Virus genome (UHGV): UHGV-0203597
From: a virus
Length of the DNA stretch: 41,485 nucleotides
Strand: one strand, 5' to 3'
Part shown: in pieces, positions 1 through 41,485 of the stretch
Layout of the letters: every line of letters begins with the position of its first letter
Numbering within the stretch: position 1 is the first letter of the stretch
Program-made: the position numbers and the translations under genes
The notes under the pieces: model-generated
Told to the model about the DNA's origin: nothing
Database searches by the model: none
The model's input: only the letters and a program-made list of their open reading frames with translations

Positions 1-36
1 GTGGATTGGTGCTGTTTTTCCATGATAGGGGTAATT

Positions 37-417
37 ATGAGAAAAGTATTTTTGATTTTTGGATTTATGCTTCTCGTTGGATGCCAGTCAGCTGCACAGT
101 TTGAAAGAAATATGCTTACGTGGCGCGGGCAGAGTATAGACGCAATGGTTCAGCAGTGGGGGTATCCTCAGGGAGAGCTTACATCTCCAGATGGAAACAG
201 AGTGTATGTTTACTCAAGCTCTGGTAGTTATAACGTACCACAAACCACAACGTATAATACTACGTCTAATCTAATTGGTAATACTATATATTCAAACACA
301 TACGCAACAACTGATGGCGGTTATACACTCCATTTCAGTTGCTCTGTTTACGTTGAGTTTGGTGCTGATAAGATTATTAAAAATGTTACATGGCGCGGTA
401 ATAATTGCGTTGCGTGA
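37..417 (+). CDS. Putative lipoprotein (moron; candidate superinfection-exclusion or lysogenic-conversion protein)
   Basis: ATG at 37 with AGGGG 6 nt upstream; signal peptide MRKVFLIFGFMLLVGC with lipobox LVGC; Ser/Thr/Tyr/Asn-rich mature part; AT-rich; no TTACC-N5-GGTAA site upstream; followed by hairpin terminator. Confidence 0.6.
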   Translation: MRKVFLIFGFMLLVGCQSAAQFERNMLTWRGQSIDAMVQQWGYPQGELTSPDGNRVYVYSSSGSYNVPQTTTYNTTSNLIGNTIYSNTYATTDGGYTLHFSCSVYVEFGADKIIKNVTWRGNNCVA

Positions 418-425
418 CATGTCAC
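414..425. repeat. 12-bp perfect palindrome GTGACATGTCAC, copy 1 of 3
   Basis: Overlaps the TGA stop of the lipoprotein gene; identical 12-mer at 22054-22065 and 24541-24552. Confidence 0.5.
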
Positions 426-426
426 A

Positions 427-450
427 GGCCGCTTTCGCGGCCTTGTTTTT
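427..450. terminator. Rho-independent terminator hairpin GGCCGC-TTTC-GCGGCC plus T-tract
   Basis: Perfect 6-bp GC stem, 4-nt loop, then TTGTTTTT on + strand; lies between convergent genes; same 18-mer repeated at 3783-3800. Confidence 0.6.
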
Positions 451-610
451 AACGAATGCCACCGCCACCCGGGCGGGAATCCGCAGAACGCCCACCGCAG
501 CGGGAGCCGTCAGCGGCAGTATCGCTGTCGTGCTGACAACGACCGGCAAAGGCCTGAGTTGAAGCTACCAGAGACAACAAAACGAACAGTGCAGCAAATG
601 CTTTTTTCAT
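449..610 (-). CDS. Small secreted peptide (53 aa, SPase I-type signal, two Cys in mature part)
   Basis: ATG at 610; MKKAFAALFVLLSLVASTQAFA then GRCQHDSDTAADGSRCGG...; last gene of the minus-strand operon after the YafO-like gene; weak RBS. Confidence 0.35.
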   Translation of the reverse strand: MKKAFAALFVLLSLVASTQAFAGRCQHDSDTAADGSRCGGRSADSRPGGGGIR

Positions 611-691
611 TGTGAAATTTCCATCTATAAACCACCTCAATGTGGCGTCAATGAGTGTAGCACTGACTTTTGTTTCGTCCATAAAAAACTA

Positions 692-1204
692 CTATGCAGG
701 CTTTTTGGATTTGTACGAATAATCCCACGGATAAACATTTCTACTAAGTGGAGCTGTATTCGTTCGTTCATGAAATAATTTTGTGAAATTCAATACGGAA
801 TCCATCCAAACTTTTGCGTTAGCTTTGGTGTGTGCGGGCGGGTCCCAATAAGCTAGTAAGGCTGCATCTCTTATTTCATTGACTGCATATATGAGATATG
901 CGTTACTGGTTGGTTTTGGCCTGTAATTTCCTTGTTCATCAATCAATCCATATGACCACTCATCCCAACACTGTTCAGTACATGAGTATGAATATGATGC
1001 ATATTCACCAATATTGACATGAACCTTTCTGAGATGGAAGCCTAATACTTCGTCTGGTCTTTCAAAAAGAGTATCTTTTCCCAGATCAGGATGATGACCA
1101 TGACGCCAGTGTTGTTTAAAAGCATCTTTTAGCGAAATCAGAAAGTCATCAGTTTTAAACTCACCAGTAGGTATAACCTTCCCGCTATACTCACTCAAAA
1201 ACAT
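692..1204 (-). CDS. YafO-family toxin-like protein (paralog 1)
   Basis: 170 aa; motifs HWRHGHHPDLGKDTLF, RKVHVNIG, YLIY, AALLAYWDPPAH recalled as matching E. coli YafO (RDGxLPDxFGRD, VAHIHL, LVYC, AWLLIAILKPEPH); 14-nt overlap with upstream gene. Confidence 0.5.
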   Translation of the reverse strand: MFLSEYSGKVIPTGEFKTDDFLISLKDAFKQHWRHGHHPDLGKDTLFERPDEVLGFHLRKVHVNIGEYASYSYSCTEQCWDEWSYGLIDEQGNYRPKPTSNAYLIYAVNEIRDAALLAYWDPPAHTKANAKVWMDSVLNFTKLFHERTNTAPLSRNVYPWDYSYKSKKPA

Positions 1205-1517
1205 CGAATTCCTCTTCCTTCATATGCGTTTCTAATGAGTTAAGCTGGCGGAAAGATATCTCTTTTGATTCTGCAGATGAGAGCTTTTTTATCCGCTTTA
1301 TATTCTTTGTGATAGGAATAGACATTGTATGCACATCAGCGGATGCTCTTGGCTTTGTGCTGATAAAAATATGGCGCAATGCCGCATTTTCACTATTGAA
1401 CGAGCCAATAGCTGATTTACGTGCTACAACCTTACCAGTAAAAATACGACTCTTGCTACGCTTTGCATGAGTTCCGCTTCTTACCGGACCTCTCATCACG
1501 AATCCAAGTTTTGTCAT
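1191..1517 (-). CDS. Small basic protein, putative cognate partner/antitoxin of YafO-like paralog 1 (no family recognised)
   Basis: 108 aa, Lys/Arg-rich with acidic C-terminus EEEFDVFE; GGAGA RBS; overlaps toxin-like gene. Confidence 0.4.
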   Translation of the reverse strand: MTKLGFVMRGPVRSGTHAKRSKSRIFTGKVVARKSAIGSFNSENAALRHIFISTKPRASADVHTMSIPITKNIKRIKKLSSAESKEISFRQLNSLETHMKEEEFDVFE

Positions 1518-1559
1518 CTTTAATCTCCGGTAAGTTACAGGTATAAAATAAAAACAGGT

Positions 1560-1574
1560 TTACCTTTAAGGTAA
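1560..1574. promoter_or_regulatory. TTACC-N5-GGTAA operator-like palindrome
   Basis: ttacctttaaggtaa, 43 nt upstream of the minus-strand ATG at 1517. Confidence 0.45.
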
Positions 1575-1640
1575 TATTACGCGAATCTACATCACATCGC
1601 CAATGATTATTTTAAAGGCACATCCCTGTGCCGCCGCTCG

Positions 1641-2336
1641 TCAGAAGAACCCTGCCTTGTCGTTGATGTACTCCGCGTGGGTCTGGATATCACGCAGGCA
1701 TTTGCTCACACCGACGATGTAGCAGAACATGGTGGTCAGCTCCGCCGCCGCGCCCGATACGTCGTGCCCGTCTTCCTGTAACTGGTTCAGCAGATTCATC
1801 AGCAGTGAGTTCTCCGTCAGGCCGAGAACACCAGACGGCGAGTGAATCAAACTGCGGTAGCCGGGCTTCAGTGGGGCGCTGTAGGTTTTGTTCTCTATCT
1901 TCATTGCCTGCATCACTGCTGATGCTGTGGCGTTGGCTACCTGGTCGGCAACCATCTTTATGCGTTCTTCCTGCGGGAGCGAGTTTTTAATGTAACTTCC
2001 GGTGCGGCGGATCTGAGGAAGAACCTCACCTGTAACCCATTTACGAAAGCGGTAGGGGATAGTGCCTGGTGTCACTGCGTCGCGGCAGCGGAGGATCAGT
2101 GTGTAGAGGCCTGACTCGGAGATGATGATCGATTCTTGCTCACCGCCAGGGGTGTCGGTTGAAGCGACGCCCTTCTCATCATCATCAAGTTTTCGAACAG
2201 CATCTCGATGGTTTGCTATGCCTATAGCCCGACAAACATCTGAAGCGATAAACCATGGCTCACCATTTATGACGATTACTCGTATATCGGCTTGGGATTC
2301 GAAAGAAAAAATGGACGTGCTTTTTGTAGCTGTCAT
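1641..2336 (-). CDS. BRO-N domain antirepressor-like protein with Ant-type C-terminal domain
   Basis: 231 aa; N-terminal motif PWFIASDVCRAIGI typical of BRO-N; C-terminal ~70 aa paralogous to the small protein at 3805-4062. Confidence 0.75.
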   Translation of the reverse strand: MTATKSTSIFSFESQADIRVIVINGEPWFIASDVCRAIGIANHRDAVRKLDDDEKGVASTDTPGGEQESIIISESGLYTLILRCRDAVTPGTIPYRFRKWVTGEVLPQIRRTGSYIKNSLPQEERIKMVADQVANATASAVMQAMKIENKTYSAPLKPGYRSLIHSPSGVLGLTENSLLMNLLNQLQEDGHDVSGAAAELTTMFCYIVGVSKCLRDIQTHAEYINDKAGFF

Positions 2337-2605
2337 AGTGGTTACCTTTTAGTCTGGTTAATCACCACTACCGACGCCAATCGGTTGGTGGTGAACTGTG
2401 CAGGGTTGGCGTAACCGGCTAAAAGGACCCGGCGCACCTTTCGGTGCCCCCACACAGCCCACCATAATACGAATGTGGCCGTGCTATACGCATAAAAAAA
2501 CCGCTTGCGCGGTGAATGCGCCTTTTAGTAATCCGGAACGCCAATCCCGGCACTGGATTTTGCCAGTGCCCGATTACTATGGCACAAGAGGAGTGCAATG
2601 TAAAT

Positions 2606-2620
2606 TTACCGCAAAGGTAA
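2606..2620. promoter_or_regulatory. TTACC-N5-GGTAA operator-like palindrome
   Basis: ttaccgcaaaggtaa in the 420-bp divergent intergenic region between the BRO-N gene and 2758-3285. Confidence 0.45.
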
Positions 2621-2730
2621 TGATAAATGCATAACTCACGTCATTTCAACCCTATGTGGTTTGATTGATCCCATTTCAGAAAATACCTGCCTATTTTTTT
2701 GCCAGTGAGCGTATACTTTCGATAGAATGT

Positions 2731-2745
2731 TTACCCTAAAGGTAG
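2731..2745. promoter_or_regulatory. TTACC-N5-GGTAg operator-like site (one mismatch)
   Basis: ttaccctaaaggtag, 13 nt upstream of the ATG at 2758. Confidence 0.35.
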
Positions 2746-2757
2746 TTGGGGGTGCCC

Positions 2758-3285
2758 ATGAACACGAAGAGAGTTACAGCGATGAGGCATAGACGCTTTG
2801 CCTTGAAAAGGCCTGAAAAAGAAAAAGAGCAAGAGATGGTGATTGAAGCAGCCGCTTATGCTGCAGCTATGGCAACTGCTGATGCGATTAGAAATTATGA
2901 AGAAGAGGATAATAAAAATTCCTATCGCATTTACTTATATGAGAGCCGTCACAGTGTTACAGACCATGAAGCATGCCTAAAAAAACAAGGGGAAGTATTC
3001 CACTGCAACCTTGCTGAGTACATTAGGAATGAAATGGAAAGGAATTTGGCTTTATCTCATTTTGGATACAAGAGTCAGGAAAGTGGTTTCGCTGGCTTTA
3101 AGGATAAAATTAACGAAAGGTGGCAACGTTTATACAAGCCACTTCAAGTTGATGAGAAAACTCATCAACTTGTTATGCATGAGGTCCCAAAGATGTCCGT
3201 AGAGAAATCCCATGCAATCTCGCGCAGGATGTTTGCACGCACTGCTGAAGACATGGCTCAGGAGCTCTACGACGATGCCGAATAA
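2758..3285 (+). CDS. Hypothetical charged helical protein, putative partner of YafO-like paralog 2
   Basis: 176 aa from ATG 2758 (alternative 2746); acidic C-terminus ELYDDAE; stop overlaps start of downstream toxin-like gene; unrelated to the 108-aa partner. Confidence 0.4.
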   Translation: MNTKRVTAMRHRRFALKRPEKEKEQEMVIEAAAYAAAMATADAIRNYEEEDNKNSYRIYLYESRHSVTDHEACLKKQGEVFHCNLAEYIRNEMERNLALSHFGYKSQESGFAGFKDKINERWQRLYKPLQVDEKTHQLVMHEVPKMSVEKSHAISRRMFARTAEDMAQELYDDAE

Positions 3286-3781
3286 ATTCCAGGGGTTGGT
3301 TCACCCTGGAATTTTTGGGAAGGACCCTGAGCTAATACCTATCAAAAACGCGTTCATAGATCACTGGCGCTACGGTCATCATAAGGATTTCGGAAAGGAC
3401 ACTCTGTTTCGAGATCCACCGAAAGAGATGCTGGAATATCACATACGCCACGTTCACTTAAACATCGGAAACTATACTGACAAGTTTGGTGAGAGCGGTA
3501 CGGAACAATGCTGGAAAAACTGGGCGTCTGGGAAGAAAGACAAGACCACTAACAAGCATAAAAAGATCCCAACCAGTGACGTGTATGTGATTTATCTGGT
3601 CACATCTGAACGCCATGCCTTCCTTCTGGATTATTGGGATGAACCAGCGCATAAGACAGTAGAAATTGACGAGCAGAAGCAAAAATTAGTTGTCGAGTGT
3701 GACAGAATTTTGCGGCTGAAAAAGTTAGAATCCATGCCGCGCGATGCAAGTTTGTGGGACCCAGAATTTTACGACTGTTAA
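3275..3781 (+). CDS. YafO-family toxin-like protein (paralog 2)
   Basis: 168 aa from MPNKF; motifs HWRYGHHKDFGKDTLF, RHVHLNIG, YVIY, AFLLDYWDEPAH align with paralog 1. Confidence 0.5.
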   Translation: MPNKFQGLVHPGIFGKDPELIPIKNAFIDHWRYGHHKDFGKDTLFRDPPKEMLEYHIRHVHLNIGNYTDKFGESGTEQCWKNWASGKKDKTTNKHKKIPTSDVYVIYLVTSERHAFLLDYWDEPAHKTVEIDEQKQKLVVECDRILRLKKLESMPRDASLWDPEFYDC

Positions 3782-3782
3782 T

Positions 3783-3808
3783 GGCCGCTTTCGCGGCCTT
3801 TTCTTTAT
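3783..3808. terminator. Bidirectional terminator hairpin GGCCGC-TTTC-GCGGCC plus T-tract (second copy)
   Basis: Same 18-mer as 427-444; between convergent genes ending at 3781 and 3805. Confidence 0.6.
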
Positions 3809-4062
3809 GTGGTTTGTTTTCGTAATTGTTCGGCACAATAGTCGAGATGTGTTTGCAGATCCTGCATAGACATCTGTGAGCTGGTGACGTAGTTAATCAG
3901 TGCAGTCAGTTCGGCAAGTGGGCCATCGACATTAAATCCATCCTTATCGAGATCCCGGAGTAATTTCATCAAGTGCGATCCCTCCACCAGTGACCTGACG
4001 CCTCCCGGCGTGTGAATCCTTTCGGTAAATCCGTCTTCCAGTGGATAGTGATACTGCTGCAT
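3805..4062 (-). CDS. Small Ant C-terminal-domain-like protein; candidate SOS-inducible antirepressor
   Basis: 85 aa from ATG 4062 (GGAGAAG RBS); paralogous to the C-terminus of the BRO-N protein; LexA box about 20 nt upstream. Confidence 0.5.
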   Translation of the reverse strand: MQQYHYPLEDGFTERIHTPGGVRSLVEGSHLMKLLRDLDKDGFNVDGPLAELTALINYVTSSQMSMQDLQTHLDYCAEQLRKQTT

Positions 4063-4081
4063 CTTATCTTCTCCATGCAAT

Positions 4082-4101
4082 AACTGTATATTTATACAGT
4101 A
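4082..4101. promoter_or_regulatory. LexA (SOS) box
   Basis: aaCTGTatatttatACAGta; minus-strand reading TACTGTATAAATATACAGTT matches consensus TACTGTATATATATACAGTA at 18/20. Confidence 0.6.
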
Positions 4102-4138
4102 GCAAATAATTTGTTTGCTATCCAGCACGTTTTGCAAA

Positions 4139-4153
4139 TTACCTGAAAGGTAA
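4139..4153. promoter_or_regulatory. TTACC-N5-GGTAA operator-like palindrome
   Basis: ttacctgaaaggtaa, identical to the site at 25529; between the LexA-box gene (minus) and the tailspike (plus). Confidence 0.45.
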
Positions 4154-4257
4154 TATCTATTCGTATTTACAGCCTTTCTATCCATATGTGGTTTTCCAGG
4201 TAATAGAATAACCAGATATGCGGCGCAACGGGTGCTGCGACTATCTGGAGATTTAAC

Positions 4258-6909
4258 ATGACGGTCTCAACCGAAGTTGACCACAACGAATACACCGGTA
4301 ACGGAGCTACGACATCATTTCCGTATACCTTCCGTATTTTCAAAAAATCCGACCTGGTTGTTCAGGTGTCTGACCTGAACGGGAACGTAACAGAATTGGT
4401 TCTGGATACTGACTACACAGTAACCAATGCTGGAGGATATAATGGCGGTAATGTAATTCTGTCGAAGGCGTTGGCTAACGGTTATCATATTTCTATATCA
4501 CGAGAGCTCCCGGTTACGCAGGATACTGATTTGCGTAATCAGGGTAAGTTCTTCGCTGAGGTACATGAAGACGCGTTCGATAAACTGACAATGCTTATTC
4601 AAAAGTGTTTTTCATGGATGAGGTTAGCACTTATAAAACCAAGCATTCTGGCTAACTATTATGATGCAAAAAATAATAAGATATCAAATCTAGCAAATGC
4701 CACTGACAGAAACGATGCTGTCAATAAAGGTTATGTTGATGATCTTTTTACTGGAGGTGTAACGCCTACACCTAACAGCGCTAAAAACGATATTTTTACA
4801 AATCACCAAAGAAAGATTGTAGCTACGATGCCGCTTCTTTTTCCTGAATATGATGCGATTATGGCTGCTAACCCGTCAGCAACTTATATGTATCCTCAAG
4901 GATTCTGCGTTAGCGAAGATTTGATATACATCACTTATCCATTTGAGCCTAAACAGACGAATAATGTCGTCGCAGTATTTAACATATCTGGTATTTATCA
5001 AGGTTATTTCTATGTTCAGGCTGGCGGCCCAGGCTTCGCTGCTGAAGGAATCGTGGTTACGTCAGACTATGGCCCCAAAAAAATGTTTGTTGGTCACACA
5101 AACGGAATACTGCGTGAATTTAATATGGAGGGGGCATTATACGGAAGCAATCTGCCTCTTGTACAAAACCATGATGTTGGATTATTCAACCAGTTCAGCT
5201 ACAGAAGAGGTATATGGCTCGTTGAGCAGAATGCGCCAGAAGTAGGACAGAAAATCACAAGAACTGTACTTGCAGTGTTCGACAGTGGTTTCAATCGCCT
5301 GTCAACTATAACGCTGCCGTTACATGATGTTGGGTATGTAACTAAAAGCACCTCACCTTATGCGCCTTATTTCAACAAGCGTCAGGGTATTGCGGTAGGT
5401 GATAACTACTTTGTCTGCGGCTATGGCGGCTTCATAGCTGATGGGGCAGGAAGCGCAGGATATAACGAATATCAGGGCAGCAAAGTTTTTAACCCTGACG
5501 GTACAAAGCGAACTGAATCAATGCTTCATCCTCAGGCCATGATGGATTTAATGAAAGCCGCAGGATTGAACGTCACTCGCATAGAAAATGAAGGCGTTTG
5601 TGTTTCTCAGGATGGAAAATCCATTTATTCACTTTACATTCATCAGGAAAGAACTGGCTCTGAACCTTACAATTCAGGTTTGGTTATTTTCGAAGATTTC
5701 TCCACTGATAAAGATGCTATCGATTTTACACCTGCATCCAGGCTTTACCGCGGATTTGATATCGATCACGCGAGCATTGGGGTATATCCCCGTAGTGCGA
5801 AGGGGATTGTTAACCCTGTAGATGGTACGTTGTTCACTAACATGACTGAAATTCTTCGCTATATGCAGGAGATGAGTCAGAAGGCATTTAATTTTTACAC
5901 AGGGACTGTCAGCATTGCTGATATATCTGGCGTGGCAATCCCTTCCAGCACATATGTTGAAATACTGAATGCGAATAATCAGACTTTTATAGTCAACTAT
6001 TATTCATCTGATAGTGGCATTAGTTATTTGGTTGCAACTAATCCTTCTGGTGACTTTGTATTTGTGCGCCAGCGACCGGCACAGTGGGCATCTAACTTAA
6101 CCATTCAGCAAAACGCAGATCCTGATACAAACCAATTAAACCGCATCACTGCATCATCATATGCCGGTGCAACTACAAACTCTCAGAAAATATTGGTCCT
6201 TGACCAGCAGGCTACAGCTAGCGCAAATAGCTTGGTATTGGGCGGTAGTTCTTCTGTGTTTAGGTCTGCCACCACGGTGGATATTGCATGCAACAGCGAC
6301 CCGACAGCATTGGGAGGAACCATACGCTGGCGGTTTTATGATACAGGTCTTCGCCCGTTTGCTGACAATACCTATAATTTTGGTCAGGCATCGTTTCGTA
6401 TTAAAGACGCCTACTTTGCAAATGCCCCAACCGTTTCATCAGATGCCACGCTGAAAACCAATCCCGAGGCAATATCAGATTTAAGTGAAATGCTTTCTTC
6501 TGATAGAGACAGCATTCTTGATGCCTGGGGCGATATTTCTGTTGTGGCGTATCGATGGCTCGACGCTATATCCATGAAGGGCGATGGTGCCAGATGGCAT
6601 TTTGGCGTCATGGCTCAGCAGGTAAGGGATGTATTCTTGGCGCACGGAATTGATGGAACCAGATTTGGCCTTCTTTGCTATGACGAGTGGGATGATATTT
6701 TTGAGCCGGTAATCGCGACTAAAGAGATTACCGATACGTCTGGTGAGTTGGTCACCGTCGAATATGACACCGGAGAACAGAGGCTGGTTAAAAAAGCGGG
6801 TAGTTCATGGGGTATACGGCCTGACCAGTGCGCTTGGCTTGAGGCTGCATATCAGCGCCGTCGATGCGATCGTATTGAAGAGCGACTCGAACTATTGGAA
6901 TCAAAATAA
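4258..6909 (+). CDS. Tailspike / tail fibre with T7 gp17-like N-terminal domain and C-terminal S74 intramolecular chaperone
   Basis: 883 aa; N-terminus resembles T7-type fibre anchor; C-terminus has RWHFGVMAQQV and GLLCYDEWDD recalled as S74 auto-processing chaperone motifs; central domain unassigned. Confidence 0.8.
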   Translation: MTVSTEVDHNEYTGNGATTSFPYTFRIFKKSDLVVQVSDLNGNVTELVLDTDYTVTNAGGYNGGNVILSKALANGYHISISRELPVTQDTDLRNQGKFFAEVHEDAFDKLTMLIQKCFSWMRLALIKPSILANYYDAKNNKISNLANATDRNDAVNKGYVDDLFTGGVTPTPNSAKNDIFTNHQRKIVATMPLLFPEYDAIMAANPSATYMYPQGFCVSEDLIYITYPFEPKQTNNVVAVFNISGIYQGYFYVQAGGPGFAAEGIVVTSDYGPKKMFVGHTNGILREFNMEGALYGSNLPLVQNHDVGLFNQFSYRRGIWLVEQNAPEVGQKITRTVLAVFDSGFNRLSTITLPLHDVGYVTKSTSPYAPYFNKRQGIAVGDNYFVCGYGGFIADGAGSAGYNEYQGSKVFNPDGTKRTESMLHPQAMMDLMKAAGLNVTRIENEGVCVSQDGKSIYSLYIHQERTGSEPYNSGLVIFEDFSTDKDAIDFTPASRLYRGFDIDHASIGVYPRSAKGIVNPVDGTLFTNMTEILRYMQEMSQKAFNFYTGTVSIADISGVAIPSSTYVEILNANNQTFIVNYYSSDSGISYLVATNPSGDFVFVRQRPAQWASNLTIQQNADPDTNQLNRITASSYAGATTNSQKILVLDQQATASANSLVLGGSSSVFRSATTVDIACNSDPTALGGTIRWRFYDTGLRPFADNTYNFGQASFRIKDAYFANAPTVSSDATLKTNPEAISDLSEMLSSDRDSILDAWGDISVVAYRWLDAISMKGDGARWHFGVMAQQVRDVFLAHGIDGTRFGLLCYDEWDDIFEPVIATKEITDTSGELVTVEYDTGEQRLVKKAGSSWGIRPDQCAWLEAAYQRRRCDRIEERLELLESK

Positions 6910-6997
6910 GACCAAATTTAGGTAATTATTATCCGTAAATGGTTTATTGTGTATGATGGACCTCATCTTCTAAGGGGGTTTTTATGCACAATAAACG

Positions 6998-7408
6998 GTG
7001 GTTACCATGAATGGCACGGTTACGGCGGATTCACTGAATCAAGGGTTAAGCTTGGGTGCGCTGGCCTCTGTCGTCTACGGCGTTCCGCCAGAGGTGGCTC
7101 TCGGTGCTCTGGCTGGTGCGGTAATATTTGTTACCTCTGCTGTAGAGTATCCTGTTCGTCGTCGTGTACTCTTGTCGATACTCAGCTTTCTTTGTGGTCT
7201 TCTCTTTTACAAACCAACAACATCAATTCTTATCGGAATAGCCAGCATGATACCTACCATCACGCAGGACTCTTTCGAGAAAGGGATTGTTTTCTCTGCT
7301 GGCGCATTCGTGTCAGCAATTGTCGCAGTGCGAATTGGTATATGGCTCTATCACCGTTCTGATAATCCACGCCAGTTAATTCCTGGGAGAAAAGGCGATG
7401 GTAACTAA
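6998..7408 (+). CDS. Multi-pass membrane protein, holin-like (about 4 TM segments)
   Basis: 136 aa hydrophobic; directly upstream of second holin-like gene and endolysin; start ambiguous (6998 or 7007). Confidence 0.45.
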   Translation: MVTMNGTVTADSLNQGLSLGALASVVYGVPPEVALGALAGAVIFVTSAVEYPVRRRVLLSILSFLCGLLFYKPTTSILIGIASMIPTITQDSFEKGIVFSAGAFVSAIVAVRIGIWLYHRSDNPRQLIPGRKGDGN

Positions 7409-7706
7409 TGAGCTTGTTTTGCTTATCACCAATGCAATTATTTGTACTGGCATAGCAATTCGCGTTGTCACATTCCGGCGTAACGGCTCTCAACATCGAA
7501 GATGGGGAGGGTGGCTTGCTTATTTCCTTATTGTTGCTGCGGCCAGTATTCCTGTTCGTGTCGCCTATGCAATCTGGTTACGTACGCCAATGGCTGTGGA
7601 TTTATCTGAGGTCATTATCAACGCTGTCATGCTTGCCGCGGTTATTAAAACACGCGGTAACGTTGTTCAGATTTTCAAAACATCGAGGTCTAAACATGGA
7701 GATTAA
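7398..7706 (+). CDS. Holin-like membrane protein (about 3 TM segments, charged C-terminus)
   Basis: 102 aa; overlaps endolysin start by 11 nt. Confidence 0.5.
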
Positions 7707-8325
7707 ACAATTCCAGCGAGCTGCTGGTATTAGCGAGGCTCTGGCCGCACGCTGGTTCTCGCATATAACTTCTGCGATGAAAGAGTTTGGTATCAGAAAA
7801 CCCGAAGATCAGGCAATGTTTATTGCTCAGGTCGGGCATGAGTCTGGTGGCTTCACCAGGTTGCAGGAGAATTTCAATTACAGCGTCACCGGACTGGCTA
7901 ACTTCGTTCGTGCCGGTCGTCTTACTCAGGGACAGGCTAACGCATTGGGTCGTCGTGCAGGCGAGCCACCATTGCCACCTGAGCGCCAGCGTGCGATTGC
8001 CAATCTGGTGTACAGCAAACGCATGGGGAACAATGCCTCTGGTGATGGCTGGAATTACCGTGGCCGCGGACTTATCCAGATTACCGGTTTGAATAACTAT
8101 CGTGATTGCGGAAACGGCCTGAAAGTGGACCTGCTGGAGAATCCTGAACTGTTGGCGCAGGACGAATACGCGGCTCGTAGCGCGGCGTGGTTCTTCTCCA
8201 GCAAAGGTTGCATGAAGTATACCGGCGATATTGCACGTGTAACTCTGATTATCAATGGTGGCAGGAATGGCATCGACGACCGGCGCGTGCGGTACATCAC
8301 TGCCAGTAAGGTGCTGGCGGTATGA
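7696..8325 (+). CDS. Endolysin, glycoside hydrolase family 19 (chitinase-like) type
   Basis: 210 aa from MEIKQ; motifs [12 protein letters not shown] and [12 protein letters not shown]; no N-terminal SAR segment. Confidence 0.8.
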
Positions 8326-8819
8326 TCTGGGCATTCGCAAAAGCATACCGGAAACAGTTGGTTGTCATGGCGATGCTTGCTGTTCTGGTCATATCAGGAG
8401 TTGTTGCCTGGAATGTGCATGGCAGCCGCCAGTACGATGCCGGGTATGCTCAGGCGAAGGAAGATCAGAAACAGGCTGATGATAAGTTAAGGTCACAGCG
8501 TGAGCAGGAGAAAACACAAATTGAACGTGAAGCACAATCCCGTATCGATGCGGCGCGTGCTGATGCTGAGTATGCTAATTCCGCTGCTGACAGCATGCGC
8601 GCCGAGCTTGACAAAACCAGGCGGCTCGCCGAACACTATACCGGATCTTTCCCCCCTGGCACGCCAGCCAGCAAGGTCATCGGTGTGCTCGCCGACATGC
8701 TTGAAGAAAGCAACCGAGTTTACAACGCAACAGCAGCTGAGGCTGAAAAGTATCGTATCGCAGGGGAATTCTGCGAGCAGCAATACGATTCACTGAAGAA
8801 GCAAAAATCGTGGCACTGA
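8322..8819 (+). CDS. Rz-like inner-membrane spanin
   Basis: 165 aa; N-terminal TM, coiled-coil-like periplasmic part; follows endolysin with ATGA overlap. Confidence 0.6.
8548..8796 (+). CDS. Rz1-like outer-membrane lipoprotein spanin embedded in +1 frame of Rz
   Basis: [17 protein letters not shown] with lipobox LTAC; Pro-rich mature part; entirely inside the Rz gene. Confidence 0.45.
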   Translation: MRRVLMLSMLIPLLTACAPSLTKPGGSPNTIPDLSPLARQPARSSVCSPTCLKKATEFTTQQQLRLKSIVSQGNSASSNTIH

Positions 8820-8969
8820 TTTCCGGTGACGGTATATAAAACGGTACGGTGAAAATCATGTTACAGAAAGTTGTTACCAGTCAATTGGTTATGCATGCCG
8901 TAAATAATTGAGTGGGAATGATTAACAGCTAACTCATAGCAACTCATTCCTATTCAGATACTAATTTAA

Positions 8970-9000
8970 CCCTCTGTTTTTACAGAGGGTTTTTGTTTTT
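8970..9000 (+). terminator. Rho-independent terminator at the end of the tailspike-lysis unit
   Basis: ccctctg-ttttta-cagaggg followed by tttttgttttt. Confidence 0.7.
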
Positions 9001-9056
9001 ATGTATTCATTTCTATTCACTCTACACCATATTTTTCGTCGGTACAGGTGACGGTA

Positions 9057-9071
9057 TTACCTTAAAGGTAT
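9057..9071. promoter_or_regulatory. TTACC-N5-GGTAt operator-like site upstream of int
   Basis: ttaccttaaaggtat, 43 nt upstream of the int start. Confidence 0.35.
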
Positions 9072-9113
9072 ACTCTCATACCGTCATGAAAATGGTTTCT
9101 ATACGGGTGAATT

Positions 9114-10370
9114 GTGCTTACCGATACAAAATTAAAAAACCTCAAGCCGCAGGACAAACTGTACAAGGTCTCCGATCGTGACGGGCTGTATGTAGCTGTG
9201 CTTACGTCAGGCACGGTCTCGTTTCGCTATGACTACCGTATCAACGGTCGCCGCGAAACACTGGTAATCGGGCAGTATGGGCGTGACGGTATCAGCCTGG
9301 CAGAAGCGCGAGAAGAACTGATTGCTGCAAAGAAGCTGCTTAAAGCAGGCCAGTCACCGGCTGCGGCTAAACGTGACGGTATTAAAAAGATTCGTGGTGC
9401 CGAGACGTTTGCGGTACATACCGACAGTTATATGAAACACGTCATCCTGGCTGACAGTACCCGCGCAATGAAGCAGGCGGTGATCGACCGTGACATACTT
9501 CCGGTTCTTGGCAACAAAATGATGGCTGAAATTACCACATCAATGGTTCGTGATTTGTGTGACCGGATTGTCGAACGCGGTGGTCGGGCAACAGCAGTAC
9601 AGGCCAGGGAGATCATCAGCAGCGTATACCGTCACGCCAATGACCGTGGTCATGGTTTGTTTAATCCTGCGGCTGACATTAAACCTTCGTCTATCGCCAT
9701 ATTTAAACCACGAGAGCGAACACTGACACCAGAAGAAATTGGTCTGTTCTTCCGCACGCTGGATGCCATTGGTGCTATGGGCACTATGAAAATGGCTTTA
9801 AAGCTGGTGCTTATCACCATGGTTCGTAAGGGAGAATTCACCAATGCAACGTGGGATGAAATAGATTTTAAAAAATGGACATGGACAATTCCTTCAGACC
9901 GCATGAAGGGAAGTCGGGCGCACGTTATTTACCTGCCTAAACAGGCACAGGATATATTAGTCGGGTTGCAGATGTGCGCTGGTGGAAGTGAATATCTGGT
10001 TCCTGGTCGTTACAATTTCCGGAAGCCATTATCTAATGCCGCGCTGAACTCTCTGATCGACAGAACGGTGAAAATAATAAATGAAGATGGTGAGCATATT
10101 CAGGATTTTACTGTACATGATATGCGCCGTACAGCCAGTACATTGTTGCATGAGGCTGGTTATCCTTCAGACTGGATTGAAAAGGCTCTGGCACACGAGC
10201 AGAAAGGTGTGCGCGCCGTATATAACAAAGCGGAATACGCCAGACAGCGCGCCTACATGTTGCAGCAGTGGGCCGATATGATTGATTCCTGGATTAACGG
10301 GGAGCATACGGATCTGATTCCGTTCTCCCCGTCGAAGTTTGAGAAGTGGATGGAAGACAGTAATAAATAA
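9114..10370 (+). CDS. int: Tyrosine integrase (P4-like, N-terminal arm-binding domain)
   Basis: 418 aa, GTG start; N-terminal LTDTKLKNLKP...DGLYV; C-terminal catalytic region with HDMRRTASTLL and terminal Tyr region. Confidence 0.9.
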   Translation: MLTDTKLKNLKPQDKLYKVSDRDGLYVAVLTSGTVSFRYDYRINGRRETLVIGQYGRDGISLAEAREELIAAKKLLKAGQSPAAAKRDGIKKIRGAETFAVHTDSYMKHVILADSTRAMKQAVIDRDILPVLGNKMMAEITTSMVRDLCDRIVERGGRATAVQAREIISSVYRHANDRGHGLFNPAADIKPSSIAIFKPRERTLTPEEIGLFFRTLDAIGAMGTMKMALKLVLITMVRKGEFTNATWDEIDFKKWTWTIPSDRMKGSRAHVIYLPKQAQDILVGLQMCAGGSEYLVPGRYNFRKPLSNAALNSLIDRTVKIINEDGEHIQDFTVHDMRRTASTLLHEAGYPSDWIEKALAHEQKGVRAVYNKAEYARQRAYMLQQWADMIDSWINGEHTDLIPFSPSKFEKWMEDSNK

Positions 10371-10372
10371 TT

Positions 10373-11032
10373 CTATCCTTCCTGGACTTTGGTAAGCGTC
10401 AGATTTCCGCAGAACACTGCGCCGGTGTCGATGTACATTTGGTTTGCATACACCAGTGGGTGATGTGCTGGCGTATGACCGAAGATGAACAAATCGGCAC
10501 CGGTTATCTCCGAGACAATACCGTCCTGCGCGTCGCTAACCCGCTCACGATTCCATATCACCATTTCTTCCGGTACTGGCTTATCGAATGCGTATTCGTT
10601 GTGCGGGTAGTCTGCGTGGCAGATGACGACCTTCTTATTGCCGGTAACCAGTTCGATAATCATCGGGAGGTTGGTAACCTTTGGCAGAAGGTATTTGAGT
10701 TGCACATCCTGCTCAGAATCAAGTTGGTGCCACCATCCACCGCCGTTTGACATCCAATGTCCGAAACTTCCGCCGTTGACCAGTGCATCCAGCATCATCT
10801 GCTCATGGTTGCCACGAACAGCTCGGAACCACGGCATAGTAATCAAATCCAGGCATTCGACGTTTTCAGCGCCGCGGTCAACAAGGTCACCAACGGAAAT
10901 AAGCAAATCGCGCGCCGGGTCGAATGAAACTTTGTCGAGTTCGTTCATCAGCAGCGTGTAGCACCCATGCAGATCGCCGACGACGAAGATATTGCACCAG
11001 TCAGCGCCATTGATGCGTTGATATAGGTTCAT
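10373..11032 (-). CDS. Ser/Thr protein phosphatase (PPP / lambda-phosphatase-like)
   Basis: 220 aa from MNLYQRI; motifs VVGDLHG, GDLVDRG, GNHE. Confidence 0.85.
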
Positions 11033-11679
11033 GCTGCACGCTCCCGCCCCTGGTTGTCTGTTGGTGACAGCGGAGCATTGCTGAATGCATTTGTTAATCC
11101 GCCGATATCCAACGCGTATCCAGGGTGTAGTTGCACTGCCGGGTCTTCGCACTGATTACCCCAAACATCGAAGCCATGAGACGTCTGGCGGGCGAACAGT
11201 TCAATGCGAGAAACATCGCCTAATAATTGCACAAGTTTTTCACGAACGATATCTGGCTTTCTTGAATGCTCAAGCCGCGGTGCGGTAAATGACTGAACGA
11301 TCCCTGCATTAATGCGCGTAGGTAGTTTTCCCTTTACCGCAAACAGGCAATCTTCACTATTGGCGCGAGTCATGTGTCCCATACCCATAACCAGTTTATC
11401 TGGTTGTCGACTACCACATTTTATCCACGTGAAGCCCTTCATCGTCATCAGACGGAATCCCCAGGCTTCAACAACTTTTAGTGCTTCGAGTGGTTGTGTT
11501 GGCACCCACCACATGGCCAACAGACAGTTTTCATCGGCCAAATCCCACACAGGAAGGCGGCAGATATCCAGCACACTCATAACCGGATATTTAAAACCGG
11601 CACCGCGATTACCATCTGCGGCTTTGTCCCGGTATACCCAGGGTGGATCTGCATAGATTAGTGTGTATTTCTTAGTCAT
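11029..11679 (-). CDS. DNA N6-adenine methyltransferase, MT-A70-like (no restriction partner present)
   Basis: 216 aa from [14 protein letters not shown]; DPPW catalytic motif; 4-nt overlap with phosphatase start. Confidence 0.8.
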
Positions 11680-11971
11680 AAACCACCCCACAACATCCTA
11701 TGCCGCTATAGTCGCCACGGCGAAGGCCGTTACCTTTTGTGATACATTGGTCCCTGCGAACCGCGATCCTTGCACGTTCAACATCACCAGAAGCAACATC
11801 CATACACTGAAGCCAAAGGTGAGCGGCAATGCGGAATTGCCCTTTTTTCTCTCTTTCAATCGCGCGTTTTTCGATCTCTATCGCCGCAGGAGTAACGGCG
11901 ACAATCTTTGACGGACTGCGCATTGAAACCTTATTCATGTGATATTTTTCAAGTCGGCTTAACTTTCTCAC
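11672..11971 (-). CDS. PerC-like putative transcriptional regulator (start uncertain)
   Basis: Pattern GQFRIAAHLWLQC...RARIAVRRDQC recalled as PerC-like; candidate starts GTG 11971, ATG 11938, ATG 11923. Confidence 0.35.
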   Translation of the reverse strand: MRKLSRLEKYHMNKVSMRSPSKIVAVTPAAIEIEKRAIEREKKGQFRIAAHLWLQCMDVASGDVERARIAVRRDQCITKGNGLRRGDYSGIGCCGVVYD

Positions 11972-12080
11972 TTAATCCAACCCTCTCTGAAAATTAATGC
12001 CAGCAGATAAAGCCATGCTGAAACAGAGGCCAGGAATAAGTACCATCCTGACCATTTGCTCCAGTGCCTTAGCAGCGCAC

Positions 12081-12329
12081 TCATGCAGCGTTGCTCACGG
12101 GACGATATACACGTTGCTGAACAGGAGGCTTTTTACCCTGGAACTCTGCCGGGCTTGCTGCCTGACGTTCATCAAGCCAACGCTCAACTTCATCACGGTT
12201 CCATGCGCAGCGTTTATCGGTGATATACCAGCGTTTAGGAAATTCCCCTGCGCGCTCCATACGGTCGATAGTGCTCCATGACAGTGGCACCACCGCCAGG
12301 AGTTCTTTCTTACCTAATGCACCTTTCAT
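12081..12329 (-). CDS. AlpA-family excisionase / DNA-binding regulator
   Basis: 82 aa; LLAVVPLSWSTIDRMERAGEFPKR...WNRDEVERWL resembles AlpA/Xis winged HTH; AGAGAGG RBS. Confidence 0.6.
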   Translation of the reverse strand: MKGALGKKELLAVVPLSWSTIDRMERAGEFPKRWYITDKRCAWNRDEVERWLDERQAASPAEFQGKKPPVQQRVYRPVSNAA

Positions 12330-12378
12330 GAATACCTCTCTTGGTTGCAGTGCGGCGCACGTGGCGCCGCGGTGGTGG

Positions 12379-13320
12379 TTACATAGATGTTTCGTTTAAT
12401 TCTTCCCGACGAACGCTGTAAACGTCGGTTGCTTTTGCCAGCAGTTCGTCATCATCTGAAAGTTTTTGTGCAATGTATTTGTAAGCCTTATCCAGTTCGG
12501 AGACAGTGCTGTAATTCATCGCTGCGCTGGTAAAGGCCATCAGCATTTCTTCTGGATCACGGCTGTCCGATTTACGCGTTTGCTCATCAGGCTTTTTCGC
12601 TGGTTTAGCGTTGATCAGACTGTTCATTCCCGCAGCAGTGGTCGTTTGCGGAGTAATGTCTCGCTCAACGCGCGGTGCCGTTTCCTGTAATTCGTCTGGG
12701 GTGTAGACGCCCATGATTACGTCAGGACAGTGCAGGCGAGACCAGCGTTTTGTCGCAAGGTATGCGAGTTGTTGTTTCGGATCACTGGCCCAAAGTGTGG
12801 AGTTTCTTACCTGTGCTTGAGACAGCATTAACTCAAGCACTCGAGGTTGATCCTCGCCCTTCATGGTTGCCCATACGCGAACACCGCAGCCTTCTTCGTC
12901 TTTTAGAGTCCAGCCTGGTGCGATATATGGATTGCCGTTTTTGGATGTTTTCTCAACAAACTTACCGATCACGCGTTCCCACGGCCCGAACCACTCGTAG
13001 TTGATGCGATCTTTTGTTGGCGACATCGTTGAGATAACTGCGTTTACTAATTGGGCTTCATAACCTAGCGTGCCGTTCACAACATGGGTTTTCTGAGCCA
13101 CGGCAAACGGGTTCATTCCCCACTGCGCAGCCTGCATTGCCACGGCCATGCAATCAGCTGGTTTCCCGGCGAGGTGCGCCGGTACCGTTACGCGGCTTTG
13201 CGCCATTACCTCGGCGAATTTCATCAGTTGGTTCAAGCCGTCTGGGCTGAAAATAGTTGCAGCAGTTCCAGCGATTGCTGTGTCTACTGGTGCGTTGATG
13301 TTTGCGATGTCGTTGCTCAT
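12379..13320 (-). CDS. Single-strand annealing recombinase (RecT/Red-beta superfamily)
   Basis: 314 aa from MSNDIANI; motif similarities to Bet/RecT (AQWGMNP, WASDPKQQLAYLATKRW); start overlaps exonuclease stop. Confidence 0.65.
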   Translation of the reverse strand: MSNDIANINAPVDTAIAGTAATIFSPDGLNQLMKFAEVMAQSRVTVPAHLAGKPADCMAVAMQAAQWGMNPFAVAQKTHVVNGTLGYEAQLVNAVISTMSPTKDRINYEWFGPWERVIGKFVEKTSKNGNPYIAPGWTLKDEEGCGVRVWATMKGEDQPRVLELMLSQAQVRNSTLWASDPKQQLAYLATKRWSRLHCPDVIMGVYTPDELQETAPRVERDITPQTTTAAGMNSLINAKPAKKPDEQTRKSDSRDPEEMLMAFTSAAMNYSTVSELDKAYKYIAQKLSDDDELLAKATDVYSVRREELNETSM

Positions 13321-14138
13321 ATGTACATATCCTGTTTGCGTGCCCACTCAGGGCGTTTAATGATTTCCACACCGCCCCATTCATCATTGATGCGGCATTC
13401 GTGATAGGTATTCAGATCCCGGCGGAACAGAGCGTGCCCGGCATCGACATCCTGCGCATCCAGCTCGAACACGCGTACCGGATACCGACCACAATCAATG
13501 CTTTCGCTCACGGCAAGAAAGAAAAAACCATGCGGCTGACCAGTAACCCTCATTGCGCCTTCGCGGTACATTGCGTCCTGCACGTGGTAGCGGAATTCCT
13601 CGATGTGGCGTGCAAAACGGTCCATATCTGCAACCTTTTTCACGTCGACGATCACGTTGTGCTCGTTCAGCCATTTGTCTGGACGAATTCGGCACAACTC
13701 CCCCGTCTCTTCATCGTTCCAGTACATTGATGCTTCGCAGTAACCAGGTGCTTCCAGCATCCAGCGTGCCGCCGGGTGAGCCATTGCGCTATCACGCATC
13801 AGCTCCAGTTTCCGCCACTGCTCGGCATCAAGTACCGTAATCCCCATATCCGCCACATCACGAAGAAATTCCTCTTCGTCAGCTTTACCTTGTTTCGTCC
13901 GACGATCGAATTTCGGTGAAACAATGAAGCGTTTGTCGAACTCTCCAGGCTCCAGAAGCAGACAGTGCAATGCGGTTCCCATATCCAGTGCAGACTTTTT
14001 CTCTTCGTCTTCTGGTGCTGCCTGAACCCATTTAAGAAGCGCCGGATTCTTGGCAACCATGTCCAGTTGCGACTTACTCACGCCGTCACCGGCGTGGTAG
14101 TCTTCGTTGCTGATGTCGAAATAAATTCCCGGTTTCAT
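13317..14138 (-). CDS. Putative recombination exonuclease, PD-(D/E)XK type (RecE-like)
   Basis: 273 aa; nuclease-like motif IVDVKK; paired upstream of the annealing protein. Confidence 0.55.
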   Translation of the reverse strand: MKPGIYFDISNEDYHAGDGVSKSQLDMVAKNPALLKWVQAAPEDEEKKSALDMGTALHCLLLEPGEFDKRFIVSPKFDRRTKQGKADEEEFLRDVADMGITVLDAEQWRKLELMRDSAMAHPAARWMLEAPGYCEASMYWNDEETGELCRIRPDKWLNEHNVIVDVKKVADMDRFARHIEEFRYHVQDAMYREGAMRVTGQPHGFFFLAVSESIDCGRYPVRVFELDAQDVDAGHALFRRDLNTYHECRINDEWGGVEIIKRPEWARKQDMYI

Positions 14139-14434
14139 GCCGCGTCCCTCTGCCCATCAAGCTGATCAGCCAGATCCCAGCGGGCGATAATTGCCATTGC
14201 CTCGCGCCGGTAGGCATCCATTAGTTCTTCGAACTCAGGGCTGTCTTTAGCGGCCTCCAGTACTTCCTGGCGAACGCCTTTAACTGTTACAACGTCGAAA
14301 GTTGATGCCAGTTGATGAAGCCGGATACTCTCAATCAGTTCAACTTGTCGGTCATATAGCTGTTCTGACAGACGGTAGTCCTTGTCGAATGCCAGCATGA
14401 TTTTTTGAAGATTTTTCTGCTGATTAACGTTCAT
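14135..14434 (-). CDS. Hypothetical early protein
   Basis: 99 aa from MNVNQQ; GGAGGG RBS; in leftward early operon. Confidence 0.45.
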   Translation of the reverse strand: MNVNQQKNLQKIMLAFDKDYRLSEQLYDRQVELIESIRLHQLASTFDVVTVKGVRQEVLEAAKDSPEFEELMDAYRREAMAIIARWDLADQLDGQRDAA

Positions 14435-14436
14435 TA

Positions 14437-14589
14437 TCAGCCCTCCCATATCTCGTTATCGTTGGCCACATCGCGAGCTTCTTTGCTGACGAAAGCCCAC
14501 TTAATGCCTTCCTGTAAGGTGCGGAACTTCCAGCTCATGAATCCGCATGCAGTAACGCAGTACCAACCGTTGATGATTTTCCACTGCAT
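14437..14589 (-). CDS. Small ORF (50 aa), first gene of leftward operon; function unknown
   Basis: MQWKIINGWYCVTACGF...; GAGG about 10 nt upstream; stop overlaps next start; below ORF-track length cut-off. Confidence 0.3.
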   Translation of the reverse strand: MQWKIINGWYCVTACGFMSWKFRTLQEGIKWAFVSKEARDVANDNEIWEG

Positions 14590-14608
14590 AACTTGTTACC
14601 TCGGTCTG

Positions 14609-14623
14609 TTACCGTTGAGGTAA
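14609..14623. promoter_or_regulatory. TTACC-N5-GGTAA operator-like palindrome (left operator region)
   Basis: ttaccgttgaggtaa. Confidence 0.5.
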
Positions 14624-14670
14624 TAATTATGCGTATATGGTTTGATGTCAATAGATATGAGTTAAAAAAA

Positions 14671-14685
14671 TTACCCGTTAGGTAA
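14671..14685. promoter_or_regulatory. TTACC-N5-GGTAA operator-like palindrome (left operator region)
   Basis: ttacccgttaggtaa. Confidence 0.5.
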
Positions 14686-14704
14686 TCGAATAGGCAATAA
14701 AAAA

Positions 14705-14720
14705 GCCGCCATAAGGCGGC
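14705..14720 (-). terminator. Terminator hairpin downstream of the repressor gene
   Basis: gccgcc-ataa-ggcggc flanked by A/T tracts; T-tract follows on the minus strand. Confidence 0.6.
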
Positions 14721-14742
14721 TTACTTACTGAAAAATATGGTT

Positions 14743-15327
14743 TTATTGTTTGTTTTTTTCGTTCTGGTTGATGACAAATTCAATGTAACTTTCGATCTTT
14801 GCTTTCTCGGTTTCGGGTAACAATGCGTAGCGTGAGCGGTCATAGTTGATAGTCGCAGGGTCGTGCGGGTGAATCAGTAGTTCATATCCGTGACGCCCGA
14901 ATGCGGATGCAACATTCTCCAGGGTGGAAATGGAAACGCTGACCTCATTGTTTAACAGGCGGCTGATTGTCACCTGGGCGACGCCGGATGCGCGGTGAAG
15001 TTTTCCCTGAGTTGAAAGGTCGCGGCTTTCACTCATCCAGCGTTCCAGGTTGTGAGCTGCCAGCTGACCAATGTCGCTTGGGCCGACAGGCTGAAAACCT
15101 TCCTGAGAAAGCGAGCGATCGATATCAAGCCAGTTACGGGGTTTATTGGCGGCAGCTTCAATTTTTCGCGCAACCTGGTCGCCGATAACCTTCTTGCCAA
15201 GAGCCCAGCGGTTTACCAGATTTGCCTGAGTTCCAAGTTTTTCTGCCATCCGCGTCTGAACACCATTGAATTCACGGTCGATCAAGTCGTTGAGATTTTG
15301 CCTGCGGACGTCCTGGATACTTTTCAT
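14743..15327 (-). CDS. Prophage repressor, two HTH domains, no LexA-like autocleavage domain
   Basis: 194 aa; HTH-like segments near residues 25-45 and 105-130; no Ala-Gly/Ser-Lys protease module; flanked by operator palindromes on both sides. Confidence 0.6.
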   Translation of the reverse strand: MKSIQDVRRQNLNDLIDREFNGVQTRMAEKLGTQANLVNRWALGKKVIGDQVARKIEAAANKPRNWLDIDRSLSQEGFQPVGPSDIGQLAAHNLERWMSESRDLSTQGKLHRASGVAQVTISRLLNNEVSVSISTLENVASAFGRHGYELLIHPHDPATINYDRSRYALLPETEKAKIESYIEFVINQNEKNKQ

Positions 15328-15382
15328 TTTCTGGAAAATCGCCTCATATATGAATCAGTAGATGATTCAATTTAAAGCAATA

Positions 15383-15397
15383 TTACCCAACAGGTAA
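15383..15397. promoter_or_regulatory. TTACC-N5-GGTAA operator-like palindrome (right operator region)
   Basis: ttacccaacaggtaa between divergent repressor and cro-like genes. Confidence 0.5.
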
Positions 15398-15430
15398 ATG
15401 CACCCCATAGGTAACTATCCTTGATTTTTG

Positions 15431-15445
15431 TTACCTTATGGGTGA
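15431..15445. promoter_or_regulatory. TTACC-N5-GGTgA operator-like site (right operator region)
   Basis: ttaccttatgggtga, one mismatch. Confidence 0.4.
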
Positions 15446-15481
15446 ATATTTATTATCTGAAATAAATATCAGGCAATAGCT

Positions 15482-15712
15482 ATGAGCGATAACGGACATT
15501 TCGATTTCAAAAAGCACTGGCTTGCACTTACTCCGGATGAGCGTGAAGCCTTCGCACAGGAAGCCGGAACGACGAGTCACTATATCCAGACTCACTTAAC
15601 AGGTAAGCGCAAAATGCCAGGTAAGGTATTGATGAATGGGCTTTTTAAAGCATGTAAAACAAGACAATGGCTGCGCTCAAAAGCGGAACTGGCATACTTC
15701 TTCTACTCATGA
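15482..15712 (+). CDS. Cro/CII-position small HTH regulator
   Basis: 76 aa; divergent from repressor; HTH-like EAFAQEAGTTSHYIQTHLTGKRK. Confidence 0.5.
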   Translation: MSDNGHFDFKKHWLALTPDEREAFAQEAGTTSHYIQTHLTGKRKMPGKVLMNGLFKACKTRQWLRSKAELAYFFYS

Positions 15713-15734
15713 TATCTGGCAACAACCCTCTGTA

Positions 15735-15758
15735 GACCGCCATCCGGCGGTCTTTTCA
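15735..15758 (+). terminator. Terminator after cro-like gene
   Basis: gaccgcc-atcc-ggcggtc then tttt. Confidence 0.6.
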
Positions 15759-15767
15759 TATCTATTC

Positions 15768-15782
15768 GTACCTCAAAGGTAA
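15768..15782. promoter_or_regulatory. gTACC-N5-GGTAA operator-like site
   Basis: gtacctcaaaggtaa just after the cro terminator. Confidence 0.35.
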
Positions 15783-15862
15783 TAAAAAACCAAATCCGGT
15801 TGATCTTTTTTTTGTGTCAGCACAAAATAACCGTAATCCCAATACTAATAACAGGGCTTACC

Positions 15863-16063
15863 ATGGAAATCATTACACGTATTGATGCCGCAAAGCGCGG
15901 ACTTAAACGCTACTACACCGGAAAACCATGTAAGCACGGACATGACAGTGAACGCTGGGTTTACAACGGACACTGTGTTGAGTGCACCATGGAGTCAAAC
16001 CGTCGCATCAGGGCAGAGATTAAGCAGATCATGATTAATTCCTCCCCACAACATTCAAGCTGA
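15863..16063 (+). CDS. Small Cys/His-rich (zinc-finger-like) protein
   Basis: 66 aa from MEIITR; C-x3-H-x-H ... H-C-x2-C spacing; occupies the cII position. Confidence 0.4.
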   Translation: MEIITRIDAAKRGLKRYYTGKPCKHGHDSERWVYNGHCVECTMESNRRIRAEIKQIMINSSPQHSS

Positions 16064-16078
16064 TAGCGGAGATTAATC

Positions 16079-16888
16079 ATGAGCAGACATGCAACAGATT
16101 GGGCTTGGGAGACAGATCCAGGTAGCTCATCATTAAAGCTCATACTGCTCTCGATGGCTGACAGAGCCGATGAATATAACCTCTGCTACCCCAGCATAGA
16201 ACGCCTCGTTAAAGACACTTGCCTGAATAAAAAAACCGTGCAGGCCGGGCTTATATCGCTCATGAAAATGGGGATTATTTCAGATACCGGAGAGAGAAAG
16301 GGAGCGACAAAAAGAGTGCGGGTTTTCTCTCTTAATATAACCAAAAACGGGAACATTAAAGGCAACCGGGAGGGGGGCAATGAACCCGAAAACGGGAATA
16401 TACCCGAAAACGGGAATATACCCAAAAACGGGAATATACCCAAAAACGGGATGTTGAATGATCCCAAAAACGGGATCCAGAACCAGTCATATAACCAGTC
16501 ATTTAACCAAGAGAGGGAGAGCAGGACAAAAAGCGGGGATTCTGTGCCTCATGACCCCGGAGCAAACAACGCCGTGATGAATAACTTTGTTCCTCCTGGT
16601 GGGCCAGGGCAATTAGGCAAATTTGTCATGCATGAACAATGGCAGCCATCAGATGACTTTCTTCGGAAAAGCTCATTGCAGGGGATCTACCTGGACAGTC
16701 TGCCAACGGCACAGGAACTTGCAGAGTTCAGAATTTACTGGATGGCTGAGGGTAAGGCATACCATCAGGCACAGTGGGAGCAGAAGCTGGCAAGGCGGCT
16801 GCAGATTAGCAGACAGAAGCAATCAACATTACCTGATAACAACGTTCCGCACTGGAACAGCCCTGAAGCATGGGAGGATTTCTTGTGA
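16079..16888 (+). CDS. Replication initiator (lambda O-like role) with N-terminal HTH domain and internal iterons
   Basis: 269 aa; N-terminal winged-HTH-like segment; internal ENGNIP peptide repeats from DNA iterons; translationally coupled to P-like gene. Confidence 0.6.
   Translation: MSRHATDWAWETDPGSSSLKLILLSMADRADEYNLCYPSIERLVKDTCLNKKTVQAGLISLMKMGIISDTGERKGATKRVRVFSLNITKNGNIKGNREGGNEPENGNIPENGNIPKNGNIPKNGMLNDPKNGIQNQSYNQSFNQERESRTKSGDSVPHDPGANNAVMNNFVPPGGPGQLGKFVMHEQWQPSDDFLRKSSLQGIYLDSLPTAQELAEFRIYWMAEGKAYHQAQWEQKLARRLQISRQKQSTLPDNNVPHWNSPEAWEDFL
16385..16474 (+). repeat. Iterons: five copies of CCC(G/A)AAAACGGG, four at 18-bp spacing (putative origin)
   Basis: Copies at 16385, 16403, 16421, 16439, 16463; each is an internal palindrome; followed by aaccagtcat x2. 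Confidence 0.6.
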
Positions 16889-17670
16889 ACAACGTTTTTA
16901 CCGCGATACAAAACCGTGACGGAGAAGCCCTTTCTCGCATGTCAGGTTATGAGCATCAGTACGTCAACAATGACAATGTGGTGAACATGTCAGCAGAGAG
17001 GCTTGTTGATGCCCTTTTTAAACAGCTGAAACAACTGTTTCCGGCGGCAGTGGTAACCAACCTGAAGACGCCAGAGCAGGAAGTTGCTGCAAAACAGCAG
17101 TGGATTGCTGCGTTTGCCGAAGGGGGGATCCGAACCCGTGAACAGGTTTCTGCTGGTATGCGCCACGCCCGCGCCAGTGAATCTCCGTTCTGGCCGTCGC
17201 CAGGGCAATTTATCAAGTGGTGTAAAGACAGCAAGATGGTTCTTGGCGTCACCATTGACGATGTGATGGCGGAGTTTCACCGGTACAGCAAGGAAAAAAG
17301 TTTATATCCTGGTGGTCCCGAAAGATTCCCGTGGCGGCATCCGGTTATGTACTGGGTCGTATGTGATACCCGCCGTGCAATGTATCAGCGCCAGCTTAGC
17401 GAGATTGAGGTTGAGAAACACGCGCGCAGGCTGCTTGATGATTGGGCGAAAAAGGTGGCTTCCGGACAGCAGATACCCGATCCGGTGATCAGCATACAGG
17501 CAAAGCCAGAACCCATGAGTACGCCTCCGGACACAGGGAGAGACGTTTACCATCCACCAGGGCGAAGTTTCGGGTGTATGCCTAACGCCGCTACCCTGGG
17601 GGGAATAACACCGGCGCAGTGGCTGATGGAGGAATACAGGCGGGGAAAGGCGGCAGGATTTATCAAGTAA
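16885..17670 (+). CDS. Lambda P-like replication protein (helicase loader)
   Basis: GTG start overlapping initiator stop; extended similarity to recalled lambda P (SPFWPSPGQF vs RPFLPSPGQF; LYPGGPERFPW vs LYPDAESYPW). Confidence 0.8.
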   Translation: MNNVFTAIQNRDGEALSRMSGYEHQYVNNDNVVNMSAERLVDALFKQLKQLFPAAVVTNLKTPEQEVAAKQQWIAAFAEGGIRTREQVSAGMRHARASESPFWPSPGQFIKWCKDSKMVLGVTIDDVMAEFHRYSKEKSLYPGGPERFPWRHPVMYWVVCDTRRAMYQRQLSEIEVEKHARRLLDDWAKKVASGQQIPDPVISIQAKPEPMSTPPDTGRDVYHPPGRSFGCMPNAATLGGITPAQWLMEEYRRGKAAGFIK

Positions 17671-17707
17671 TACCAGCGCGATAGCGCATTTTTTTACGCC
17701 TCGACAA

Positions 17708-17722
17708 TTACCTGTTAGGTAA
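17708..17722. promoter_or_regulatory. TTACC-N5-GGTAA operator-like palindrome
   Basis: ttacctgttaggtaa. Confidence 0.45.
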
Positions 17723-17769
17723 TAAAATATTCTAAAATCTATTGATTTCGTGTCTTATGTGGTTTTTAA

Positions 17770-17784
17770 TTACCTCAGGGGTAA
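17770..17784. promoter_or_regulatory. TTACC-N5-GGTAA operator-like palindrome overlapping the RBS of 17788
   Basis: ttacctcaggggtaa ends 3 nt before the ATG. Confidence 0.45.
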
Positions 17785-17787
17785 ATC

Positions 17788-18141
17788 ATGAGAAAACAGA
17801 TACAGGCTCTTGGTCGACTCAAAACAGGCCAGATGAACAAAACAGAATCTGCGTATTGCCAGCACCTTGAGCTTCGTAAACGTGCAGGGGAAATCGCCTG
17901 GTATCGATTCGAGGGTATCAAGCTACGGTTAGCTGACAACTGCTTCCTGACTGTAGATTTTGCCGTGATGTTGGCTGACGGGCAGTTGGTGATGGTGGAC
18001 GTTAAGGGAAGTAAGTCAGTCTTTACTGACGATGCGAGAGTCAAGATGAAGGTTGCGGCAGACAGCTATCCGTTTGTCTTTCAGGTTGCTTATCCAAAAC
18101 CTAAAAAGCTCGGTGGTGGATGGGAGGTTGAGGAACTATGA
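17788..18141 (+). CDS. Putative PD-(D/E)XK nuclease (DUF1064-like), possible junction resolvase
   Basis: 117 aa; TVDFAV...VMVDVKG fits D...(D/E)xK; family recalled from memory. Confidence 0.4.
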   Translation: MRKQIQALGRLKTGQMNKTESAYCQHLELRKRAGEIAWYRFEGIKLRLADNCFLTVDFAVMLADGQLVMVDVKGSKSVFTDDARVKMKVAADSYPFVFQVAYPKPKKLGGGWEVEEL

Positions 18142-18746
18142 GCGAGAAGCCCAATGCTGCGGGATTGATTGTATCCGGTGATAAAAACCCGAATTGGAAG
18201 GGTGGGAAAATCGAAAAGGTTTGCTCCGTATGTGGCAGGCAATATCAGGTTAAGCGAGCCAACTCATCTTCAAGGTTCTGCTCACTTCAGTGTGTAGGAA
18301 TTTCACAGCGAGGCAAGACGGTAAATCGGGAACTAAAGCGAGTATTAAAAATATGCTGCGTATGCGGATCTTCGTTCTCCGTTTTCTTGAGTCATGAGAA
18401 GCGTCATAAATGCTGCTCGAAACAGTGTTCCAACATAATGCGTTCTTCTCTGATGAAGGGGGAAGGAAATCCAAACTGGTCTGGTGGATTATCGAGATTG
18501 CCGTATCCGTGGGATTTCCGAGAAACGAGCAAGAGGGTTATTGAGCGAGATGGTTTTACTTGTCAGAACCCAGGTTGTGATGGAACAGACAAAAGGCTAA
18601 CAACTCATCACATCAATTACGACAAGCAAGATTGTCGTCAGGAGAACCTTATTTGCCTTTGTTCGAGCTGTAACTCGAAGGCTAATTTCGGTCGGCATAA
18701 GTGGCAAAAGTTTTATGAATCACTGATGAAAAATAGATCGGCATGA
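18138..18746 (+). CDS. HNH homing endonuclease
   Basis: 202 aa; repeated NPNWKGG/NPNWSGG motifs; HNH core HHINYDKQDCRQENLICLCSSCN; AT-rich relative to neighbours. Confidence 0.8.
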   Translation: MSEKPNAAGLIVSGDKNPNWKGGKIEKVCSVCGRQYQVKRANSSSRFCSLQCVGISQRGKTVNRELKRVLKICCVCGSSFSVFLSHEKRHKCCSKQCSNIMRSSLMKGEGNPNWSGGLSRLPYPWDFRETSKRVIERDGFTCQNPGCDGTDKRLTTHHINYDKQDCRQENLICLCSSCNSKANFGRHKWQKFYESLMKNRSA

Positions 18747-18807
18747 ATCGACGATCTTTTTAGTTATCAATGTAATCAATAAGTTATGTGGATAAGCGAG
18801 GGTAAAG

Positions 18808-19245
18808 ATGGAAAGTAATATCAAAGGGTTAGTTTCCGCCGGGCATGAGATGGCTTCGGAACTGAAAGCAGAATGTGGTGCCGTTGATATGCGCAGTGTG
18901 GCAAAGCTGATCAGCGATTTGGCAACGCAGCTGGAAGTGCAACTGGTGCGTGCTAATGCGCTGGCTGCGGAGAATGCGCTGGCTCGTAAAGCAGTTCAGG
19001 CATTTTGCGATGTTGTTGGCGACAGCACCGAGGTTATCTGCGAGGAGATTGGGCGAGATGGCGTTCTGGTTATTTTGGAGGCAATGAAGGCAACAGGAAA
19101 TATGCCAGCCACCGATGCTTTCCTGTCTGAAGTGCGGGCGCAGGGGGTAGAGATGATGCGCGAACATCCATCAATCAAACTTTGTTCTTTGACGCACATA
19201 TGTGATGAGTTAGCCGCCCAGCTTCGCAAAGGAGGCAACCAGTGA
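18808..19245 (+). CDS. Hypothetical protein
   Basis: 145 aa; complete ORF with RBS; possible Ea22-like (low confidence). Confidence 0.4.
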   Translation: MESNIKGLVSAGHEMASELKAECGAVDMRSVAKLISDLATQLEVQLVRANALAAENALARKAVQAFCDVVGDSTEVICEEIGRDGVLVILEAMKATGNMPATDAFLSEVRAQGVEMMREHPSIKLCSLTHICDELAAQLRKGGNQ

Positions 19246-19466
19246 GCGGAAAAAGAATGACTAACAGAGAGCTTGTCGATGCCGCGATTAAGCTTGCTGG
19301 TGATTTTTATTCAATGATGGGGTACACGCATCGCCCAGGCTTCAAATATTGGGAGTCTCCTCACCCGCAAGAGCAACTGGTATTTCAAATGGCCTGCCGT
19401 GCTTTTGAGGTTATTCGCGGTTCTGATGTGATGGACGCCGTTGCCGACTTGGAGGATGAAGAGTGA
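19242..19466 (+). CDS. Hypothetical protein
   Basis: 74 aa; translationally coupled to neighbours. Confidence 0.4.
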   Translation: MSGKRMTNRELVDAAIKLAGDFYSMMGYTHRPGFKYWESPHPQEQLVFQMACRAFEVIRGSDVMDAVADLEDEE

Positions 19467-19822
19467 GCGAGATTAATTATCAGGAAGGGCATGAAAAGGC
19501 AGGGCAGGCAAAACCAGTGGCATGGCGATATCGCTACGTGAAAAAAGGCGTTACAGACTTTCAGGGGAAGCAGTGGGTTGGTGACTGGAAATATGTACCG
19601 ACAAAAGAGGATTGCAACGACAGACCGAACTATGAAATTCAGGCGTTATTCACTGCCCCGCCTGTGCCACTGACACCAGAAGGATTGATTAAAGCAGTGC
19701 GTTTCTATGAACAGGTAAAGCGTGAGAATCCGCCAGTCGAAACCGGAGCATGGAAAGACGCTGTTGACTGGGTGCTCAAAGAGGCTTGCCAGTCTGTAAA
19801 CATTGGCATCAAAGGAGAGTGA
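19463..19822 (+). CDS. Hypothetical protein
   Basis: 119 aa; coupled. Confidence 0.4.
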   Translation: MSEINYQEGHEKAGQAKPVAWRYRYVKKGVTDFQGKQWVGDWKYVPTKEDCNDRPNYEIQALFTAPPVPLTPEGLIKAVRFYEQVKRENPPVETGAWKDAVDWVLKEACQSVNIGIKGE

Positions 19823-19825
19823 GAA

Positions 19826-20316
19826 TGCAAATTTCACCGGTTACTCTTCGTGTTGCGAAGGCGTTTATATCCAGACATCACCGACACAATAACCCCCCGG
19901 TGGGGCATAAATTCAGCATTGGTCTGAGAAATGATGCCGGAGAATTGATAGGTGTGGCGACAGCCGGTCGACCTGTTGCACGACATTTGGATGATGGATT
20001 AACGCTTGAAGTAAATCGCACATGTACCACAGGAGAACGCAACGCTAACAGCGCGCTTTATGGTGCTGTCTGGCGGGCAGCAAAAGCTATGGGTTATCAA
20101 CGTTGTATTACGTACACCCGGGCAGATGAATCAGGAGCATCTCTTCGCGCAGCTGGTTTTGTTCGTGTGAAAGAGCTTCCTCCAAGAAAAAGCTGGGCGG
20201 AATCAAGCGTCGCCCTGCGGAGTAAACGCGATCCAGTCGGAAACGGTGGTGTTCCTCGTGTGCTCTGGGAAATCAGGATAATGAGTACCACTGGTATTCG
20301 CATCAAAGGAGAGTGA
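19826..20316 (+). CDS. Hypothetical protein, possibly acetyltransferase-like fold
   Basis: 163 aa from MQISPV; AAAGGAG RBS; pattern LIGVATAGRP...TYTRADESGASLRAAGF reminiscent of an acyl-CoA N-acyltransferase core (uncertain). Confidence 0.4.
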
Positions 20317-20317
20317 T

Positions 20318-20581
20318 ATGGCAACTTTGACAAAAAAAGAACGGGCATGGTTGAACGAATTACAGGACGTTCTTGATCGCTGCCCATCACCGAAAAAAAT
20401 TGGTTTTTACACCATTGGCGATAAAAGCATTTACCTGTATGACCTGCGCCGCATGGATGAAATCATGGAGGCTCTTGATAATCGTTCGTCGATGGATTGG
20501 TGTGTTGCTGTCCATGATATGAATGCCGGATTTGATGAAAGGATTTTGTTCCCCTCATCAGTTGAAAGCACTGCGGGTTAA
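20318..20581 (+). CDS. Hypothetical protein
   Basis: 87 aa. Confidence 0.4.
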   Translation: MATLTKKERAWLNELQDVLDRCPSPKKIGFYTIGDKSIYLYDLRRMDEIMEALDNRSSMDWCVAVHDMNAGFDERILFPSSVESTAG

Positions 20582-20591
20582 GGAGTAACAC

Positions 20592-21374
20592 ATGACCACT
20601 ATTACCAAAGAACGTATTGAATTGTTCATTAAAAATCCGCTTGAAAACGGGCTTACCCGTGGTGAACAAATGGAACTGGCACGGATTGCGCTGGCATCAC
20701 TGGAAGCAGAACCAGTTGCTTATATTTTCAAACATCCGGCCGGGAAATTATTCTGGGCTTTAACGGATGAAAGCAATAAAGAGCAACCGGACGTTATTCC
20801 TGTTTATGCTGACTCACCTGCGCCGGTTGTGCCGGATGAAATAGACGTAAACGATGTACCAAGGGCGGTGACATATTTCAAGACACACAGAGATTGTTAC
20901 GCAGATGGCTGGAACGCCTGCCGCGCCGCCATGCTTCAGTCCGGAAACTTTCGGGAAAATAAGAATTCGTCAACCAATAATTTTCGGGAAATCGCGGAAA
21001 CGTCAACCAACTATCCGGTAATTCCGGATGGTTTATCCACGGTATGCGCTGAGGCTTATCAGGTTGTAGGAGTTATGGCAGATGCGCTTGGTGTATTCGG
21101 TGATGCAGCAGTACAGAAAGTTCTGGATAACCTGTCACAGCAAAAACTTGTTCACAGAGATGTGCTGCCGTTCTCGCTTCCGGTAACTCCGGATGGTTGG
21201 ATAAGCTGTAGTGATCGAATGCCGAACGACGCGCAGTGGTGCGTAGTGAACACAGAATACGGGTATTACGTGCAATGCTGGTCTGAAGGTCAAGGGTGGC
21301 TTGGTGATGATATCAGCATCCCTAAATGCGATGTAATCAATTGGATGCCTCTACCAGAACCGCCGCAGGGGTGA
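20592..21374 (+). CDS. DUF551-like C-terminal domain protein
   Basis: 260 aa; C-terminal WISCSDRMP...WCVVNTEYGYYVQCW...WMPLPEPP; internal direct repeat 20949-21010. Confidence 0.5.
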   Translation: MTTITKERIELFIKNPLENGLTRGEQMELARIALASLEAEPVAYIFKHPAGKLFWALTDESNKEQPDVIPVYADSPAPVVPDEIDVNDVPRAVTYFKTHRDCYADGWNACRAAMLQSGNFRENKNSSTNNFREIAETSTNYPVIPDGLSTVCAEAYQVVGVMADALGVFGDAAVQKVLDNLSQQKLVHRDVLPFSLPVTPDGWISCSDRMPNDAQWCVVNTEYGYYVQCWSEGQGWLGDDISIPKCDVINWMPLPEPPQG

Positions 21375-21440
21375 AATGATGCTTGGCCTGAAGTATTTTA
21401 TGTAATTGGTATTGCTATATTTTTATCTGGGGATAAACGA

Positions 21441-21683
21441 ATGTTCTCTCTGATTCAACGTGGTCAGATATACACCGATAGCGCTGGCTATCCAGTAAAA
21501 ATCATTCGTAGTACTGATCACTCAGTATTCTTCAAGAGGATGGATGGCTATCCTGGAAGAGTGTGCATCAGAAAATTCAATAATTTATTCGAACACATTG
21601 ATCACAGAGAATATCACCAGATCCTGGCTGAAACAGAACAGGAGAACCATCTGAAAAAATTACGTGCTATGCAAAGGAGATAA
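21441..21683 (+). CDS. Hypothetical protein
   Basis: 80 aa. Confidence 0.4.
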   Translation: MFSLIQRGQIYTDSAGYPVKIIRSTDHSVFFKRMDGYPGRVCIRKFNNLFEHIDHREYHQILAETEQENHLKKLRAMQRR

Positions 21684-21718
21684 ACCGGTAAATGTGTTCG
21701 CGATAAAGGTAAATATTG

Positions 21719-22057
21719 ATGGCTAAATCAGCAGCAGAGCGCAAAGCCGCTCAGAGAGCCAGACAAGCTGCATCTGGTGTGCGTAAGCTGGAAATTGTGC
21801 TTGATGCTCAGGAAATTGAAATGCTGGAGCGTAACTGTGCCACGCGTCGCCCCGGGCGTGCGCCTTACGAATTTGGTGAGTATATAGCGTTACTGATCCG
21901 CCAGGATGATGCACGCGTGCGCGGGCGTATAAAATCGATCAGCAGAAAACGTTGCGGTAAGTGCGGCGAGAGAGTTCCAGTTAATTCATGCCCGTGTAAT
22001 GGTGACTCGCAATGCTGGGTGACCAAAGGCTGGCATGAAACGAAATTAATAGTGTGA
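21719..22057 (+). CDS. Putative regulator with basic N-terminus and C-terminal Cys cluster (candidate late-gene regulator)
   Basis: 112 aa; CGKCGERVPVNSCPCNGDSQC; close upstream of the late operon; stop lies in GTGACATGTCAC. Confidence 0.4.
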   Translation: MAKSAAERKAAQRARQAASGVRKLEIVLDAQEIEMLERNCATRRPGRAPYEFGEYIALLIRQDDARVRGRIKSISRKRCGKCGERVPVNSCPCNGDSQCWVTKGWHETKLIV

Positions 22058-22065
22058 CATGTCAC
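22054..22065. repeat. 12-bp palindrome GTGACATGTCAC, copy 2 of 3
   Basis: Overlaps stop of 21719-22057 and the start region of the next ORF. Confidence 0.5.
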
Positions 22066-22074
22066 GAAGGTGTT

Positions 22075-22287
22075 ATGCCAAAAATACGCTACGACCTTGA
22101 AGATATGAGAGATAACTCAGCAAATTTTCCGAAAGAGGTTAAATTTCTCATGAATAAGTATGGTTGCGCCAGGAGGGATATAGTTATCGACAGTCAGCAC
22201 CCTTGCGGCGAGGATGTAATTTTCATTCGCGGTAAATGGGAATGGTATCTTGACGAGAGTTTTTACGATGAATTTGATGGACTTTGA
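22075..22287 (+). CDS. Hypothetical protein
   Basis: 70 aa from MPKIRYDL (alternative GTG 22054); GAAGGTG RBS. Confidence 0.35.
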   Translation: MPKIRYDLEDMRDNSANFPKEVKFLMNKYGCARRDIVIDSQHPCGEDVIFIRGKWEWYLDESFYDEFDGL

Positions 22288-22292
22288 ATACT

Positions 22293-22319
22293 GCCGCCAA
22301 CTATGGCGGCTTTATTTTG
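22293..22319 (+). terminator. Terminator preceding the terminase operon
   Basis: gccgcc-aactat-ggcggc followed by tttattttg. Confidence 0.6.
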
Positions 22320-22329
22320 CATGGTACTA

Positions 22330-22344
22330 TTACCACAACGGTAA
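22330..22344. promoter_or_regulatory. TTACC-N5-GGTAA operator-like palindrome upstream of terminase
   Basis: ttaccacaacggtaa 18 nt before terS ATG; second imperfect copy at 22348-22362. Confidence 0.45.
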
Positions 22345-22361
22345 CTATTACCACGGTGGTT

Positions 22362-22994
22362 ATGATGCCTGCTGAACCTAAAACCTATAAACGTAAATCA
22401 ACGCAATTTAAGCCACTAACAGCAATGCAGGAGGCTTATTGCCAGTCATACATCAAAACGCCTGAAAACCAGACTCAGGCAGCGATTAACGCAGGATTCT
22501 CCCCAAATACAGCGGCAGTTAAAGCAAGTGTCATGATGCGCGATGAACGCATTCAAAAACGGATTGCCGAGTTGATGGAGGAGCGCAACAAACGAATGCG
22601 CGTCAGTGCTGATTACGTTCTCATGCGCCTGGTGGAGATCGACCAGATGGACGTGCTGGATATACTGAACGATGACGGCGGGATGAAGCCGATCGCTGAA
22701 TGGCCGAAGGTCTGGCGTACCTCTCTCAGTGCTATGGATATCGCTACCATCAAGACAACCCAGGCTTCCCTGCAAAAAGAGAATGGCGAGGCGGATCTCT
22801 CTGTTGAGGATGTCGAGCATATCCTGAAGAAGGTGAAATGGCCTGACAAGGTGAAGAACCTTGAGCTGATTGGTAAGCATGTTGATGTCAACGCATTCAA
22901 AGAACGTCTGGATGTTAATGTGAATGTGACAATTGCTGATCGCATAGCAGCAGCCAGGAAGCGACTCAAAGAACGTCAGGATGGTAATCAGTGA
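22362..22994 (+). CDS. Terminase small subunit
   Basis: 210 aa from MMPAEP; position before large terminase with 4-nt overlap; N-terminal DNA-binding-like region. Confidence 0.6.
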   Translation: MMPAEPKTYKRKSTQFKPLTAMQEAYCQSYIKTPENQTQAAINAGFSPNTAAVKASVMMRDERIQKRIAELMEERNKRMRVSADYVLMRLVEIDQMDVLDILNDDGGMKPIAEWPKVWRTSLSAMDIATIKTTQASLQKENGEADLSVEDVEHILKKVKWPDKVKNLELIGKHVDVNAFKERLDVNVNVTIADRIAAARKRLKERQDGNQ

Positions 22995-24466
22995 CAGATA
23001 CAGCGTTATCTCCTGAAGAGCAGTTAATCGAGGATATTGCAGGGTTCACTCACGATCCGCTTGGCTATGCCCTCTATGCGTTCCCGTGGGGGGAAGATGG
23101 GACTGAACTGGCACATGCCACCGGTCCACGTCAGTGGCAGGCTGATGCGTTCCGAGAGATACGTGATCACCTGCAGAATCCAGAGACGCGCTATCAGCCG
23201 CTTATGCTGGCACGCGCTTCGGGTCACGGTATTGGTAAATCCGCATTCATCTCAATGCTGATCAACTGGGGCATGTCCACTTGCGAGGATTGTAAGGTTG
23301 TGGTGACCGCCAACACCGACAACCAGCTACGAACGAAGACCTGGCCGGAAATTATCAAGTGGTCGAACCTTGCTATCACGAAAGACTGGTTTACCTGTAC
23401 CGCTACCGCGATGTACAGCAATGATCCTGGACACGACAAGCGGTGGCGAGCTGACGCAATACCCTGGTCTGAGCACAACACTGAGGCATTCGCCGGACTA
23501 CACAACGAGCGCAAACGCATCATCGTGGTATTCGATGAAGCGTCGAACATTGCGGATCTGGTGTGGGAAGTTGCCGAGGGTGCGCTAACGGACGAAGACA
23601 CTGAGATTATCTGGGTGGCGTTCGGAAACCCGACGCGTAATACCGGACGTTTCCGCGAATGTTTCCGCAAATATAAACACCGCTGGAAAACTGCGCAGAT
23701 TGACAGCCGGACGGTGGAAGGCACCAACAAACAGCAGTTGCAGAAATGGGTTGATGACTACGGGGAAGACAGCGACTTCGTTAAAATCCGTGTGCGCGGC
23801 ATATTCCCGGATGCATCTGAATTGCAGTTTATCCCTACCGGACTTACTGACGAGGCAATGAAACGGGTGGTCACCGCTGCGCAGGTTGCACATGCTCCGG
23901 TGATAATCGGCGTTGACCCGGCATACTCAGGCGTTGATGACGCTGTGATATACCTGCGGCAGGGGCTGCACAGTAAGGTGCTGTGGACTGGCAACAAGAC
24001 CACTGACGATCTGATTATGGCGAAGCGTATCGCTGACTTTGAAGACCAGTACCAGGCTGACGCAGTGTTCATCGACTTCGGTTACGGAACTGGTCTGAAG
24101 TCAATCGGTGACGGCTGGGGTCGTACATGGCAACTTGTTCCGTTCGGTGGCGCGTCTACTGACCCGCAGATGCTCAACAAGCGTGGGGAGATGTTCAACT
24201 CATGTAAGACATGGCTGAGGCTGGGCGGCATGCTGGATGACCAGGAAACTGCAGACGACCTGTCGGCGGCAGAGTACAAAGTTCGAGTGGACGGTAAAAT
24301 CGTTATCGAACCGAAGGAAGATATCAAAGAGCGACTTGGGCGTTCGCCGGGTAAAGGCGATGCGCTGCTGCTGACGTTTGCTTTCCCGGTGTCGAAGCGC
24401 CTGCGACTTCCCTGGCAGCAGAACCAGCAAGGCAAGGCCATCACAGATTATGACCCGTATGCTTAA
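22991..24466 (+). CDS. Terminase large subunit
   Basis: 491 aa; Walker A-like ASGHGIGKS; nuclease-domain acidic motifs (VIIGVDPA, AVFIDFGYG). Confidence 0.85.
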   Translation: MTDTALSPEEQLIEDIAGFTHDPLGYALYAFPWGEDGTELAHATGPRQWQADAFREIRDHLQNPETRYQPLMLARASGHGIGKSAFISMLINWGMSTCEDCKVVVTANTDNQLRTKTWPEIIKWSNLAITKDWFTCTATAMYSNDPGHDKRWRADAIPWSEHNTEAFAGLHNERKRIIVVFDEASNIADLVWEVAEGALTDEDTEIIWVAFGNPTRNTGRFRECFRKYKHRWKTAQIDSRTVEGTNKQQLQKWVDDYGEDSDFVKIRVRGIFPDASELQFIPTGLTDEAMKRVVTAAQVAHAPVIIGVDPAYSGVDDAVIYLRQGLHSKVLWTGNKTTDDLIMAKRIADFEDQYQADAVFIDFGYGTGLKSIGDGWGRTWQLVPFGGASTDPQMLNKRGEMFNSCKTWLRLGGMLDDQETADDLSAAEYKVRVDGKIVIEPKEDIKERLGRSPGKGDALLLTFAFPVSKRLRLPWQQNQQGKAITDYDPYA

Positions 24467-24523
24467 TCCGCTGGTGGGGATAATGTCGTTGATATCCTCT
24501 GATGAGGATAAAACAAAGCCAGC

Positions 24524-24931
24524 TCATCGGCTGGCTGTTTGTGACATGTCACTGTGTTGTTGCTCGCTTAACTTCTGCTTCAGCAAGTAACCTTCAAGCA
24601 TCCAGATTTTGTTTACAGCATTCTGCCGGGCAATCTTCCGACCAATTTCTGCATCAAAATTTTCCGGACTTGCACAGGCACTCTCTCCGGTGACAGTGAA
24701 GCCATTCTTCAGCACCAGTACGCAGAAAGTGAGAAGGTGCAGAGCATCAGGGGTGGCTTCGACATAAGGCTCCGGATTATAAATAAGGTCATCTTCTTTA
24801 GCCTGGTGATCACCCTGCGCAGCAGTGAAAAAATGCTCACTGCAAATGAGGCCTTCAATTTTCTCAGGTGTTACACGCGGTGCCGTTTTGCCTTTCTCAA
24901 CGATTTCTTTTTCGATTTGCTGGTCGTTCAT
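24524..24931 (-). CDS. Hypothetical protein, antisense to the late operon, downstream of tRNA
   Basis: 135 aa; AAGGTGAG RBS; same strand as tRNA; family not recognised. Confidence 0.5.
   Translation of the reverse strand: MNDQQIEKEIVEKGKTAPRVTPEKIEGLICSEHFFTAAQGDHQAKEDDLIYNPEPYVEATPDALHLLTFCVLVLKNGFTVTGESACASPENFDAEIGRKIARQNAVNKIWMLEGYLLKQKLSEQQHSDMSQTASR
24541..24552. repeat. 12-bp palindrome GTGACATGTCAC, copy 3 of 3
   Basis: Inside the last codons of the minus-strand gene; adjacent to hairpin gccagc-tcatcg-gctggc. Confidence 0.5.
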
Positions 24932-24942
24932 AATCTCACCTT

Positions 24943-24966
24943 AAAAAAATGCCCGGCGAACCGGGC
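24943..24966 (-). terminator. Minus-strand terminator hairpin between tRNA and the 135-aa gene
   Basis: gcccgg-cgaa-ccgggc with T-tract on the minus strand, only about 12 nt upstream of the 135-aa gene ATG. Confidence 0.45.
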
Positions 24967-25052
24967 GAACTGGAAGCAATGAGTTATGCCTTCCGTGGCT
25001 GTACTGGTTTACAGCATGAAGTCATCGCAATGGCGTCCTGCTGTAAAAAGGG

Positions 25053-25095
25053 CGGTGATAGTCCTTCAAGGGAAACCATCACCGCCAAGCCCCTG
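25053..25095 (-). terminator. Long imperfect hairpin terminator directly 3' of the tRNA
   Basis: ggcggtgat...atcaccgcc stem followed on the minus strand by CTTTTT. Confidence 0.45.
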
Positions 25096-25129
25096 GAACT
25101 TCTGGCATCACGGTCCTTAGGCGTGATTC

Positions 25130-25206
25130 TGGCGTGGCATGCAGGATTCGAACCTGCGACCAACCGCTTAGAAGGCGGTTGCTCTGTCCAACTGAGCTAA
25201 TGCCAC
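25130..25206 (-). tRNA. tRNA-Arg (anticodon UCU), phage-encoded variant
   Basis: 77 nt GTGGCATTAGCTCAGTTGGACAGAGCAACCGCCTTCTAAGCGGTTGGTCGCAGGTTCGAATCCTGCATGCCACGCCA; full cloverleaf with 7-bp acceptor stem, GTTCGAATC T-loop, encoded CCA; D and T arms match recalled E. coli argU, acceptor and anticodon stems differ. Confidence 0.85.
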
Positions 25207-25528
25207 AACGCTGAGAGCACTTAGCCTGTTAAGGCGCCACACTTTGTCGCGGCTCCATAAATGCTCTCATCGTTGTACCCTCGTCTCTTCCGAGGCGTCA
25301 CACCGAATCGCCGGGATGGTGAATCCCCGTGCGCGGAATAAAACCGCTCGACTTGCACATTCCGGCTACCTGGTTCGTTTGCCCGAGCAAGGGAGGGTGC
25401 CCCTTAAACGTATCCAGACCGCTATCGGCGCATGTGCCATACGCCGTACTGCTCAAAATAAAAGCTCACTCCACCTGTTCAATTTAACGACAATCCAGTC
25501 AGGTTAGTAACCGGAATGAACTCTTTGG

Positions 25529-25543
25529 TTACCTGAAAGGTAA
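25529..25543. promoter_or_regulatory. TTACC-N5-GGTAA operator-like palindrome upstream of portal operon
   Basis: ttacctgaaaggtaa, identical to 4139-4153. Confidence 0.45.
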
Positions 25544-25633
25544 TAATTTGTGCGTTAAATGTCAACTATCTACGATAAATAAATCATATGTGGTTAAATT
25601 GGTAATAATTTAATTGCGTACGGAGTCATTGAT

Positions 25634-25840
25634 ATGTGCATGGGTAGCTCACCATCAGTGCCTGCAACACCAGAAGTTCAGGCAGCACCACAGGAGCAGG
25701 ATGCCGCCGTTGTTGATGCCCGCGACGAAGAAACACGTCGCCGTCGCGCTGCTGCTGGTCGTAGTTCTACGCTGCTTACCGGTTCTCAGGGCGACACATC
25801 AACCGCTAATACCAGCGGTAAAACGCTGCTTGGTCAGTAA
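25634..25840 (+). CDS. Small hypothetical protein upstream of portal
   Basis: 68 aa; GGAG RBS; the initiation context ggagtcattga is repeated before the portal ATG. Confidence 0.35.
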   Translation: MCMGSSPSVPATPEVQAAPQEQDAAVVDARDEETRRRRAAAGRSSTLLTGSQGDTSTANTSGKTLLGQ

Positions 25841-25854
25841 CCGGAGTCATTGAA

Positions 25855-27534
25855 ATGGCGGAAACAACTAAAGAGCGATTGAACAAACAGTTCGCACAAC
25901 TTGAAAGCGAGCGTCAGTCGTTCGAGCCGCACTGGCGCGAGTTGAGTGATTACATCAACCCGCGTGGTTCCCGCTTTCTGACTTCTGAGGCCAACCGTAA
26001 CGATCGGCGCAATACACGCATTATTGATTCGACCGGGACTATGGCGGCGCGCACTCTCGCCAGCGGCATGATGTCAGGCATCACAAGCCCCGCGCGTCCG
26101 TGGTTTCGCCTGGCTACGCCAGATCCTGAAATGATGGATTATGGCCCTGTTAAGTTGTGGCTTGAGGCGGTGCAGAACCGCATGAACGATATGTTCAATA
26201 AGTCGAATCTCTATCAGTCTCTGCCGCAGTTATACGGAAGCCTCGGCACATACAGCACTGGTGCAATGGCAGTGCTGGAGGATGACGAGGACATCATTCG
26301 CACAATGCCATTCCCGATAGGCAGTTACTACCTGGCTAACTCACCTCGTGGCAGTGTGGACACCTGTTTTCGCAAGTTCTCTATGACTGTTCGTCAGCTT
26401 GTTCAGGAGTTCGGGCTAAATAACGTCAGCGAATCCGTAAAAAGCATGTGGGAAAGCGGCACCTACGAGAAGTGGATTGAAGTGATGCATTCGGTTTACC
26501 CGAACATTGACCGCGATACATCGAAGCTGGATAGCAAGAACAAGCCATTCAAATCGGTTTATTACGAGGTTGGTGGCGATAACGACAAGTTGTTGCGTGA
26601 GTCCGGATTCGATGAGTTTCCAATTATGGCTCCGCGCTGGGAAGTTAACGGCGAAGATGTTTATGGATCATCATGCCCGGGTATGCTGGCGCTTGGACCT
26701 GTTAAGGCATTGCAGCTTCTCCAGAAGCGCAAGTCGCAGTTGATTGATAAAGCCACCAATCCGCCGATGGTTGCTCCGACTTCCCTCAAGAATCAGCGTG
26801 CCTCCCTTCTTCCTGGCGACATCACGTATATCGATCAGATTACTGGTCAGGATGGTTTCAGGCCTGCTTATCTGGTTAACCCCAGTACAGCAGATTTGGT
26901 GGCAGACATTCAGGACACCCGTCAAATCATTAACAGCGCCTACTTTGTCGATCTGTTCATGATGTTGCAGAACATCAATACCCGCTCGATGCCTGTTGAA
27001 GCGGTGATCGAAATGAAAGAAGAAAAACTTCTGATGTTGGGGCCGGTTCTGGAGCGTCTGAACGACGAATGTCTTAATCCTCTCATTGACCGCGCTTTCT
27101 CGATGATGGTGCGTAAAAACATGCTGCCGCCACCGCCTGACGCGATGGAAGGCATGCCCCTGAAGGTCGAATACATTTCCGTCATGGCTCAGGCGCAGAA
27201 GTCTATCGGCCTGTCCAGTCTGGCGTCCACGGTTAACTTCATTGGTCAACTTGCGCAAGCGAAACCAGAAGCTCTCGACAAACTCAATGTTGATCAGGCG
27301 ATCGATGCATTCGCTGATATGTCCGGAGTGTCTCCAACCGTCATTGTTCCGCAGGAACAGGTTGAGCAGGCTCGCCAGCAACGGGCACAGCAGCAACAGC
27401 AGCAACAAATGATGGCGATGGGAATGGCGGCGGCACAGGGCGCCAAGACGCTAAGCGAAGCTAAAACTTCGGATCCGAGTGTTTTGTCAGCTATGGCGAA
27501 TGCAGTTAGTGGTCAGGGTGGGCAATCACAATGA
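25855..27534 (+). CDS. Portal protein
   Basis: 559 aa; position after terminase and before scaffold/capsid; acidic Q-rich C-terminus. Confidence 0.7.
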   Translation: MAETTKERLNKQFAQLESERQSFEPHWRELSDYINPRGSRFLTSEANRNDRRNTRIIDSTGTMAARTLASGMMSGITSPARPWFRLATPDPEMMDYGPVKLWLEAVQNRMNDMFNKSNLYQSLPQLYGSLGTYSTGAMAVLEDDEDIIRTMPFPIGSYYLANSPRGSVDTCFRKFSMTVRQLVQEFGLNNVSESVKSMWESGTYEKWIEVMHSVYPNIDRDTSKLDSKNKPFKSVYYEVGGDNDKLLRESGFDEFPIMAPRWEVNGEDVYGSSCPGMLALGPVKALQLLQKRKSQLIDKATNPPMVAPTSLKNQRASLLPGDITYIDQITGQDGFRPAYLVNPSTADLVADIQDTRQIINSAYFVDLFMMLQNINTRSMPVEAVIEMKEEKLLMLGPVLERLNDECLNPLIDRAFSMMVRKNMLPPPPDAMEGMPLKVEYISVMAQAQKSIGLSSLASTVNFIGQLAQAKPEALDKLNVDQAIDAFADMSGVSPTVIVPQEQVEQARQQRAQQQQQQQMMAMGMAAAQGAKTLSEAKTSDPSVLSAMANAVSGQGGQSQ

Positions 27535-27827
27535 CAGATTACGAAGACGATCAACTGAAAGAAGAAAACGCCCGTAAGCAACGTGACATGGCGCAGCGTG
27601 AAATTGATGACATTCGCTTTGTCATGAGCAGTGAACAAGGGCGTCGCGTTGTCTGGTCGGTGCTGGAGAAAGGCCGTGTGTTTTCCGCTATCTCACCGAT
27701 GGACGCTATGGCAATGGCATTTAATGAGGGGCAACGCAATCTGGCGCTGGAACTGTTTCAGCGCGTTATGGCGCATTGCCCTGAACAGTATTTGAAGATG
27801 GCCAAAGAGGCCAGTGAACAGGAGTGA
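27531..27827 (+). CDS. Hypothetical head-assembly protein
   Basis: 98 aa; coupled between portal and scaffold. Confidence 0.4.
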   Translation: MTDYEDDQLKEENARKQRDMAQREIDDIRFVMSSEQGRRVVWSVLEKGRVFSAISPMDAMAMAFNEGQRNLALELFQRVMAHCPEQYLKMAKEASEQE

Positions 27828-28525
27828 TCATGAATTTATTTGAGCGTTTGCTGTATAGCCGTCTTTGCAATGAGCAACCAGTCGATGGTGGAGCAGCTCC
27901 GGCTGCGTCAGAACCGTCAGCTCCTGCAGGTGATAACCCTGCTCCAGTTGGTGATCCATCACAACAGGAAGGTGATAAGCCACAACCTGTTGCTGATGGC
28001 GATAAACCTGCTGATGACAAAAAGCCTGAAAACGATAAGCAGGATGAAAAAAAGGACGGCGATAAACCAGAGGGTGCGCCTGAGAAGTACGAGTTTCAGG
28101 CTGCCGAAGGCGTAGAGCTGGATACAGAAGCGTTGAAGGAATTCGAGCCGGTGGCGCGAGAACTAAACCTGACCAACGAGCAAGCGCAAAAGCTGGTTGA
28201 TGCTTATCCGAAGATTCTGGCAGGTGTTCAGCAGCGCCAGGCAGAAGCCTGGCAGAAAACAACCGAGCAGTGGGCTGCGGATGTAAAAGCCGACAAAGAA
28301 ATCGGTGGCGACAAGTTGATTTCTAACCTTAGCGCCGCACAGCGTGCGCTTGACCAGTTCGGGACACCTGAACTCAAAGAATATCTGAACACCTCCGGGC
28401 TGGGTAATCACCCTGATCTGGTCAAAACGTTCGTGAAAATCGGAAAGGCGATGTCTGAAGATGGCATGGTCACCGGTGGTAATGAAGGCCAGCGTAGTGC
28501 GGCCGAAGTGCTCTATGGCAAATAA
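27824..28525 (+). CDS. Scaffolding protein
   Basis: 233 aa; acidic, Pro/Ala/Lys-rich low-complexity N-terminus then helical C-terminus; directly upstream of capsid. Confidence 0.5.
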   Translation: MIMNLFERLLYSRLCNEQPVDGGAAPAASEPSAPAGDNPAPVGDPSQQEGDKPQPVADGDKPADDKKPENDKQDEKKDGDKPEGAPEKYEFQAAEGVELDTEALKEFEPVARELNLTNEQAQKLVDAYPKILAGVQQRQAEAWQKTTEQWAADVKADKEIGGDKLISNLSAAQRALDQFGTPELKEYLNTSGLGNHPDLVKTFVKIGKAMSEDGMVTGGNEGQRSAAEVLYGK

Positions 28526-28539
28526 GAGAGGAAATGACA

Positions 28540-29526
28540 ATGGCTGTTAAAGGCTTAACTGCGCTAACGCTGGCTGACTGGGGTAAGCGCGTCGATCCAA
28601 ACGGGAAAGTCGATAAGATTATCGAGCTTCTCGGTCAAACTAACCCGATCCTTCAGGATATGCCTTTTGTCGAAGGGAACCTTCCTACCGGACACCGAAC
28701 CACCATTCGTTCTGGTTTACCTTCAGCTACCTGGCGTTTGCTGAACTATGGCGTACAGCCAAGCAAATCAACCACAGTGCAGGTAACCGATTCCGTTGGC
28801 ATGCTGGAAACCTATGCTGAAGTCGATAAGTCACTGGCTGATCTGAACGGTAATACTGCCGAATTCCGCCTGTCTGAAGACCGCGCATTTATTGAAGCGA
28901 TGAATCAGCAGATGGCGCAGACACTGTTTTATGGTGATTCCAGCGTTAACCCTCAGCAGTTTATGGGACTGTCCTCCCGCTATTCCAGCCTGTCTGCGGG
29001 TAATGCTCAGAACATCATTGATGCTGGTGGCACGGGTACAGATAACACCTCAATCTGGTTAGTGGTGTGGGGCGAAAACACCGTGCATGGCATCTTCCCG
29101 AAAGGGCAGAAGGCTGGCATCCAGATGGAAGATAAAGGCCAGGTGACACTGGAAGATGCTAATGGCGGCAAGTACGAAGGCTACCGTACCCATTACAAAT
29201 GGGACAACGGACTTGCTCTGCGTGACTGGCGTTATGTTGTTCGCATTGCAAACATCGATGTCAGCAATCTTTCAGAACCATCCTCTGCCGCAAATATTGC
29301 GAAGTTGATGGTTAAAGCACTACATCGCATTCCAAACCGTGGCATGGGCCGCCCGGTGTTCTACATGAACCGCACTGTAGGCCAGGCTCTTGATCTGCAG
29401 TCTCTGGAGAAAACATCTCTGGCTATCAGCGTAAAAGAGACAGAAGGCGAGTGGTGGACTTCATTCCGTGGTGTACCAATCCGTGAAACTGATGCGCTTC
29501 TGGAAACAGAAGCCCGCGTGGTGTAA
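28540..29526 (+). CDS. Major capsid protein
   Basis: About 329 aa (ATG 28540 with AGAGAGG at 8 nt; alternative 28534); position and size typical of HK97-fold coat proteins. Confidence 0.7.
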   Translation: MAVKGLTALTLADWGKRVDPNGKVDKIIELLGQTNPILQDMPFVEGNLPTGHRTTIRSGLPSATWRLLNYGVQPSKSTTVQVTDSVGMLETYAEVDKSLADLNGNTAEFRLSEDRAFIEAMNQQMAQTLFYGDSSVNPQQFMGLSSRYSSLSAGNAQNIIDAGGTGTDNTSIWLVVWGENTVHGIFPKGQKAGIQMEDKGQVTLEDANGGKYEGYRTHYKWDNGLALRDWRYVVRIANIDVSNLSEPSSAANIAKLMVKALHRIPNRGMGRPVFYMNRTVGQALDLQSLEKTSLAISVKETEGEWWTSFRGVPIRETDALLETEARVV

Positions 29527-29577
29527 CGCCTGTTATTAACCTGTGGGTCGTAACAGACCCACTAATGGAGAAAGAAG

Positions 29578-30015
29578 ATGATCACCGACAAACTGTTGAT
29601 GTTCTCCGAAGCTCAGGCGGTTACGAATACCGCGGCTTCTACTGACGTAATCGATCTCGGTCCAATTGACGGAAAACGTCGTGATATCGGCGTGGGTTAC
29701 CCGCTTGAGTTTTGGGCGCTGGTTAACGCAGCCGCCGCGGCAAGCGGTGATGCAACTGTAAACATCCAGTTGCAGACGAGTGAGAATAACAGCTCATGGA
29801 CCACTATTTATGATAGTGGCGCACTGGCAAAGACCGCCCTGACAGCAGGTAAACGAGTTGTTTCTGCAAAGGTGCCTGCCGGTGTTCAGCGATATCTGCG
29901 TGTTAACTACTCCGTCGCAACTGGCCCACTAACGGCTGGCAAATTCACTGCGGGTATCAGTCTGGATGTTGATGCCAATACGCCGTACCCGATCCGCTCA
30001 AAAGTAACTGGTTAA
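29578..30015 (+). CDS. Hypothetical structural protein (possible capsid decoration)
   Basis: 145 aa; Ala/Thr-rich; immediately after capsid. Confidence 0.4.
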   Translation: MITDKLLMFSEAQAVTNTAASTDVIDLGPIDGKRRDIGVGYPLEFWALVNAAAAASGDATVNIQLQTSENNSSWTTIYDSGALAKTALTAGKRVVSAKVPAGVQRYLRVNYSVATGPLTAGKFTAGISLDVDANTPYPIRSKVTG

Positions 30016-30025
30016 GGTGATATCG

Positions 30026-30361
30026 ATGTCAGGTGAGAAACCAAGATACCGCGTTCTGCGCCTCTCTCATATCCATAACACTCTGTGGCCGGAGGGGGCA
30101 GAAATCGAATACGAAGGTGAGCCTGGTAGCGCACTGGAACCTGTTAACGATGCAGCCAGACAGGCAAAAGCAAAAGTTGCAGGAAAGGTGTCAATGGCAG
30201 CAACCAGCACCAAAATCATCAACGATGTGTCAGATGATGGTGAACTGGATAAGCTCCGTGAAGAGTACGAATTGCTCTTTAACGAGAAGCCACACCATAA
30301 CGCCAAAGCCGAAACGCTACGCGAGAAGATCGCAGATAAGCGTAAAGAACTGGGCGTGTAA
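30026..30361 (+). CDS. Hypothetical protein
   Basis: 111 aa from ATG 30026 (alternative GTG 30017). Confidence 0.4.
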   Translation: MSGEKPRYRVLRLSHIHNTLWPEGAEIEYEGEPGSALEPVNDAARQAKAKVAGKVSMAATSTKIINDVSDDGELDKLREEYELLFNEKPHHNAKAETLREKIADKRKELGV

Positions 30362-30417
30362 GCCTCGCGAATCAGACAAGGGGCTTCGGCCCCTTTATTG
30401 CAGGAGTATAGAAACTT

Positions 30418-31023
30418 ATGGCCTCTGTAGTAGAGATCTGCAATCGTGCGCTGTCCAATATTGGCAACAGCCGCAGCATTAACAGCCTGACGGAAGCCAG
30501 CAAGGAAGCGGGGGAATGTTCGCTGCACTTTGAGGCCTGCCGTGATGCTGTGCTTTCTGATTTTGACTGGAACTTTGCTACCAAACGCGTGGCGCTTGCA
30601 GATACGAGCAATCCACCGCCTGACTGGGAATATGCGTACCAGTACCCGTCAGATTGTCTGCGCATTACTGAAATTATGCTTCCTGGTGTACGCAATCCAA
30701 CAGCAGCAATGCGCGTTCAGTACGAAGTTGGTGCAGACACCAACGGAACAGGAAAATTGATCTACACAGACCAGCCGCAGGCATGGCTCAAGTATGTCTC
30801 TCGCGTTTCAGATGTAAACATGTTTGATGCCATTTTTATGGAGGCGCTGGCCTGGCGTCTTGCGGCAGCCATTAACATGGCGCTGACTGGGAATGCGGAT
30901 CTCGGTACATTTGCTCTCAATATGTACAATCGCGTGATTCTTAGTGCTGGCTCGCATAGCCAGAATGAATCACAGGAACCACAGCCACCGGTTGACGAGT
31001 TTACCATTGCGAGGTTGTCCTGA
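30418..31023 (+). CDS. Tail tubular protein A / adaptor-like (T7 gp11 position)
   Basis: 201 aa; N-terminal pattern VVEICNRALSNIG resembles adaptor/gp11-like starts; gene order. Confidence 0.45.
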   Translation: MASVVEICNRALSNIGNSRSINSLTEASKEAGECSLHFEACRDAVLSDFDWNFATKRVALADTSNPPPDWEYAYQYPSDCLRITEIMLPGVRNPTAAMRVQYEVGADTNGTGKLIYTDQPQAWLKYVSRVSDVNMFDAIFMEALAWRLAAAINMALTGNADLGTFALNMYNRVILSAGSHSQNESQEPQPPVDEFTIARLS

Positions 31024-33494
31024 TGGCTATCAGTTGGATCCAGCCCAGCTTTGCCGGTGGTGAGATTGGACCGTCGTTGTACGGGCGTATTGACATGGCG
31101 AAGTACCAGGTGGCATTGCGCAAGTGCGATAACTTTATCGTGCGGCAGTATGGCGGCGTTGAGAATCGACCAGGTACGCGTTTTGTCGGTGCCGCCAAAT
31201 ACCCAAATCGGAAATGCCGCCTGATCCCGTTCCAGTTCTCGACGGTTCAGACCTATGCTCTGGAGTTCGGACACCAGTACATGCGCGTTATCAAAGATGG
31301 TGCGTTGGTGCTGAACAGCAGCAATGTTATTTATGAAATTGCCACGCCATATACTGAAGCCGATCTGTTCCGAATTAAATTCACGCAAAGCGCCGACGTG
31401 CTTACGCTTGTTCATCCGGCATACCCGCCGAAAGAGTTGCGTCGCTATGCGCATGACAACTGGCAACTGGTTGATGTGGTAACGAAGAACGGACCATTTG
31501 AAGATATCAATATTGACGAGTCAGTGACGGTTTATGCCAGCGCCAGCACCGGGACAATTACGTTAACGGCAAGCGCCTCTATTTTTGGCGCGGAGCAGGT
31601 AGGCAAATTGTTCTATCTGGAACAGCCTGCAGTGGATTCTGTGCCGGTATGGGAAACCAGTAAGAGTACGTCAATTGGCGATATTCGCCGTGCAGACAGT
31701 AACTACTATCGCGCCGTTACAGTAGGCAAAACAGGCACTTTGCGCCCTTCGCATACAGAAGGCACATCATGGGATGGCTGGGGCGGATCCGGTGATGATG
31801 ATACCGGCATTGAGTGGGAGTATCTGCACAGTGGTTTTGGCATTGCCCGTATCTCTGCTGCAAATGGAACTACTGCAACTGCCGAGGTGATTTCCTATAT
31901 CCCTTCGCAGGTAGTTGGCGAGGATAATGCCAGCTATAAATGGGCTAAATATGCCTGGAACAGTGTTAATGGTTATCCTGGCACTGTTGTTTATTATCAA
32001 CAACGTCTTTACTTCGCCGCATCGACTGCGTTTCCTCAGACTATCTGGGCCAGCCGTACCGGGGATTATAAGGATTTTGGCAAAAGCAATCCTACGCAGG
32101 ATGACGACAGAATTATCTACACCTATGCCGGGCGTCAGGTTAATGAGATCCGCCACCTGATTGATGTTGGTTCGCTGGTGGCGCTGACTTCCGGAGGTGA
32201 GTACGTCATCACTGGCGACCAGAACAAAGTGCTTACCCCATCATCATTTGCATTCAGCTCTCAGGGATCAAATGGCTCGAGCAATGTCCCACCAATTGCC
32301 GTGGCGAATATTGCTCTGTTCGTCCAAGAGAAAGGCAGTGTTGTCCGTGATCTGGCCTACTCATTCGATGTTGACGGCTATCAGGGGAACGACCTGACCA
32401 TCCTTGCCAATCATCTTTTTCAGAAGCACAGCATTGTTGACTGGTGCTTCTCGATAGTCCCTTACTCCAGCGCCTTCTGCATTCGTGATGACGGTAAATT
32501 ACTGGTGATGACCTATTTGCGTGATCAGCAGGTTTTTGCATGGGCACCACAATCCAGTACCGGAAAATATGAAAGCACATGCAGTATCAGCGAAGGAAAT
32601 GAAGATGCGGTGTATTTCGTCGTTAACCGAACCGTTAACGGGCAAACAGTGAGATACATCGAGCGACTGTCCAGCCGTTTATTTACCAGCGATGAAGATG
32701 CTTTCTTTGTTGATTCTGGCCTTAGCTATGATGGAAGAAATACGTCTGACAGAACGATGATCATCACTGGTGGTTCTGGCGAATGGGATTACCGCGAGGA
32801 ATATACAATCAGTGTTTCTGGTGGTGCGTACTTCACCAGTAGTGATATCGGTGCCCAACTACAGTTCCCTTATACCGGAACTGATCCTGATACTGGCGAT
32901 GAAGTGTCAAAAGAATTACGTTGCGACATTATTTCTGTAACCAGCAATACCGCTGTAGTGGTTCGTGCTAACAGGAACGTCCCGCCATCCCTCAGGAATG
33001 TGGCCACCACGAACTGGCAGATGGCGCGCCGGACATTTGGAGGCCTGTCTCATCTTGAAGGCCAGACCGTAAACATTCTCTCTGATGCGAACGTGGAACC
33101 ACAGAAAGTGGTTTCCGGAGGTGCCGTCACGCTGGAATCTCCGGGGGCTGTAGTGCACATCGGCCTGCCAATAACTGCTGAATTCGAAACACTGGATATC
33201 AACATTAACGGACAGGAAACGCTGCTGGACAAAAAACAGGTGATCCCCTCCGTTACTCTGGTTGTGAATGCCAGTCGCGGCATCTGGGCGACTACGCCCG
33301 GCGGTAAATGGTACGAATATCCACAGCGTGAATTCGAGTTCTACGATGATCCTGTTGATGATGCTACCGGAAAAGTAGAAGTGAAACTGGACAGTAACTG
33401 GGGCAAAAACGGACGTGTAAAAATCCGTCAGCTTGATCCGTTGCCGCTGTCTGTTCTTGCCGTTATTCCTCGCCTTACTGTTGGGGGATTCTGA
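31023..33494 (+). CDS. Tail tubular protein B / nozzle-like (T7 gp12 position)
   Basis: 823 aa; N-terminal pattern and gene order; overlapping start/stop with neighbours. Confidence 0.5.
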   Translation: MAISWIQPSFAGGEIGPSLYGRIDMAKYQVALRKCDNFIVRQYGGVENRPGTRFVGAAKYPNRKCRLIPFQFSTVQTYALEFGHQYMRVIKDGALVLNSSNVIYEIATPYTEADLFRIKFTQSADVLTLVHPAYPPKELRRYAHDNWQLVDVVTKNGPFEDINIDESVTVYASASTGTITLTASASIFGAEQVGKLFYLEQPAVDSVPVWETSKSTSIGDIRRADSNYYRAVTVGKTGTLRPSHTEGTSWDGWGGSGDDDTGIEWEYLHSGFGIARISAANGTTATAEVISYIPSQVVGEDNASYKWAKYAWNSVNGYPGTVVYYQQRLYFAASTAFPQTIWASRTGDYKDFGKSNPTQDDDRIIYTYAGRQVNEIRHLIDVGSLVALTSGGEYVITGDQNKVLTPSSFAFSSQGSNGSSNVPPIAVANIALFVQEKGSVVRDLAYSFDVDGYQGNDLTILANHLFQKHSIVDWCFSIVPYSSAFCIRDDGKLLVMTYLRDQQVFAWAPQSSTGKYESTCSISEGNEDAVYFVVNRTVNGQTVRYIERLSSRLFTSDEDAFFVDSGLSYDGRNTSDRTMIITGGSGEWDYREEYTISVSGGAYFTSSDIGAQLQFPYTGTDPDTGDEVSKELRCDIISVTSNTAVVVRANRNVPPSLRNVATTNWQMARRTFGGLSHLEGQTVNILSDANVEPQKVVSGGAVTLESPGAVVHIGLPITAEFETLDININGQETLLDKKQVIPSVTLVVNASRGIWATTPGGKWYEYPQREFEFYDDPVDDATGKVEVKLDSNWGKNGRVKIRQLDPLPLSVLAVIPRLTVGGF

Positions 33495-33958
33495 TGATCG
33501 ATGTTCAAATTATTCCCGCAACCGAAGAGCATCTTCAGATGATTTTGCCGGATGTTCGTCAGGCTGATATTGACGAACTGTATGCGGTATCACTGATGAC
33601 TACCGAAGATGCGCTGCGTGTTGGTCTGCGTACTGCGACTATGGCCTGGTCAGGATTTGCGAACGGAGAACTGGTAACCATGTTTGGCGTATCTCCGGCG
33701 TCAATGATCGGTGGCAATGGTACGCCATGGCTGGTAGGAACCAGCCGTATTGAAAAATATCAGAAGACATTTCTTCGCCACTGCCGCCCTGTATTGCAGC
33801 AGATGCTGGCAGTTTATCCGCGTCTGGAAAACTACGTCGACGAGCGAAACCATGTTGCCAAAGCATGGCTCCACTGGCTTGGATTCAGGCTTGAAGAAGC
33901 CGCGCCTTATGGTGCTCTTGGTCTTAATTTCCACAGATTTCACATGGAGAGAAAATAA
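33494..33958 (+). CDS. Internal virion protein (T7 gp13 position)
   Basis: 154 aa; TGATG coupling. Confidence 0.4.
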   Translation: MIDVQIIPATEEHLQMILPDVRQADIDELYAVSLMTTEDALRVGLRTATMAWSGFANGELVTMFGVSPASMIGGNGTPWLVGTSRIEKYQKTFLRHCRPVLQQMLAVYPRLENYVDERNHVAKAWLHWLGFRLEEAAPYGALGLNFHRFHMERK

Positions 33959-34497
33959 TGTGTAACCCAGCCATCGCTTTGGTTGCCGTCACAGTGGCAT
34001 CCACAGCCGCGTCAATGTACAGCCAGAGCAAGCAGGCAAAATACCAGTCAGCCATAGCTGATCGGAATGCTGAAATTGCTGAAGCTCAGGCACAGGATTC
34101 AATCAATCGTGGGAATATTGAAGCGGATCAGCGTCGTCGTGAAATGCGTCAACGCTCAGGCACTGCGGCGGCCACTATGGGGGCTACCGGTGCGGAATTA
34201 AGTAGCGGAACAGCTCTTGACGTTTTTGCGGATAATGCTCAGTTCGGCGCTCTTGATGCGTTAACGACAGTGAATAATGCTCAGCGTGAGGCATATGGGT
34301 ATCAGGTTCAGGGAATGAATGCTCAGGCACAGGGGGCTGCTGCTCAGTCGGCTGCTAAATCATCGATGACCAGCACTTTGTTAACAGCACCACTAAAAGC
34401 ATACGGTGCATACCAGATGGGCGGAGGAACGTGGAGCCCATTCTCTCAGAAGGCTGCGCCGATTTCTGCTGCTGTTGGCACTCCAACCGGTCGATAA
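33958..34497 (+). CDS. Internal virion / ejection protein (T7 gp14 position)
   Basis: 179 aa; N-terminal hydrophobic segment, Ala/Gln-rich. Confidence 0.45.
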   Translation: MCNPAIALVAVTVASTAASMYSQSKQAKYQSAIADRNAEIAEAQAQDSINRGNIEADQRRREMRQRSGTAAATMGATGAELSSGTALDVFADNAQFGALDALTTVNNAQREAYGYQVQGMNAQAQGAAAQSAAKSSMTSTLLTAPLKAYGAYQMGGGTWSPFSQKAAPISAAVGTPTGR

Positions 34498-34509
34498 GGG
34501 GATAATAAG

Positions 34510-37023
34510 ATGCCAGTTGTACCAACAACATCGGGCCGTCAGGTTCAGAGCAGAGGGATTTCGACGCAGGGATTCTCATCGTTTCAGACGCCAAATGTCG
34601 GTGATGTACTTGGCGATGTTGCAGAGCAATATGCAGGTATTATTGCGCAGGCAAAACAGCGTGCGAATGTTGCTATGGCTCAGGATGCTTCTCTTAGCTT
34701 AAGCCAGATAAGCAGCGATCTGCTGAATAACCCTGAAACAGGTTTGCTTAACCTGAAAGGGAAAAATGCTATTGGAAAAGGTCAGGAGTATACGCAGCAG
34801 TTTGATGCCCAGGTCGAGCAACTGGCTATGTCGCTGCCGGATGAACAGGCTCGTAATGCTTTCATGCAGCAGGCGCAGCAGCAGCGCATTCAGTTCACTA
34901 CGCAGGCCGGGCGGCACGAGATAGGGCAAATAAATGCCTACGAAGAAGGCCAGTTTCAGGCGACGCTGCTGAACAATGGTAAAAATGCCGCAGCATTGTA
35001 TGGCGACAACGCCGCATACGTATTGGCTAATAAGCAAACTTTCCAGCAAATTGAGGATTACGGCATTGCGCATGGCTGGAGCGACGAGCAAATCCAGGCC
35101 AAGAAAATCGAGTTTAAAGAGAAGGTTGCTGATGCAGCATTGTCCCAGTGGTCGGCAAACAATGCGACCGCATTCATCCAAAGTAATGGCGAGTTAAGTG
35201 ATACTGCTGCTGGAGCTAGCCGTGCTGTAGCAGATAGTGATTCTTCCGAGCGTGCCCGTGGCATACGCAACAATAACCCAGGAAATCTCGAATACAGCAA
35301 AACCAATCCGTGGGTAGGCCAGACCGGTGATGATGGTCGATTTGCTAAATTCGAAACACCTGAACACGGGATTCGTGCATTAGGGCGGAACCTGATGTCG
35401 TATCAGAGGCAGGGTATTGATACCGTCAGCGAGATAATTAATCGCTGGGCACCGCCTACTGATAAAAATGACACTATGTCGTATATCAAAGCAGTGTGCG
35501 AACAACTTGGCGTTTCTGCTGATGAGCCTCTCGATGCATCTAATCCTGATACCCTGAAGGCGCTTTGTGCAGCCATTATCCATCATGAGAACGGTAGCCA
35601 GCCATACAGTGATCAGCTGTTAAGTGCTGGTGTCAGTGCAGCACTTGGTTTATCAACAATTCCAACCAACACCAAACGCTATACCGGTAATGCAGCATTC
35701 GATGCGGCATCTCCTGAGGCGCAGGCAAGTTTTATGCGACAGGCGGATCAACTGCGTCGGCAGCAGCAGGCTGAATATAAAACGATGATTGACAGCCAAG
35801 TTCGCGATGCGACAGCTGCGTATATGCGTGGCGTTGAATTTCCTAACCCACCTGGTGAGGCTGATTTTATTGCAGCTTATGGAGTCAGAGAAGGAAACCT
35901 GCGATATACCGAGTTCAGAAATACGCAAATCGCCGGACAGTATATAGGCTCTTTCCGCAACATGCCGACAAGCAGCATTACAGCATATGTTGAGCAATTA
36001 CGCCCGGATACTGGTGAGACAGGGGAGGGTTATGCGGCACGAGCCGCTCTTTATGACAACGTTGTGTCGGCTGCAAGTCAGGTGATAAAGCAGCGACAGG
36101 CTGATCCTGTACAGTTCTCTCTTGCCGCCGGACAGGCAAAGCCTATCGACATGAGCAATAAGGATAACTTTGGACAGAGCGTTGCCTTGCGTGCTGCTCA
36201 GGTCAGTGACCTTGCTAAGTCATATGGCACTCCACTGACGTTCTTTTCCAAAGACGAGGCCAATCAGATCGGTGTTTTCTTTCGTAATGCGCCCGTTTCC
36301 CAACAGGCAGCATATCTCGATACCATCAGGCAGAGCACTGGTGGTGGGCAGGTGTATATGTCAGCACTACAGCAGATCAGTGCCAACGCTCCATCTGCTG
36401 CCGTTGCCGGGATACTGATGGATAAGCCAGGTGGTATTTTGGCAGAAAAAAACTGGTTTAATCCGGATGTTTCCGTGTCTCCTGAAACCGCTGCGCAGAC
36501 AATTCTTGCTGGCGCGGCGGCTCGTAAAGGTACTGATGACGCGAAAGGTATTCCGATGCCTAAAGATGCTGATCTTCGCCTTGAGTTTTCTGACATGGTG
36601 AAGGATGCATTTGCTGGTGATGCTCAGGGGGCATCAATGGCATACGAGATCGCAAAGGACTATTACGCTGGTGTGATGGCGAAAAAAGGCGTGGTATCAG
36701 GCGAAATTGACAATGATATCTGGAAACAGGCTGTTAACGTAGCTACAGGTGGCGTGCATGACTATAACGGAATGGGGAATGTTCTTTTGCCTTGGGGAAT
36801 GTCTGCAGAGCAATTCGATAAGCAGGTTAATCAGGTTTGGAATGAACAAGTTGTTGGCACAGGGATAAAAACACCGCCTGGTCAGTATGGTTTGCAAAGT
36901 TACGGCGATAGTCAGTACCTGGTGAAACTTGGTACTGGTTATCTGCTAAAAGATGATGGTTCTCCCGTTGTTCTTGATCTGACACAGAAGCGTCAGAGAT
37001 TCTCCGGAGATATTCCGCAATGA
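34510..37023 (+). CDS. Internal virion / ejection protein (T7 gp15 position) with possible cell-wall hydrolase segment
   Basis: 837 aa; segment GIRNNNPGNLEYSKTNPWVGQ...RFAKFETPEHGIRA looks like a conserved enzymatic motif (unverified). Confidence 0.5.
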   Translation: MPVVPTTSGRQVQSRGISTQGFSSFQTPNVGDVLGDVAEQYAGIIAQAKQRANVAMAQDASLSLSQISSDLLNNPETGLLNLKGKNAIGKGQEYTQQFDAQVEQLAMSLPDEQARNAFMQQAQQQRIQFTTQAGRHEIGQINAYEEGQFQATLLNNGKNAAALYGDNAAYVLANKQTFQQIEDYGIAHGWSDEQIQAKKIEFKEKVADAALSQWSANNATAFIQSNGELSDTAAGASRAVADSDSSERARGIRNNNPGNLEYSKTNPWVGQTGDDGRFAKFETPEHGIRALGRNLMSYQRQGIDTVSEIINRWAPPTDKNDTMSYIKAVCEQLGVSADEPLDASNPDTLKALCAAIIHHENGSQPYSDQLLSAGVSAALGLSTIPTNTKRYTGNAAFDAASPEAQASFMRQADQLRRQQQAEYKTMIDSQVRDATAAYMRGVEFPNPPGEADFIAAYGVREGNLRYTEFRNTQIAGQYIGSFRNMPTSSITAYVEQLRPDTGETGEGYAARAALYDNVVSAASQVIKQRQADPVQFSLAAGQAKPIDMSNKDNFGQSVALRAAQVSDLAKSYGTPLTFFSKDEANQIGVFFRNAPVSQQAAYLDTIRQSTGGGQVYMSALQQISANAPSAAVAGILMDKPGGILAEKNWFNPDVSVSPETAAQTILAGAAARKGTDDAKGIPMPKDADLRLEFSDMVKDAFAGDAQGASMAYEIAKDYYAGVMAKKGVVSGEIDNDIWKQAVNVATGGVHDYNGMGNVLLPWGMSAEQFDKQVNQVWNEQVVGTGIKTPPGQYGLQSYGDSQYLVKLGTGYLLKDDGSPVVLDLTQKRQRFSGDIPQ

Positions 37024-38822
37024 GTTACTTTGGCCTTAATCCAGTAAACCAGAATCAGCAGCTTGACGAAGCAGCATCAAATCCAGCTGGCTTTAACAGC
37101 GATGTTGGTTTTTTCGACAATGCTGTAGGAGCGGCATTGTCTGGTTTGTACTCCGGGCTGGTGGCAAAGCCAGATCAGTTGCTCTGGGCAGGGATGGATA
37201 AAATCGTATCCCCGATTGCTCAGTTTGTTAACGAAAACACCTCGCTCAATGACACTTCAGTTTCATACATTGCCGAGCAGAGAAAACTAGCAGAGCAGCA
37301 GGTTAAGCGGCTGACGCCTGATGCCGCGACAACCGGAACCGCCGGGCAGGTTCTTTATGGGTTGTTCGATATGGGCGGGCAGGCTGTTGTCGGTACAACG
37401 CTCGGTGGTCCTGTCGGAGGTGCAGCGGCGGTAACTTCGCTACAGGGTTTTTCTGAGTTTGAACGGCTGACAGCACAGGGTGTTGATTTCAGGACGGCGC
37501 AGGAAGCGGGATTAGTGCAGGGCATTACTGCTGGTGCCGGAACACTGATCCCTATGAGCCTCGGGTTACGTGCTGGTGGTGCGCTGGCGGAAGGTGTGGC
37601 GGCTCAGCTTGCGCGGACGGGTGAGAGTTCAGTGCGACGCGCCGCAGCAACAGCAGTACGTGCAACGCCAGATATTGCCTATGCCGCAGGTACAAATATT
37701 GCGTTCGGTATGGCACAGCGTGGGCTTACTGCAAAAACGCTTCGTGATGGTGGCTATAGCGAAATGGCTAACCAGTATGATGTGTTGGATCGACAGGCAA
37801 TTGCTATTGATGCTGTTCTTGGGGTGGCGTTTGGTGGTGTCGGCAGATTTATTAACTCTCGCGGCGAGTCTACAAGCGCACCAAATTTTTCACAAGTTGA
37901 TGTTGATGCTGCACTGGCGGCGAATGCCGCTCATCATGCTGAAATTGATATTGCGCCCGGCGTGCCGATCAACGTGCTTTCGCGCAATTCTCACATTCAG
38001 GCTCTGCGAAAAGCTATGTCTGATGTTAGCCAAGGGAGACCTGTAGACGTTGCCAGCATTGTTGAGTCTGCATCTTTCAGTGAAATTCCTGGGCGCAAGA
38101 GTCTGCTGTCTCAGGCAGTTAATGAGGCTCTGTCATCTGTAGATGATGGAGTAACGGCGCGCTCTATAGAAAATCGGTTGCTTGAAGAACAGGCCGCGCA
38201 GCTTTTGCCGCGTGGAGATAGACAGGTTTACCAGTCTGAAATCGCTAATAGCCAACGAATTATTGAAAATCTCACTGAACAGCGTGCACAAATTCTTGCA
38301 GAAGATCCAACCGGTAGCGGTAAAGCTTTGTCTCGTGCTCGATCAGATAAACAGGCCAGACTTCGCGATATTGATCAACGAATCCGGCAGGCACAAGAAC
38401 GCCTGGAATTTTCCCGTAACGCGTTGGCACCGCACGAGCCTGGCGGTCAGTTTTTTGAAGCTCGAGCAGAACTGGCTCGGAGACAGCAGGCAGAAAGTGA
38501 ACTTAATGCTCAGGCTGTTTCATTCTATAAAACAGCAGAGGTCAGGACGCCAGACGAAGTAGCTCCTTTTGAGCCTGATAAAATATTGCAACAGGCAGAA
38601 CAAAAAATGATGGCGGATCAGGCGGGAGATATTGATCTGCGCATAGCTGAAGACTCGCTGCTTGAATCACCTGACATGATAATCACCGTGCTGGATGATG
38701 ATGGTAATCCACAATCGCGCAGCGCGCGTGAAGTACTGGATGAAGCGAACAGGGAAAGTGAGCAGGCAATACAGGATTCAAGCCTGTTTGATGTAGCTGT
38801 GGCGTGTTTCTTGAGAGGTTAA
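37020..38822 (+). CDS. Internal virion / ejection protein (T7 gp16 position, part 1)
   Basis: 600 aa; ATGA coupling; Gly/Ala-rich N-terminal region. Confidence 0.45.
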   Translation: MSYFGLNPVNQNQQLDEAASNPAGFNSDVGFFDNAVGAALSGLYSGLVAKPDQLLWAGMDKIVSPIAQFVNENTSLNDTSVSYIAEQRKLAEQQVKRLTPDAATTGTAGQVLYGLFDMGGQAVVGTTLGGPVGGAAAVTSLQGFSEFERLTAQGVDFRTAQEAGLVQGITAGAGTLIPMSLGLRAGGALAEGVAAQLARTGESSVRRAAATAVRATPDIAYAAGTNIAFGMAQRGLTAKTLRDGGYSEMANQYDVLDRQAIAIDAVLGVAFGGVGRFINSRGESTSAPNFSQVDVDAALAANAAHHAEIDIAPGVPINVLSRNSHIQALRKAMSDVSQGRPVDVASIVESASFSEIPGRKSLLSQAVNEALSSVDDGVTARSIENRLLEEQAAQLLPRGDRQVYQSEIANSQRIIENLTEQRAQILAEDPTGSGKALSRARSDKQARLRDIDQRIRQAQERLEFSRNALAPHEPGGQFFEARAELARRQQAESELNAQAVSFYKTAEVRTPDEVAPFEPDKILQQAEQKMMADQAGDIDLRIAEDSLLESPDMIITVLDDDGNPQSRSAREVLDEANRESEQAIQDSSLFDVAVACFLRG

Positions 38823-38827
38823 ATTAA

Positions 38828-41302
38828 ATGAGACAGGAATGTATACAAGCGGTCCAGCAGGCGGCGCAGCGCACGTTAACGGCGCGAGAAATACAGAACA
38901 TTGAAGACCGCATTTATCGAAATATGCGCTCCATTGCTCGTGATGACCCGATGTCGTGGAGACAACTTTCCGAATCAGAGCGGCTATATCGTGCAGCACA
39001 ATTGGCATCTGAAGAATTACAGCGAGAAGCGGCATTAAAGAAACGTCGTGTGGCCCTCACTATAGCCGCACGTCAGAGATTGGATAAATTTATCAATAGC
39101 TATCAAGGGGCTGATGGGAAACTTGGCGCTCTTAACCGTACTATTGCTTTTAATGCAGACGGTAAATCGAATTTCCTCTCTGTTGAGTCCAGAACAAAAG
39201 CCACTCGTGATTATGCATTGAGTCAATTGCAAGAGGCATTTGAAGCAGTTGATCCTCGCTTTTTTGGCCTGTTTGAAGATGAAGCTGGCGTGCGTGACCT
39301 GGTATATGAAATGCGAGGGCAAAATACTGGCAATGCTAAAGCAAGAAAAGGTGCTAAGGCGTGGAGAGAAGTTACAGAGCTGCTGCGCCGCCGGTTTAAT
39401 GATGCTGGTGGGGACATTGGCTATCTCGAAAACTGGGGGATCCCTCAACATCATTCTATGGAAAAGGTTGGGGCGGTATCAAAGGATAAGTGGGTTGGCG
39501 ATGTTATAGGTAAGCTGGATCGCAAATATTATACCCGAGCCGATGGACAACTGATGAACGATGCCGAGTTGTCTGCATTTCTTGGAGAGGCTTATAACAC
39601 GATAGCTACTGGTGGGCTGAATAAGCTTACTGATACCGGAATGCGAATTTCCGGCGCACGTGCTAACCGTGGTAATGCATCACGACAGATACATTTCAAA
39701 AATGCAGATTCCTATCTCCAATATCAACAACTTTATGGTGATCGCTCTCTATGGGAAATCATGGTCGGTCACCTGGAAGGTATCAGTAAAGATATTGCTC
39801 TGGTGGAAACATATGGTCCAAACCCCGATCATGTTTTCCGCTCCCTTCTTGATCAGGTTAAGGCAGAAACGGCAACAGCTAACCCTAGTAAAACCGGTAA
39901 AGTCGAGCGGCTGGCGAACAACACAGAGAATCTGTACAACTTTATTTCCGGAAAGACACAGCCTGTAGCGAATCCGCACATCGCGCGATGGTCTGACAAT
40001 ATCCGCAACTGGCTGGTTGCCAGCAGACTCGGATCCGCGTTGCTGTCATCGTTCTCTGATCTTGGAACCATGTATCTGTCTGCGAAGGTTACCAACCTTC
40101 CAATGAACCAGTTATTCCGCAACCAGCTTGAAGCTATGGACCCAACGAACCGTACAGAACTTGCGCGGGCGCGCCGCGCTGGTCTGGCGATGGAATCTCT
40201 ACTTGGCAGCGTTAACCGCTGGGCGATGGATAATATGGGGCCGTCAGTGTCTCGTTGGGCGGCAACGGCGGTAATGCGTGCCAGTGGGCTTACAGCATGG
40301 TCAGATGCGCACAAGCGCGCCTATGGCGTAACCATGATGGGAAGCCTGGGAGAAGTAGTGTCACGGACACCAGACCTTCGTAGCCTCGATGACTCTGATT
40401 TTCGTATCCTGAAAAGCAAAGGGATTACTGACACAGACTGGAGCGTATGGAAGCTGGCGCAACAGGAGGACTGGGGGAACGGTAATAATACGATGCTGAC
40501 ACCGGAAAGCATTATGCGTATCCCTGATTCAGCAGTTAAACATCTTGGTGAGCCTGAACGCGTGAAATTTGAGGCAATGCGTAAACTGCTCGGTGCCGTA
40601 ACTGAAGAAGTTGATATGGCTGTTATTACACCGGGAGCACGTGAGCAACTGATAACCGGTTCTGGTATTCAGCGTGGAACATGGAAAGGTGAATTAACGA
40701 GAAGTGTTTTCCTGTTTAAATCGTTCCCTATCTCGGTGGTTATGCGTCACTGGCATAGAGCTATGGGGATGTCGTCTGCTGGTGGGCGTGCGGCATATAT
40801 AGCAACGTTTTTAGCAAGCACAACCATGCTTGGTGCTCTTTCCATGCAGATTACTGATCTTATTAATGGGAGAAATCCAAAGGAAATGACCGGTGACCAC
40901 ATGGTTAAATTCTGGATAAATGCATTTTTAAAAGGTGGTGGGGCAGGGTTGTACGGTGATTTTCTCTTCTCTGACCACACTAGGTACGGGAGCGGCGCGC
41001 TGGCGTCGATGCTTGGCCCGGTAGCTGGTCTGGTTGATGACGTAGTGAAGATAGCTCAGGGCATACCTCTAAATGCTGTGGAAGGGAAGAATGAGCAGAC
41101 TGGTGGTGATCTGGTCAAGCTGGGGAAAGGTCTGATGCCAGGTGCGAATCTCTGGTACTTGAAGGCGGCTCTCGATCACATGATCTTTAACCAGATGCAG
41201 GAGTATTTTTCACCAGGCTATTTGCGTAAAATGGAGCAACGTTCGAAGAAAGAGTTTAACCAGACATACTGGTGGCGACCACAGGATGTCACTCCGCAAT
41301 AA
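38828..41302 (+). CDS. Internal virion / ejection protein (T7 gp16 position, part 2)
   Basis: 824 aa; GAGAGG RBS; last large structural gene before the accessory island. Confidence 0.45.
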   Translation: MRQECIQAVQQAAQRTLTAREIQNIEDRIYRNMRSIARDDPMSWRQLSESERLYRAAQLASEELQREAALKKRRVALTIAARQRLDKFINSYQGADGKLGALNRTIAFNADGKSNFLSVESRTKATRDYALSQLQEAFEAVDPRFFGLFEDEAGVRDLVYEMRGQNTGNAKARKGAKAWREVTELLRRRFNDAGGDIGYLENWGIPQHHSMEKVGAVSKDKWVGDVIGKLDRKYYTRADGQLMNDAELSAFLGEAYNTIATGGLNKLTDTGMRISGARANRGNASRQIHFKNADSYLQYQQLYGDRSLWEIMVGHLEGISKDIALVETYGPNPDHVFRSLLDQVKAETATANPSKTGKVERLANNTENLYNFISGKTQPVANPHIARWSDNIRNWLVASRLGSALLSSFSDLGTMYLSAKVTNLPMNQLFRNQLEAMDPTNRTELARARRAGLAMESLLGSVNRWAMDNMGPSVSRWAATAVMRASGLTAWSDAHKRAYGVTMMGSLGEVVSRTPDLRSLDDSDFRILKSKGITDTDWSVWKLAQQEDWGNGNNTMLTPESIMRIPDSAVKHLGEPERVKFEAMRKLLGAVTEEVDMAVITPGAREQLITGSGIQRGTWKGELTRSVFLFKSFPISVVMRHWHRAMGMSSAGGRAAYIATFLASTTMLGALSMQITDLINGRNPKEMTGDHMVKFWINAFLKGGGAGLYGDFLFSDHTRYGSGALASMLGPVAGLVDDVVKIAQGIPLNAVEGKNEQTGGDLVKLGKGLMPGANLWYLKAALDHMIFNQMQEYFSPGYLRKMEQRSKKEFNQTYWWRPQDVTPQ

Positions 41303-41312
41303 AAGGAGATAT

Positions 41313-41438
41313 GATGGTTCAAATAACTTTTATTGTACTAATATGTGCAGCGTTTTTATGCTATTCATACATTTTGATAAAAATGGGTTTCAATTGGAAT
41401 CTCTGTTGCGTGCAGCGGCATGGTTCGGCTTTGTAGTA
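41313..41438 (+). CDS. Small single-pass membrane protein (41 aa)
   Basis: AAGGAG RBS; MMVQITFIVLICAAFLCYSYILIK...; AT-rich; below ORF-track cut-off. Confidence 0.3.
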
Positions 41439-41485
41439 TTCGGAATTGTATTGTTCGGAAGAATAATAAAATAACTAGTTAATTT

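Follow-up and report, generated by a model that had tools for sequence, protein, structure and literature searches.

A variable island between the internal-virion and tailspike genes of a temperate Uetakevirus: two antirepressors, an IsrK-C4 leader, and YafO-like toxin pairs

Genes and borders of the island

The window, a viral genome of 41,485 nucleotides (UHGV-0203597), contains a 4.4-kb island that runs from 41303 across the window junction to 4257. It is flanked by the last internal-virion gene and by the tailspike gene, which are the boundaries given by an earlier reading that was based on the sequence alone (hereafter, the sequence-only reading). That reading also reported mixed strands correctly: in order, the genes lie on + + - - - - (the RNAs on -) + + -. 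The reading likened the region to that of P22-like phages, but judging from its genome the virus is a Uetakevirus (an epsilon15/phiV10/SPC32H-like podophage) and a temperate prophage of E. coli: its structural module is 97.7% identical to those of phiV10 and ZX5, which are both Uetakevirus. The flanks and the left-end features are as follows.

ends at 41302: virion or ejection-type gene (824 aa), left flank of the island
41311-41474, + strand: small hydrophobic ORF region, coding status uncertain
37-417, + strand: lipoprotein, 126 aa, lipobox LLVGC (LLVG-C16)
426-443, + strand: intrinsic terminator 3' of the lipoprotein gene, stem GGCCGCTTTCGCGGCC
449-610, - strand: secreted or membrane-associated peptide, 53 aa (phrog_14503, E = 2e-40; a PGAP CDS)
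starts at 4258: tailspike gene, right flank of the island

On average, the island is AT-rich, as had been claimed: its GC content is 44.3%, versus 50.4% for the structural module and 49.2% for the rest of the genome, which places it in the lowest 4% among stretches of equal size. This holds for the lipoprotein gene (40%), both toxin pairs (39 to 45%), and the small membrane ORF (36%), but not for the Bro-N antirepressor gene (52.9%), the RNA leader (51.8%), or the secreted-peptide gene (57%). The tailspike gene, which is outside the island, is as AT-rich (43.9%). The island had also been described as bounded by terminators. Terminator-like sites are indeed enriched (11 in positions 1 to 4400, versus 3.5 ± 1.8 in shuffled sequences), but the convincing ones separate cassettes and the outer borders lack them: a search of 41000-41485 found none, and what lies at the right border is a divergent promoter region.

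The small membrane protein that had been proposed at the left end is doubtful. Two short ORFs overlap there in different frames: 41311-41436 encodes 41 aa with one helix, and the 41286-41474 frame contributes a second helix. The region has no Pfam or PHROG match and no PGAP gene, and the phage collection contains no intact homologue in which the two are fused. It does sit where epsilon15 and phiV10 have small membrane proteins (gp18 and gp21, respectively). The island's nine other ORFs are all intact and belong to conserved families. The proposed lipoprotein and secreted peptide are both present. The lipoprotein, whose predicted fold is BamE/OsmE/BLIP-like, is a candidate envelope moron. The secreted peptide, which is found in most related islands, has a signal peptide that ends ...STQAFA/G, and the mature form has 31 aa with two cysteines. 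Neither gene has an operator upstream. Both would be envelope-directed accessory genes, and only the lipoprotein and the doubtful membrane ORFs look like a classical moron.

Two antirepressors and the IsrK-C4 leader

At its right end, the island contains the core antirepressor; the repressor gene lies elsewhere in the genome.

3805-4062, - strand: core antirepressor Ant, 85 aa, homologous to epsilon15 gp19 and SPC32H Ant
4084-4153, no strand assigned: ant/tailspike control region with a LexA box and a repressor operator
4084-4099: LexA box CTGTATATTTATACAG, upstream of ant
4139-4153: repressor operator TTACCTGAAAGGTAA, upstream of ant
14743-15327, - strand: prophage repressor Rep, outside the island

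Two antirepressor-like genes had been proposed, and both exist; the one at the right end is the 85-aa gene, not the 126-aa ORF. Ant is about 86% identical to the SPC32H Ant of PDB 5D50 (phmmer match to 5d50_E, "Anti-repressor protein," E = 1.3e-47), and it adjoins the tailspike gene in all 46 of the related loci in which a tailspike N-terminus was detected. Rep matches the "Repressor" of the same structure (5d50_A, phmmer E = 4e-42), and its gene is flanked by operator pairs. The motif TTACC-N5-GGTAA occurs 15 times (0.64 expected). It is annotated as "repressor; lysogeny" in the epsilon15 record, and the ant/tailspike control region of epsilon15 has the same arrangement, with a site of that annotation. 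Given this annotation and the distribution of the sites, Rep is presumed to bind them; it is also the presumed target of both antirepressors.

Kim and Ryu (in 2013) and Kim et al. (in 2016) reportedly described the Rep-Ant antirepression switch of SPC32H and epsilon15. The window shares with these phages Ant, a Rep homologue, the LexA box, the position next to the tailspike gene, and the operator motif of epsilon15. The core shows no substantive difference, but the window adds a fusion of Bro-N with an Ant-like domain and separate RNA control. The homology was found here; for the mechanism we follow what has been published on SPC32H (summarized in PMC9638917 and PMC7380047): DNA damage would remove LexA, Ant would be made (ant and the tailspike gene are transcribed divergently), and Ant would break up tetrameric Rep, leading to prophage induction.

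The second antirepressor is preceded by an RNA leader.

1641-2336, - strand: second antirepressor, 231 aa, Bro-N domain and Ant-like C-terminal domain
2345-2380, - strand: C4 target set 2, with b2 TTGGCGT (2380-2374) and a2 CTAAAAGG (2352-2345)
2384-2469, - strand: C4 antisense RNA, with loops a' CCUUUUAG and b' ACGCCAA
2494-2569, - strand: IsrK sRNA, which is also the upstream target element of C4 (b1 2544-2538, a1 2528-2521)
2513-2500, - strand: IsrK terminator, convincing
2576-2649, - strand: two tandem promoter-like sites of the IsrK-C4-antirepressor operon
2606-2620: operator TTACCGCAAAGGTAA, between the tandem promoter-like sites

This antirepressor matches Bro-N in Pfam (E = 2e-21) and phrog_130 ("anti-repressor Ant"). 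Its C-terminal domain is 42% identical to the SPC32H-type Ant (BLASTP against 3805-4185, E = 6e-19), and Rep of the same class is its presumed target. C4 scores 77.7 bits against Rfam family RF01695 (gathering score 45), and IsrK scores 72.3 bits against RF01394 (gathering score 50); the IsrK region also matches RF03163 (c4-a1b1) at 39 bits. The C4 loops have exact complements both in a2/b2, where the Shine-Dalgarno sequence of the antirepressor gene falls within a2 (8 nt before the ATG at 2336), and in a1/b1 within IsrK. Across 36 distinct relatives, cognate pairing was at least 7 nt at all four contacts in every one, versus 5.8 nt on average for non-cognate loop/target pairs, and the loops and both target sets co-vary, with 15 loop combinations. 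The predicted fold of the full leader (z = -4.55) pairs a1/b1 in cis with a'/b'. As for the tandem promoter-like sites, TTTACA-17-CATAGT has its predicted transcription start at the 5' end of IsrK, and TTGAAA-18-TATCAT lies upstream of it. The -35, the -10, and the GGTAA half-site are kept in relatives. The operator is just upstream of the -35 of the IsrK promoter and might repress the upstream tandem promoter only.

In transcription order, the operon would begin with IsrK (with a1, b1, and its own terminator), and C4 would come next. Because a' and b' are exactly complementary to a2/b2, and a2 is the Shine-Dalgarno sequence, free C4 would block translation of the antirepressor, acting as a sequence-specific immunity factor; IsrK, or a1/b1 in cis, would compete for the same segments of C4. 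The anatomy and the co-variation come from this analysis, and the mechanism is modeled on P1/P7 and Gifsy-1 (PMC12197685, PMC8201110, and PMC4825925).

The leader resembles P1/P7 immI in that C4 has two exposed segments, a' and b'; the target sets are duplicated (a1/b1 upstream and a2/b2 downstream), with the downstream set covering a ribosome-binding site; one of the tandem promoters adjoins a repressor operator; and there are allelic a/b variants, which would give heteroimmunity. Citron and Schuster reportedly described this P1/P7 operon in 1990, with the order c4 antisense RNA, icd, ant. In contrast, the window lacks icd, and C4 directly targets the antirepressor's own Shine-Dalgarno sequence; the antirepressor is a Bro-N/SPC32H-Ant-like fusion; the host element is an integrating podophage; and among the window's relatives there are not two but at least 15 combinations of loops.

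YafO-like toxin pairs behind operator-like sites

The two toxin-like modules of the sequence-only reading correspond to two YafO-like genes, each with an upstream partner.

692-1204, - strand: YafO-like toxin 1, 170 aa, predicted RelE/HigB-fold endoribonuclease
1191-1517, - strand: partner 1, 108 aa, putative antitoxin (phrog_5933)
1560-1574, no strand assigned: operator-like palindrome TTACCTTTAAGGTAA, upstream of the partner 1/toxin 1 operon
2699-2745, + strand: promoter-like TTGCCA-18-TAGAAT and operator-like site of the partner 2/toxin 2 operon
2731-2745: operator-like site TTACCCTAAAGGTAG (one mismatch), over the predicted start of the partner 2/toxin 2 operon
2758-3285, + strand: partner 2, 175 aa, putative antitoxin (phrog_9503; a PGAP CDS)
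3275-3781, + strand: YafO-like toxin 2, 168 aa (phrog_1651; PGAP "YafO family toxin")
3783-3798, + strand: intrinsic terminator 3' of the toxin 2 gene, stem GGCCGCTTTCGCGGCC, as at 426-443

The two toxins are paralogues (46% identical, BLASTP E = 3e-38). Partner 1 overlaps the start of its toxin gene by 14 nt and partner 2 by 11 nt, and an overlap of 11 or 14 nt was seen in all 45 loci. Partner 1 has a basic, variable N-terminus, which is unrelated to that of partner 2. The partners share a C-terminal motif (ending FDVFE in partner 1 and YDDAE in partner 2), which persists in a locus where the toxin has just 33% identity. An operator lies upstream of the pair in 41 of the 45 loci (the background density is 0.39 sites per kb); many of these loci are near-identical, so such counts overstate the number of independent observations. 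The operator is kept although the N-termini of the partners differ completely, and an unrelated DUF2335 cassette in the same slot also has the motif. No DNA-binding domain is recognizable in the partners, and they resemble neither YafN nor Phd; they make up a family not described before, whose C-terminus is conserved.

As in YafN-YafO of E. coli, the predicted toxin fold is RelE/HigB-like, an upstream partner gene overlaps the toxin gene, and the conserved residues (F, G-[KR]-D, H, Y, and H) come in the same order as in K-12 YafO. However, the window's toxins are longer (168 to 170 aa, versus 132 aa for K-12 YafO), and neither alone reaches the Pfam cut-off for YafO; the partners are not of the Phd/YefM (YafN) type but belong to a family that lacks annotation and has a hypervariable N-terminus; and the pairs are phage-borne, with a prophage-repressor operator in front. 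In a census from 2011, every YafO that was found was chromosomal and had a Phd partner (PMC3141249).

Each pair is translationally coupled and headed by a Rep-type operator, so the lysogen probably keeps it silent, and infection or induction would turn it on. The conserved C-terminal segment of the partner (about 35 aa) would be the neutralizing segment, and the downstream toxin would be a YafO-like mRNA endoribonuclease with a RelE/HigB fold. The pairs may be toxin-antitoxin-like modulators of host translation or abortive effectors; we infer these activities, while the pairing, the operator, and the predicted fold were found here. One aspect is awkward for this model: a classical toxin-antitoxin pair that is shut off by Rep should release its toxin while lysogeny is being established.

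Variability and interpretation of the island

The sequence-only reading had proposed comparison with relatives as its own test, and the variability that it had expected is strongly borne out. Among relatives with structural genes that are about 98% identical and with both flanking genes located, the length of the interval varies between 662 and 4940 bp, and the exact island is present in just 2 of 5,426 complete E. coli genomes. A recombination hotspot is thus supported. A hotspot for defence and conversion genes is another matter: PADLOC defence models gave no credible match to the island's proteins (three marginal matches, all to partner 2, with E = 3.7e-4 to 3.5e-3 and 15 to 18 bits), and the operator-like sites before the antirepressor operon and both toxin pairs argue for silencing in the lysogen, not for conversion or defence morons.

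Overall, we consider it probable (about 0.7) that a temperate Uetakevirus in E. coli has here a variable island for immunity and accessory functions, with a conserved core and exchangeable cassettes. The sequence-only reading compared it instead to the immI/sieA region of P22-like phages, in which case the cargo would be mainly lysogen-expressed defence and lysogenic-conversion genes. The position between ejection-type and tailspike genes is as in P22, and this is indeed an antirepressor and immunity region; an antirepressor is under a small antisense RNA in both; the average composition is AT-rich and the content highly variable; the lipoprotein and secreted-peptide genes, with no operator upstream, look like morons; and the relatives TL-2011b, L019, and L042 have a P22-like ant in the same island, accompanied by arc in the first two and by sar in TL-2011b (arc-ant-sar, with the sar RNA confirmed by Rfam). 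We nevertheless think that a P22-type region is unlikely, given the repressor operators, the PADLOC results, and the identity of the phage. Also, no P22-type mnt, arc, or ant gene or sar RNA was found in the window, and no sieA-like protein was recognized there; no component is homologous, and the families of the RNA, the repressor, and the antirepressor all differ. That the island is decaying mosaic DNA, left by prophage recombination and without selected function, is very improbable. The small membrane ORF is apparently split over two frames, and frequent recombination is suggested by terminator stems that recur and by junction sequences that are shared, but decay is largely refuted by the intact ORFs, by the co-variation of the RNA-RNA contacts, and by the conservation of gene overlaps and operators down to 33% protein identity.

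Alternatives for single cassettes deserve more weight. Toxin-antitoxin modules are common phage-defence cargo, and the YafO-like pairs could be ordinary self-regulated type II modules, expressed in the lysogen to stabilize the prophage or to abort infections, with palindromes that are incidental or bound by the partner. The PGAP label fits this, as do the RelE/HigB fold, the acidic C-terminus of the partner, and a gene order of antitoxin then toxin in which the stop and start codons overlap. Still, we find it doubtful: the palindrome is the motif found at the repressor gene and in the ant/tailspike control region, it persists upstream of partners with unrelated N-termini and of the DUF2335 cassette, and the partners lack a recognizable DNA-binding domain. 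Similarly, the leader might work as in Gifsy-1, where IsrK activates the antirepressor via a coupled upstream ORF (the isrK-orf45-anrP locus, PMC4825925), instead of by P1-type repression. Both loci have IsrK with its own leaky terminator, then a structured leader that is reached by read-through, then the antirepressor gene; the IsrK family match scores 72.3 bits, and the predicted fold pairs the middle of IsrK with the C4 region in cis, which corresponds to structure A of PMC4825925. However, the region named orf45 in Gifsy-1 scores as C4 RNA in the window, and no upstream ORF overlaps the antirepressor's start codon. C4 contains two small ORFs, which end 5 and 21 nt short of the ATG, so coupled-ORF activation may not transfer; and the Gifsy-1 model does not require the C4 loops to complement, and co-vary with, the Shine-Dalgarno sequence in 36 of 36 relatives. 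Activation in trans in place of repression is therefore a tentative alternative, although the two models are compatible, as IsrK can be a C4 decoy.

Under the reading that we prefer, immunity in this variable island follows two known schemes: an SPC32H-type Rep/Ant switch under LexA and a P1/P7-type C4 antisense RNA, whose 15 combinations of a' and b' among relatives imply many heteroimmune specificities. The parts of the island are all of known kinds or families, and it is their combination that is instructive. The least expected feature is that toxin pairs are wired to repressor operators.

The phage and its island

The genome is that of a complete, circularly permuted temperate podophage of 41.5 kb. 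The structural module (26000-41302) has 97.7% identity with phiV10, ZX5, and phiv142-3 across 95% of its length, and about 75% identity with epsilon15. Because these phages belong to the genus Uetakevirus, the phage is not P22-like. It also carries a tRNA-Arg with anticodon TCT (25130-25206, minus strand; ARAGORN, and Rfam at 73.3 bits). The island runs from 41303 across the window junction to 4257 (4,440 bp), between a virion gene and the tailspike gene. These are the borders that a sequence-only reading had proposed, and its genes do lie on both strands, as that reading had stated. As a prophage segment, the full-length island is present at about 100% identity in 2 of 5,426 complete E. coli genomes (B19695 and Nord58).

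Protein-coding features of the island and its flanks
Left flank: 824-aa virion gene, homolog of epsilon15 gp17
41311-41474: two overlapping short ORFs
692-1204 (-): toxin 1
1191-1517 (-): partner 1 (P108, 108 aa), a putative antitoxin
1641-2336 (-): Bro-N protein, the second antirepressor
2758-3285 (+): partner 2, a putative antitoxin
3275-3781 (+): toxin 2
3805-4062 (-): Ant, the core antirepressor
Right flank: tailspike gene, start 4258

The island was also said to be AT-rich and bounded by terminators. It is AT-rich on average (44.3% GC, versus 49.2% for the rest of the genome and 50.4% for the structural module), and only 4% of windows of equal length are as AT-rich. But this is not true of every gene: the GC deficit stems from the lipoprotein gene and both toxin pairs, while GC content is at or above the genome mean in the secreted-peptide gene, the Bro-N gene, and the RNA leader. 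Terminators are enriched (11, versus 3.5 ± 1.8 in shuffled sequences), but the good ones lie between cassettes and not at the island's bounds: there is no terminator after the left flanking gene, and a divergent control region forms the right edge. A common stem, GGCCGCTTTCGCGGCC, occurs in two of the terminators. The stem lies within a 32-nt direct repeat (420-451 and 3776-3807, 84% identical) that follows two unrelated cassettes and may be a recombination joint for cassette exchange. Another hairpin (GGCACAGGGATGTGCC, then TTTAAAAT; 1608-1623, minus strand) lies just past the Bro-N stop codon and is kept across a cassette junction in EC.W1-9; it is probably a terminator that is absent from the terminator scan.

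The proposed comparison with relatives bore out that the cassettes vary. When the island genes were mapped on 50 related loci, cassettes came and went in blocks and Ant was constant; its 85-aa gene adjoins the tailspike's N-terminal domain in every locus that contains the tailspike N terminus. Since everything but this gene comes and goes in blocks, the island is a true mosaic hotspot. In those loci whose two flanking genes could both be placed, the interval is as short as 662 bp (65FD; 724 bp in epsilon15) and as long as 4,940 bp.

At the left end, the lipoprotein has a lipobox with an invariant cysteine, and its structural model has a BamE/OsmE/BLIP-like fold. Its gene and the small membrane ORF region form one cassette, which is found in 34 of the 5,426 E. 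coli genomes and in phage ZX5. The adjoining "small membrane protein" of the sequence-only reading is doubtful: 41311-41474 holds two ORFs in different frames, with one hydrophobic helix each, which resemble a two-helix membrane gene split by a frameshift (compare phiV10 gp21 and epsilon15 gp18). We found no intact, unsplit version, and identity is 99% or higher in all 34 E. coli copies (100% in 22 of the 25 listed). The 53-aa secreted peptide is widespread in related islands. In a distant podophage-like element (L058), a Rap1a-family (T6SS immunity-like) gene (4633-4989, minus strand) lies between an ejection-type gene and a YafO-like pair. This is the position of the lipoprotein gene in the window, and the lipoprotein model also resembles a T6SS immunity lipoprotein.

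Overall, what had been observed in the sequence largely stood, but its framing as a P22-type immI/sieA region and defense hotspot did so only in part. Arc, Mnt, and P22 Ant had no Pfam, PHROG, or NCBIfam match in the window, and tblastn with Arc and Ant from TL-2011b found nothing there. The sar RNA was not found in the window with Rfam, even at E ≤ 1 (in TL-2011b it scored 44.8 bits). As to SieA, the sole membrane ORFs, those at 41311-41474, have no family match and a doubtful coding status. Searching the island proteins for defense systems with PADLOC 2.0 gave only three marginal matches, all to partner 2 (E = 3.7e-4 to 3.5e-3, 15-18 bits).

Two antirepressors and their control

The ORF at 3805-4185 had been called antirepressor-like, which is right, but the true gene has 85 codons (3805-4062): its start at 4062 is used by PGAP and in all relatives, and it has a GGAGA Shine-Dalgarno sequence. 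Thus, the 126-aa ORF is an over-extension, and the 85-aa "hypothetical protein" that adjoins Uetakevirus tailspike genes should be annotated as an antirepressor. Residues 2-85 of Ant align with PDB entry 5d50_E ("Anti-repressor protein"; E = 1.3e-47), and the same genome encodes a homolog of the SPC32H-type repressor, Rep (14743-15327, minus strand), which matches 5d50_A ("Repressor"; E = 4e-42). A near-consensus LexA box, CTGTATATTTATACAG (that is, AACTGTATATTTATACAGTA), lies at 4084-4099, 22 nt upstream of the ant ATG. There are three CTGT-N8-ACAG sites in the window, versus 0.48 expected, and only this one fits the extended consensus; epsilon15 has an equivalent box. According to published work on SPC32H, as summarized in PMC7380047 and PMC9638917, its Ant is made after LexA cleavage, and the Ant tetramer splits the DNA-binding Rep tetramer into dimers. 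By analogy, Ant, Rep, and the LexA box probably form an SPC32H-type switch, with binding and dissociation of Rep as its putative mechanism.

A repeat search drew attention to the palindrome TTACC-N5-GGTAA, the presumed binding site of Rep. With up to one mismatch, it occurs 15 times in the window (0.64 expected; the maximum in shuffled sequences was 4). The same motif is annotated as "repressor; lysogeny" in the epsilon15 record, including at a site between gp19 and the tailspike gene. The island contains four of the 15 sites, each in a promoter region.

Operator-like sites
4139-4153: interval from ant to the tailspike gene
2731-2745: covers the predicted transcription start of partner 2 / toxin 2
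2606-2620: promoters of the IsrK-C4-antirepressor operon
1560-1574: upstream of partner 1 / toxin 1
Outside the island (15 bp each): 9057, 14609, 14671, 15383, 15431, 15768, 17708, 17770, 22330, 22348, and 25529

The 11 sites outside the island, which often come in pairs 18-62 bp apart, flank other early or late promoters as well as the repressor gene. This dispersal suggests that one repressor controls many promoters, as annotated for epsilon15.

The second antirepressor (231 aa) combines an N-terminal Bro-N domain (E = 2e-21) with a C-terminal segment of 80 residues that is 42% identical to Ant (E = 6e-19). Upstream of its gene, two RNA genes and three control sites fill a 410-bp gap in the annotation (2337-2745). 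The C4 antisense RNA (2469-2384; RF01695) is full length and scores 77.7 bits, versus a gathering score of 45, and IsrK (2569-2494; RF01394) scores 72.3 bits, versus a cutoff of 50. IsrK overlaps the c4-a1b1 motif (RF03163), which at 39 bits is under its gathering score of 46.7 and well below the overlapping IsrK model. A promoter-like sequence, TTTACA-17-CATAGT, would place the transcription start on the first base of IsrK, which has its own terminator at 2513-2500, upstream of the antirepressor. (In P1, immI has one C1-controlled promoter and one constitutive promoter.) The 3' end of C4, ...CACCACCA, looks compatible with release from a precursor by RNase P. Two segments of C4 are exposed, a' (CCUUUUAG) and b' (ACGCCAA), and exact complements of both occur twice.

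Targets of the C4 loops
2544-2538: b1, inside IsrK, exact complement of b'
2528-2521: a1, inside IsrK, exact complement of a'
2380-2374: b2, downstream of C4, exact complement of b'
2352-2345: a2, downstream of C4, exact complement of a'; this is the Shine-Dalgarno sequence, 8 nt before the ATG

A C4 RNA with duplicated sets of targets is the design of immI in P1 and P7 (PMC12197685, PMC8201110). Unlike those loci, the window has no icd gene between C4 and the ATG, just 47 nt, so C4 targets the antirepressor's own ribosome-binding site.

Across 36 distinct IsrK-C4-leader sequences from related loci, we found 15 combinations of the a' and b' loops, composed of at least 8 alleles of a and 3 of b (another allele is CUACAAAGG/UGGUCU). 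The cognate pairings a'-a2, b'-b2, a'-a1, and b'-b1 were kept in all 36 (at least 7, 7, 8, and 7 nt, respectively), versus a mean of 5.8 nt for non-cognate pairs. Three-way compensatory change at such a scale is strong evidence that these RNA contacts are functional, and the diversity of the loop sequences implies that many heteroimmune specificities may exist among relatives. In four Uetakevirus-like contigs from IMG/VR (L014, L020, L021, and L025), a single island holds two IsrK-C4-antirepressor cassettes, which are convergent and differ in their C4 loop alleles.

In the predicted fold of the whole leader (z = -4.55), a1 and b1 pair in cis with a' and b'. This matches "structure A" of the isrK locus of Gifsy-1 (PMC4825925), and because of it we read IsrK/a1b1 as likely to compete for C4, with a net effect that may be activating, as it is in Gifsy-1. 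Inside C4, two small ORFs (2465-2358 and 2455-2342, minus strand; 35 and 37 codons) end 21 and 5 nt before the ATG and may be counterparts of orf45 of Gifsy-1. In contrast to Gifsy-1, there is no coupled upstream ORF: neither stop codon overlaps the antirepressor's start codon.

TL-2011b and two other loci (L019 and L042) have a P22-like ant beside a C4-type cassette in the same island (in TL-2011b, 1780-2964 and 1951-2018). Both TL-2011b and L019 contain arc, and the sar RNA was confirmed with Rfam only in TL-2011b. As the P22-like ant and the C4 cassette co-occur, two unrelated antisense-controlled antirepressor systems can be stacked in one island.

YafO-like toxins and their partners

The two toxins (170 and 168 aa) are paralogs with 46% identity. 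Neither reached the cutoff for Pfam's YafO family (PF13957): toxin 1 scored 19.7 bits, versus 25, and toxin 2 had no match. Single-sequence BLASTP against YafO from E. coli K-12 gave E = 1.6, and hhalign with a shallow profile of 10 sequences gave a probability of 6%. An exhaustive HMMER search of 1.84 billion representatives identified 66 clusters of homologs (E ≤ 0.001), and a profile of 48 sequences from these was the only informative one for this relationship: with hhalign, it matches K-12 YafO with 95.9% probability (E = 6.3e-9). Also, 29 of the 48 members match PF13957 (best E = 7e-23), and YafO has collinear equivalents of the invariant F29, G42, H62, and H125 and of the near-invariant D44 and Y106. 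With a pLDDT of 95.8, the AlphaFold model is confident; it has a RelE/HigB-like ribonuclease fold, while a sequence search of PDB with the profile gave only chance matches to lectins. From the profile and the model, the toxins are putative RNases of the YafO/RelE type, in a phage-borne branch. A scan of genome contigs for related loci returned a single locus.

In all 45 toxin loci, an upstream ORF overlaps the start of the toxin gene by 11 or 14 nt. These partners have 108-175 aa and unrelated, often basic N-terminal parts; what they share is a C-terminal segment of about 35 aa that ends in [FY]D..E at the overlap. Partners 1 and 2 have nothing in common except this motif, and a homolog whose toxin is 33% identical has a 60-aa partner with little beyond the C-terminal segment. 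No partner is of the Phd/YefM (YafN) type, and we found no credible match to the partners in Pfam or NCBIfam (partner 1 has a marginal match to DUF1319, E = 0.051 and 14.2 bits) or, for partner 2, in PDB. In a census from 2011, all YafO toxins were chromosomal and all had Phd-type partners (PMC3141249).

In 41 of the 45 loci, the 160 nt upstream of the partner gene contain an operator-like site, against a background of 0.39 sites per kb. The half-sites are constant, and both the central five bases and the partners' N termini vary, including in a Serratia locus and in L058. In ZX5 and EC.W1-9, pair 1 is replaced by an unrelated two-gene cassette with a DUF2335 membrane protein, which is also headed by an operator-like site. 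We saw this arrangement in three loci: an unrelated 108-aa protein and the DUF2335 protein occupy the slot of pair 1, with TTACC-N5-GGTAA at the front (L002, 3281-4082; L005, 1796-2597; L011, 155-956). That 108-aa protein is not partner 1; the equal length is coincidental. The Serratia locus, on the chromosome of Serratia aquatilis (L012, 3281-4513), has a small Ant-like gene followed by a partner and YafO-like pair (toxin 69% identical). This pair adjoins an ejection-type gene and has an integrase-like ORF about 2.4 kb upstream; the locus may be a degraded or satellite-like element.

Cargo probably under repressor control

No component of the island falls outside the described families and folds. 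The Bro-N and YafO-family genes already have these names in PGAP, which misses the RNAs and the identity of Ant. In the searchable literature, we found no description of an SOS-controlled Ant together with a C4-gated fusion of Bro-N and Ant domains in one island, of the breadth of C4 specificity alleles in Uetakeviruses, or of YafO toxins in a phage-borne branch that has a partner family and repressor operators of its own.

Here a temperate podophage layers two antirepressor switches on one repressor: a conserved, SOS-controlled Ant and an added antirepressor, the translation of which a P1-type antisense RNA gates. The co-varying alleles of this RNA would give heteroimmunity among near-identical phages. 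The phage-borne YafO/RelE branch is now defined, with a previously undescribed partner family, and is apparently under the control of the prophage repressor. We infer that Rep represses the toxin cassettes in the lysogen, with expression on infection or induction. A broader proposal, to which we give only about a one-in-five chance, is that the YafO-like RNase pairs and the DUF2335 cassette are a distinct class of repressor-gated effectors and not defense morons expressed in the lysogen. In this view each cassette, having its own Rep operator, would fire only in the absence of Rep or after an antirepressor has taken Rep apart. This could occur on infection, on SOS induction, or on the entry of a heteroimmune relative, whose injected Bro-N/Ant protein would escape the resident C4 RNA. 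The toxin might then stop host translation to the benefit of the phage, or serve as a tripwire that ends a competing phage's takeover.

If repressor control is true, such "toxin-antitoxin" cargo would have functions at the time of induction or infection, and not in defense of the lysogen. If the broader proposal is also true, the island, with its combinatorial C4 specificities, would be an arena of phage-against-phage conflict.

Follow-up and report, generated by a model that had tools for sequence, protein, structure and literature searches.

We asked whether the window, the whole 41,485-bp stretch of DNA analysed here, is a complete phage genome, and whether its union of a T7-ordered virion module with a lambda-ordered temperate backbone is new. 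Every gene that the sequence-only reading had listed for these modules was found, at sensible coordinates (Table 1), in a genome of 59 protein genes and one tRNA with 48.7% G+C. Judged from its sequence, the window is almost certainly the complete genome of a temperate Escherichia coli podovirus of the genus Uetakevirus (epsilon15/phiV10 group) in excised circular form; nothing contradicts the genus assignment, which we make with high confidence. The implied novelty of the mosaic is unsupported. The same architecture defines Uetakevirus, T7-like tail genes with lambda-like lysogeny genes are a known design, and the T7 relationship of Uetakevirus tail and internal proteins has been published (Hardies et al., 2016; PMC4819975).

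Table 1. Features of the window, with strand and supporting matches.
Feature	Position	Strand	Evidence
Lipoprotein-like moron, 126 aa	37..417	+	phrog_3716; signal peptide ending LVGC
Terminator, 3' of moron	426-443
Cassette 1, 170-aa YafO-like putative toxin	692..1204	-	phrog_1651
Cassette 1, 108-aa protein	1191..1517	-	phrog_5933
Bro-N antirepressor	1641..2336	-	PF02498 E 2e-21
C4 antisense RNA	2384..2469	-	RF01695, 77.7 bits (gathering score 45), full length
isrK-like sRNA	2494..2569	-	RF01394, 72.3 bits (gathering score 50), full length
Cassette 2, 179-aa protein and 189-aa YafO-like paralogue	2746..3781	+	phrog_9503; phrog_1651
Tailspike, 883 aa	4258..6909	+
Lysis cassette: two holin-type proteins, GH19 endolysin, Rz-like spanin	7007..8819	+	PF16931, PF05449, PF00182, PF10721
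attP core ATTGAGTGGGAATGATT, between lysis genes and int	8907..8923		last 15 nt of E. coli guaA plus TT
P4-type tyrosine integrase including an arm-binding domain	9114..10370	+	PF13356, PF00589, PF22022
Leftward accessory genes	10373..12329	-	PF00149, PF05063, PF06069, PF05930
RecT	12379..13347	-	PF03837 E 2e-44
RecE-like PD-(D/E)XK nuclease	13317..14138	-	PF12684 E 1e-22
Immunity region	14609..15445		OL-like operator pair (14609, 14671), OR-like trio (15383, 15400, 15431)
Repressor	14743..15327	-	HTH_3
cro-like gene, first of rightward operon	15482..15712	+	100% identical to phiV10 p41
Initiator, HTH_36 plus DnaT domain	16079..16888	+	PF17948, PF13730
Putative ori iterons, within initiator gene	~16340-16480		18-bp unit x3.8, further core CCCRAAAACGGGA copies
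Lambda-P family helicase loader	16885..17670	+	PF06992 E 1.5e-56
ea/nin-like accessory region	17788..22287	+	DUF1064, HNH, Eae-like, Mom-like, DUF551, DUF4222
epsilon15 gp49-type regulator, at end of ea/nin-like region	21716..22057
terS	22284..22994	+	PF03592
Terminator	22293
terL	22991..24466	+	phrog_2; 99% identical to phiV10 TerL
tRNA-Arg (TCT)	25130..25206	-	ARAGORN, Rfam; annotated in related prophages too
Portal, T7 gp8 family	25855..27534	+	PF12236 E 9e-188; Carin-1 portal 8CK0_A E 2e-179
Scaffold-like protein, 231 aa	27830..28525	+	phrog_458 'protease'; databases 'protease/peptidase'
Major capsid protein, HK97 fold, GP7 family	28540..29526	+	PF20911; best PDB match BPP-1 MCP 3J4U_A, E 1e-128
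Bbp16-type cement protein	29578..30015	+	PF21190; BPP-1 cement protein 3J4U_H E 4e-26
gp10 deletion scar	30410..30418
Adaptor ('tail tube A'), T7 gp11 fold	30418..31023	+	AlphaFold model pLDDT 85
Nozzle ('tail tube B'), T7 gp12 equivalent	31023..33494	+	Carin-1 nozzle 8CK1_A E 1e-217
Internal virion (ejection) proteins	33494..41302	+	phrog_308, 418, 992, 1145, 684

As had been proposed, both window ends lie in one island, namely the accessory genes that separate the tailspike gene from the last of the internal-protein genes; the window is a circularly permuted genome opened at an arbitrary point within this island. The last 800 nt and first 549 nt align unbroken to circular ZX5, with base-for-base identity across the junction. 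A 48-mer across the join is present in 11 IMG/VR contigs, and the Nord58 prophage crosses the join directly at 99.97% identity. The attP core has the same sequence as the attP published for ZX5, phiV10 and epsilon15 (PMC9782041), and its 17 bp are common to both ends of the Ecol_AZ146 prophage. Since the ends abut and the attP core is intact inside the window, the end-to-end junction points to a whole-genome record in excised circular form, with all modules present and no host genes. The claim that every module occurs once needs a small correction, as the window has two paralogous YafO-like cassettes and a second immunity element, which is RNA-based. The integrase is 99–100% identical to those of phiV10 and ZX5, and ZX5 integration has been demonstrated experimentally (PMC9782041). 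The lysis-attP-int stretch was matched in 569 E. coli genomes, nearly always in the chromosome; among the matches listed, all those starting at the att core adjoin guaA. The 3' end of guaA, which the attP core matches, is the site of this prophage in hundreds of E. coli genomes.

In whole-genome comparison with temperate podoviruses, the window was collinear with phiV10 (NC_007804) and vB_EcoP_ZX5 (MW722083), with the same gene order throughout and, by gene-by-gene transfer, the same gene families. The order runs from terS-terL through portal, scaffold-like protein, capsid, adaptor, nozzle, internal virion proteins, accessory island, tailspike and lysis to attP-int, RecET, repressor/cro, initiator/P and ea-like genes. 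Nucleotide identity to both phages is 95–98% across shared regions, identity times coverage about 72–74% (73.8% for phiV10; 0% for T7), and structural proteins are 95–100% identical; all three share the attP core at guaA, and the ZX5 antirepressor and junction sequence are identical to those of the window. The window differs from both in the receptor-binding part of its tailspike, the extra YafO-like cassette 2, the deletion of gp10, a Ser/Thr phosphatase gene replacing a DUF1382 gene, and the presence of HNH and Mom-like genes. Unlike phiV10, which has oac, it carries no O-antigen acetyltransferase gene beside the tailspike. The type species, Salmonella phage epsilon15 (NC_004775), shares the architecture, the attP core and homologues for nearly all structural genes, but identity times coverage is 34%, and it carries genes for serotype conversion, its repressor is different and its annotation lists no lambda-P gene.

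How much of the virion module is T7-like was then a matter of individual proteins. Portal, assembly protein, capsid, adaptor, nozzle, internal proteins, fibre and lysis genes stand in the same order in T7 (Autographiviridae); the proposed structural order holds up to and including the fibre, although about 4.4 kb of accessory genes separate the internal-protein genes from the tailspike. We confirmed T7 homology for the portal (PF12236, also matched by T7 gp8), for the adaptor, whose AlphaFold model matched T7 gp11 (Foldseek, 7BOX_M, E 1.9e-6, TM 0.57–0.59) as well as the Carin-1 connector (E 4e-17), and for the gp14-family internal protein IVP-B (PF24072). The other internal proteins are IVP-A, a protein of 837 aa that contains a muralytic domain, one of 600 aa and, at 824 aa, a homologue of IVP-D. 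Their homology assignments, including the T7 homology of IVP-A and IVP-D, follow Hardies et al. (2016; PMC4819975), as does the T7 homology of the nozzle, epsilon15 gp12 matching T7 gp12 by profile. Demonstrable T7 homology is limited to the portal, adaptor, gp14-family protein, nozzle, IVP-A and IVP-D. The absence of a phage RNA polymerase was borne out: tblastn of T7 RNA polymerase, DNA polymerase and primase-helicase against the window gave no match in six frames at E<=1, and all ORFs of at least 250 aa were otherwise assigned. The window also differs from T7 in being temperate and in having no nucleotide similarity to it.

None of the capsid protein, terminase and scaffold-like protein is T7-type, and the capsid and scaffold proteins match none of T7's Pfam families. 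The capsid protein is assigned by PF20911 to the epsilon15/BPP-1 family and is closer to that of BPP-1 than to that of epsilon15. The epsilon15 terminase and capsid group with siphoviruses in published trees (PMC4819975). Terminase genes lie upstream of the portal in the window, whereas in T7 they follow the fibre. TerL had no PDB match by sequence and no Pfam match, and we infer headful packaging only from terminase type and the arbitrary start. The scaffold-like protein had no match in Pfam, PDB or NCBIfam; in its AlphaFold model (mean pLDDT 48) residues 1–82 are disordered and 99–210 all-helical. Two solved virions match parts of the module, Bordetella phage BPP-1 in the capsid and Bbp16 cement pair and Carin-1 in portal, connector and nozzle (8CK0, 8CK1), while their hosts and early genes differ; the virion module alone is in common.

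The temperate backbone follows the lambdoid phages (lambda, P22, Stx-converting) in the order att-int, recombination, repressor/cro, initiator with internal iterons, P, accessory genes and late regulator, and shares with them a lambda-P family protein and RecET-type recombination. N or Q is not recognisable, however, the lysis genes lie 3' of the tailspike, and the virion module has no relationship to that of lambda. The repressor is 100% identical to those of phiV10 and ZX5, and the Bro-N antirepressor to ZX5 ORF4. Both proteins have been tested experimentally in ZX5, where ORF4 overexpression drives the phage towards lysis (PMC9782041). The antirepressor operon carries the C4 and isrK-like RNAs in its leader. 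A 15-bp palindrome, TTACC-N5-GGTAA, is a putative operator. It occurs 10 times in perfect form in the genome, always between genes, and 44 times when up to two mismatches are allowed, where 11.9 would be expected; 0 of 100 shuffles reached 44. Besides the copies in the immunity region, others precede the antirepressor, tailspike, int, terS and head operons. Repressor operators occur at about 10 promoters, as against only OL and OR in lambdoids. The repressor gene and the gene to its right diverge across the operator trio; the latter had no Pfam match, and its position suggests a cro-like function.

The tailspike combines an N-terminal attachment domain of epsilon15/phiV10 type (161 aa, 76% identical to the phiV10 fibre), an exchangeable receptor-binding part and a C-terminal intramolecular chaperone (Peptidase_S74, E 3e-12). 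A Phage_T7_tail match is sub-threshold (21.6 bits; cutoff 25.2). Residues 161–883 are 71% identical to proteins of Kayfunavirus phages, T7-family members that exchange this receptor-binding part with the window phage. Elsewhere in the accessory island, the lipoprotein-like moron is 100% identical to ZX5 39053–39433. The cassette 1 toxin candidate has a weak Pfam YafO_toxin match, and PGAP calls its homologues 'YafO family toxin'; the cassette had no PADLOC match. Cassette 2 is missing from ZX5 and phiV10, and the two phrog_1651 proteins are 46% identical to each other. The leftward accessory genes encode a Ser/Thr phosphatase, an MT-A70 methyltransferase, PerC, a small membrane protein and an AlpA-type regulator that is an excisionase candidate. 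Segments of 100–500 bp in the ea/nin-like region are 90–98% identical to Stx-converting, P22-like and P1/P7 phages, a range that also covers the ea-type genes shared with Stx/P22-like phages.

A clean deletion has removed the gene annotated as 'gp10 capsid staple' from the window, from EC.W1-9, a phage that forms plaques, and from about 15% of related E. coli prophages. The gene encodes 107–111 aa and is present in phiV10, ZX5 and epsilon15; the absent segment corresponds to phiV10 8134–8457, the gp10 ribosome-binding site is now fused to the adaptor start codon, and no gp10 homologue was found anywhere in the window.

Could the window be something other than a complete phage genome? Near-identical sequence does exist as chromosomal prophages between guaA and yfgI, but the ends of a prophage would be attL/attR beside int and the lysis genes, and here the att core lies inside the window, flanked on either side by phage DNA. 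Intact attP and the continuity of the junction in ZX5, Nord58 and the IMG/VR contigs, in a window with no host genes and all modules present, already refute an integrated prophage or prophage fragment with host DNA beyond its ends or a phage part missing, which we regard as extremely improbable. A chimeric contig, in which assembly error joined T7-like and lambda-like halves of two phages, has a probability close to nil. The halves resemble very different phage groups and the accessory and early region has a somewhat lower G+C content, yet the same joined architecture occurs in the isolated plaque-forming phages phiV10, ZX5 and EC.W1-9 and in 265 complete E. coli genomes, single prophages span both module boundaries at 99.9% identity or more, and these collinear complete genomes have already refuted the reading. 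It is very unlikely that the element is an extrachromosomal circular phage-plasmid with no integrating prophage. The window has the circular attP form, and related 41-kb genomes (pHL15EC-2 and one other) are deposited as circular 'plasmids', but partition and plasmid-replication genes are absent while integrase and attP are intact. The simplest account of those circular records is phage DNA that was replicating or packaged in the sequenced culture, and both the chromosomal matches in E. coli and the integration of ZX5 argue for a prophage state.

A layout that is complete in a genome that is defective is also unlikely, if less so. Loss of gp10 or another lesion might give an unstable capsid and a cryptic prophage; the deletion is precise, the NCBI annotation names gp10 a capsid staple, and in the Nord58 prophage, the closest relative, the initiator is frameshifted and the fibre gene split. 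Against this, all 59 ORFs of the window are intact, EC.W1-9 has the identical deletion junction and makes plaques and normal 60-nm heads, and at least 60 E. coli genomes have that junction in common. Moreover, the epsilon15 staple density has since been attributed instead to a protein of 130 aa (PMC9207676), the length of epsilon15 gp8, a homologue of Bbp16; the Bbp16 gene is retained in the window and kept in every genome compared.

For the complete Uetakevirus genome, we propose that in a lysogen the CI-like repressor would close all operator-bearing promoters simultaneously, with the Bro-N antirepressor held down both by the repressor and by the C4-type antisense RNA. Once expressed, the antirepressor would flip the switch. 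Replication would begin at the iterons within the initiator gene, where the lambda-P-type protein may recruit host DnaB, and late genes would be transcribed by host RNA polymerase. TerS/TerL would fill a capsid in which the Bbp16-type protein cements HK97-fold subunits, the T7-type portal-adaptor-nozzle would bear six tailspikes, and the ejected internal proteins may build a trans-envelope channel.

Related prophages are frequent: 265 of 5426 complete E. coli genomes carry 80% or more of a 25-kb segment of the window. The Nord58 prophage (NZ_CP139846) matches window 20290..41485 continuing into 1..8923 (30 kb) at 99.97% identity and shares the gp10 deletion and both YafO cassettes, whereas the Ecol_AZ146 prophage (NZ_CP018991), which matches 3805..19247 (15 kb) at 99.9%, retains gp10. 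Both are integrated at guaA, while the window is excised. Because each matches one half only, the genome is a recent recombinant, with a late half of Nord58 type and an early half of AZ146 type.

Nucleotide comparison places the window in the epsilon15/phiV10 group of temperate podoviruses. When its two halves were searched by megablast against 50,697 phage records, the structural half (25001-41485) was covered to 95-97% at about 97.8% identity by phiV10 and vB_EcoP_ZX5 (ZX5), and to the same extent by O157 typing phages 9 and 10, phiv142-3 and PAS61; Tyrion and epsilon15 were farther away (75-82%). The other half appeared as a patchwork, with 40-60% coverage by the same phiV10-group phages. 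Under ICTV rules a phage belongs to a genus if its nucleotide intergenomic similarity to some member is 70% or more. By approximate, one-directional blastn, identity multiplied by coverage reached 73.8% for phiV10 and 71.9% for ZX5, compared with 33.8% for epsilon15 and 0% for T7. The records of phiV10, ZX5 and epsilon15 are filed under Uetakevirus, structural proteins are 95-100% identical to those of phiV10 and ZX5, and the genes of these two phages lie collinear in the window from the terminase to the late regulator (by tblastn). The window is a typical Uetakevirus member, built from prophage types already in RefSeq. The sequence-only reading had described a T7-order virion module joined to a lambdoid temperate backbone; our gene map matches its list exactly, and the comparison with temperate podoviruses that it proposed led to this group. 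The apparent T7/lambda hybrid is the standard, already known design of a common and well-studied group of E. coli and Salmonella prophages. The main result is the correct filing of the genome, and its architecture does not warrant treatment as a discovery.

Annotation was transferred from phiV10 and ZX5 genes by tblastn and checked independently against Pfam, PHROGs, NCBIfam, PADLOC and PDB sequences; Rfam was also run. The genome holds 59 intact protein genes and one tRNA-Arg, with 93.6% coding sequence and 48.7% G+C. Starting from the terminase, terS and terL are followed by a small divergent gene and the tRNA, and then by genes for the portal, a Bbp19-like protein, a 231-aa scaffold-like protein, the major capsid protein, the Bbp16-type cement protein, a 111-aa protein, adaptor, nozzle, internal virion proteins A and B, and proteins of 837, 600 and 824 aa. 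An accessory island, which holds both the end and the start of the window, leads to the tailspike, two holins, endolysin, spanin, attP and integrase. Beyond these lie phosphatase, methyltransferase, PerC, AlpA, RecT and RecE-like genes, and finally repressor, cro-like gene, initiator, P, ea/nin-like genes and a gp49-type regulator, with a terminator between the regulator and terS.

Features located in the window, with their positions
Feature	Position	Strand	Remarks
Terminator hairpins GGCCGCTTTCGCGGCC	420-451; 3776-3807		84% identity over 32 nt
Two-gene cassette	692-1517	-	ends in YafO-like protein
C4 antisense RNA (full-length) and isrK-like sRNA	2384-2569	-	antirepressor leader, directly upstream of Bro-N gene (Rfam)
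Two-gene cassette	2746-3781	+	ends in YafO-like protein
Tailspike, receptor-binding part	4738-6906
Interval between tailspike and lysis genes	6909-7007
att core ATTGAGTGGGAATGATT	8907-8923		last 15 nt of guaA plus TT
Calcineurin-type Ser/Thr phosphatase	10373-11032		accessory; not found in phiV10 or ZX5
Initiator gene	16079..16888
Tandem 18-bp iterons, core CCCRAAAACGGGA	~16340-16480		3.8 copies plus extras
12-bp repeat AACCAGTCATAT	after iterons, within 16340-16510		2.4 copies
HNH endonuclease	18138-18746		accessory; not found in phiV10 or ZX5
Mom-like DNA-modification protein	19786-20316		phrog_1384; not found in phiV10 or ZX5
Scaffold-like protein	27830..28525
Major capsid protein	28540-29526		PF20911
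Bbp16-type cement protein	29578..30015		PF21190
Replacement of gp10	30410-30418		few bases in place of phiV10 8134-8457
TTACC-N5-GGTAA, perfect copies	1560, 2606, 4139, 14609, 14671, 15383, 17708, 17770, 22330, 25529
TTACC-N5-GGTAA, near-copies	2731, 9057, 15431, 15768, 22348

T7 structural proteins had no significant match in the window by blastp or tblastn, the best local matches (gp14 C-terminus and fibre N-terminus) reaching only about E 0.03, so homology to T7 was tested by Pfam, fold search and the literature. The portal matches PF12236 (E 9e-188) and a 179-aa protein matches PF24072 (T7_gp14); T7 gp8 and gp14, respectively, match the same models. In fold search, the AlphaFold model of the 201-aa adaptor, previously called tail tube A (pLDDT 85), resembled the connector of phage Carin-1 (E 4e-17), T7 gp11 (7BOX_M; E 1.9e-6, probability 1.0, TM 0.57-0.59) and the KP32 tail tubular protein A; this search also identified PDB entries 8CK0, 8CK1 and 8CJZ as Carin-1. 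The 823-aa nozzle resembled that of Carin-1 (E 1e-217) and gave no match to PF25675, and a strong profile-profile match has been reported between epsilon15 gp12 and T7 gp12 (Hardies et al., 2016, PMC4819975). Pfam offered no family for the adaptor, nozzle, three large internal proteins or TerL, and NCBIfam added none. The T7-type order of portal, adaptor (gp11), nozzle (gp12) and gp14 is present, and the portal, gp14 and adaptor matches bear out the T7-order virion module. The adaptor, nozzle and tailspike genes, together with electron micrographs of relatives, lead us to infer that the virion is short-tailed and bears six tailspikes.

Other parts of the genome differ from T7. The capsid protein does not belong to the Gp10A-like family (PF21703), no match to PF05396 was obtained for the scaffold-like protein, and the terminase genes precede the portal; the terminase and capsid of epsilon15 have been grouped with those of siphoviruses (Hardies et al., 2016, PMC4819975). 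Six-frame tblastn at E<=1 found no match to T7 RNA polymerase (gp1), DNA polymerase or primase-helicase, and every large ORF could be assigned, in agreement with the earlier claim that no phage RNA polymerase is present; neither the single-subunit polymerase of Autographiviridae nor T7-type replication genes were found. TerL had no PDB relative by sequence; packaging is presumably headful. The capsid protein is closer to that of Bordetella phage BPP-1 (3J4U_A, E 1e-128) than to that of the genus type phage epsilon15 (3J40_A, E 2e-85), and the adjoining cement protein also matches BPP-1 (3J4U_H, E 4e-26), giving the BPP-1-type pairing of capsid and Bbp16-family genes. The gene before the capsid, which the sequence-only reading called a scaffold, is named a protease by PHROGs (phrog_458) and a peptidase by NCBI, and no protease match was found for its product in Pfam, PDB or NCBIfam. 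Its low-confidence AlphaFold model (mean pLDDT 48) has 82 disordered residues followed by helices only. The helical and disordered prediction and the absent protease family favour the scaffold role, short of proving it.

The temperate backbone was likewise supported, by the early gene order (integrase, RecET, repressor, cro-like gene, initiator, P, accessory genes, regulator) and by the divergent repressor/cro pair. Pfam confirmed the integrase, RecT, RecE-like nuclease, HTH repressor, DnaT-domain initiator and a lambda-P family protein (PF06992, E 1.5e-56). As in lambda, origin iterons lie within the initiator gene and are accompanied by a P-family protein, indicating O/P-type replication; unlike in lambda, the initiator is of the DnaT/HTH_36 type rather than the lambda-O family. 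Pfam searches of the early and accessory proteins gave no match to N or Q families, and nucleotide sharing with true lambdoid phages (Stx and P22-like phages) was limited to ea-type segments of 100-500 bp.

Almost all operons, late and structural ones included, have a 15-bp palindrome, TTACC-N5-GGTAA, at their start. All ten perfect copies are intergenic, and with up to two mismatches 44 copies were found against 11.9 expected, a number that none of 100 shuffles reached. An N6 spacer was rejected in favour of N5, as it gave chance matches only. Copies flank the repressor gene as an OL-like pair and an OR-like trio, and others precede the antirepressor, tailspike, int, the DUF1064 operon, terS and the head operons; the annotated repressor sites of epsilon15 match this placement. 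Given palindromes at operons across the genome, the repressor regulon would be genome-wide, unlike that of lambda, and direct silencing by the repressor seems to extend beyond OL and OR to the whole genome. Both the repressor and the antirepressor are 100% identical to ZX5 proteins tested by overexpression (PMC9782041). The C4 and isrK-like RNAs in the antirepressor leader suggest a second, P1 immI-like layer of immunity over the antirepressor, and the 37-aa 'ash family' ORF at the equivalent place in ZX5 is probably this RNA region.

The claim that one window holds the complete genome was weighed against three other readings. The two ends of the window show no terminal overlap. A prophage fragment was rejected, as the att core is internal and the ends join seamlessly: aligned to circular ZX5, the terminal 800 nt and the opening 549 nt form a single block, identical base for base at the join, and the guaA prophage Nord58 (NZ_CP139846) spans the join at 99.97% identity. 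A 48-mer across the join is also present in 11 IMG/VR contigs, all collinear on both sides. An assembly chimera was rejected on the grounds that the joined architecture also occurs in isolated phages and complete E. coli genomes. A phage-plasmid, finally, is contradicted by the intact integrase and attP and by the lack of partition or plasmid-replication genes. The integrase is of P4 type, and ATTGAGTGGGAATGATT, the 17 bp common to both ends of the guaA prophage AZ146 (NZ_CP018991), is the published attP of ZX5, phiV10 and epsilon15 (PMC9782041), which targets the guaA 3' end as in Uetakevirus. An intact attP inside the window identifies it as the excised form, cut open at an arbitrary position, and the seamless ends and internal attP uphold its completeness. 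It offers a clean, fully annotated example of this form, with attP, origin iterons, putative genome-wide operators and a candidate C4-RNA-controlled antirepressor mapped.

The stretch from lysis genes through attP to int occurs in 569 E. coli genomes, and among the matches listed all that start at the att core adjoin guaA. In a few chromosomes (e.g., GPEC1186) the attP region is contiguous, which may reflect tandem or alternative insertions. Related whole genomes have been deposited as circular 41-kb records; in RefSeq, Uetakevirus genomes appear as circular 41-kb E. coli 'plasmids' (NZ_CP079771, pHL15EC-2; NZ_CP079768).

The mosaicism is real and is confined within the genus. From 20290 through the join to 8923 (30.1 kb) the window is 99.97% identical to the Nord58 prophage, and from 3805 to 19247 it is 99.9% identical to the AZ146 prophage, leaving about 1 kb (19247-20290) as the sole part that matches neither. 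Recombination between prophage types has exchanged whole halves at >=99.9% identity. At least 80% of 8924-33900 is held by 265 of 5426 complete E. coli genomes.

Beside the antirepressor lie two divergent cassettes, whose YafO-like proteins share 46% identity and have unrelated partners upstream. The cassettes may be morons with a toxin-antitoxin or exclusion function; PADLOC found no credible defence system in them, returning only generic HNH and very weak matches. The near-identical GGCCGCTTTCGCGGCC hairpins sit after two different accessory genes, as if each were a portable moron end. The tailspike N-terminus gave a Phage_T7_tail match slightly under threshold. Its receptor-binding part shares 71% protein identity with lytic Kayfunavirus (T7-family) phages from wastewater and about 42% with spikes that carry the annotation endo-N-acetylneuraminidase, suggesting that temperate and virulent podoviruses have exchanged spikes. 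The interval after the tailspike has no O-antigen-modifying gene, unlike the same slot in phiV10 (oac), epsilon15 (serotype-conversion genes) and pHL15EC-2 (acyltransferase), and the phage is probably not serotype-converting by this route.

The sole item possibly worth follow-up is the loss of gp10. The phiV10 protein p13, a homologue of epsilon15 gp10 (PDB 3J40_N, E 6e-21), is absent, and the gp10 ribosome-binding site is now fused to the adaptor start codon. No gp10 homologue was found elsewhere in the window or in phage EC.W1-9, the only one of 17 full-length phage relatives to share the deletion junction; the Bbp16 homologue was retained in all seven genomes compared. Among E. coli genomes, the flanking sequence occurs in 519 and gp10 in 433; subtraction gives about 14-17% for the share of genomes with this prophage type that lack the gene. 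The identical contiguous junction was seen in at least 60 complete genomes, and the window is thus one member of a naturally gp10-null lineage. Another, EC.W1-9, is plaque-forming, with heads of 60 nm, and its stability has been tested (bioRxiv 10.1101/2024.06.28.601134). As this phage is viable without gp10 and keeps Bbp16, the deletion is not a missing essential module, the finding that would have counted against completeness.

The deletion is relevant to a contested protein assignment in a classic cryo-EM structure and to the product name 'capsid staple protein' used by NCBI. NCBI annotation and PDB 3J40 both describe the 107-111-aa gp10 as the staple. AlphaFold fitting indicated that the 111-aa gp10 was probably misassigned to the staple density, which a 130-aa protein fits (Hryc and Baker, 2022, PMC9207676); epsilon15 gp8, the Bbp16 homologue, has 130 aa. 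We consider it reasonably likely that gp10 is a dispensable accessory protein rather than capsid cement, and that the Bbp16-family protein is the real cement. If so, the gp10-null lineage would back the reassignment of Hryc and Baker (2022) with independent genetic evidence. As a separate observation, the EC.W1-9 preprint, which proposes therapeutic use, states that the phage has no integrase (bioRxiv 10.1101/2024.06.28.601134); its GenBank record (PP445227) annotates an integrase and a repressor (34301-35551 and 39460-40044), and the phage is a Uetakevirus.

Follow-up and report, generated by a model that had tools for sequence, protein, structure and literature searches.

A 12-bp palindrome shared by otherwise unrelated phages and the putative DNA-binding protein encoded beside it

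A palindrome in an epsilon15-like podophage

The window, that is, the whole 41,485-nucleotide stretch of virus DNA analysed in this study, is a phiV10/epsilon15-like podophage and contains the perfect 12-bp palindrome GTGACATGTCAC exactly three times, with 0 copies expected (Table 1). These three copies had been reported in a sequence-only reading of the window, and they were borne out by our search and by 100 dinucleotide-preserving shuffles, in which the count of the 12-mer was 0. Allowing two mismatches adds a single match, at 27583, which is at chance level. Within the window, the lone half-site GTGAC is not enriched (34 copies compared to 40 expected), and no GTGAC/GTCAC dyads were found at the remaining spacers between 0 and 8.

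Table 1. Features at and around the three palindrome copies of the window
Feature	Position	Strand	Remarks
Variable cassette ORF, PHROG 3716	1..417	+	Lipoprotein-like signal LLVGC; end falls inside site 1
Site 1, GTGACATGTCAC	414..425		Includes TGA stop (415-417) of upstream cassette ORF
Intrinsic terminator directly after site 1	426..451	+	Hairpin 426-443 and T-run
Candidate binding-protein gene, 112 aa	21719..22057	+	phiV10 p55, epsilon15 gp49, N15 gp46; PHROG 536
Site 2, GTGACATGTCAC	22054..22065		Overlaps last codon and TGA of candidate binding-protein gene
Small ORF, PHROG 1541	22075..22287	+	Between site 2 and terminator; present or absent among close relatives
Intrinsic terminator ending early-right operon	22293..22310	+	Hairpin, downstream of site 2
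Terminase large subunit gene (terL)	22991..24466	+	Hairpin and site 3 mark end of transcription unit
Terminator hairpin between terL and site 3	24517..24536		T-runs on both strands
Site 3, GTGACATGTCAC	24541..24552		Between terL terminator and variable slot with minus-strand cassette gene
Cassette gene, Pfam Phage_gp49_66	24524..24931	-	Transcribed towards site 3 and terminator

Site 1 is a mosaic junction. Different genes replace the cassette ORF in relatives (p21 in phiV10 and Ant in TL-2011b), megablast homology to relatives begins at 412/413, and nine left-flank clusters of unrelated sequence that abut the palindrome exactly occur among 116 IMG/VR sites. Its homologues lie at 19493 in phiV10, 32282 in TL-2011b, and 19517 in epsilon15, and the phiV10 record annotates a terminator at the place homologous to that of the window. 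Site 2 is kept at the homologous position in 77 of 80 phiV10-like loci. The small ORF that follows it survives only as a remnant in phiV10, and the distance from site 2 to the downstream terminator is 228 nt in the window compared to only ∼45 nt in relatives without this inserted ORF; in the epsilon15 record, the counterpart of this terminator is annotated at 39646-39672.

Site 3, whose epsilon15 homologue is at 2142, is kept in 54 of the 80 phiV10-like loci, some of the others carrying single-base variants, and at least seven unrelated right-flank cassettes begin directly after it. The palindrome falls within the final 11 codons of the cassette ORF on the minus strand; in relatives, the cassette gene (p03 in phiV10) stops 4 nt before the palindrome, and the window ORF reads through it because the usual TTA is TTG. 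Some details of the sequence-only reading can be refined: the statement that every copy overlaps or abuts a stop codon holds for sites 1 and 2—in both of which, as it had noted, the TGA is part of the palindrome (22055-22057 at site 2)—but not for site 3, which starts 75 nt past the terL stop (24464-24466). The hairpins it saw next to two copies are indeed there, directly after site 1 and ending 4 nt from site 3, and its term "cassette boundary" is apt as a description of sites 1 and 3, where unrelated sequences abut the palindrome exactly.

Conservation of the dyad and its coupling to one gene family

An exact-match search in related phages, suggested by the same reading, placed the 12-mer at homologous positions in epsilon15, phiV10, and TL-2011b; in epsilon15, which shares ∼78 to 80% DNA identity with the window, it is identical at all three. 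Sites decay individually in some close relatives, so that no single site is essential. Beyond these relatives, we compared five otherwise unrelated motif-carrying phages, ZF40, N15, phiKO2, Vibrio K233, and Yersinia YenM. Of the 265 window ORFs, only ORF 21716-22057, which contains the candidate binding-protein gene, has homologues in all five. The myovirus ZF40 has three exact copies of the 12-mer, one of them 3 nt past the gp22 stop; N15 and phiKO2 have three copies each of GTGACTGGTCAC, one over the gp46/Gp45 stop; Vibrio K233 has three copies of GTGAC-(AC/GC)-GTCAC; and the Yersinia P2-like phage has one exact copy of the 12-mer. A site over or near the stop of the homologue, as at site 2, is a recurrent arrangement, seen in epsilon15, N15, phiKO2, and ZF40. 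Lambda has neither a PHROG 536 gene nor a GTGAC-NN-GTCAC motif, and no recombinase common to the motif-carrying phages was found. The hosts of gene-carrying phages are all enterobacteria, Vibrio, or Aeromonas.

The coupling between gene and site extends to metagenomic sequences. Among 48 diverse IMG/VR loci encoding homologues (51 to 100% identical to the query, either ZF40 gp22 or the Vibrio K233 homologue), all 48 have at least one site at a distance of up to 20 kb, and in 36 the stop of the homologue has a site at −1 to +7 nt, with unrelated flanks. Conversely, 32 of 118 IMG/VR stretches with the 14-mer TGTGACATGTCACA encode a PHROG 536 protein within ∼10 kb. Of the remainder, 43 have alignments to gene-carrying phages that cover at least 5% of their length (at least 30% in 33 cases), and the other 43 show neither the gene nor relatedness to such phages, some of which may be chance matches. 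In Aeromonas 85AhydR10PP, a homologue is present and no GTGAC-N2-GTCAC site was found, only aTGACATGgCAC at the stop.

The 12-mer is probably one example of a conserved recognition site with the consensus GTGAC-NN-GTCAC, in which 5-bp half-sites in inverted orientation flank 2 bp of unspecified sequence. Across 1.07 Mb of sequence from diverse gene-carrying phages, GTGAC-N2-GTCAC ranks first of 1,024 half-sites, with 104 matches compared to 17 for the next and a mean of 1.1. Spacers of 0, 1, 3, 4, 5, and 6 between GTGAC and GTCAC give 0, 1, 1, 0, 0, and 0 matches in the same sequences. The central dinucleotide differs even at homologous positions (AT, TG, AC, GC, CC, GT, and AG), and the half-sites are invariant. 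The combination of fixed half-sites, strict 2-bp spacing, and a free centre is, judged by sequence pattern, the signature of recognition by a presumed protein dimer.

Predicted features of the PHROG 536 protein

PHROG 536 carries the label "transcriptional regulator." The 112-aa protein of the window is predicted to start with a basic helix and a ribbon-helix-helix (RHH)-like DNA-binding domain, from which a long helix leads to a C4 zinc ribbon, and its AF2 model has a pLDDT of 78.8, rising above 86 for residues 20 to 70. The Pfam matches of the protein are sub-threshold and fall on the RHH-named families RHH_1, RHH_5, RHH_10, and TacA1, as well as on RepB-RCR_reg and NikA-like, which we take to be RHH-related families. 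In hhalign, the sequence is in register with β-α1 of CopG and with α1-α2 of MatP. The C-terminal half, with the cysteine spacing CxxC-x8-C-x7-C, resembles TraR/YbiI zinc fingers (hmmsearch against the PDB with profile A3, E value of 0.02; hhalign to TraR, probability of 77%). There was no match to Pfam zf-dskA_traR with 10 members at an E value of ≤5, and this family was not among the 25 families listed, out of 60, in a scan of 88 members. In RHH proteins, it is usually the β-strand that sets specificity. Across the PHROG 536 family, this strand varies while the half-site does not, which speaks against the protein as reader of the site; recognition of GTGAC would have to fall to the N-terminal helix, with its invariant residues Arg8 and Arg13.

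Proposed function and alternative explanations

The palindrome is most likely the docking site of this small, uncharacterised, putative DNA-binding protein encoded beside one of its copies. Among the roles offered by the sequence-only reading, a regulator binding site is the best supported, as in unrelated phages the motif co-occurs and covaries with a single small protein predicted to bind DNA. We propose, with a probability of roughly 60%, that a PHROG 536 dimer reads GTGAC-NN-GTCAC at operon boundaries, that the gene and its site make up a portable module, and that the sites are also used as cassette crossovers. A dimer of the 112-aa protein would bind the 12-mer; the module would comprise one site at the stop of its own gene and up to two more elsewhere in the genome, its portability being suggested by the position of one site on or just after that stop. 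In epsilon15/phiV10-type phages, each of the three sites lies at a 3′ end, that of the early-right operon, that of the terminase unit, which is a moron slot as well, or that of the structural operon, and the order at each is gene end, site, and intrinsic terminator. The bound protein may act on transcription at these boundaries, serving as a roadblock or insulator or else regulating read-through past the terminator beside the site, and may in addition bridge the sites. Because the units of site and terminator are invariant and their neighbours are not, these units double as crossover points for the exchange of cassettes between phages. In diverse loci, a terminator-like hairpin lies within 60 nt of 36.5% of sites compared to 19.8% of random positions. 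Adjacency to a terminator is not universal, some ZF40 and N15 sites lying inside coding regions, and the proposed effect on termination may therefore apply to the epsilon15 group only. The pair of PHROG 536 protein and site is a module without an earlier report.

Could the palindrome and its terminator instead be a conserved boundary sequence, used in homologous or site-specific recombination of modules with no dedicated binding protein? At sites 1 and 3, the junctions are sharp and lie exactly at the palindrome, and the phage has genes for RecT and an exonuclease, which could work with short homologies. Yet this explanation leaves the strict spacing with its free centre unaccounted for, the same half-sites occur at the stop codon of a single gene family in phages with nothing else in common, and in ZF40-like coding sequence the 12-mer stays exactly identical amid diverged flanks. 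No recombinase travels with the motif, which also leaves the recombinase site of the sequence-only reading without support. A role at junctions is, moreover, compatible with a functional site, and we consider the boundary sequence by itself unlikely. Recognition by a host factor, in particular by MatP, seems to us more improbable still. Enterobacteria, Vibrio, and Aeromonas lineages have MatP, and the gene-carrying phages are limited to these hosts; one 13-bp site in Vibrio K233 fits the matS consensus, and the half-sites of the phage motif are identical to those of matS, a 13-bp site of the form GTGAC[AG]N[TC]GTCAC (PMC3603311). The phage spacer, however, is 2 bp and not 3, the 3-bp spacer giving the single match reported above against 104; a canonical matS is absent from the window and from all 500 surveyed Escherichia/Salmonella prophages (PMC3603311); and a host factor would leave unexplained both the tie of the motif to one phage gene and its position on the stop codon of that gene.

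An element acting as RNA in the 3′-end structure of transcripts, as a terminator aid or processing signal, would fit the terminators that shortly follow all three transcribed copies in the window. As RNA, however, the 12-mer folds with just −1.2 kcal/mol (z score of −0.03) and pairs in three different ways in its three contexts, the asymmetric N15 sites are found both along and against the direction of transcription, and many sites of other phages lie within ORFs with no terminators nearby, all of which makes such an element highly improbable. With the same folding energy, the 12-mer was rejected as an intrinsic terminator in its own right, whereas the neighbouring hairpins do meet that definition. 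Hardly credible, finally, is the idea that a nuclease, the terminase (pac), or a homing enzyme cuts or recognises the palindrome, which the sequence-only reading had put first with the HNH enzyme and terminase in mind. It could draw on the proximity of terS, which lies ∼230 nt downstream of site 2 and, in Vibrio K233, ∼19 nt downstream of a site, and on the phiV10 record and one IMG/VR contig, both of which start exactly inside site 2; for the phiV10 record, this start is presumably an annotation choice following the stop codon of the last gene. Against it, neither HNH nor other nuclease domains turned up in the ORFs next to the sites, nor did an HNH domain in the other ORFs tested, and a pac site is not expected as three dispersed copies. 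In N15, phiKO2, and ZF40, the sites are located in the early regions and far away from cos. N15 is a cos phage, and this holds for all three of its sites; in N15 and phiKO2, the sites are also far from the annotated telomere features, and those of ZF40 flank the immunity region in the early genes. Targets of pac/cos packaging and of homing enzymes were rejected accordingly.

Among known systems, MatP/matS of the Ter macrodomain of enterobacteria and vibrios shares the half-sites, with a 13-mer and a 3-bp spacer in matS compared to a 12-mer and a 2-bp spacer in the phage site. The proteins differ further: MatP has a four-helix bundle, for which the ∼20 residues before the predicted β-strand of the phage protein leave no room, and a C-terminal coiled coil where the phage protein has its predicted zinc ribbon. 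There is no significant sequence similarity: alignment by hhalign to E. coli MatP (an approximate sequence) gave a probability of 1% or less, and no MatP Pfam domain was detected in the protein. Unlike MatP/matS, the PHROG 536 system is phage encoded, with one site on the stop codon of the gene itself. RHH regulators (Arc and Mnt of P22, CopG, ParG/omega, and toxin-antitoxin antitoxins) have the same β-α-α topology as is predicted here and bind short dyads as dimers, as proposed for the PHROG 536 protein, and the symmetry of the site fits. Their operators, however, are located at promoters, often as tandem repeats, whereas the phage sites are single dyads at gene or operon 3′ ends or inside ORFs, and the phage protein differs in its fused zinc ribbon and in a β-strand that is unconserved despite the conserved site. 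In TraR and DksA, secondary-channel factors of RNA polymerase common in phages and plasmids, a long helix leads into a CxxCG..(L/I)P zinc finger that is followed by a terminal helix, an order also predicted for the phage protein. Their finger is spaced CxxC-x17-CxxC, in contrast to that of the phage protein, and they have a free acidic tip where the phage protein has ∼46 residues before the helix; neither TraR nor DksA is known to bind DNA.

These partial likenesses allow a more speculative view, which we regard as doubtful, namely, that PHROG 536 proteins are MatP-like/TraR-like hybrids acting on a "phage matS" that is 1 bp shorter and invisible to MatP, and that they control termination or fold the chromosome. 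At the end of an operon, such a hybrid may hand its TraR-like zinc finger to arriving RNA polymerase, so that a DNA site would direct the control of termination or read-through; alternatively, it may bridge the three sites, folding the phage chromosome or excluding the host SMC complex (MukBEF). If true, either option would add a class, not described before, of site-specific organisers acting on phage genomes or on transcription boundaries.

The other over-represented dyad in these phage genomes, ATTACC-N5-GGTAAT, corresponds to the operators of epsilon15-type prophage repressors, which are dispersed and also found before late operons. They differ from the 12-mer in sequence, spacing, and position, occurring at 5′ ends and promoters rather than at 3′ ends, and the epsilon15 record annotates these operators and not the 12-mer. 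Integron attC sites are imperfect palindromes of 60 to 140 bp used by the linked integron integrase, and this candidate was rejected for a perfect 12-bp dyad whose carriers share no recombinase. The linker or boundary sequences of lambdoid phages are likewise short, conserved, and located exactly at the joints of exchangeable modules, whereas the phage site is one defined dyad, tied to one gene, in otherwise dissimilar phages.

Coupling of the palindrome to a small phage gene

We propose that the 12-bp palindrome GTGACATGTCAC and a small phage gene form a portable module, the sites being the sequences that a dimer of the PHROG 536 protein would recognize; we put the probability that the 12-mer is this protein's binding site at roughly 0.6. 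The window carries exactly three copies, as the sequence-only reading had claimed (see the table), and none appeared in 100 dinucleotide-preserving shuffles. A search allowing up to two mismatches gave one further match in the window, at chance level, no GTGAC/GTCAC dyad with any other spacer is present there, and the half-site alone is not enriched. The sequence-only reading had also described every copy as touching a stop codon and two as lying next to GC-rich hairpins. The stop codon is part of the palindrome at sites 1 and 2, whereas site 3 differs; the hairpins are intrinsic terminators directly beside sites 1 and 3, and a third terminator lies downstream of site 2.

Coordinates of the palindrome copies and neighboring features in the window
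Feature	Coordinates	Context
Site 1	414-425	contains TGA of ORF 1-417 (+)
Site 2	22054-22065	contains TGA of ORF 21716-22057 (+)
Site 3	24541-24552	after terL terminator, within last codons of ORF 24524-24931 (-)
Terminator, site 1	426-443	
Terminator, site 2	22293-22310	
Terminator, site 3	24517-24536	
112-aa ORF (PHROG 536)	21719-22057 (+)	also read as 21716-22057
GGTGTTA(T), site 2	22066-22076	3 nt after site 2
GGTGTTA(T), site 3	24553-24560	directly after site 3; TTA to TTG change lies here
TTACC-N5-GGTAA dyads	1560, 2606, 4139, 14609, 14671, 15383, 17708, 17770, 22330, 25529	just upstream of tail-fibre gene (4139), terS (22330), portal unit (25529)

The window is a temperate podophage of the phiV10/epsilon15 type (genus Uetakevirus), with packaging and head genes ∼97% identical to those of phiV10-type Escherichia coli phages and ∼78 to 80% identity to Salmonella phage epsilon15. 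Compared by exact match, as the sequence-only reading had proposed, related phages keep the 12-mer at homologous positions. Epsilon15 has it three times (after terL and at the ends of gp18 and gp49), TL-2011b has two copies, and phiV10 has two exact copies and a third with one mismatch, which spans the record ends (GTGA, then CATGTTAC). Of 80 phiV10-like IMG/VR loci, 77 have site 2 and 54 have site 3; some of those lacking site 3 show single-base variants of it or continue differently beyond terL. Site 2 of phiV10 is mismatched and L027 (position 10336) has GTGAAATGTCAC in its place, so that individual sites can decay without loss of the gene. The phiV10 record was opened exactly inside site 2 (positions 1 and 39104), and one IMG/VR contig (L083) ends at the same base. 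The richly annotated records of epsilon15, N15, and phiKO2 mark operators, IHF sites, and partition sites and leave the motif unmarked; full-text literature searches for the 12-mer, its N15 variant, "MatP-like," and "matS-like" returned no mention of the motif and nothing relevant.

Site 2 overlaps the stop of a 112-aa ORF that corresponds to phiV10 p55 and epsilon15 gp49 and belongs to PHROG 536 ("transcriptional regulator"), with no Pfam or NCBIfam family. By tblastn, its homologues occur in phages with entirely different virions. The Pectobacterium myovirus ZF40 has three copies of the 12-mer, one of them 3 nt after the gp22 stop; the linear-plasmid prophages N15 and phiKO2 have GTGACTGGTCAC three times each at homologous positions, once over the stop of gene 46 or Gp45, respectively; Vibrio phage K233 carries three GTGAC-(AC/GC)-GTCAC sites; and a P2-like Yersinia phage has one exact copy. 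A homologue-carrying Aeromonas phage has no site, only a relic with two mismatches at the stop. GTGAC-NN-GTCAC was found within at most 20 kb in all 48 diverse IMG/VR loci encoding proteins 51 to 100% identical to the query used (either ZF40 gp22 or the K233 homologue), and in 36 of the 48 the distance between site and homologue stop is −1 to +7 nt and the sequence that follows is unrelated; many of the loci are interrelated, so that the counts are not independent events, and the independent evidence is the recurrence across the epsilon15, ZF40, N15, and Vibrio groups and the Yersinia phage. In a phylogenetic profile of all 265 window ORFs, only ORF 21716-22057 had homologues in ZF40, N15, phiKO2, K233, and the Yersinia phage, and none of the others was common to more than two of these five; lambda, the sole gene-less genome compared, has neither the gene nor the motif. 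The suggestion that the palindrome is a regulator binding site thus gains from a motif that tracks one small predicted regulator gene across unrelated phages. If correct, our proposal would assign both a function and a target sequence on DNA to a conserved family of "hypothetical proteins" whose members occur in temperate phages infecting Escherichia, Salmonella, Klebsiella, Yersinia, Pectobacterium, Vibrio, and Aeromonas, the model phages epsilon15, phiV10, and N15 among them.

The viral collection was also scanned with 19-mer and 14-mer probes. Among 118 IMG/VR stretches with the 14-mer TGTGACATGTCACA, 32 encode a PHROG 536 protein within the ∼10 kb fetched. Another 43 can be aligned with phages that carry the gene across 5% or more of their length, and for 33 of these the aligned part reaches at least 30%. 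The last 43 (L260, L261, L274, L278, L343, L367, and others) are unrelated and lack the gene within the stretch; they may be chance hits or other systems, including other phage groups that use the site. Several of them share the context TTGACTGT-site-CCTCTGCAG, and some (L302, L357) have extra TGTGACA repeats beside the site.

Site signature and predicted protein structure

When every inverted 5-mer dyad was counted in 1.07 Mb of diverse gene-carrying phages, GTGAC-N2-GTCAC ranked 1st of 1,024 with 104 hits, against 17 for the next dyad and a mean of 1.1, and the same half-sites with spacers of 0, 1, 3, 4, 5, and 6 gave 0, 1, 1, 0, 0, and 0 hits. The only other dominant dyad was TTACC-N5-GGTAA, the epsilon15-type repressor operator. 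The half-sites never vary, whereas the central dinucleotide is free (AT, TG/CA, AC, GC, CC, GT, or AG) and differs even at homologous sites of related Vibrio phages; in ZF40-like phages the 12-mer is an island of identity inside diverged coding sequence. Fixed half-sites around a free center are the pattern expected of a symmetric protein dimer reading DNA.

A one-mismatch form, GTGACATGGCAC, occurs in Yersinia YenM_42.18 (L006, 11669), 27 nt upstream of an exact site, and inside the p08-like gene of phiV10 (L001, 5306) and TL-2011b (L002, 16873); its place in the window (27583) has two mismatches. These copies may be weaker secondary sites or chance. Lambda (L138), with no PHROG 536 gene, has two GTGAC-N1-GTCAC dyads (9747 and 19010; ∼0.05 expected by rough estimate) and none with spacer 2.

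The family of the 112-aa protein is small, with 243 clusters at 50% identity in a set of 1.84 billion representatives, and its members come only from Enterobacterales, Vibrio, and Aeromonas phages and prophages. A first AF2 model was poor (pLDDT, 62); one built on a 30-sequence alignment reached 78.8 overall and more than 86 for residues 20 to 70. It predicts an N-terminal basic helix with the nearly invariant Arg8 and Arg13, followed by an extended segment, a helix, a conserved RRPGRxPY loop, a long helix, a Cys4 ribbon, and a terminal helix. Sequence searches of Pfam, NCBIfam, and the PDB gave nothing above threshold, the sub-threshold Pfam matches being RHH_1, RHH_5, RHH_10, RepB-RCR_reg, TacA1, and NikA-like; hhalign gave in-register alignments to CopG and MatP, and a Foldseek search of PDB and BFVD structures was uninformative. 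With an 88-sequence profile, the C-terminal half matched the DksA/TraR zinc-finger proteins YbiI and TraR (E value of 0.02 against the PDB; hhalign probability, 77%), although its cysteine spacing differs from theirs. Evidence for the modeled fold is marginal.

Other candidate readers of the site

The host's matS, GTGAC[AG]N[TC]GTCAC, is a 13-bp site that a survey of 500 prophages of Escherichia and Salmonella found in none of them (PMC3603311). The half-sites of the phage 12-mer are those of matS set one base pair closer together; the 12-mer is therefore not matS and escapes a scan for the 13-bp site. Host MatP is an unlikely reader of the 12-mer, given the unsuitable spacing and the way in which the motif follows a phage gene, and the phage protein does not qualify as a MatP family member by site length, domain content, or sequence similarity. 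The likeness—identical half-sites, a predicted RHH-like core, and a handful of dispersed sites—bears on how the system may operate, and the 1-bp difference in spacing makes it testable whether these phages run a MatP-like system orthogonal to that of the host. In Vibrio phage K233 (L007), a 13-bp sequence, GTGACACCGTCAC (19491-19503), fits the host matS consensus, in addition to the three 12-bp sites of this phage.

Other readings of the palindrome fared less well. The sequence-only reading had considered a nuclease, recombinase, or terminase site; a nuclease or terminase site is not supported, as no HNH domain was found in the adjacent ORF or the other ORFs tested and the N15 sites are far from cos. 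Nor does an RNA element fit, the 12-mer folding at −1.2 kcal/mol (z of −0.03) and pairing differently in each of its three contexts. A methyltransferase or restriction target was rejected because the center varies and CATG is thus not conserved. A −35 promoter element (GTGACA) was also rejected: a suitably spaced −10 exists only at the Salmonella-type site 2, an arrangement that is not conserved, and a promoter scan gave nothing at the sites. A repressor operator was rejected as well, those of epsilon15 being ATTACC-N5-GGTAAT. SlmA binds GTGAGTACTCAC, of which only the outer 4+4 bases match.

Operon ends and cassette boundaries

In epsilon15-type genomes, three units carry a site at their 3′ end: the early-right operon, which closes with the gene for the protein itself, the terS-terL unit, and the structural operon. 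On the transcribed strand the order is gene end, site, terminator. N15 and phiKO2 have one site preceding a terminator and one inside repA. Overall, a terminator-like hairpin lies within 60 nt of 36.5% of the sites, compared to 19.8% of random positions, an association that is real but modest. In ZF40-like phages, two exact sites 2.0 to 3.2 kb apart bracket the cI/cro/cII immunity region (5125 and 7622 in ZF40, L004; also in the related stretches L090 to L097), a geometry that recalls lambda OL-OR looping; one of the two lies within the 3′ part of the cII-like gene. We propose that PHROG 536 sites would act at operon boundaries in the epsilon15 group, but that they do so by controlling transcription there, rather than by bridging DNA or as classical regulatory sites, is doubtful and much less probable than the binding itself. 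If the 12-mer is indeed the target of this protein, epsilon15-like genomes would carry a second regulatory dyad besides the repressor operators, placed at operon 3′ ends instead of promoters.

The palindrome had also been read as a cassette boundary, and unrelated cassettes do abut it exactly at sites 1 and 3. Homology to relatives starts at 412/413 at site 1, where 116 IMG/VR copies of the palindrome with its terminator show nine unrelated left flanks, each running exactly up to the palindrome; at site 3, no fewer than seven unrelated cassettes on the minus strand start right after the 12-mer; and directly to the right of site 2, a small ORF occurs in some relatives and is missing from others. 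At all three sites, the variable cassette abuts the palindrome side of a conserved palindrome-terminator unit. As a side effect of the module, the sites may be fixed points where cassettes recombine, and the 12-mer would then be a concrete sequence explaining the exchange of moron cassettes at exactly the same nucleotide. The ORF ending in site 1 has a lipoprotein-type signal (…LLVGC…), belongs to the uncharacterized family PHROG 3716, and is probably a moron expressed from the prophage.

The Phage_gp49_66 cassette gene at site 3 has lost the stop codon of its relatives (TTA to TTG) and reads through the palindrome into the terminator hairpin, gaining 11 codons. GGTGTTA(T) occurs beside sites 2 and 3 and, in relatives, recurs after site 3 ahead of several unrelated cassettes, so that the conserved joint may extend to include it. 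Ten TTACC-N5-GGTAA dyads are scattered over the window, and the placement of some of them suggests direct control of the late operons by the prophage repressor, a role it is annotated with in epsilon15.

Follow-up and report, generated by a model that had tools for sequence, protein, structure and literature searches.

An optional lipoprotein gene behind the ejection-protein genes of epsilon15-type podophages, a candidate exclusion factor

The gene at positions 37 to 417 of the window (the whole 41,485-nt stretch of viral DNA analysed here, UHGV-0203597) encodes a protein whose reading as a Sec/Lgt/Lsp-type prolipoprotein is directly supported by its sequence features, and it lies as optional cargo in a slot of fixed position, between the last ejection-protein gene and the operon terminator, in epsilon15-type temperate podophages. 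To judge from 37 homologues with invariant residues common to all, the gene is real and under selection, and by its sequence characters the protein is an uncharacterised variant of a known theme, the accessory outer-membrane lipoproteins of phages. By analogy we tentatively read it as an outer-membrane-anchored periplasmic protein that may bind a conserved component of the host envelope and exclude further phage entry, a reading that we hold to be possible rather than probable. A search of the literature, including that on Uetakevirus accessory genes, returned no study of the lipoprotein, which was entered as hypothetical in the ZX5 paper.

The window represents the complete genome of a temperate podophage of the epsilon15/phiV10 type (genus Uetakevirus) in circularly permuted form. 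Over bases 1-549 it matches the end of Escherichia phage vB_EcoP_ZX5 at 100% identity, and E. coli chromosomes carry a prophage of the same arrangement, in which the window's own end precedes window position 1. Because of the permutation, the true upstream region of the gene consists of 41303..41485 joined to 1..36, and the first-pass annotation, made from the window as cut at that point, was limited to 36 nt upstream of the gene.

Table 1. Coordinates of the window features discussed in the text
Feature	Position	Strand	Description
Prolipoprotein CDS, 126 aa	37..417	+	ATG at 37, TGA at 415-417; PHROG 3716
Shine-Dalgarno-like AGGGG	27..31	+	5 nt before the ATG; read off the sequence
Lipoprotein signal peptide MRKVFLIFGFMLLVGC	37..84	+	Lipobox LVGC; codon of predicted lipidated Cys16 at 82-84; weak Pfam LPAM_1 match
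Mature domain, aa 17-126 (110 aa)	85..414	+	Two helices and a long antiparallel beta-meander (predicted); C102 and C124 invariant
10-bp palindrome TGACATGTCA	415..424	.	Overlaps the stop codon; contains the core CATGTCACA
Intrinsic terminator	426..450	+	Stem 426-443 with 7 pairs, 6 of them GC, loop TTTC; then TGTTTTT
Embedded o-spanin, classical, Pro-rich	8548..8796	+	Inside the DUF2514 i-spanin gene 8322..8819, frame +1
T7 gp14-like gene	33958..34497	+	First gene of the virion internal-protein block
824-aa internal virion/ejection protein gene	38828..41302	+	Last of the ejection block; defines the slot context
Spacer, left part	41303..41485	+	Part of the 219-nt, 34% GC spacer, which continues at 1-36; with the gene, an optional cassette
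Small membrane-protein ORF	41312..41474	+	Strong AAGGAG site; 41 aa with one TM helix, to 41437

The prolipoprotein and its predicted fold

Some NCBI records begin the gene at a GTG that coincides exactly with window position 1, giving a 138-aa version that we reject as a likely mis-annotation. The GTG is the less likely start because it has no Shine-Dalgarno sequence, because it would bury the n-region of the signal peptide, and because the starts of homologues fit the ATG at 37, which is preceded, as the first-pass annotation had said, by a ribosome-binding site of its own (Table 1). The 37 homologues, at 35-99% identity, come from Escherichia, Shigella, Salmonella, Klebsiella, Enterobacter, Citrobacter and Raoultella, and the residues invariant across them are C16, W29, G31, G42-Y43-P44, G53-N54, Y57, Y59, P68, G95, C102 and G121-N122-N123-C124. 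A PHROG scan returned only phrog_3716, annotated as of 'unknown function'; the match, at E 5e-64, joins residues 11-126 to the full profile (positions 1-116 of 116). The GC content of the gene is 40% and that of the spacer 34%, against 48.7% for the genome.

The signal peptide, MRKVFLIFGFMLLVGC, has a basic n-region (Arg2/Lys3), an uncharged hydrophobic core of 11 residues and an L-V-G-C lipobox, and so agrees with the rule that we used for lipoprotein membership, namely [LVI][ASTVI][GAS]C after a basic n-region and an uncharged hydrophobic core. All of 32 close homologues keep Cys16, as do more than 90% of 41 distant homologues. When the lipobox scan was applied strictly to all six frames of the whole window it returned only the 37..417 ORF (with two alternative starts), the embedded o-spanin and two further ORFs that are taken to be spurious; the lipobox signal peptide recognized in the first-pass annotation is thus borne out. 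The residue at position +2 after the lipidated cysteine is Gln. In E. coli a residue other than Asp at +2 directs Lol-dependent sorting to the outer membrane, and on this basis the mature protein is predicted to be anchored on the periplasmic side of the outer membrane, in its inner leaflet. The invariance of C102 and C124 points to a probable periplasmic disulfide between them, which would in turn place the domain in an oxidising, exported location.

The mature domain had also been described as rich in Ser, Thr, Asn and Tyr, and this description holds: the four residues make up 39% of it and 64% of residues 59-100, and the domain stands above every other window ORF that reaches 100 aa; ORFs this long average 20.5%, with an sd of 5.6 and a maximum of 35.6. 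A fold search, which the first-pass annotation had proposed as a check, gave a BamE/BLIP-like fold for the modelled protein. In the AlphaFold2 model, built from 32 sequences with a mean pLDDT of 85.9, helices at 19-27 and 34-41 are followed by a meander of long strands, and the fold resembles BamE, BLIP, OsmE and CAP_assoc_N as well as YfeY, DUF4309 YjgB, the N-domain of TpgA and BtiO. Foldseek against the PDB ranked BamE chains at the top with a probability of 0.99, but none at E <= 0.001, while a profile made from 41 diverse members matches the CAP_assoc_N-containing chain 4h0a at E 1.9e-5, and, apart from two phage SmpA/OmlA lipoproteins, a fold search of BFVD returned uncharacterised phage proteins only. 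For a model, the BamE/BLIP-like assignment is well supported. Specific to the lipoprotein family are two extra long strands rich in the same four residues (about aa 60-95) and the C-terminal GNNC disulfide motif. The arrangement of two helices and an antiparallel sheet is thus predicted to be common to the window protein and to BamE, OsmE, SmpA_OmlA and BLIP-like proteins; the window protein differs from BamE, OsmE and SmpA_OmlA in scoring below every Pfam and NCBIfam threshold and in being carried by phages in a fixed slot. A fold of this kind is a generic binding module, and it specifies no partner.

Scans of the query and 41 family members against Pfam, NCBIfam and PADLOC gave nothing above threshold. 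The SmpA_OmlA profile (PF04355) in particular matched neither the query, at E up to 1, nor any of the 41 members, and the PADLOC defence models gave no match at E up to 0.01. A phmmer match to the Methanosarcina S-layer protein 1l0q (E 5e-10) was rejected as homology because it adds up weak matches between seven propeller blades and one short motif (P.G..SPDG..VYV), none of them significant by itself. The family itself is large: among 1.84 billion representatives, a profile search returned 3,646 clusters at E <= 0.001, 1,053 of them at E <= 1e-10. Counted at 50% identity the family has some 3,600 clusters, and there is no Pfam or NCBIfam model for it. Outside the epsilon15-like phages some members lie in other prophages, beside a cytosine methylase and a PtuA/LmuB-like ATPase, and one is located in an island that also carries a bSEFIR/TIR protein, HEPN_AbiU2, integrases and transposases. 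Further members, in Pseudomonas and marine bacteria, are orphan genes of the chromosome that have no conserved neighbour and no phage or defence context. A copy at 61% identity in IMG/VR UViG 2744054990_000010 (L037 6001..6377) has no intact full-length ORF, 98 aa being open, and is possibly a pseudogene.

The cargo slot and its surroundings

In the window the ejection block lies 5′ of the lipoprotein gene on the same strand, in the order T7 gp14-like gene and then genes for proteins of 837, 600 and 824 aa. The lipoprotein gene keeps its position directly after this gp14-like/ejection block in phages of E. coli, Salmonella, Klebsiella and Raoultella and in metagenomic phages, down to about 30% identity. 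In E. coli the filling of the slot varies. The spacer and the lipoprotein gene are found in about 34 of the 315 E. coli genomes that carry the 3′ end of the 824-aa gene; in the other E. coli genomes similarity ends at or just after the stop codon of that gene and resumes at the terminator. The alternative cargo, which always consists of small membrane proteins, is a 46-aa protein with two TM helices in one E. coli prophage (L014) and a pair of membrane proteins of 57 and 98 aa in another (L015). Both the presence/absence pattern and the deviant base composition expected of a moron in the Hendrix/Juhala sense are found here. Since phages whose ejection proteins are 97-99% identical at the 3′ end occur without the lipoprotein gene, an obligatory structural or assembly role for its product is rejected. 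The strains in which the gene is found include clinical ExPEC and APEC.

On the left of the slot, the small membrane-protein ORF begins 10 nt beyond the end of the 824-aa gene; only in the +1 frame, to 41474, can a second TM helix, AAAWFGFVVFGIVLFGRIIK, be read. Apparently this ORF is a frameshifted two-TM protein; intact two-TM proteins of 46-57 aa stand at the equivalent place in L014 and L015, and the frameshifted form is kept at 99.7-100% identity in about 34 E. coli genomes. On the right, the sequence CATGTCACA directly before the terminator hairpin is the boundary of every cargo variant (L002, L005, L014 and L015, in E. coli, Klebsiella and Salmonella), which suggests that the junction is a conserved recombination boundary or a binding site. 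The 9-mer occurs three times in the window, where 0.5 occurrences would be expected. Burkholderia phage vB_E332 uses the same slot, and in it a homologue of 28% identity with the lipobox LIGC (L003 5950..6399) lies on the opposite strand, between the last ejection-protein gene and the tailspike gene and with a 4-nt overlap with the end of the former. Its annotated CDS (6121..6399) leaves out the signal peptide.

To the 3′ side of the lipoprotein gene, convergent genes on the minus strand encode a 53-aa secreted protein, a YafO-like toxin pair and a BRO/Ant protein, and beyond them come the tailspike gene and the lysis cassette. The cassette is complete, with two holins, a GH19 endolysin, a DUF2514 i-spanin and the embedded o-spanin, which is absent from the annotated features of the related-record stretches that were compared. 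The identity of 37..417 as an o-spanin (Rz1-like) is rejected because the genome has an o-spanin of its own, because the gene lies about 8 kb from it, and because its product has a folded 110-aa domain.

Two side observations concern the accessory region that separates the ejection genes from the tailspike. It may hold two toxin-antitoxin pairs, one on the minus strand (692..1517), in which a gene with a weak Pfam YafO match (692..1204) is preceded by an overlapping small gene (1191..1517), and one on the plus strand (2746..3781), in which a gene annotated in RefSeq as YafO family (3212..3781) is likewise preceded by an overlapping small gene (2746..3285). The 53-aa secreted protein, encoded at 449..610 on the minus strand and convergent with the lipoprotein gene, has a signal peptide, MKKAFAALFVLLSLVASTQAFA, and a Gly/Arg/Asp/Ser-rich tail with two Cys; it belongs to phrog_14503 ('membrane associated protein, moron'), and the stretch is found in about 535 E. 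coli records. It gives a sub-threshold match (E 0.073) to the HxsA3 His-Xaa-Ser repeat family, for which a link to a block of phage DNA entry has recently been reported (PMC13128918), and no maturase gene lies near it.

Transcription of the slot

The first-pass annotation had taken the gene to be expressed in the lysogen, and this is not supported. Across the joined ends of the window (41303..41485 plus 1..36) the best sigma-70-like sites match at 8-9 of 12 positions, no better than in shuffled sequence, and no terminator lies between the 824-aa gene and the lipoprotein gene. In most related prophages the distance from the preceding late gene to the lipoprotein gene is -4 to about +38 nt, a spacing that leaves no room for a promoter. 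In Salmonella it follows the 824-aa gene by 9 nt (the protein is found in about 930 blocks of the collection); in L009 the gap is 0 nt, and in L013 the lipoprotein gene overlaps the 824-aa gene by 4 nt (ATGA). A 4-nt overlap is also seen in Raoultella (L007 and L011), there with a small upstream membrane-protein gene, and gaps of 8-38 nt are seen in L033, L035, L040, L041 and L043. The lipoprotein gene is internal to the operon in L041 and L043 (30-39% identity), since a gene for a protein of 846-864 aa follows it there on the same strand. The exceptions to this spacing are Klebsiella phage ST11-OXA245phi3.2, with 145 nt, and the window, with 219 nt that are occupied by the small membrane-protein ORF. 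The simplest reading is late co-transcription with the ejection operon, the timing of expression being read from gene spacing in the relatives only. In Burkholderia phage vB_E332 the copy is antisense to the late operon and must therefore be transcribed independently.

The hairpin downstream of the gene, with an RNA fold of -21.5 kcal/mol (z = -2.8), is an intrinsic terminator, as had been claimed, but it is the late operon's and not the gene's own, because it is kept in phages that do not have the gene. A matching hairpin is annotated as a terminator in phiV10, and the sequence is conserved in phiV10, L014 and L015, all of which are without the lipoprotein gene; in other E. coli prophages it follows different cargo.

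Possible roles in the envelope

The first-pass annotation compared the protein with Cor and Llp, and the comparison stands as an analogy only. HK022 Cor and T5 Llp, taken from their annotated records, are both 77-aa precursors. With hhalign only residues 1-24 align with Cor, at a probability of 61%, and a profile comparison with Llp aligns only residues 1-19; in both cases this is the signal peptide, and membership in either family is rejected because the mature domains have no similarity. What the three do have in common is a lipobox, a pair of cysteines of which one is internal and one close to the C-terminus, and a gene placed beside adsorption or ejection genes. Llp (T5 and its BF23/H8 relatives), an outer-membrane lipoprotein that inactivates FhuA, is like the window protein a small phage lipoprotein in which an internal Cys is paired with one near the C-terminus, and its gene lies beside adsorption and entry genes and is expressed in lytic growth, as operon position suggests for the window gene. 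It differs in its mature length of about 60 aa, against 110 aa in the window protein with its BamE/BLIP-like fold, and in having a divergent promoter of its own. Cor (HK022, phi80 and N15), a prophage lipoprotein responsible for FhuA-dependent exclusion, resembles the window protein in being an annotated moron lipoprotein with a lipobox, two Cys and an accessory distribution, encoded downstream of tail genes; unlike the window gene, which appears coupled to late genes and for which no promoter was found, it is regarded as expressed from the prophage. The lambda morons Bor and Lom offer a further parallel as optional envelope genes of deviant base composition, inserted inside a late structural operon or at its end, although neither is homologous to the window protein and no independent promoter was found for the window gene.

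The reading that we tentatively favour would have the lipoprotein made mainly with the late virion and ejection proteins, as the placement of its gene suggests. On the periplasmic side of the outer membrane it would bind a conserved component of the host envelope, for which the binding of BamE to BamA/BamD, of TpgA to the AtaA barrel and of Llp to FhuA are precedents, and once bound it would block envelope opening or DNA delivery by further phages of this type. The events prevented would be DNA delivery into an already infected or lysogenic cell, or wasteful ejection into debris, so that a job like that of Llp and Cor would be done by an unrelated protein. Consistent with such a role are the lipoprotein features, the conservation of the family, the fixed slot, the optional nature of the cargo and its deviant GC, the analogous positions of cor and llp beside adsorption genes, and the presence of family members in accessory or defence-type neighbourhoods (bSEFIR/TIR, HEPN_AbiU2 and the PtuA/LmuB-like ATPase).

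The nature of the target may be approached from the identities of neighbouring genes. Over 11 loci the identity of the mature lipoprotein and that of the upstream ejection protein are correlated overall (Spearman 0.80), but two pairs depart strikingly from the trend. Between the window and the Klebsiella phage the mature lipoprotein is 84% identical and the ejection protein 31%, while between the window and Salmonella L005 the values are 69% and 92%. On these comparisons the lipoprotein is exchanged or conserved independently of the ejection proteins. The first pair favours a conserved host target over one specific to a phage protein, and recent horizontal transfer is an alternative explanation for it.

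Several points count against exclusion. The primary receptor of these phages is the O-antigen, which a lipoprotein facing the periplasm could not mask, so the exclusion reading would need a secondary protein receptor or entry factor, and we know of none for these phages. Absence from the PADLOC models, the want of Cor or Llp homology beyond the signal peptide and the generic fold weigh in the same direction. The many orphan chromosomal members, moreover, indicate that the ancestral function may be ordinary envelope physiology, and they lead to the rival that fares best, a lysogenic-conversion lipoprotein of the Bor or OsmE kind that would alter outer-membrane properties (stress, serum or detergent tolerance, or OMP assembly) for the benefit of the host and have no anti-phage role. 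BamE, OsmE and YfeY, whose fold is matched, are themselves host envelope lipoproteins; the family has very many members, which are often chromosomal and away from any phage context; and the gene is optional, differs in GC and occurs in clinical ExPEC/APEC strains, with a Burkholderia copy that must be transcribed independently of the late operon. The tight coupling to late genes and the failure to find a promoter in the enterobacterial phages are, however, unlike what is expected of a fitness gene expressed in the lysogen, the position beside the ejection/tailspike module is held across very divergent phages, and there is no Pfam match to Bor or SmpA_OmlA. We consider a purely host-directed role somewhat unlikely.

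The closeness of the fold to BLIP-like proteins and to the T6SS immunity protein BtiO also brings to mind an inhibitor or immunity protein of the periplasm that would neutralise a wall-degrading enzyme, whether of incoming ejection proteins, the endolysin or a competitor's effector, for which T4 Spackle is a precedent. The gene lies directly after the ejection proteins, and the corresponding block of the Burkholderia relative includes a protein with an annotated lytic transglycosylase domain, but no muralytic Pfam domain was detected in the three large ejection proteins of the window. A lipoprotein conserved at 84% where the adjacent ejection protein is at 31% argues against an inhibitor specific to a phage protein, and no conserved partner gene stands beside the chromosomal members, making this explanation quite improbable. 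Least probable, and indeed very improbable, is a late-acting accessory of egress that would modulate the outer membrane or the peptidoglycan as infection ends (timing of lysis, progeny release or prevention of re-adsorption to vesicles) instead of protecting the cell: its place as last or internal cistron of the late operon, at -4 to +38 nt in most lineages, and the small membrane proteins that replace it in the slot would suit such a role, but the lysis cassette elsewhere is already complete and near-identical relatives manage without the gene, which is thus not needed for the lytic cycle.

Returning to exclusion by an outer-membrane-anchored periplasmic binder, a more specific proposal is that the BamE-fold family members of epsilon15-type podophages shut the envelope gate used by the T7-gp14-like ejection machinery, by binding a conserved outer-membrane or periplasmic component, and so form a new class of exclusion lipoproteins unrelated to Cor and Llp. 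We regard it as unlikely on present evidence; if true, it could point to the secondary receptor or entry factor of O-antigen-specific podophages.

A consequence of the placement of this gene is that cargo in translational coupling with late genes should not be taken by default to be expressed in the lysogen. Should the protein be merely a generic envelope lipoprotein, the finding would be an ordinary one. If the exclusion role is true, it would be a third, structurally unrelated lipoprotein solution besides Cor and Llp, and whatever the lipoprotein binds would become a candidate entry factor, giving an experimental handle on how phages of the epsilon15/phiV10 type cross the envelope after binding the O-antigen. 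The size of the family, its fixed slot by the ejection machinery and the want of a curated model make the protein a reasonable candidate for experiment. Whatever the function, these results describe a lipoprotein family of thousands for which there is no curated model, and a single recombination slot, from the stop codon of the ejection-protein gene to the junction of CATGTCACA with the terminator, at which prophages of E. coli, Salmonella and Klebsiella swap small envelope proteins.

Follow-up and report, generated by a model that had tools for sequence, protein, structure and literature searches.

A divergent YafO-family toxin gene and its predicted antitoxin partner in the accessory island of a temperate Uetakevirus-type phage of Escherichia coli

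The canonical YafO toxin belongs to the RelE family and acts as a translation-dependent mRNA interferase; yafNO is expressed via the SOS dinB promoter (PMC2814082). Here we describe a cassette with a YafO-like gene in a 41,485-nucleotide stretch of viral DNA (UHGV virus genome UHGV-0203597; hereafter the window), which belongs to a temperate phiV10/epsilon15-like (Uetakevirus) phage of E. coli. No paper on these phage YafO-like cassettes was found in the literature; the ZX5 paper tests the repressor, antirepressor and integrase only. The cassette, module 1, comprises the following features:

692-1204, minus strand: toxin gene, 170 aa, RefSeq WP_000479990.1; divergent YafO-family, RelE-superfamily protein
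1191-1517, minus strand: partner gene, 108 aa, PHROG 5933, WP_000163643.1 ("hypothetical protein"); predicted antitoxin
1191-1204, minus strand: 14-nt overlap of partner stop and toxin start, ATGTTTTTGAGTGA (translational coupling)
1209-1214, minus strand: toxin Shine-Dalgarno sequence GAGGAA, within Glu codons of the partner
1194-1292, minus strand: C-terminal module of the partner, residues 76-108, IKKLSSAESKEISFRQLNSLETHMKEEEFDVFE; putative toxin-binding and neutralising element
1440-1517, minus strand: basic N-terminal motif of the partner, residues 1-26, MTKLGFVMRG..KR.K.R (alignments A1 and A7)

The positions of both reading frames and their 14-nt overlap agree with a preliminary description made from the sequence alone, in which the pair was proposed to be an undescribed toxin-antitoxin or abortive-infection module. 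Its placement in a phage accessory island is likewise borne out, as module 1 lies in a hypervariable island flanked by the virion/ejection-protein genes on one side and the tail-fibre gene on the other. The immI/sieA region of P22 is the positional equivalent of this island. The two genes have the layout of a type II toxin-antitoxin system, being small, adjacent, co-oriented, overlapping and always paired. The T1 partner invariably stands 5' of the toxin gene with an overlap of 14 nt, also in Serratia, and this overlap is kept in all T1 and T3 loci. In 93/93 loci (40 plus 49 viral and 4 Serratia loci), a co-oriented ORF lies upstream and extends 11-26 nt past the toxin start. Among 5,426 complete E. 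coli genomes, module-1 toxin and partner co-occur in all 69 carriers, about 1% of the genomes, while sister cassettes are found in many more; a tblastn search of plasmids gave no match to the partner. On this basis, module 1 is probably a toxin-antitoxin cassette of type II. That its genes are decaying remnants without current function is scarcely credible: the middle of the partner is near-neutral and its structural model is poor, but the reading frames are intact, the overlap, Shine-Dalgarno sequence and start codon are kept across genera, and strong purifying selection acts on the toxin and on both termini of the partner.

Within the RelE superfamily, the 170-aa protein falls in the YafO branch, as a genuine but distant relative. 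The YafO motifs listed in the preliminary description do exist in it and can be matched to those of E. coli K-12 YafO; in alignment A2 the motif columns read G..PD.G[KR]D.L[FY], R..H[VI], [LV][VI]Y and P.(A/P)H, and G36, G42, D44, R59, H62, Y106 and H125 are common to both proteins. The family assignment made there is upheld by profile comparisons and by fold. The toxin matches Pfam PF13957 (YafO_toxin) at profile positions 7-100 of 101 with E=9.5e-4 and 19.7 bits, which is below the gathering score of 25 and hence below the curated family cut-off; precomputed PF13957 matches are on record for close relatives, among them the gp44 type and P0015 (76% identical). Alignment of 30 phage-type sequences lacking canonical YafO (A4) with 17 canonical YafO sequences (A5) using hhalign gave a probability of 91% (E=1.1e-6, 109 columns), pairing residues 18-144 of the phage toxin with residues 13-128 of YafO. 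Pairwise BLASTP of the toxin against K-12 YafO was not significant (E=1.6), and no NCBIfam YafO model was matched. The last homologue search was seeded with A2, which includes K-12 YafO, so that its recovery of canonical YafO is circular and it served for sequence collection only. A RelE/HigB-like α/β fold is confidently predicted for the toxin, and a search of the BFVD viral structures with it returned nothing at E≤0.001. By analogy, the protein is a predicted ribosome-dependent mRNA endonuclease, which would cleave mRNA on the ribosome using K43, R59, H62, Y106 and H125, conserved residues that are candidate catalytic positions. The module is undescribed only in part: RefSeq/PGAP already names the toxin "type II toxin-antitoxin system YafO family toxin", and it is the partner alone that lacks annotation.

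The partner is Lys/Arg-rich with an acidic tail, as first described, containing 21 K+R per 108 residues and ending in ..KEEEFDVFE. It has no match in Pfam, NCBIfam, PADLOC or PDB. The profile-HMM search proposed at the outset for both proteins yielded a sub-threshold YafO_toxin match for the toxin and none for the partner, and no partner type had a Pfam match at E≤5. The family is small (11 representatives among 1.84 billion proteins), and a profile of these 11 sequences found nothing in PDB at E≤10. Structure prediction and a fold search, also proposed earlier, were carried out with AlphaFold2 on a 7-sequence alignment; the model reached pLDDT 62, and Foldseek found no PDB fold for it at E≤0.001. 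No DNA-binding domain was detectable by Pfam, the PDB profile or Foldseek. A phmmer match to 8fmw_AQ (E=0.21, 79 collinear residues) suggested mimicry of ribosomal protein L18, but it was lost with the 11-sequence profile and is attributed to chance. The partner is made up of a conserved basic N-terminus (residues 1-26), over which pN and pS are both low, a near-neutral linker, and a conserved 33-residue C-terminal helical module.

These searches bear on the reading of the partner as a diverged YafN/Phd-YefM or RHH antitoxin that autoregulates the operon via a palindrome located between its promoter and start codon, which we regard as very improbable. The N-terminus, which opens with a short hydrophobic strand and continues into basic residues, would suit such a protein, and by eye its tail, ..MKEEEFDVFE, resembles that of YafN, ..MTDDDFNDFKE. 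However, tail HMMs score YafN at about -1, and a shuffle test gave p=0.016 for this partner and p=0.09-0.96 for the other partner types, values that are not significant once multiple testing is allowed for. The searches of Pfam and PDB were negative, and the palindrome is phage-wide, with copies also lying 5' of the T2 and T3 partners, which are unrelated, and at promoters outside the cassettes. The earlier statement that the partner is not of Phd/YefM type and has no nameable family is supported, and no RHH or other Pfam/NCBIfam family matches it.

A second cassette, module 2, is encoded on the opposite strand:

2699-2728: promoter-like site
2731-2745: operator palindrome
2758-3285, plus strand: partner gene, 175 aa, PHROG 9503, with the same type of C-terminal module, ..VPKMSVEKSHAISRRMFARTAEDMAQELYDDAE
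3275-3781, plus strand: toxin gene, 168 aa, 46% identical to the module-1 toxin, overlapping the partner gene by 11 nt
3783-3798: terminator

The module-2 toxin carries the same "type II toxin-antitoxin system YafO family toxin" name in RefSeq/PGAP and gave no match at all to PF13957. PADLOC matches of its partner (Cyclase/Cmr1/Csx1, E≥3e-4) are weak and sub-significant, and they were regarded as compositional. The bodies of the module-1 and module-2 partners are unrelated.

What the partners have in common is the C-terminal module, of the form V-K-x-[MLI]-[ST]..[SA]..[IV]S...[FY][DE]..E-stop. The tails of the T1, T2 and T3 partners align ungapped and in register to the stop codon, and hhalign relates T1 to T2 (92.6%, E=4.6e-7), T1 to T3 (E=1.2e-4) and T2 to T3 (E=2.9e-4). 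An HMM built from T1 alone ranks 14 partners of other clades above the first unrelated ORF among 2,814 ORFs, and this ranking extends the module to the clade-5 partners; for the gp45-type partner the likeness is weak and by eye only. Bodies have been swapped between partner tail types (E=8e-7), and from the sequences we infer that tail type goes with toxin clade and that the N-terminal bodies have been reshuffled. Along the module-1 partner, pN over the module is 0.09-0.25 against a pS of 0.46-0.69, and AlphaFold2 predicts a helix at residues 89-107 in the pLDDT 62 model. This conservation, together with the analogy to RelB, YefM and DinJ, suggests that the last ~33 residues of the partner would neutralise the toxin. 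The acidity of the tail may in part be dictated by the embedded Shine-Dalgarno sequences (GAGGAA, AGGAG) and by the stretch it shares with the toxin start.

Downstream of module 1, a further gene had been assigned to the operon:

449-610, minus strand: 53-aa signal-peptide protein with N-terminus MKKAFAALFVLLSLVASTQAFA/G; PHROG 14503 "membrane associated protein"

This gene accompanies T1 in 16/16 E. coli loci but in only 3/9 loci of other genera. It occurs in 5/8 T3, 23/44 T4 and 0/5 clade-5 loci, and it is absent from the Serratia loci. Because its presence is patchy, it is not part of the conserved two-gene unit: the 53-aa gene is a frequent downstream neighbour of whichever cassette fills this slot but not a conserved component of it.

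Upstream of the module-1 partner, the sequences most relevant to expression are:

1560-1574, no strand: palindrome TTACC-N5-GGTAA, abutting the cassette -10; predicted phage-repressor operator
1574-1579 and 1598-1603, minus strand: promoter-like site, -10 TAATAT and -35 TTGGCG
1617-1632, minus strand: GC-rich hairpin GGCACA-GGGA-TGTGCC, directly after the ant stop codon

The promoter is weak (8/12 consensus positions) and falls under the promoter-scan threshold, and it was therefore read by eye. The hairpin, which related loci carry at the same position with a different sequence, is a possible weak terminator between the ant gene and the cassette. The palindrome was discovered by comparing loci; an inverted-repeat search of 1400-2900 gave zero pairs at the settings used. 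TTACC-N5-GGTAA occurs at 15 sites in the window against 0.64 expected, is kept 5' of T1, T2 and T3 partners in other genera, and flanks the HTH_3 repressor gene (14743-15327) on both sides. It is also found at the ant, early and module-2 promoters, with the -10 hexamer abutting it at several promoters. Further copies lie near late genes (tail fibre, terminase and portal region), which is unusual for a simple CI-type repressor. Judged by this distribution, the palindrome is probably the operator of the prophage repressor, and an operator-like site adjoining the -10 suggests repression. Since the module-1 -10 abuts a palindrome that is repeated 15 times and brackets the repressor gene, repressor control of the cassette is probable. 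The cassette would accordingly be off in the lysogen and come on together with the early genes upon infection or induction, and its candidate roles are inter-phage competition, commitment of the induced cell, and host shut-off.

The location of the cassette would also suit an abortive-infection or superinfection-exclusion moron expressed in the lysogen, in which an incoming phage would cause loss of the partner and thereby release the RNase; we consider this rather unlikely. In its favour, the island is hypervariable and the neighbours include a signal-peptide moron and a lipoprotein; phiV10 and PAS61 do without the cassette, which is thus optional; and this one phage has two diversified paralogous cassettes, while at least five toxin clades with matched partner tails exist, as is typical of conflict-driven diversification. 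Against it, the phage-wide palindrome lies directly at the cassette -10, as at the ant and early promoters, and this predicted operator would imply silence in the lysogen. In addition, PADLOC-DB v2 at E≤1 gave no match for the toxin, the partner or the 53-aa peptide. The toxin-antitoxin part of the original proposal thus fits the pair, whereas its abortive-infection or defence part is weakened by the operator-like promoter site and the negative PADLOC result.

The common operator, through which co-regulation with the early genes is predicted, could also point to an early phage RNase for host mRNA shut-off or phage transcript processing, in which the partner would act as a chaperone or as a stable subunit for regulation or specificity instead of a labile antitoxin. 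Such a role could account for a partner without the DNA-binding domain typical of type II antitoxins and for a toxin whose residues ~66-92 form an insertion and whose C-terminus is extended by 25 aa, features that YafO lacks. It is nevertheless quite improbable, as related phages dispense with the cassette, the antitoxin-first order, start/stop overlap and strict pairing are those of a classical type II system, and a housekeeping function of the phage would not readily explain why matched pairs diversify. The preferred explanation remains a toxin-antitoxin cassette under repressor control. A more specific, tentative form of it is that the ~33-residue module is a portable, hitherto undescribed YafO-neutralising peptide carried on swappable bodies, and that the cassettes, rather than serving lysogenic conversion, belong to a P1-like repressor regulon and fire at induction or infection. 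This regulon would combine one operator at some 15 promoters with a c4/isrK-ant immunity region. The cassettes could then, for example, kill cells that abort the lytic programme or exclude competing phages bearing another toxin/tail allele.

Neutralisation of YafO has no solved-structure basis in the PDB copy searched, as it contained neither a YafO nor a YafN entry. With partners that have no more than a 33-residue tail in common, the phage YafO homologues would offer a minimal peptide for neutralisation studies, and the matched toxin/tail alleles would form a natural set for studies of specificity. PHROGs 5933 and 9503 and the gp45-type partners could become one antitoxin class in place of "hypothetical protein". 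If repressor control holds, these toxin-antitoxin cassettes would be used in the lytic rather than the lysogenic state, which would change how prophage-borne systems like module 1 are read.

Among described systems, YafN-YafO (dinB-yafNOP) is homologous in its toxin over nearly the whole length of YafO by profile-profile comparison, and it likewise consists of adjacent genes with the antitoxin gene upstream. Both are probably expressed in response to DNA damage or induction, on the phage side presumably via the prophage repressor. YafO has 132 aa, whereas the phage toxin, with its C/W-rich insertion and C-terminal extension, has 170; YafN is of Phd/YefM type, and the phage partner is not and shows no detectable similarity to it. 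The yafN and yafO genes are separated, in contrast to the 14-nt overlap here, and unlike them the cassette is phage-borne and exists in several swapped variants. Identity of the toxin to HigB2 of Vibrio cholerae (5mje), HigB1 (7nbu), YafQ (4q2u), RelE (2khe) and YoeB (2a6q) amounts to just 6-17%. The higBA loci place the toxin gene ahead of the gene for an HTH antitoxin; the phage cassette has the antitoxin-like gene in front, and its product has no detectable DNA-binding domain.

The regulatory setting, as distinct from the cassette itself, resembles that of P1/P7 immI (c4 antisense RNA-icd-ant) and Gifsy-1 isrK-anrP, since the island likewise carries Rfam-significant isrK and C4 RNAs 5' of a Bro-N antirepressor. 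The P1 immI region is not known to contain a toxin-antitoxin cassette. Like the dispersed C1 operators of P1/P7, one operator-like palindrome is spread genome-wide here; it differs in its symmetric form, TTACC-N5-GGTAA, and the phage is a podovirus. The same isrK/c4/Bro-N arrangement has been reported in APSE phages (PMC7313666). As for the proteins, "mix-and-match" type II systems also combine homologous toxins with unrelated or recombined partner bodies; there the antitoxins are wholly different, whereas the phage partners retain a short common C-terminal module in every type and are therefore chimeras of a fixed tail and variable bodies.

The first cassette (module 1) consists of two overlapping genes and is followed by a small gene that the preliminary description had placed in the same apparent operon, and this layout agrees with the sequence:

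1191-1517, minus strand: ORF of the partner (the predicted antitoxin), 108 aa, basic, with the C-terminal end KEEEFDVFE
692-1204, minus strand: ORF of the toxin, 170 aa
449-610, minus strand: gene for a 53-aa protein whose N-terminus resembles a signal peptide

The partner overlaps the toxin gene by 14 nt, and the toxin Shine-Dalgarno sequence (GAGGAA, 1209-1214) is embedded in Glu codons of the partner. The toxin had been recognized from motifs as YafO-like, correctly so, and its identity was already known, as RefSeq names the product (WP_000479990.1) "type II toxin-antitoxin system YafO family toxin". The Pfam YafO_toxin profile, suggested as a check, covered positions 7-100 of 101 with E=9.5e-4, but its 19.7 bits fall under the curated cut-off of 25; an NCBIfam search with the toxin gave no match, and BLASTP against K-12 YafO was insignificant (E=1.6). 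An independent profile-profile test, using 30 phage-type and 17 canonical YafO sequences, aligned residues 18-144 with YafO 13-128 over 109 columns (probability 91%, E=1.1e-6). The alignment columns common to YafO and the phage family are G36, G42, D44, R59, H62, Y106 and H125; the phage toxins have a longer C-terminus than YafO and an inserted segment, approximately residues 66-92, in which C and W are conserved. The AlphaFold2 model is confident (pLDDT 91.5, pTM 0.87), the PDB copy searched held no YafO or YafN structure, and the gene is under purifying selection (pN 0.11-0.16 versus pS 0.6-0.84). The toxin is a real but distant YafO-branch protein with a RelE fold. Canonical YafO cleaves mRNA in a translation-dependent way (PMC2814082), and by family analogy the phage toxin would probably cleave mRNA on the ribosome.

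The partner, previously described as non-canonical and nameless, has kept that status: it has no match in Pfam, NCBIfam, PADLOC or PDB, belongs to PHROG 5933 ('unknown function'), and its family profile, run exhaustively with HMMER against 1.84 billion representatives, returned 11 proteins only, all full-length relatives. Alignments and pN/pS values distinguish three regions in the family:

First ~26 residues (MTKLGFVMRG..KRRK.R): conserved, pN 0.12-0.28, pS 0.12-0.49
Middle: near-neutral change, pN 0.4-0.66, pS 0.7-0.87
Last ~33 residues: conserved, pN 0.09-0.25, pS 0.46-0.69

Structure prediction of the partner placed a helix at 89-107, although the AF2 model as a whole is poor (pLDDT 62). 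The first 26 codons (1440-1517, minus strand, compared with relative loci L003, L022, L023 and L026) show an unusually low pS of 0.12-0.49 against 0.7-0.87 mid-gene, a hint that the cassette 5′ end either is constrained at the nucleotide level or marks a recombination boundary.

A paralogous pair (module 2) is present in the window, its genes overlapping by 11 nt and its toxin sharing 46% identity with that of module 1:

2699-2728: its own promoter-like site
2758-3285, plus strand: partner, 175 aa, PHROG 9503
3275-3781, plus strand: toxin, 168 aa
3783-3798: terminator

Across all loci with toxin relatives (89 viral and 4 Serratia), each toxin gene has an upstream ORF in the same orientation, and the overlap at the toxin start is 11-26 nt. 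These partners form at least five types tracking toxin clades, with the following tails:

T1, the module 1 partner type: IKKLSSAESKEISFRQLNSLETHMKEEEFDVFE
T2, the module 2 partner type: VPKMSVEKSHAISRRMFARTAEDMAQELYDDAE
T3: VKKMTFTEACKISQELSDSREDRLMRANFDGPE
TL-2011b gp45 type, 59 aa: VKVTMTKDHASRVSRAFFDSRNNKENYEFVCVAE
62-aa type: VKLVTISPKKATDISRRMAEAMSRTCDGSFEIA

The last ~35 residues of T1, T2 and T3 align without gaps from the stop codon, and the gp45 and 62-aa tails follow the same pattern as judged by eye only. In hhalign comparisons of the tails, T1-T2 reached 92.6% (E=4.6e-7), T1-T3 E=1.2e-4 and T2-T3 E=2.9e-4. An HMM built from T1 only was run against the 2,814 different ORFs obtained by six-frame translation of all loci; below the T1 self-hits but above the first unrelated ORF it ranked 14 other-clade partners, with alignments at their C-terminal ends. 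The N-terminal bodies are unrelated or recombined. In loci L034 and L035 versus L044, with partners upstream of a toxin at ~2500-3014, the bodies (MH/QRTKKAGPN...) are alike, those of L034 and L044 being homologous at E=8e-7, while the tails are T3 and T2, respectively, matched to different toxin clades; this is direct evidence for body-tail recombination. That the partner tail goes with the toxin clade, whereas the bodies are shuffled, is expected of the toxin-binding segment of a type II antitoxin, as RelB, YefM and DinJ illustrate, and the tail is probably such a segment. Its acidity is imposed in part by the embedded Shine-Dalgarno sequence and the toxin-start overlap. A resemblance to the YafN tail (..DDDFNDFKE) failed as a sign of kinship under testing. 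What is new here is the partner architecture and the tail module common to the partner types.

An 81-nt gap separates the toxin gene from the 53-aa gene downstream of it, which accompanies whichever cassette fills the slot (E. coli T1 16/16, T3 5/8 and T4 23/44 loci). In other genera it occurs with T1 in only 3/9 loci, and the Serratia loci lack it; it is a common neighbour and no conserved part of the cassette.

The window is a circularly permuted temperate-podovirus genome (phiV10/epsilon15 type, Uetakevirus). A prophage in E. coli B19695 ends in a stretch identical to its first ~8.8 kb, and phages such as vB_EcoP_PAS61 and TL-2011b match at ~96-97% over at least the 8.8-26 kb part of the window. 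The best-matching E. coli chromosome, NZ_CP196120.1, is collinear with the first ~8.8 kb only and continues past the lysis genes into host genes (yfgI...); because collinearity ends there, the window is a permuted complete phage genome and not a stretch of that chromosome. The genome also carries a tRNA-Arg (anticodon TCT, 25130-25206, minus strand). Module 1 occupies an accessory island, as had been proposed, between virion/ejection-protein genes and a tail-fibre gene. The island is hypervariable (8 genes in the window, 1 in PAS61, a few in phiV10), and the YafO-like gene is absent from the corresponding island of PAS61 and phiV10. Convergent with module 1 is another moron-like island gene:

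37-417, plus strand: 126-aa protein with a lipoprotein-type signal (..FGFMLLVGC), PHROG 3716 (unknown)
426-443: strong hairpin terminator at the end of that gene

Among 5,426 complete E. coli genomes, 69 carry module 1, always with both genes, at ≥99% identity and on chromosomes only, a plasmid search having found none; homologues reside in prophages of Serratia, Enterobacter, Salmonella, Citrobacter and Raoultella.

Upstream of T1 partners across genera, a TTACC-N5-GGTAA palindrome is conserved ~45 nt 5′ of the start codon within diverged flanks, and it also precedes T2 and T3 partners. The window contains 15 copies at ≤1 mismatch (0.64 expected; 0/100 shuffles reach 15), in intergenic or promoter positions throughout the phage, the 15-nt sites starting at 1560, 2606, 2731, 4139, 9057, 14609, 14671, 15383, 15431, 15768, 17708, 17770, 22330, 22348 and 25529. 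Some flank the HTH_3 repressor gene (14743-15327) on either side, and others precede the integrase gene and a number of gene blocks, early as well as late. Three belong to the island:

1560-1574: module 1 promoter
2606-2620: promoter of the operon of ant, the Bro-N antirepressor gene
2731-2745: module 2 promoter

In all three, and in at least the PL-like and 17770 sites as well, the palindrome's first T is adjacent to the -10 hexamer or part of it; the module 1 promoter, a weak one, was identified by eye (TTGGCG-18-TAATAT). The palindrome is the predicted operator of the prophage repressor, placing both cassettes in its putative regulon, with expression predicted to be shut off in the lysogen and to start upon infection or induction. 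Because the cassettes are predicted to be under repressor control, a reading of module 1 as a lysogen-expressed abortive-infection system is possible but weakened.

The following features relate to ant and its control:

1641-2336: ant
2384-2469, minus strand: C4 antisense RNA (Rfam, 77.7 bits)
2494-2569, minus strand: isrK Hfq-binding RNA (Rfam, 72.3 bits)
3805-4062, minus strand: 85-aa protein, PHROG 450, a stand-alone copy of the Bro-N antirepressor C-terminal domain

The two RNAs, both Rfam-significant, stand in tandem upstream of ant and downstream of a promoter-like site (2649..2620), bracketing a bidirectional terminator-like hairpin (2500-2521). The 85-aa protein (42% identity to Ant residues 150-223, E=1e-19) could modulate Ant or compete with it. 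In the related phage ZX5, the repressor and Bro-N antirepressor were shown by overexpression to control the lysis-lysogeny decision. By analogy, the 15 palindromes look like a P1-style dispersed operator set of one repressor, and the ant control region has the same isrK/C4-antirepressor arrangement as P1/P7 immI and Gifsy-1 (isrK-anrP)/APSE.

Follow-up and report, generated by a model that had tools for sequence, protein, structure and literature searches.

Palindromic sites at promoters across a phiV10/epsilon15-like phage genome as probable operators of the lysogeny repressor Rep

A 15-bp palindrome, TTACC-N5-GGTAA, lies at or beside the predicted promoters of essentially every transcription unit of the window, the whole 41,485-nt stretch of viral DNA analyzed here, which belongs to a phiV10/epsilon15-like podovirus of the genus Uetakevirus. 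We consider it highly probable (roughly 85%) that these palindromes are operators of the lysogeny repressor Rep, through which each transcription unit would be directly repressed. The operator-bearing units are early-left, rep/cro, replication, nin-like, terminase, portal/structural, tailspike plus lysis, and integrase, together with the isrK/C4/Bro-N antirepressor unit and two accessory cassettes (Table 1). The operator system itself is already known, having been recorded for epsilon15 and SPC32H, and the gain here is confirmation and a fuller site map, with no new mechanism. A site map of this kind can be used for annotating promoters and gene starts, for anticipating which accessory genes a lysogen keeps off and for engineering phiV10-type reporter phages.

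In the proposed mechanism, a two-fold symmetric pair of Rep N-terminal helix-turn-helix domains would bind each palindrome and leave the 5-bp spacer unread. Given that almost every transcription unit has its own promoter and its own operator, Rep would silence each directly in the lysogen. A single repressor, itself controlled by an antirepressor, probably keeps this widespread E. coli prophage type silent one promoter at a time, with no lambda-like cascade from two early promoters. Induction would most likely follow the SPC32H route, in which DNA damage frees the ant promoter of LexA and Ant in turn removes Rep from DNA. The link between Rep and the palindrome is drawn from GenBank annotation, homology and secondary citations: the epsilon15 GenBank record carries seven features labeled "protein_bind, repressor, lysogeny", all of which read (A)TTACC-N5-GGTAAT, and SPC32H Rep is reported in secondary literature to bind palindromic DNA sites as a tetramer and to be removed by Ant (PMC9638917; PMC9986798). 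When the identical repressor of phage ZX5 was over-expressed, transcripts of holin and endolysin fell by more than 99.9% (PMC9782041).

Abundance and placement of the palindrome

Ten exact copies of the palindrome are present in the window, where dinucleotide shuffles give an expectation of 0.02, and copies with at most one mismatch number 15 against 0.64 expected; no shuffle approached the observed counts. When all 5+5 palindromes (gaps of 0-12) were counted without bias, TTACC-N5-GGTAA ranked first in the window and in four related genomes. Spacing is strict: among TTACC-GGTAA combinations with gaps of up to 30 in the window, ten have a gap of exactly 5 and only two have any other. Two-mismatch matches are also in excess (44 against 11.9 expected in the window), the majority of them in coding sequence, a point that counts against the operator reading. 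Position frequencies in six genomes extend the consensus to aTTACC-N5-GGTAAt, and the window sites are perfect inverted repeats with a variable center, whose half-site centers, 10 bp or one helical turn apart, face the same side of the DNA.

Non-coding DNA makes up 7.2% of the window by our own gene map, and 14 of the 15 sites are wholly intergenic, the fifteenth (22348) sharing one base with the ATG of the small terminase subunit gene (binomial P about 1e-15). Independent RefSeq annotation places 12 of 14 sites in phiV10 (P 5e-13) and 14 of 15 in epsilon15 (P 5e-16) between genes. The genome-wide motif search against a background that the first-pass annotation had proposed returned both a strong excess and an intergenic bias. 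All 14 coordinates given in that annotation are correct; it had overlooked the one-mismatch copy at 22348 and the two-mismatch site at 15400. The nin-like and terminase promoters, which it had credited with single copies, both carry pairs, and the copies at 4139 and 25529, which it had described as identical over 16 bp, are identical over 17. The coordinate of the site at 2606 stands, with the correction that this site precedes the isrK/C4 RNA/Bro-N antirepressor unit. The lipoprotein gene (38..415) indeed has no site, and we infer only that it may be expressed in the lysogen. The "YafO-like" label used for the accessory units reflects Pfam matches under the curated cutoff.

Table 1. Candidate Rep operators and neighboring features of the window (match is to TTACC-N5-GGTAA; all promoters are predictions).
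Feature	Position	Strand	Match	Context
First gene of YafO-like unit 1	1191..1517	-		
Candidate operator	1560..1574		exact	43 bp upstream of start of gene 1191..1517; first T is final T of weak by-eye -10 TAATAT (minus strand)
Candidate operator	2606..2620		exact	adjoins -10 of leftward promoter
Leftward promoter	-35 2649-2644, -10 TATCAT 2625-2620			would drive isrK, C4 RNA, Bro-N antirepressor
Rightward promoter TTGCCA-18-TAGAAT	2699-2728			for YafO-like unit 2 (2758..3285, 3275..3781)
Candidate operator	2731..2745		one mismatch	2 nt downstream of rightward promoter
Small antirepressor Ant	3805..4062	-		about 88% identical to SPC32H Ant (PDB 5D50 chain E), E 1e-47
Predicted LexA box CTGTATATTTATACAG	4084..4099			precedes ant; conserved in five genomes
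Candidate operator	4139..4153		exact	divergent region between ant (start 4062, minus) and tailspike gene (start 4258, plus)
Candidate operator	9057..9071		one mismatch (GGTAT)	57 bp upstream of integrase start (9114)
OL proximal candidate operator	14609..14623		exact	first T is final T of PL -10 (AATTAT, 14628-14623, minus strand)
OL distal candidate operator	14671..14685		exact	19 bp upstream of PL -35 (TTGACA, 14651-14646); 62 bp from proximal; just downstream of rep terminator
rep terminator	14722-14703			
Repressor Rep, 194 aa	14743..15327	-		full-length SPC32H Rep homologue; 100% identical to phiV10 p40
OR candidate operator a	15383..15397		exact	
OR candidate operator b, GCACCCCATAGGTAA	15400..15414		two mismatches	perfect at aligned position in epsilon15 and Klebsiella phage BUCT711
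OR candidate operator c	15431..15445		one mismatch	in -35/spacer region of PR
PR promoter	15421-15426 (conserved TTGATT)			scan's call TTGTTA 15428-33 + TATTAT 15451-56
Cro-like protein	15482..15712	+		phrog_35 "transcriptional repressor"; 58-84% identical across genus
Candidate operator	15768..15782		one mismatch	upstream of replication genes; 15 bp past terminator 15734-15753, which follows the cro-like gene
By-eye promoter TTGATC-17-CAAAAT	starts at 15800			near 15768 site
nin-like distal candidate operator	17708..17722		exact	19 bp upstream of -35 (TTGATT, 17742-17747); after replication-operon terminator
nin-like proximal candidate operator	17770..17784		exact	1-nt overlap with -10 (TTTAAT, 17765-17770); 62 bp from distal; covers ribosome-binding site of gene 17788
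gp49-like "transcriptional regulator"	21716..22057			conserved
Candidate operator	22330..22344		exact	after terminator 22293-22310; adjoins conserved TACTAT; upstream of terminase small subunit gene
Candidate operator	22348..22362		one mismatch	18 bp from 22330; covers ribosome-binding site; touches terminase-small ATG (22362)
Candidate operator	25529..25543		exact	105 bp upstream of small gene 25634..25840, which precedes portal gene
Possible by-eye leftward promoter	TTGACA 25565-25560, 17-nt spacer, TACCTT			overlaps 25529 site; toward tRNA-Arg gene and gene 24524..24931

The immunity region and conservation across the genus

Rep matches SPC32H Rep (PDB 5D50 chain A) over residues 1-190 with an E value of 4e-42 and is 42% (tblastn) or 43% (alignment A4) identical to Salmonella Reps. 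Its Pfam matches are to helix-turn-helix families only, and the Pfam search found no Peptidase_S24 self-cleavage domain. A second helix-turn-helix region (HTH_3) is found at residues 106-147, and, with two such regions in Rep, sequence alone leaves undecided which of them reads TTACC. Two sites had been placed on each side of the repressor gene; this holds for OL, while OR has three when the degenerate site at 15400 is counted.

This palindrome also heads the count in phiV10, epsilon15, Tyrion and a Klebsiella phage, and the positions match: sites are shared by phiV10, epsilon15, Tyrion, BUCT711 and SPC32H at the terminase pair, portal, ant/tailspike, integrase, OL, OR and the nin-like pair. 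Alignments of these sites (A1, A2, A3, A6, A8 and A9) show that half-sites are invariant while N5 differs between genomes. Across 80 IMG/VR contigs with identical Rep, the best 80 of at least 300 related contigs from one viral-contig scan, the mean minor-allele fraction is 0.001 in half-sites, 0.116 in N5 and 0.041 in flanks, a pattern indicating that the half-sites are under strong purifying selection. The invariant half-site is matched by an invariant stretch of the Rep N-terminal domain, NLVNRW, which is retained among Reps only 43-78% identical overall and which we take to be the putative recognition helix. The motif, with the same spacings, is also present in six Enterobacterales prophages that encode Rep homologues, and no copies accompany distant homologues of the Rep N-terminal domain alone, whose sequence differs at the NLVNRW position. 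Together with the sites flanking rep and their placement at promoters, these results support the first-pass proposal of a repressor regulon covering the whole genome.

The sites might instead be bound mainly by the Cro-like protein or by the gp49-like regulator, with Rep acting at some only. The Cro-like protein matches a phage "transcriptional repressor" family and has an invariant stretch, AGTTSHYIQ-HLT, across the genus; as it is equally conserved there, and the gp49-like regulator is conserved too, covariation cannot separate either protein from Rep as the binder. Operators shared by Cro and repressor are the norm in lambdoid phages, so binding by the Cro-like protein, possibly a second binder of the same sites, would supplement rather than displace Rep. 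The clusters flanking rep are arranged as is classic for a lysogeny repressor, the record for epsilon15 credits the sites to the repressor, and palindromic sites are the reported targets of a homologous Rep, all of which makes a mainly Cro-like or gp49-like occupancy unlikely.

Promoter geometry and competing functions

Predicted sigma-70 promoters adjoin or overlap the sites, those at 1560, 15768, 22330, 25529 and 9057 having been assigned by eye below the scan threshold. Three classes of position can be distinguished. The sites at 1560, 2606, 2731, 14609, 17770 and 22330, and in part 9057, overlap the -10 and start site; that at 15431 lies within the -35/spacer region; and at 14671, 17708 and 4139, probably also at 15768 and 25529, the site precedes the transcription start by about 62 bp (for 4139, by roughly 60-70 bp relative to the predicted start sites of both ant and tailspike). 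At 9057, the GGTAT mismatch is conserved across the genus and generates TATACT, a good -10 hexamer. At PL and the nin-like promoter, distal and proximal operators are exactly 62 bp apart (about six helical turns) and flank the core promoter, and the blocks conserved in alignments of these promoters are the -35, the -10 and both operators. Over 11 genomes, neighboring sites are spaced 62 bp apart 18 times, 61 bp once and 63 bp twice. One point against direct repression by Rep at every unit is that a lone operator at about -62, such as 4139, would not be sufficient to block RNA polymerase.

This geometry bears on the alternative raised in the first-pass annotation, a shared core-promoter or activator element for an unidentified factor. 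Proximity to promoters would suit such an element, as would the poor -35 hexamers of several late promoters, which probably need an activator. The motif, however, has no single offset from the hexamers, occurring at +1, within the -35/spacer region and at about -62, as fits an operator but not a core promoter element. Sites on top of the -10 and transcription start point to repression rather than activation, and a different conserved element, CATAT-NN-GGTT..., is a better candidate for the late-promoter signal. We regard a promoter element as very unlikely.

Sites at module borders, and one in each of the two window-specific accessory cassettes, might alternatively be boundary sequences that promote module exchange by recombination, with promoter proximity secondary. 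Here an apparent homology break within 2606 relative to phiV10 proves to be divergence of N5 only, with collinear flanks; what flanks cassette 2 is a duplicated 11-12 bp stretch from the end of ant and not operators; and a 15-bp sequence whose N5 varies freely offers very little length for homologous exchange, leaving this explanation highly improbable. RNA hairpins that terminate transcription, or whose stems cover ribosome-binding sites and block translation, have a negligible chance of accounting for the palindromes even though 17770, 22348 and 2731 overlap or adjoin ribosome-binding sites, because the 15-mers form no stable GC-rich stem (-1.1 to -3.9 kcal/mol) and lack a consistent U tract, which also led us to reject intrinsic terminators as a class, many sites precede the predicted transcription start, loop sequence varies freely, stems are invariant among relatives with no compensatory changes seen, and a terminator scan placed real terminators beside sites but never within them.

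Under repression by Rep, the 62-bp pairs suggest cooperative binding by one Rep tetramer. It is possible that one tetramer clamps both members of each invariant pair (about -62 and +1 in all genomes examined), in which case its two DNA-binding units would close off the promoter within a very tight, AT-rich loop of about 47 bp. A single operator sequence and a single NLVNRW stretch are common to all genus members, so immunity specificity would lie outside DNA recognition, possibly in the matching of Ant to the Rep C-terminal domain. Accessory cassettes may, in turn, adapt to the phage family by gaining an operator at their own promoter. We advance these three linked ideas tentatively, and doubt that all of them hold together.

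Relation to known repressor systems

As in the CI-Cro systems of lambda, P22 and 434, the window would have palindromic operators bound by helix-turn-helix dimers and overlapping early promoters, with three OR sites between divergent repressor and cro-like genes. Unlike in those phages, the sites run from 1560 to 25529 over about a dozen units and thus beyond the immunity region, and Rep, having no Pfam S24 match, is expected to be inactivated by an antirepressor; a lambda-type CI system was rejected on these grounds. In phage P1, a single repressor, C1, controls many scattered operons, with an immI antirepressor module and a C4 antisense RNA upstream of ant, and C1 binds its asymmetric 17-bp operators as a monomer. 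The window shares with P1 the many scattered operons, the antirepressor route to induction and a C4 RNA upstream of an antirepressor gene, but its sites are symmetric 15-bp palindromes. Mycobacteriophage L5-type stoperators are likewise numerous repressor sites dispersed across the genome, mostly in short intergenic gaps; they are asymmetric and orientation-dependent and block elongation within transcription units, whereas those of the window are palindromes linked to promoter hexamers. Membership in the stoperator or P1 C1 operator class was rejected, given that the sites are perfect inverted repeats.

The closest counterparts are epsilon15 (NC_004775 / AY150271) and the SPC32H Rep-Ant switch (PDB 5D50, 5D4Z), which have the same sequence, (A)TTACC-N5-GGTAA(T), sites at the terminase, portal, ant/tailspike, OL and nin-like promoters, homologous Rep and Ant, and a LexA box on ant. 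As in this type, the window rep gene lies between operator clusters OL (14609, 14671) and OR (15383, 15400, 15431). The epsilon15 record marks only seven sites, and the OR cluster, integrase, lysis and proximal nin-like sites are present in its sequence but unmarked. The window is without the lysis-operon site of epsilon15, because its lysis genes directly follow the tailspike gene, and has additional operators on the two accessory cassettes (1560, 2731). In phiV10, the start of the small terminase subunit gene appears to be annotated too far upstream.

Abundance and placement of the palindrome

Judged by its sequence, the window belongs to a phiV10/epsilon15-like temperate podovirus of the genus Uetakevirus, with 95-98% identity to phiV10 across most modules. 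Compared with dinucleotide shuffles of the window, exact copies of TTACC-N5-GGTAA (named here by first position) number 10 against 0.02 expected, and copies with at most one mismatch number 15 against 0.64 expected. The 14 coordinates listed by the first-pass annotation are all correct, but two copies had been missed: 22348, which has one mismatch and lies 18 bp from 22330, and 15400, which has two mismatches but whose aligned counterparts in two relatives are perfect. When all 5+5 palindromes with gaps of 0-12 are counted, TTACC-N5-GGTAA is the most frequent, both in the window and in each of four related genomes, so that the signal is independent of a pattern chosen in advance. The gap between TTACC and GGTAA is exactly 5 in ten cases, and other gaps up to 30 occur only twice. 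The GGTAA pentamer itself is common (76 copies on the plus strand of the window). Across the whole window, the palindrome has 44 matches with two mismatches where 11.9 would be expected, and the surplus lies mostly in coding sequence.

Non-coding sequence makes up 7.2% of the window on our own gene map, and the intergenic placement proposed for the sites holds, with 14 of the 15 fully intergenic and the fifteenth touching the ATG of the terminase-small gene (P about 1e-15). Under independent RefSeq annotation, 12 of 14 sites in phiV10 and 14 of 15 in epsilon15 are intergenic.

Site positions match in phiV10, epsilon15, Enterobacter phage Tyrion, Klebsiella phage BUCT711 and Salmonella phage SPC32H, which carry 14, 15, 15, 13 and 15 copies, respectively, at one mismatch or fewer, the last count being for the 20.7-kb right part of SPC32H only. 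The epsilon15 record labels seven features "protein_bind, repressor, lysogeny": one precedes the terminase gene, one the portal region, one separates gp19 from the tail fibre gene, three are left of the repressor gene and one follows the replication genes. All seven read (A)TTACC-N5-GGTAAT. The idea of dispersed Rep operators with exactly this sequence is already contained in that record, and the Rep-Ant system has already been characterized in SPC32H; literature searches for the sequence of the motif, or for operators described in this genus, returned nothing usable. The additions made here are refinements: a more complete site map, which takes in the three OR sites, the site at the integrase gene and the proximal operator of the nin-like promoter, all unannotated in epsilon15; a recurrent arrangement in which operators 62 bp apart flank the promoter; the sharing of one base by a -10 hexamer and its operator; evidence from a population of contigs that N5 varies freely; and operators on two accessory cassettes.

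The Rep-Ant switch and conservation of the half-sites

The repressor gene rep is 100% identical to that of phiV10, and its 194-aa product is a full-length homologue of SPC32H Rep, the structure of which is solved (5D50_A, E 4e-42). A gene for a small antirepressor, Ant, is preceded by a perfect LexA box. Since Rep, the small antirepressor and its predicted LexA control are all found, a switch of the SPC32H type is present in the window. Although Ant shares about 88% of its residues with SPC32H Ant (5D50_E), identity between Rep and the Salmonella Reps is only 42-43%. The clearest Pfam helix-turn-helix match in Rep is HTH_3, in mid-protein (residues 106-147), and the N-terminal domain has only a weak YdaS-like match, giving Rep two helix-turn-helix-like regions.

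Alignment of six regions between genomes (PL, OR, the nin-like promoter, portal, ant/tailspike and integrase) shows that both half-sites are invariant in all six, while N5 changes from genome to genome; the other stretches that do not vary are the -35 and -10 hexamers, terminators and the LexA box. The same pattern is seen at the population level in the best 80 of at least 300 related IMG/VR contigs, all encoding an identical Rep, in which the site layout relative to rep is constant. Mean minor-allele fractions are 0.001 for the half-sites, 0.116 for N5 and 0.041 for the flanks (76-80 of 80 loci recovered per site), values with a small ascertainment bias, since only sites with at most one mismatch were picked.

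Conservation of Rep is highest in the N-terminal domain, which contains an invariant NLVNRW stretch whose position suggests a recognition helix; if correct, this would explain the use of a single operator sequence across the genus. Site positions match despite Rep identities to the window's Rep of 78% (Tyrion), 44% (BUCT711) and 43% (epsilon15), and six Enterobacterales prophages with Rep homologues contain the motif at the same spacings. Among Rep relatives that differ at the NLVNRW position, a genome scan found only homologues of the N-terminal domain, in Paraburkholderia, Hydrogenovibrio and Thiomicrospira; these elements have neither a motif copy nor a repeated palindrome near the gene. 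This absence agrees with the Rep-operator explanation, although weakly, because those elements are unrelated. No Rep relative with both an altered NLVNRW and an altered palindrome was found, the matches listed in the viral-contig scan all being identical Reps. The Cro-like protein (15482..15712), which is as well conserved across the genus as Rep, may also use the sites, and such binding would add to control by Rep and not replace it.

Coordinates of features in the window
Feature	Position	Strand	Remark
Lipoprotein gene	38..415		
YafO-like protein, unit 1	692-1204		
Bro-N antirepressor gene	1641..2336		
Leader	2384-2569	minus	holds two RNAs
C4 antisense RNA	2384-2469	minus	78 bits
isrK	2494-2569	minus	72 bits
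Terminator at isrK end	2513-2500		
Direct repeats flanking unit 2	2652-2663, 3805-3816		
YafO-like unit 2	2664-3804		
YafO-like protein, unit 2	3275-3781		
Terminator of unit 2	3783-3798		
ant	3805..4062	minus	
LexA box	4084-4099		perfect
Tailspike promoter element	4183-4209		
Region lacking lysis-operon operator	6909-6998		
PL -10 AATTAT	14628-14623	minus	predicted
PL -35 TTGACA	14651-14646	minus	predicted
rep	14743..15327	minus	
Element after nin-like operator	17755-17770		
Terminase-small region compared	22284-22361		
Terminase-small ATG	22362		probable start
ORF opposite tRNA-Arg	24949..25200		probably not a gene
tRNA-Arg (TCT)	25130-25206	minus	
28-bp block	25586-25613		

Promoter anatomy and proposed repression

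At the predicted leftward promoter PL, the -10 hexamer ends in a T that also begins operator 14609. Operator 14671 is placed upstream of the -35 hexamer, at a distance of 19 bp and directly after the rep terminator. The predicted nin-like promoter on the plus strand follows the same plan, running from a terminator through operator 17708, 19 bp, TTGATT, 17 bp, TTTAAT, operator 17770 and a ribosome-binding site to the ATG, with a 1-nt overlap between TTTAAT and operator 17770. A predicted -10 hexamer also adjoins the operator at 2606, as it does by eye at 1560 and 22330, and a strong predicted TAGAAT stops 2 nt short of site 2731. OR comprises three sites (15383, 15400 and 15431), of which 15431 falls within the -35/spacer region of predicted PR, and site 4139 lies roughly 60-70 bp upstream of the predicted ant and tailspike start sites. 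The integrase-site mismatch (GGTAT) is kept across the genus and produces TATACT. Among 11 genomes, neighbouring sites are spaced by 62 bp 18 times, by 61 bp once, by 63 bp twice and by 17-18 bp 13 times; the 47 bp between paired sites are 77-79% AT, against 51% genome-wide. Were the palindrome itself a core-promoter element, it would not be expected to take three different positions relative to the hexamers, which makes that reading unlikely. The proposal that the palindromes mark recombination boundaries lost its sole apparent support, a breakpoint or inversion at operator 2606, once the flanks of that site proved collinear with phiV10 and Tyrion, N5 alone having diverged; for an RNA hairpin or terminator, the fold energies are too weak.

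In the Rep-operator model, helix-turn-helix dimers of Rep would recognize a pair of half-sites separated by one helical turn, RNA polymerase would be blocked by operators at +1 or within the spacer, and distal operators at about -62 would add cooperativity, plausibly through a Rep tetramer, which is described in passages of the secondary literature (PMC9638917, PMC9986798). From the predicted elements, every transcription unit would be terminator-bounded with its own promoter and operator, so that one protein could silence the whole prophage. Over-expression of the ZX5 repressor, which is identical to Rep, lowered holin and endolysin mRNA by >99.9% (PMC9782041), a result that supports a global repressor effect. 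The lipoprotein gene, as noted in the first-pass annotation, has no site. On induction of SPC32H, LexA is reportedly lost from the ant promoter, whereupon Ant is made and removes Rep; by analogy, the same route would be expected in the window phage.

Antirepressor module, accessory cassettes and other loci

The window encodes two antirepressor candidates, the SPC32H-type Ant behind its LexA box and a Bro-N protein; phrog_450 matches both, the C-terminal part of the Bro-N protein matching the same family. Between operator/promoter 2606 and the Bro-N gene lies a long leader holding isrK, which ends at a terminator, and a C4 antisense RNA. By its sequence features, we assign the isrK/C4/Bro-N unit to P1 immI-like RNA-controlled antirepressor modules, here under a putative Rep operator.

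YafO-like unit 2 (1.1 kb) is inserted relative to Tyrion and phiV10, between direct repeats of 11-12 bp, T(T/A)TGTGGTTTG, that correspond to the ant 3' end. The unit carries its own promoter, a putative Rep operator (2731) and a terminator; among phage records it occurs only in EC.W1-9, one other phage of the genus, and a search for the cassette without an operator in other phage families found none. Both YafO-like proteins belong to phrog_1651, a family without known function, and score 19.7 and 17.6 bits for Pfam YafO_toxin against a curated cutoff of 25. Should they be toxins, the operator at each promoter would keep them silent during lysogeny, an unusual situation for accessory cassettes. 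ATGTGGTTT, with four copies against 0.44 expected, was considered as a second dispersed regulatory motif and rejected, as two of the four (2654 and 3807) are the ant coding 3' end and its duplicate, which arose by cassette insertion; the remaining copies may be part of a late-promoter element.

Downstream of the portal-proximal operator, a 28-bp block, ATATGTGGTTAAATTGGTAATAATTTAA, does not vary among five genomes whose identity is otherwise 70-80%. At the tailspike promoter, a related element, CATAT-NN-GGTT-N6-GGTAATAGAAT, is likewise invariant, and the nin-like and lysis promoters have similar elements, ATGTGGTT or TATGGTT, located 47-59 bp beyond operators. Blocks of the ATATGTGGTTAAATTGGTAATAATTTAA type may be late-promoter or activator elements.

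In phiV10 (NC_007804.2), the annotated terminase-small start at 41 puts both operators (87 and 105) within the gene (region 41-121), and in epsilon15 and Tyrion the gene begins right after the operator pair; the ATG in the table is probably the true start in the window. The lysis-operon operator of phiV10, epsilon15, Tyrion and SPC32H is absent from the window, where no O-antigen modification gene follows the tailspike gene and the lysis genes therefore follow it directly, as they do in BUCT711. A tRNA-Arg gene lies between the terminase and portal modules, and the opposite-strand ORF overlapping it, annotated in phiV10 as "hypothetical protein" p04, is probably not a gene.
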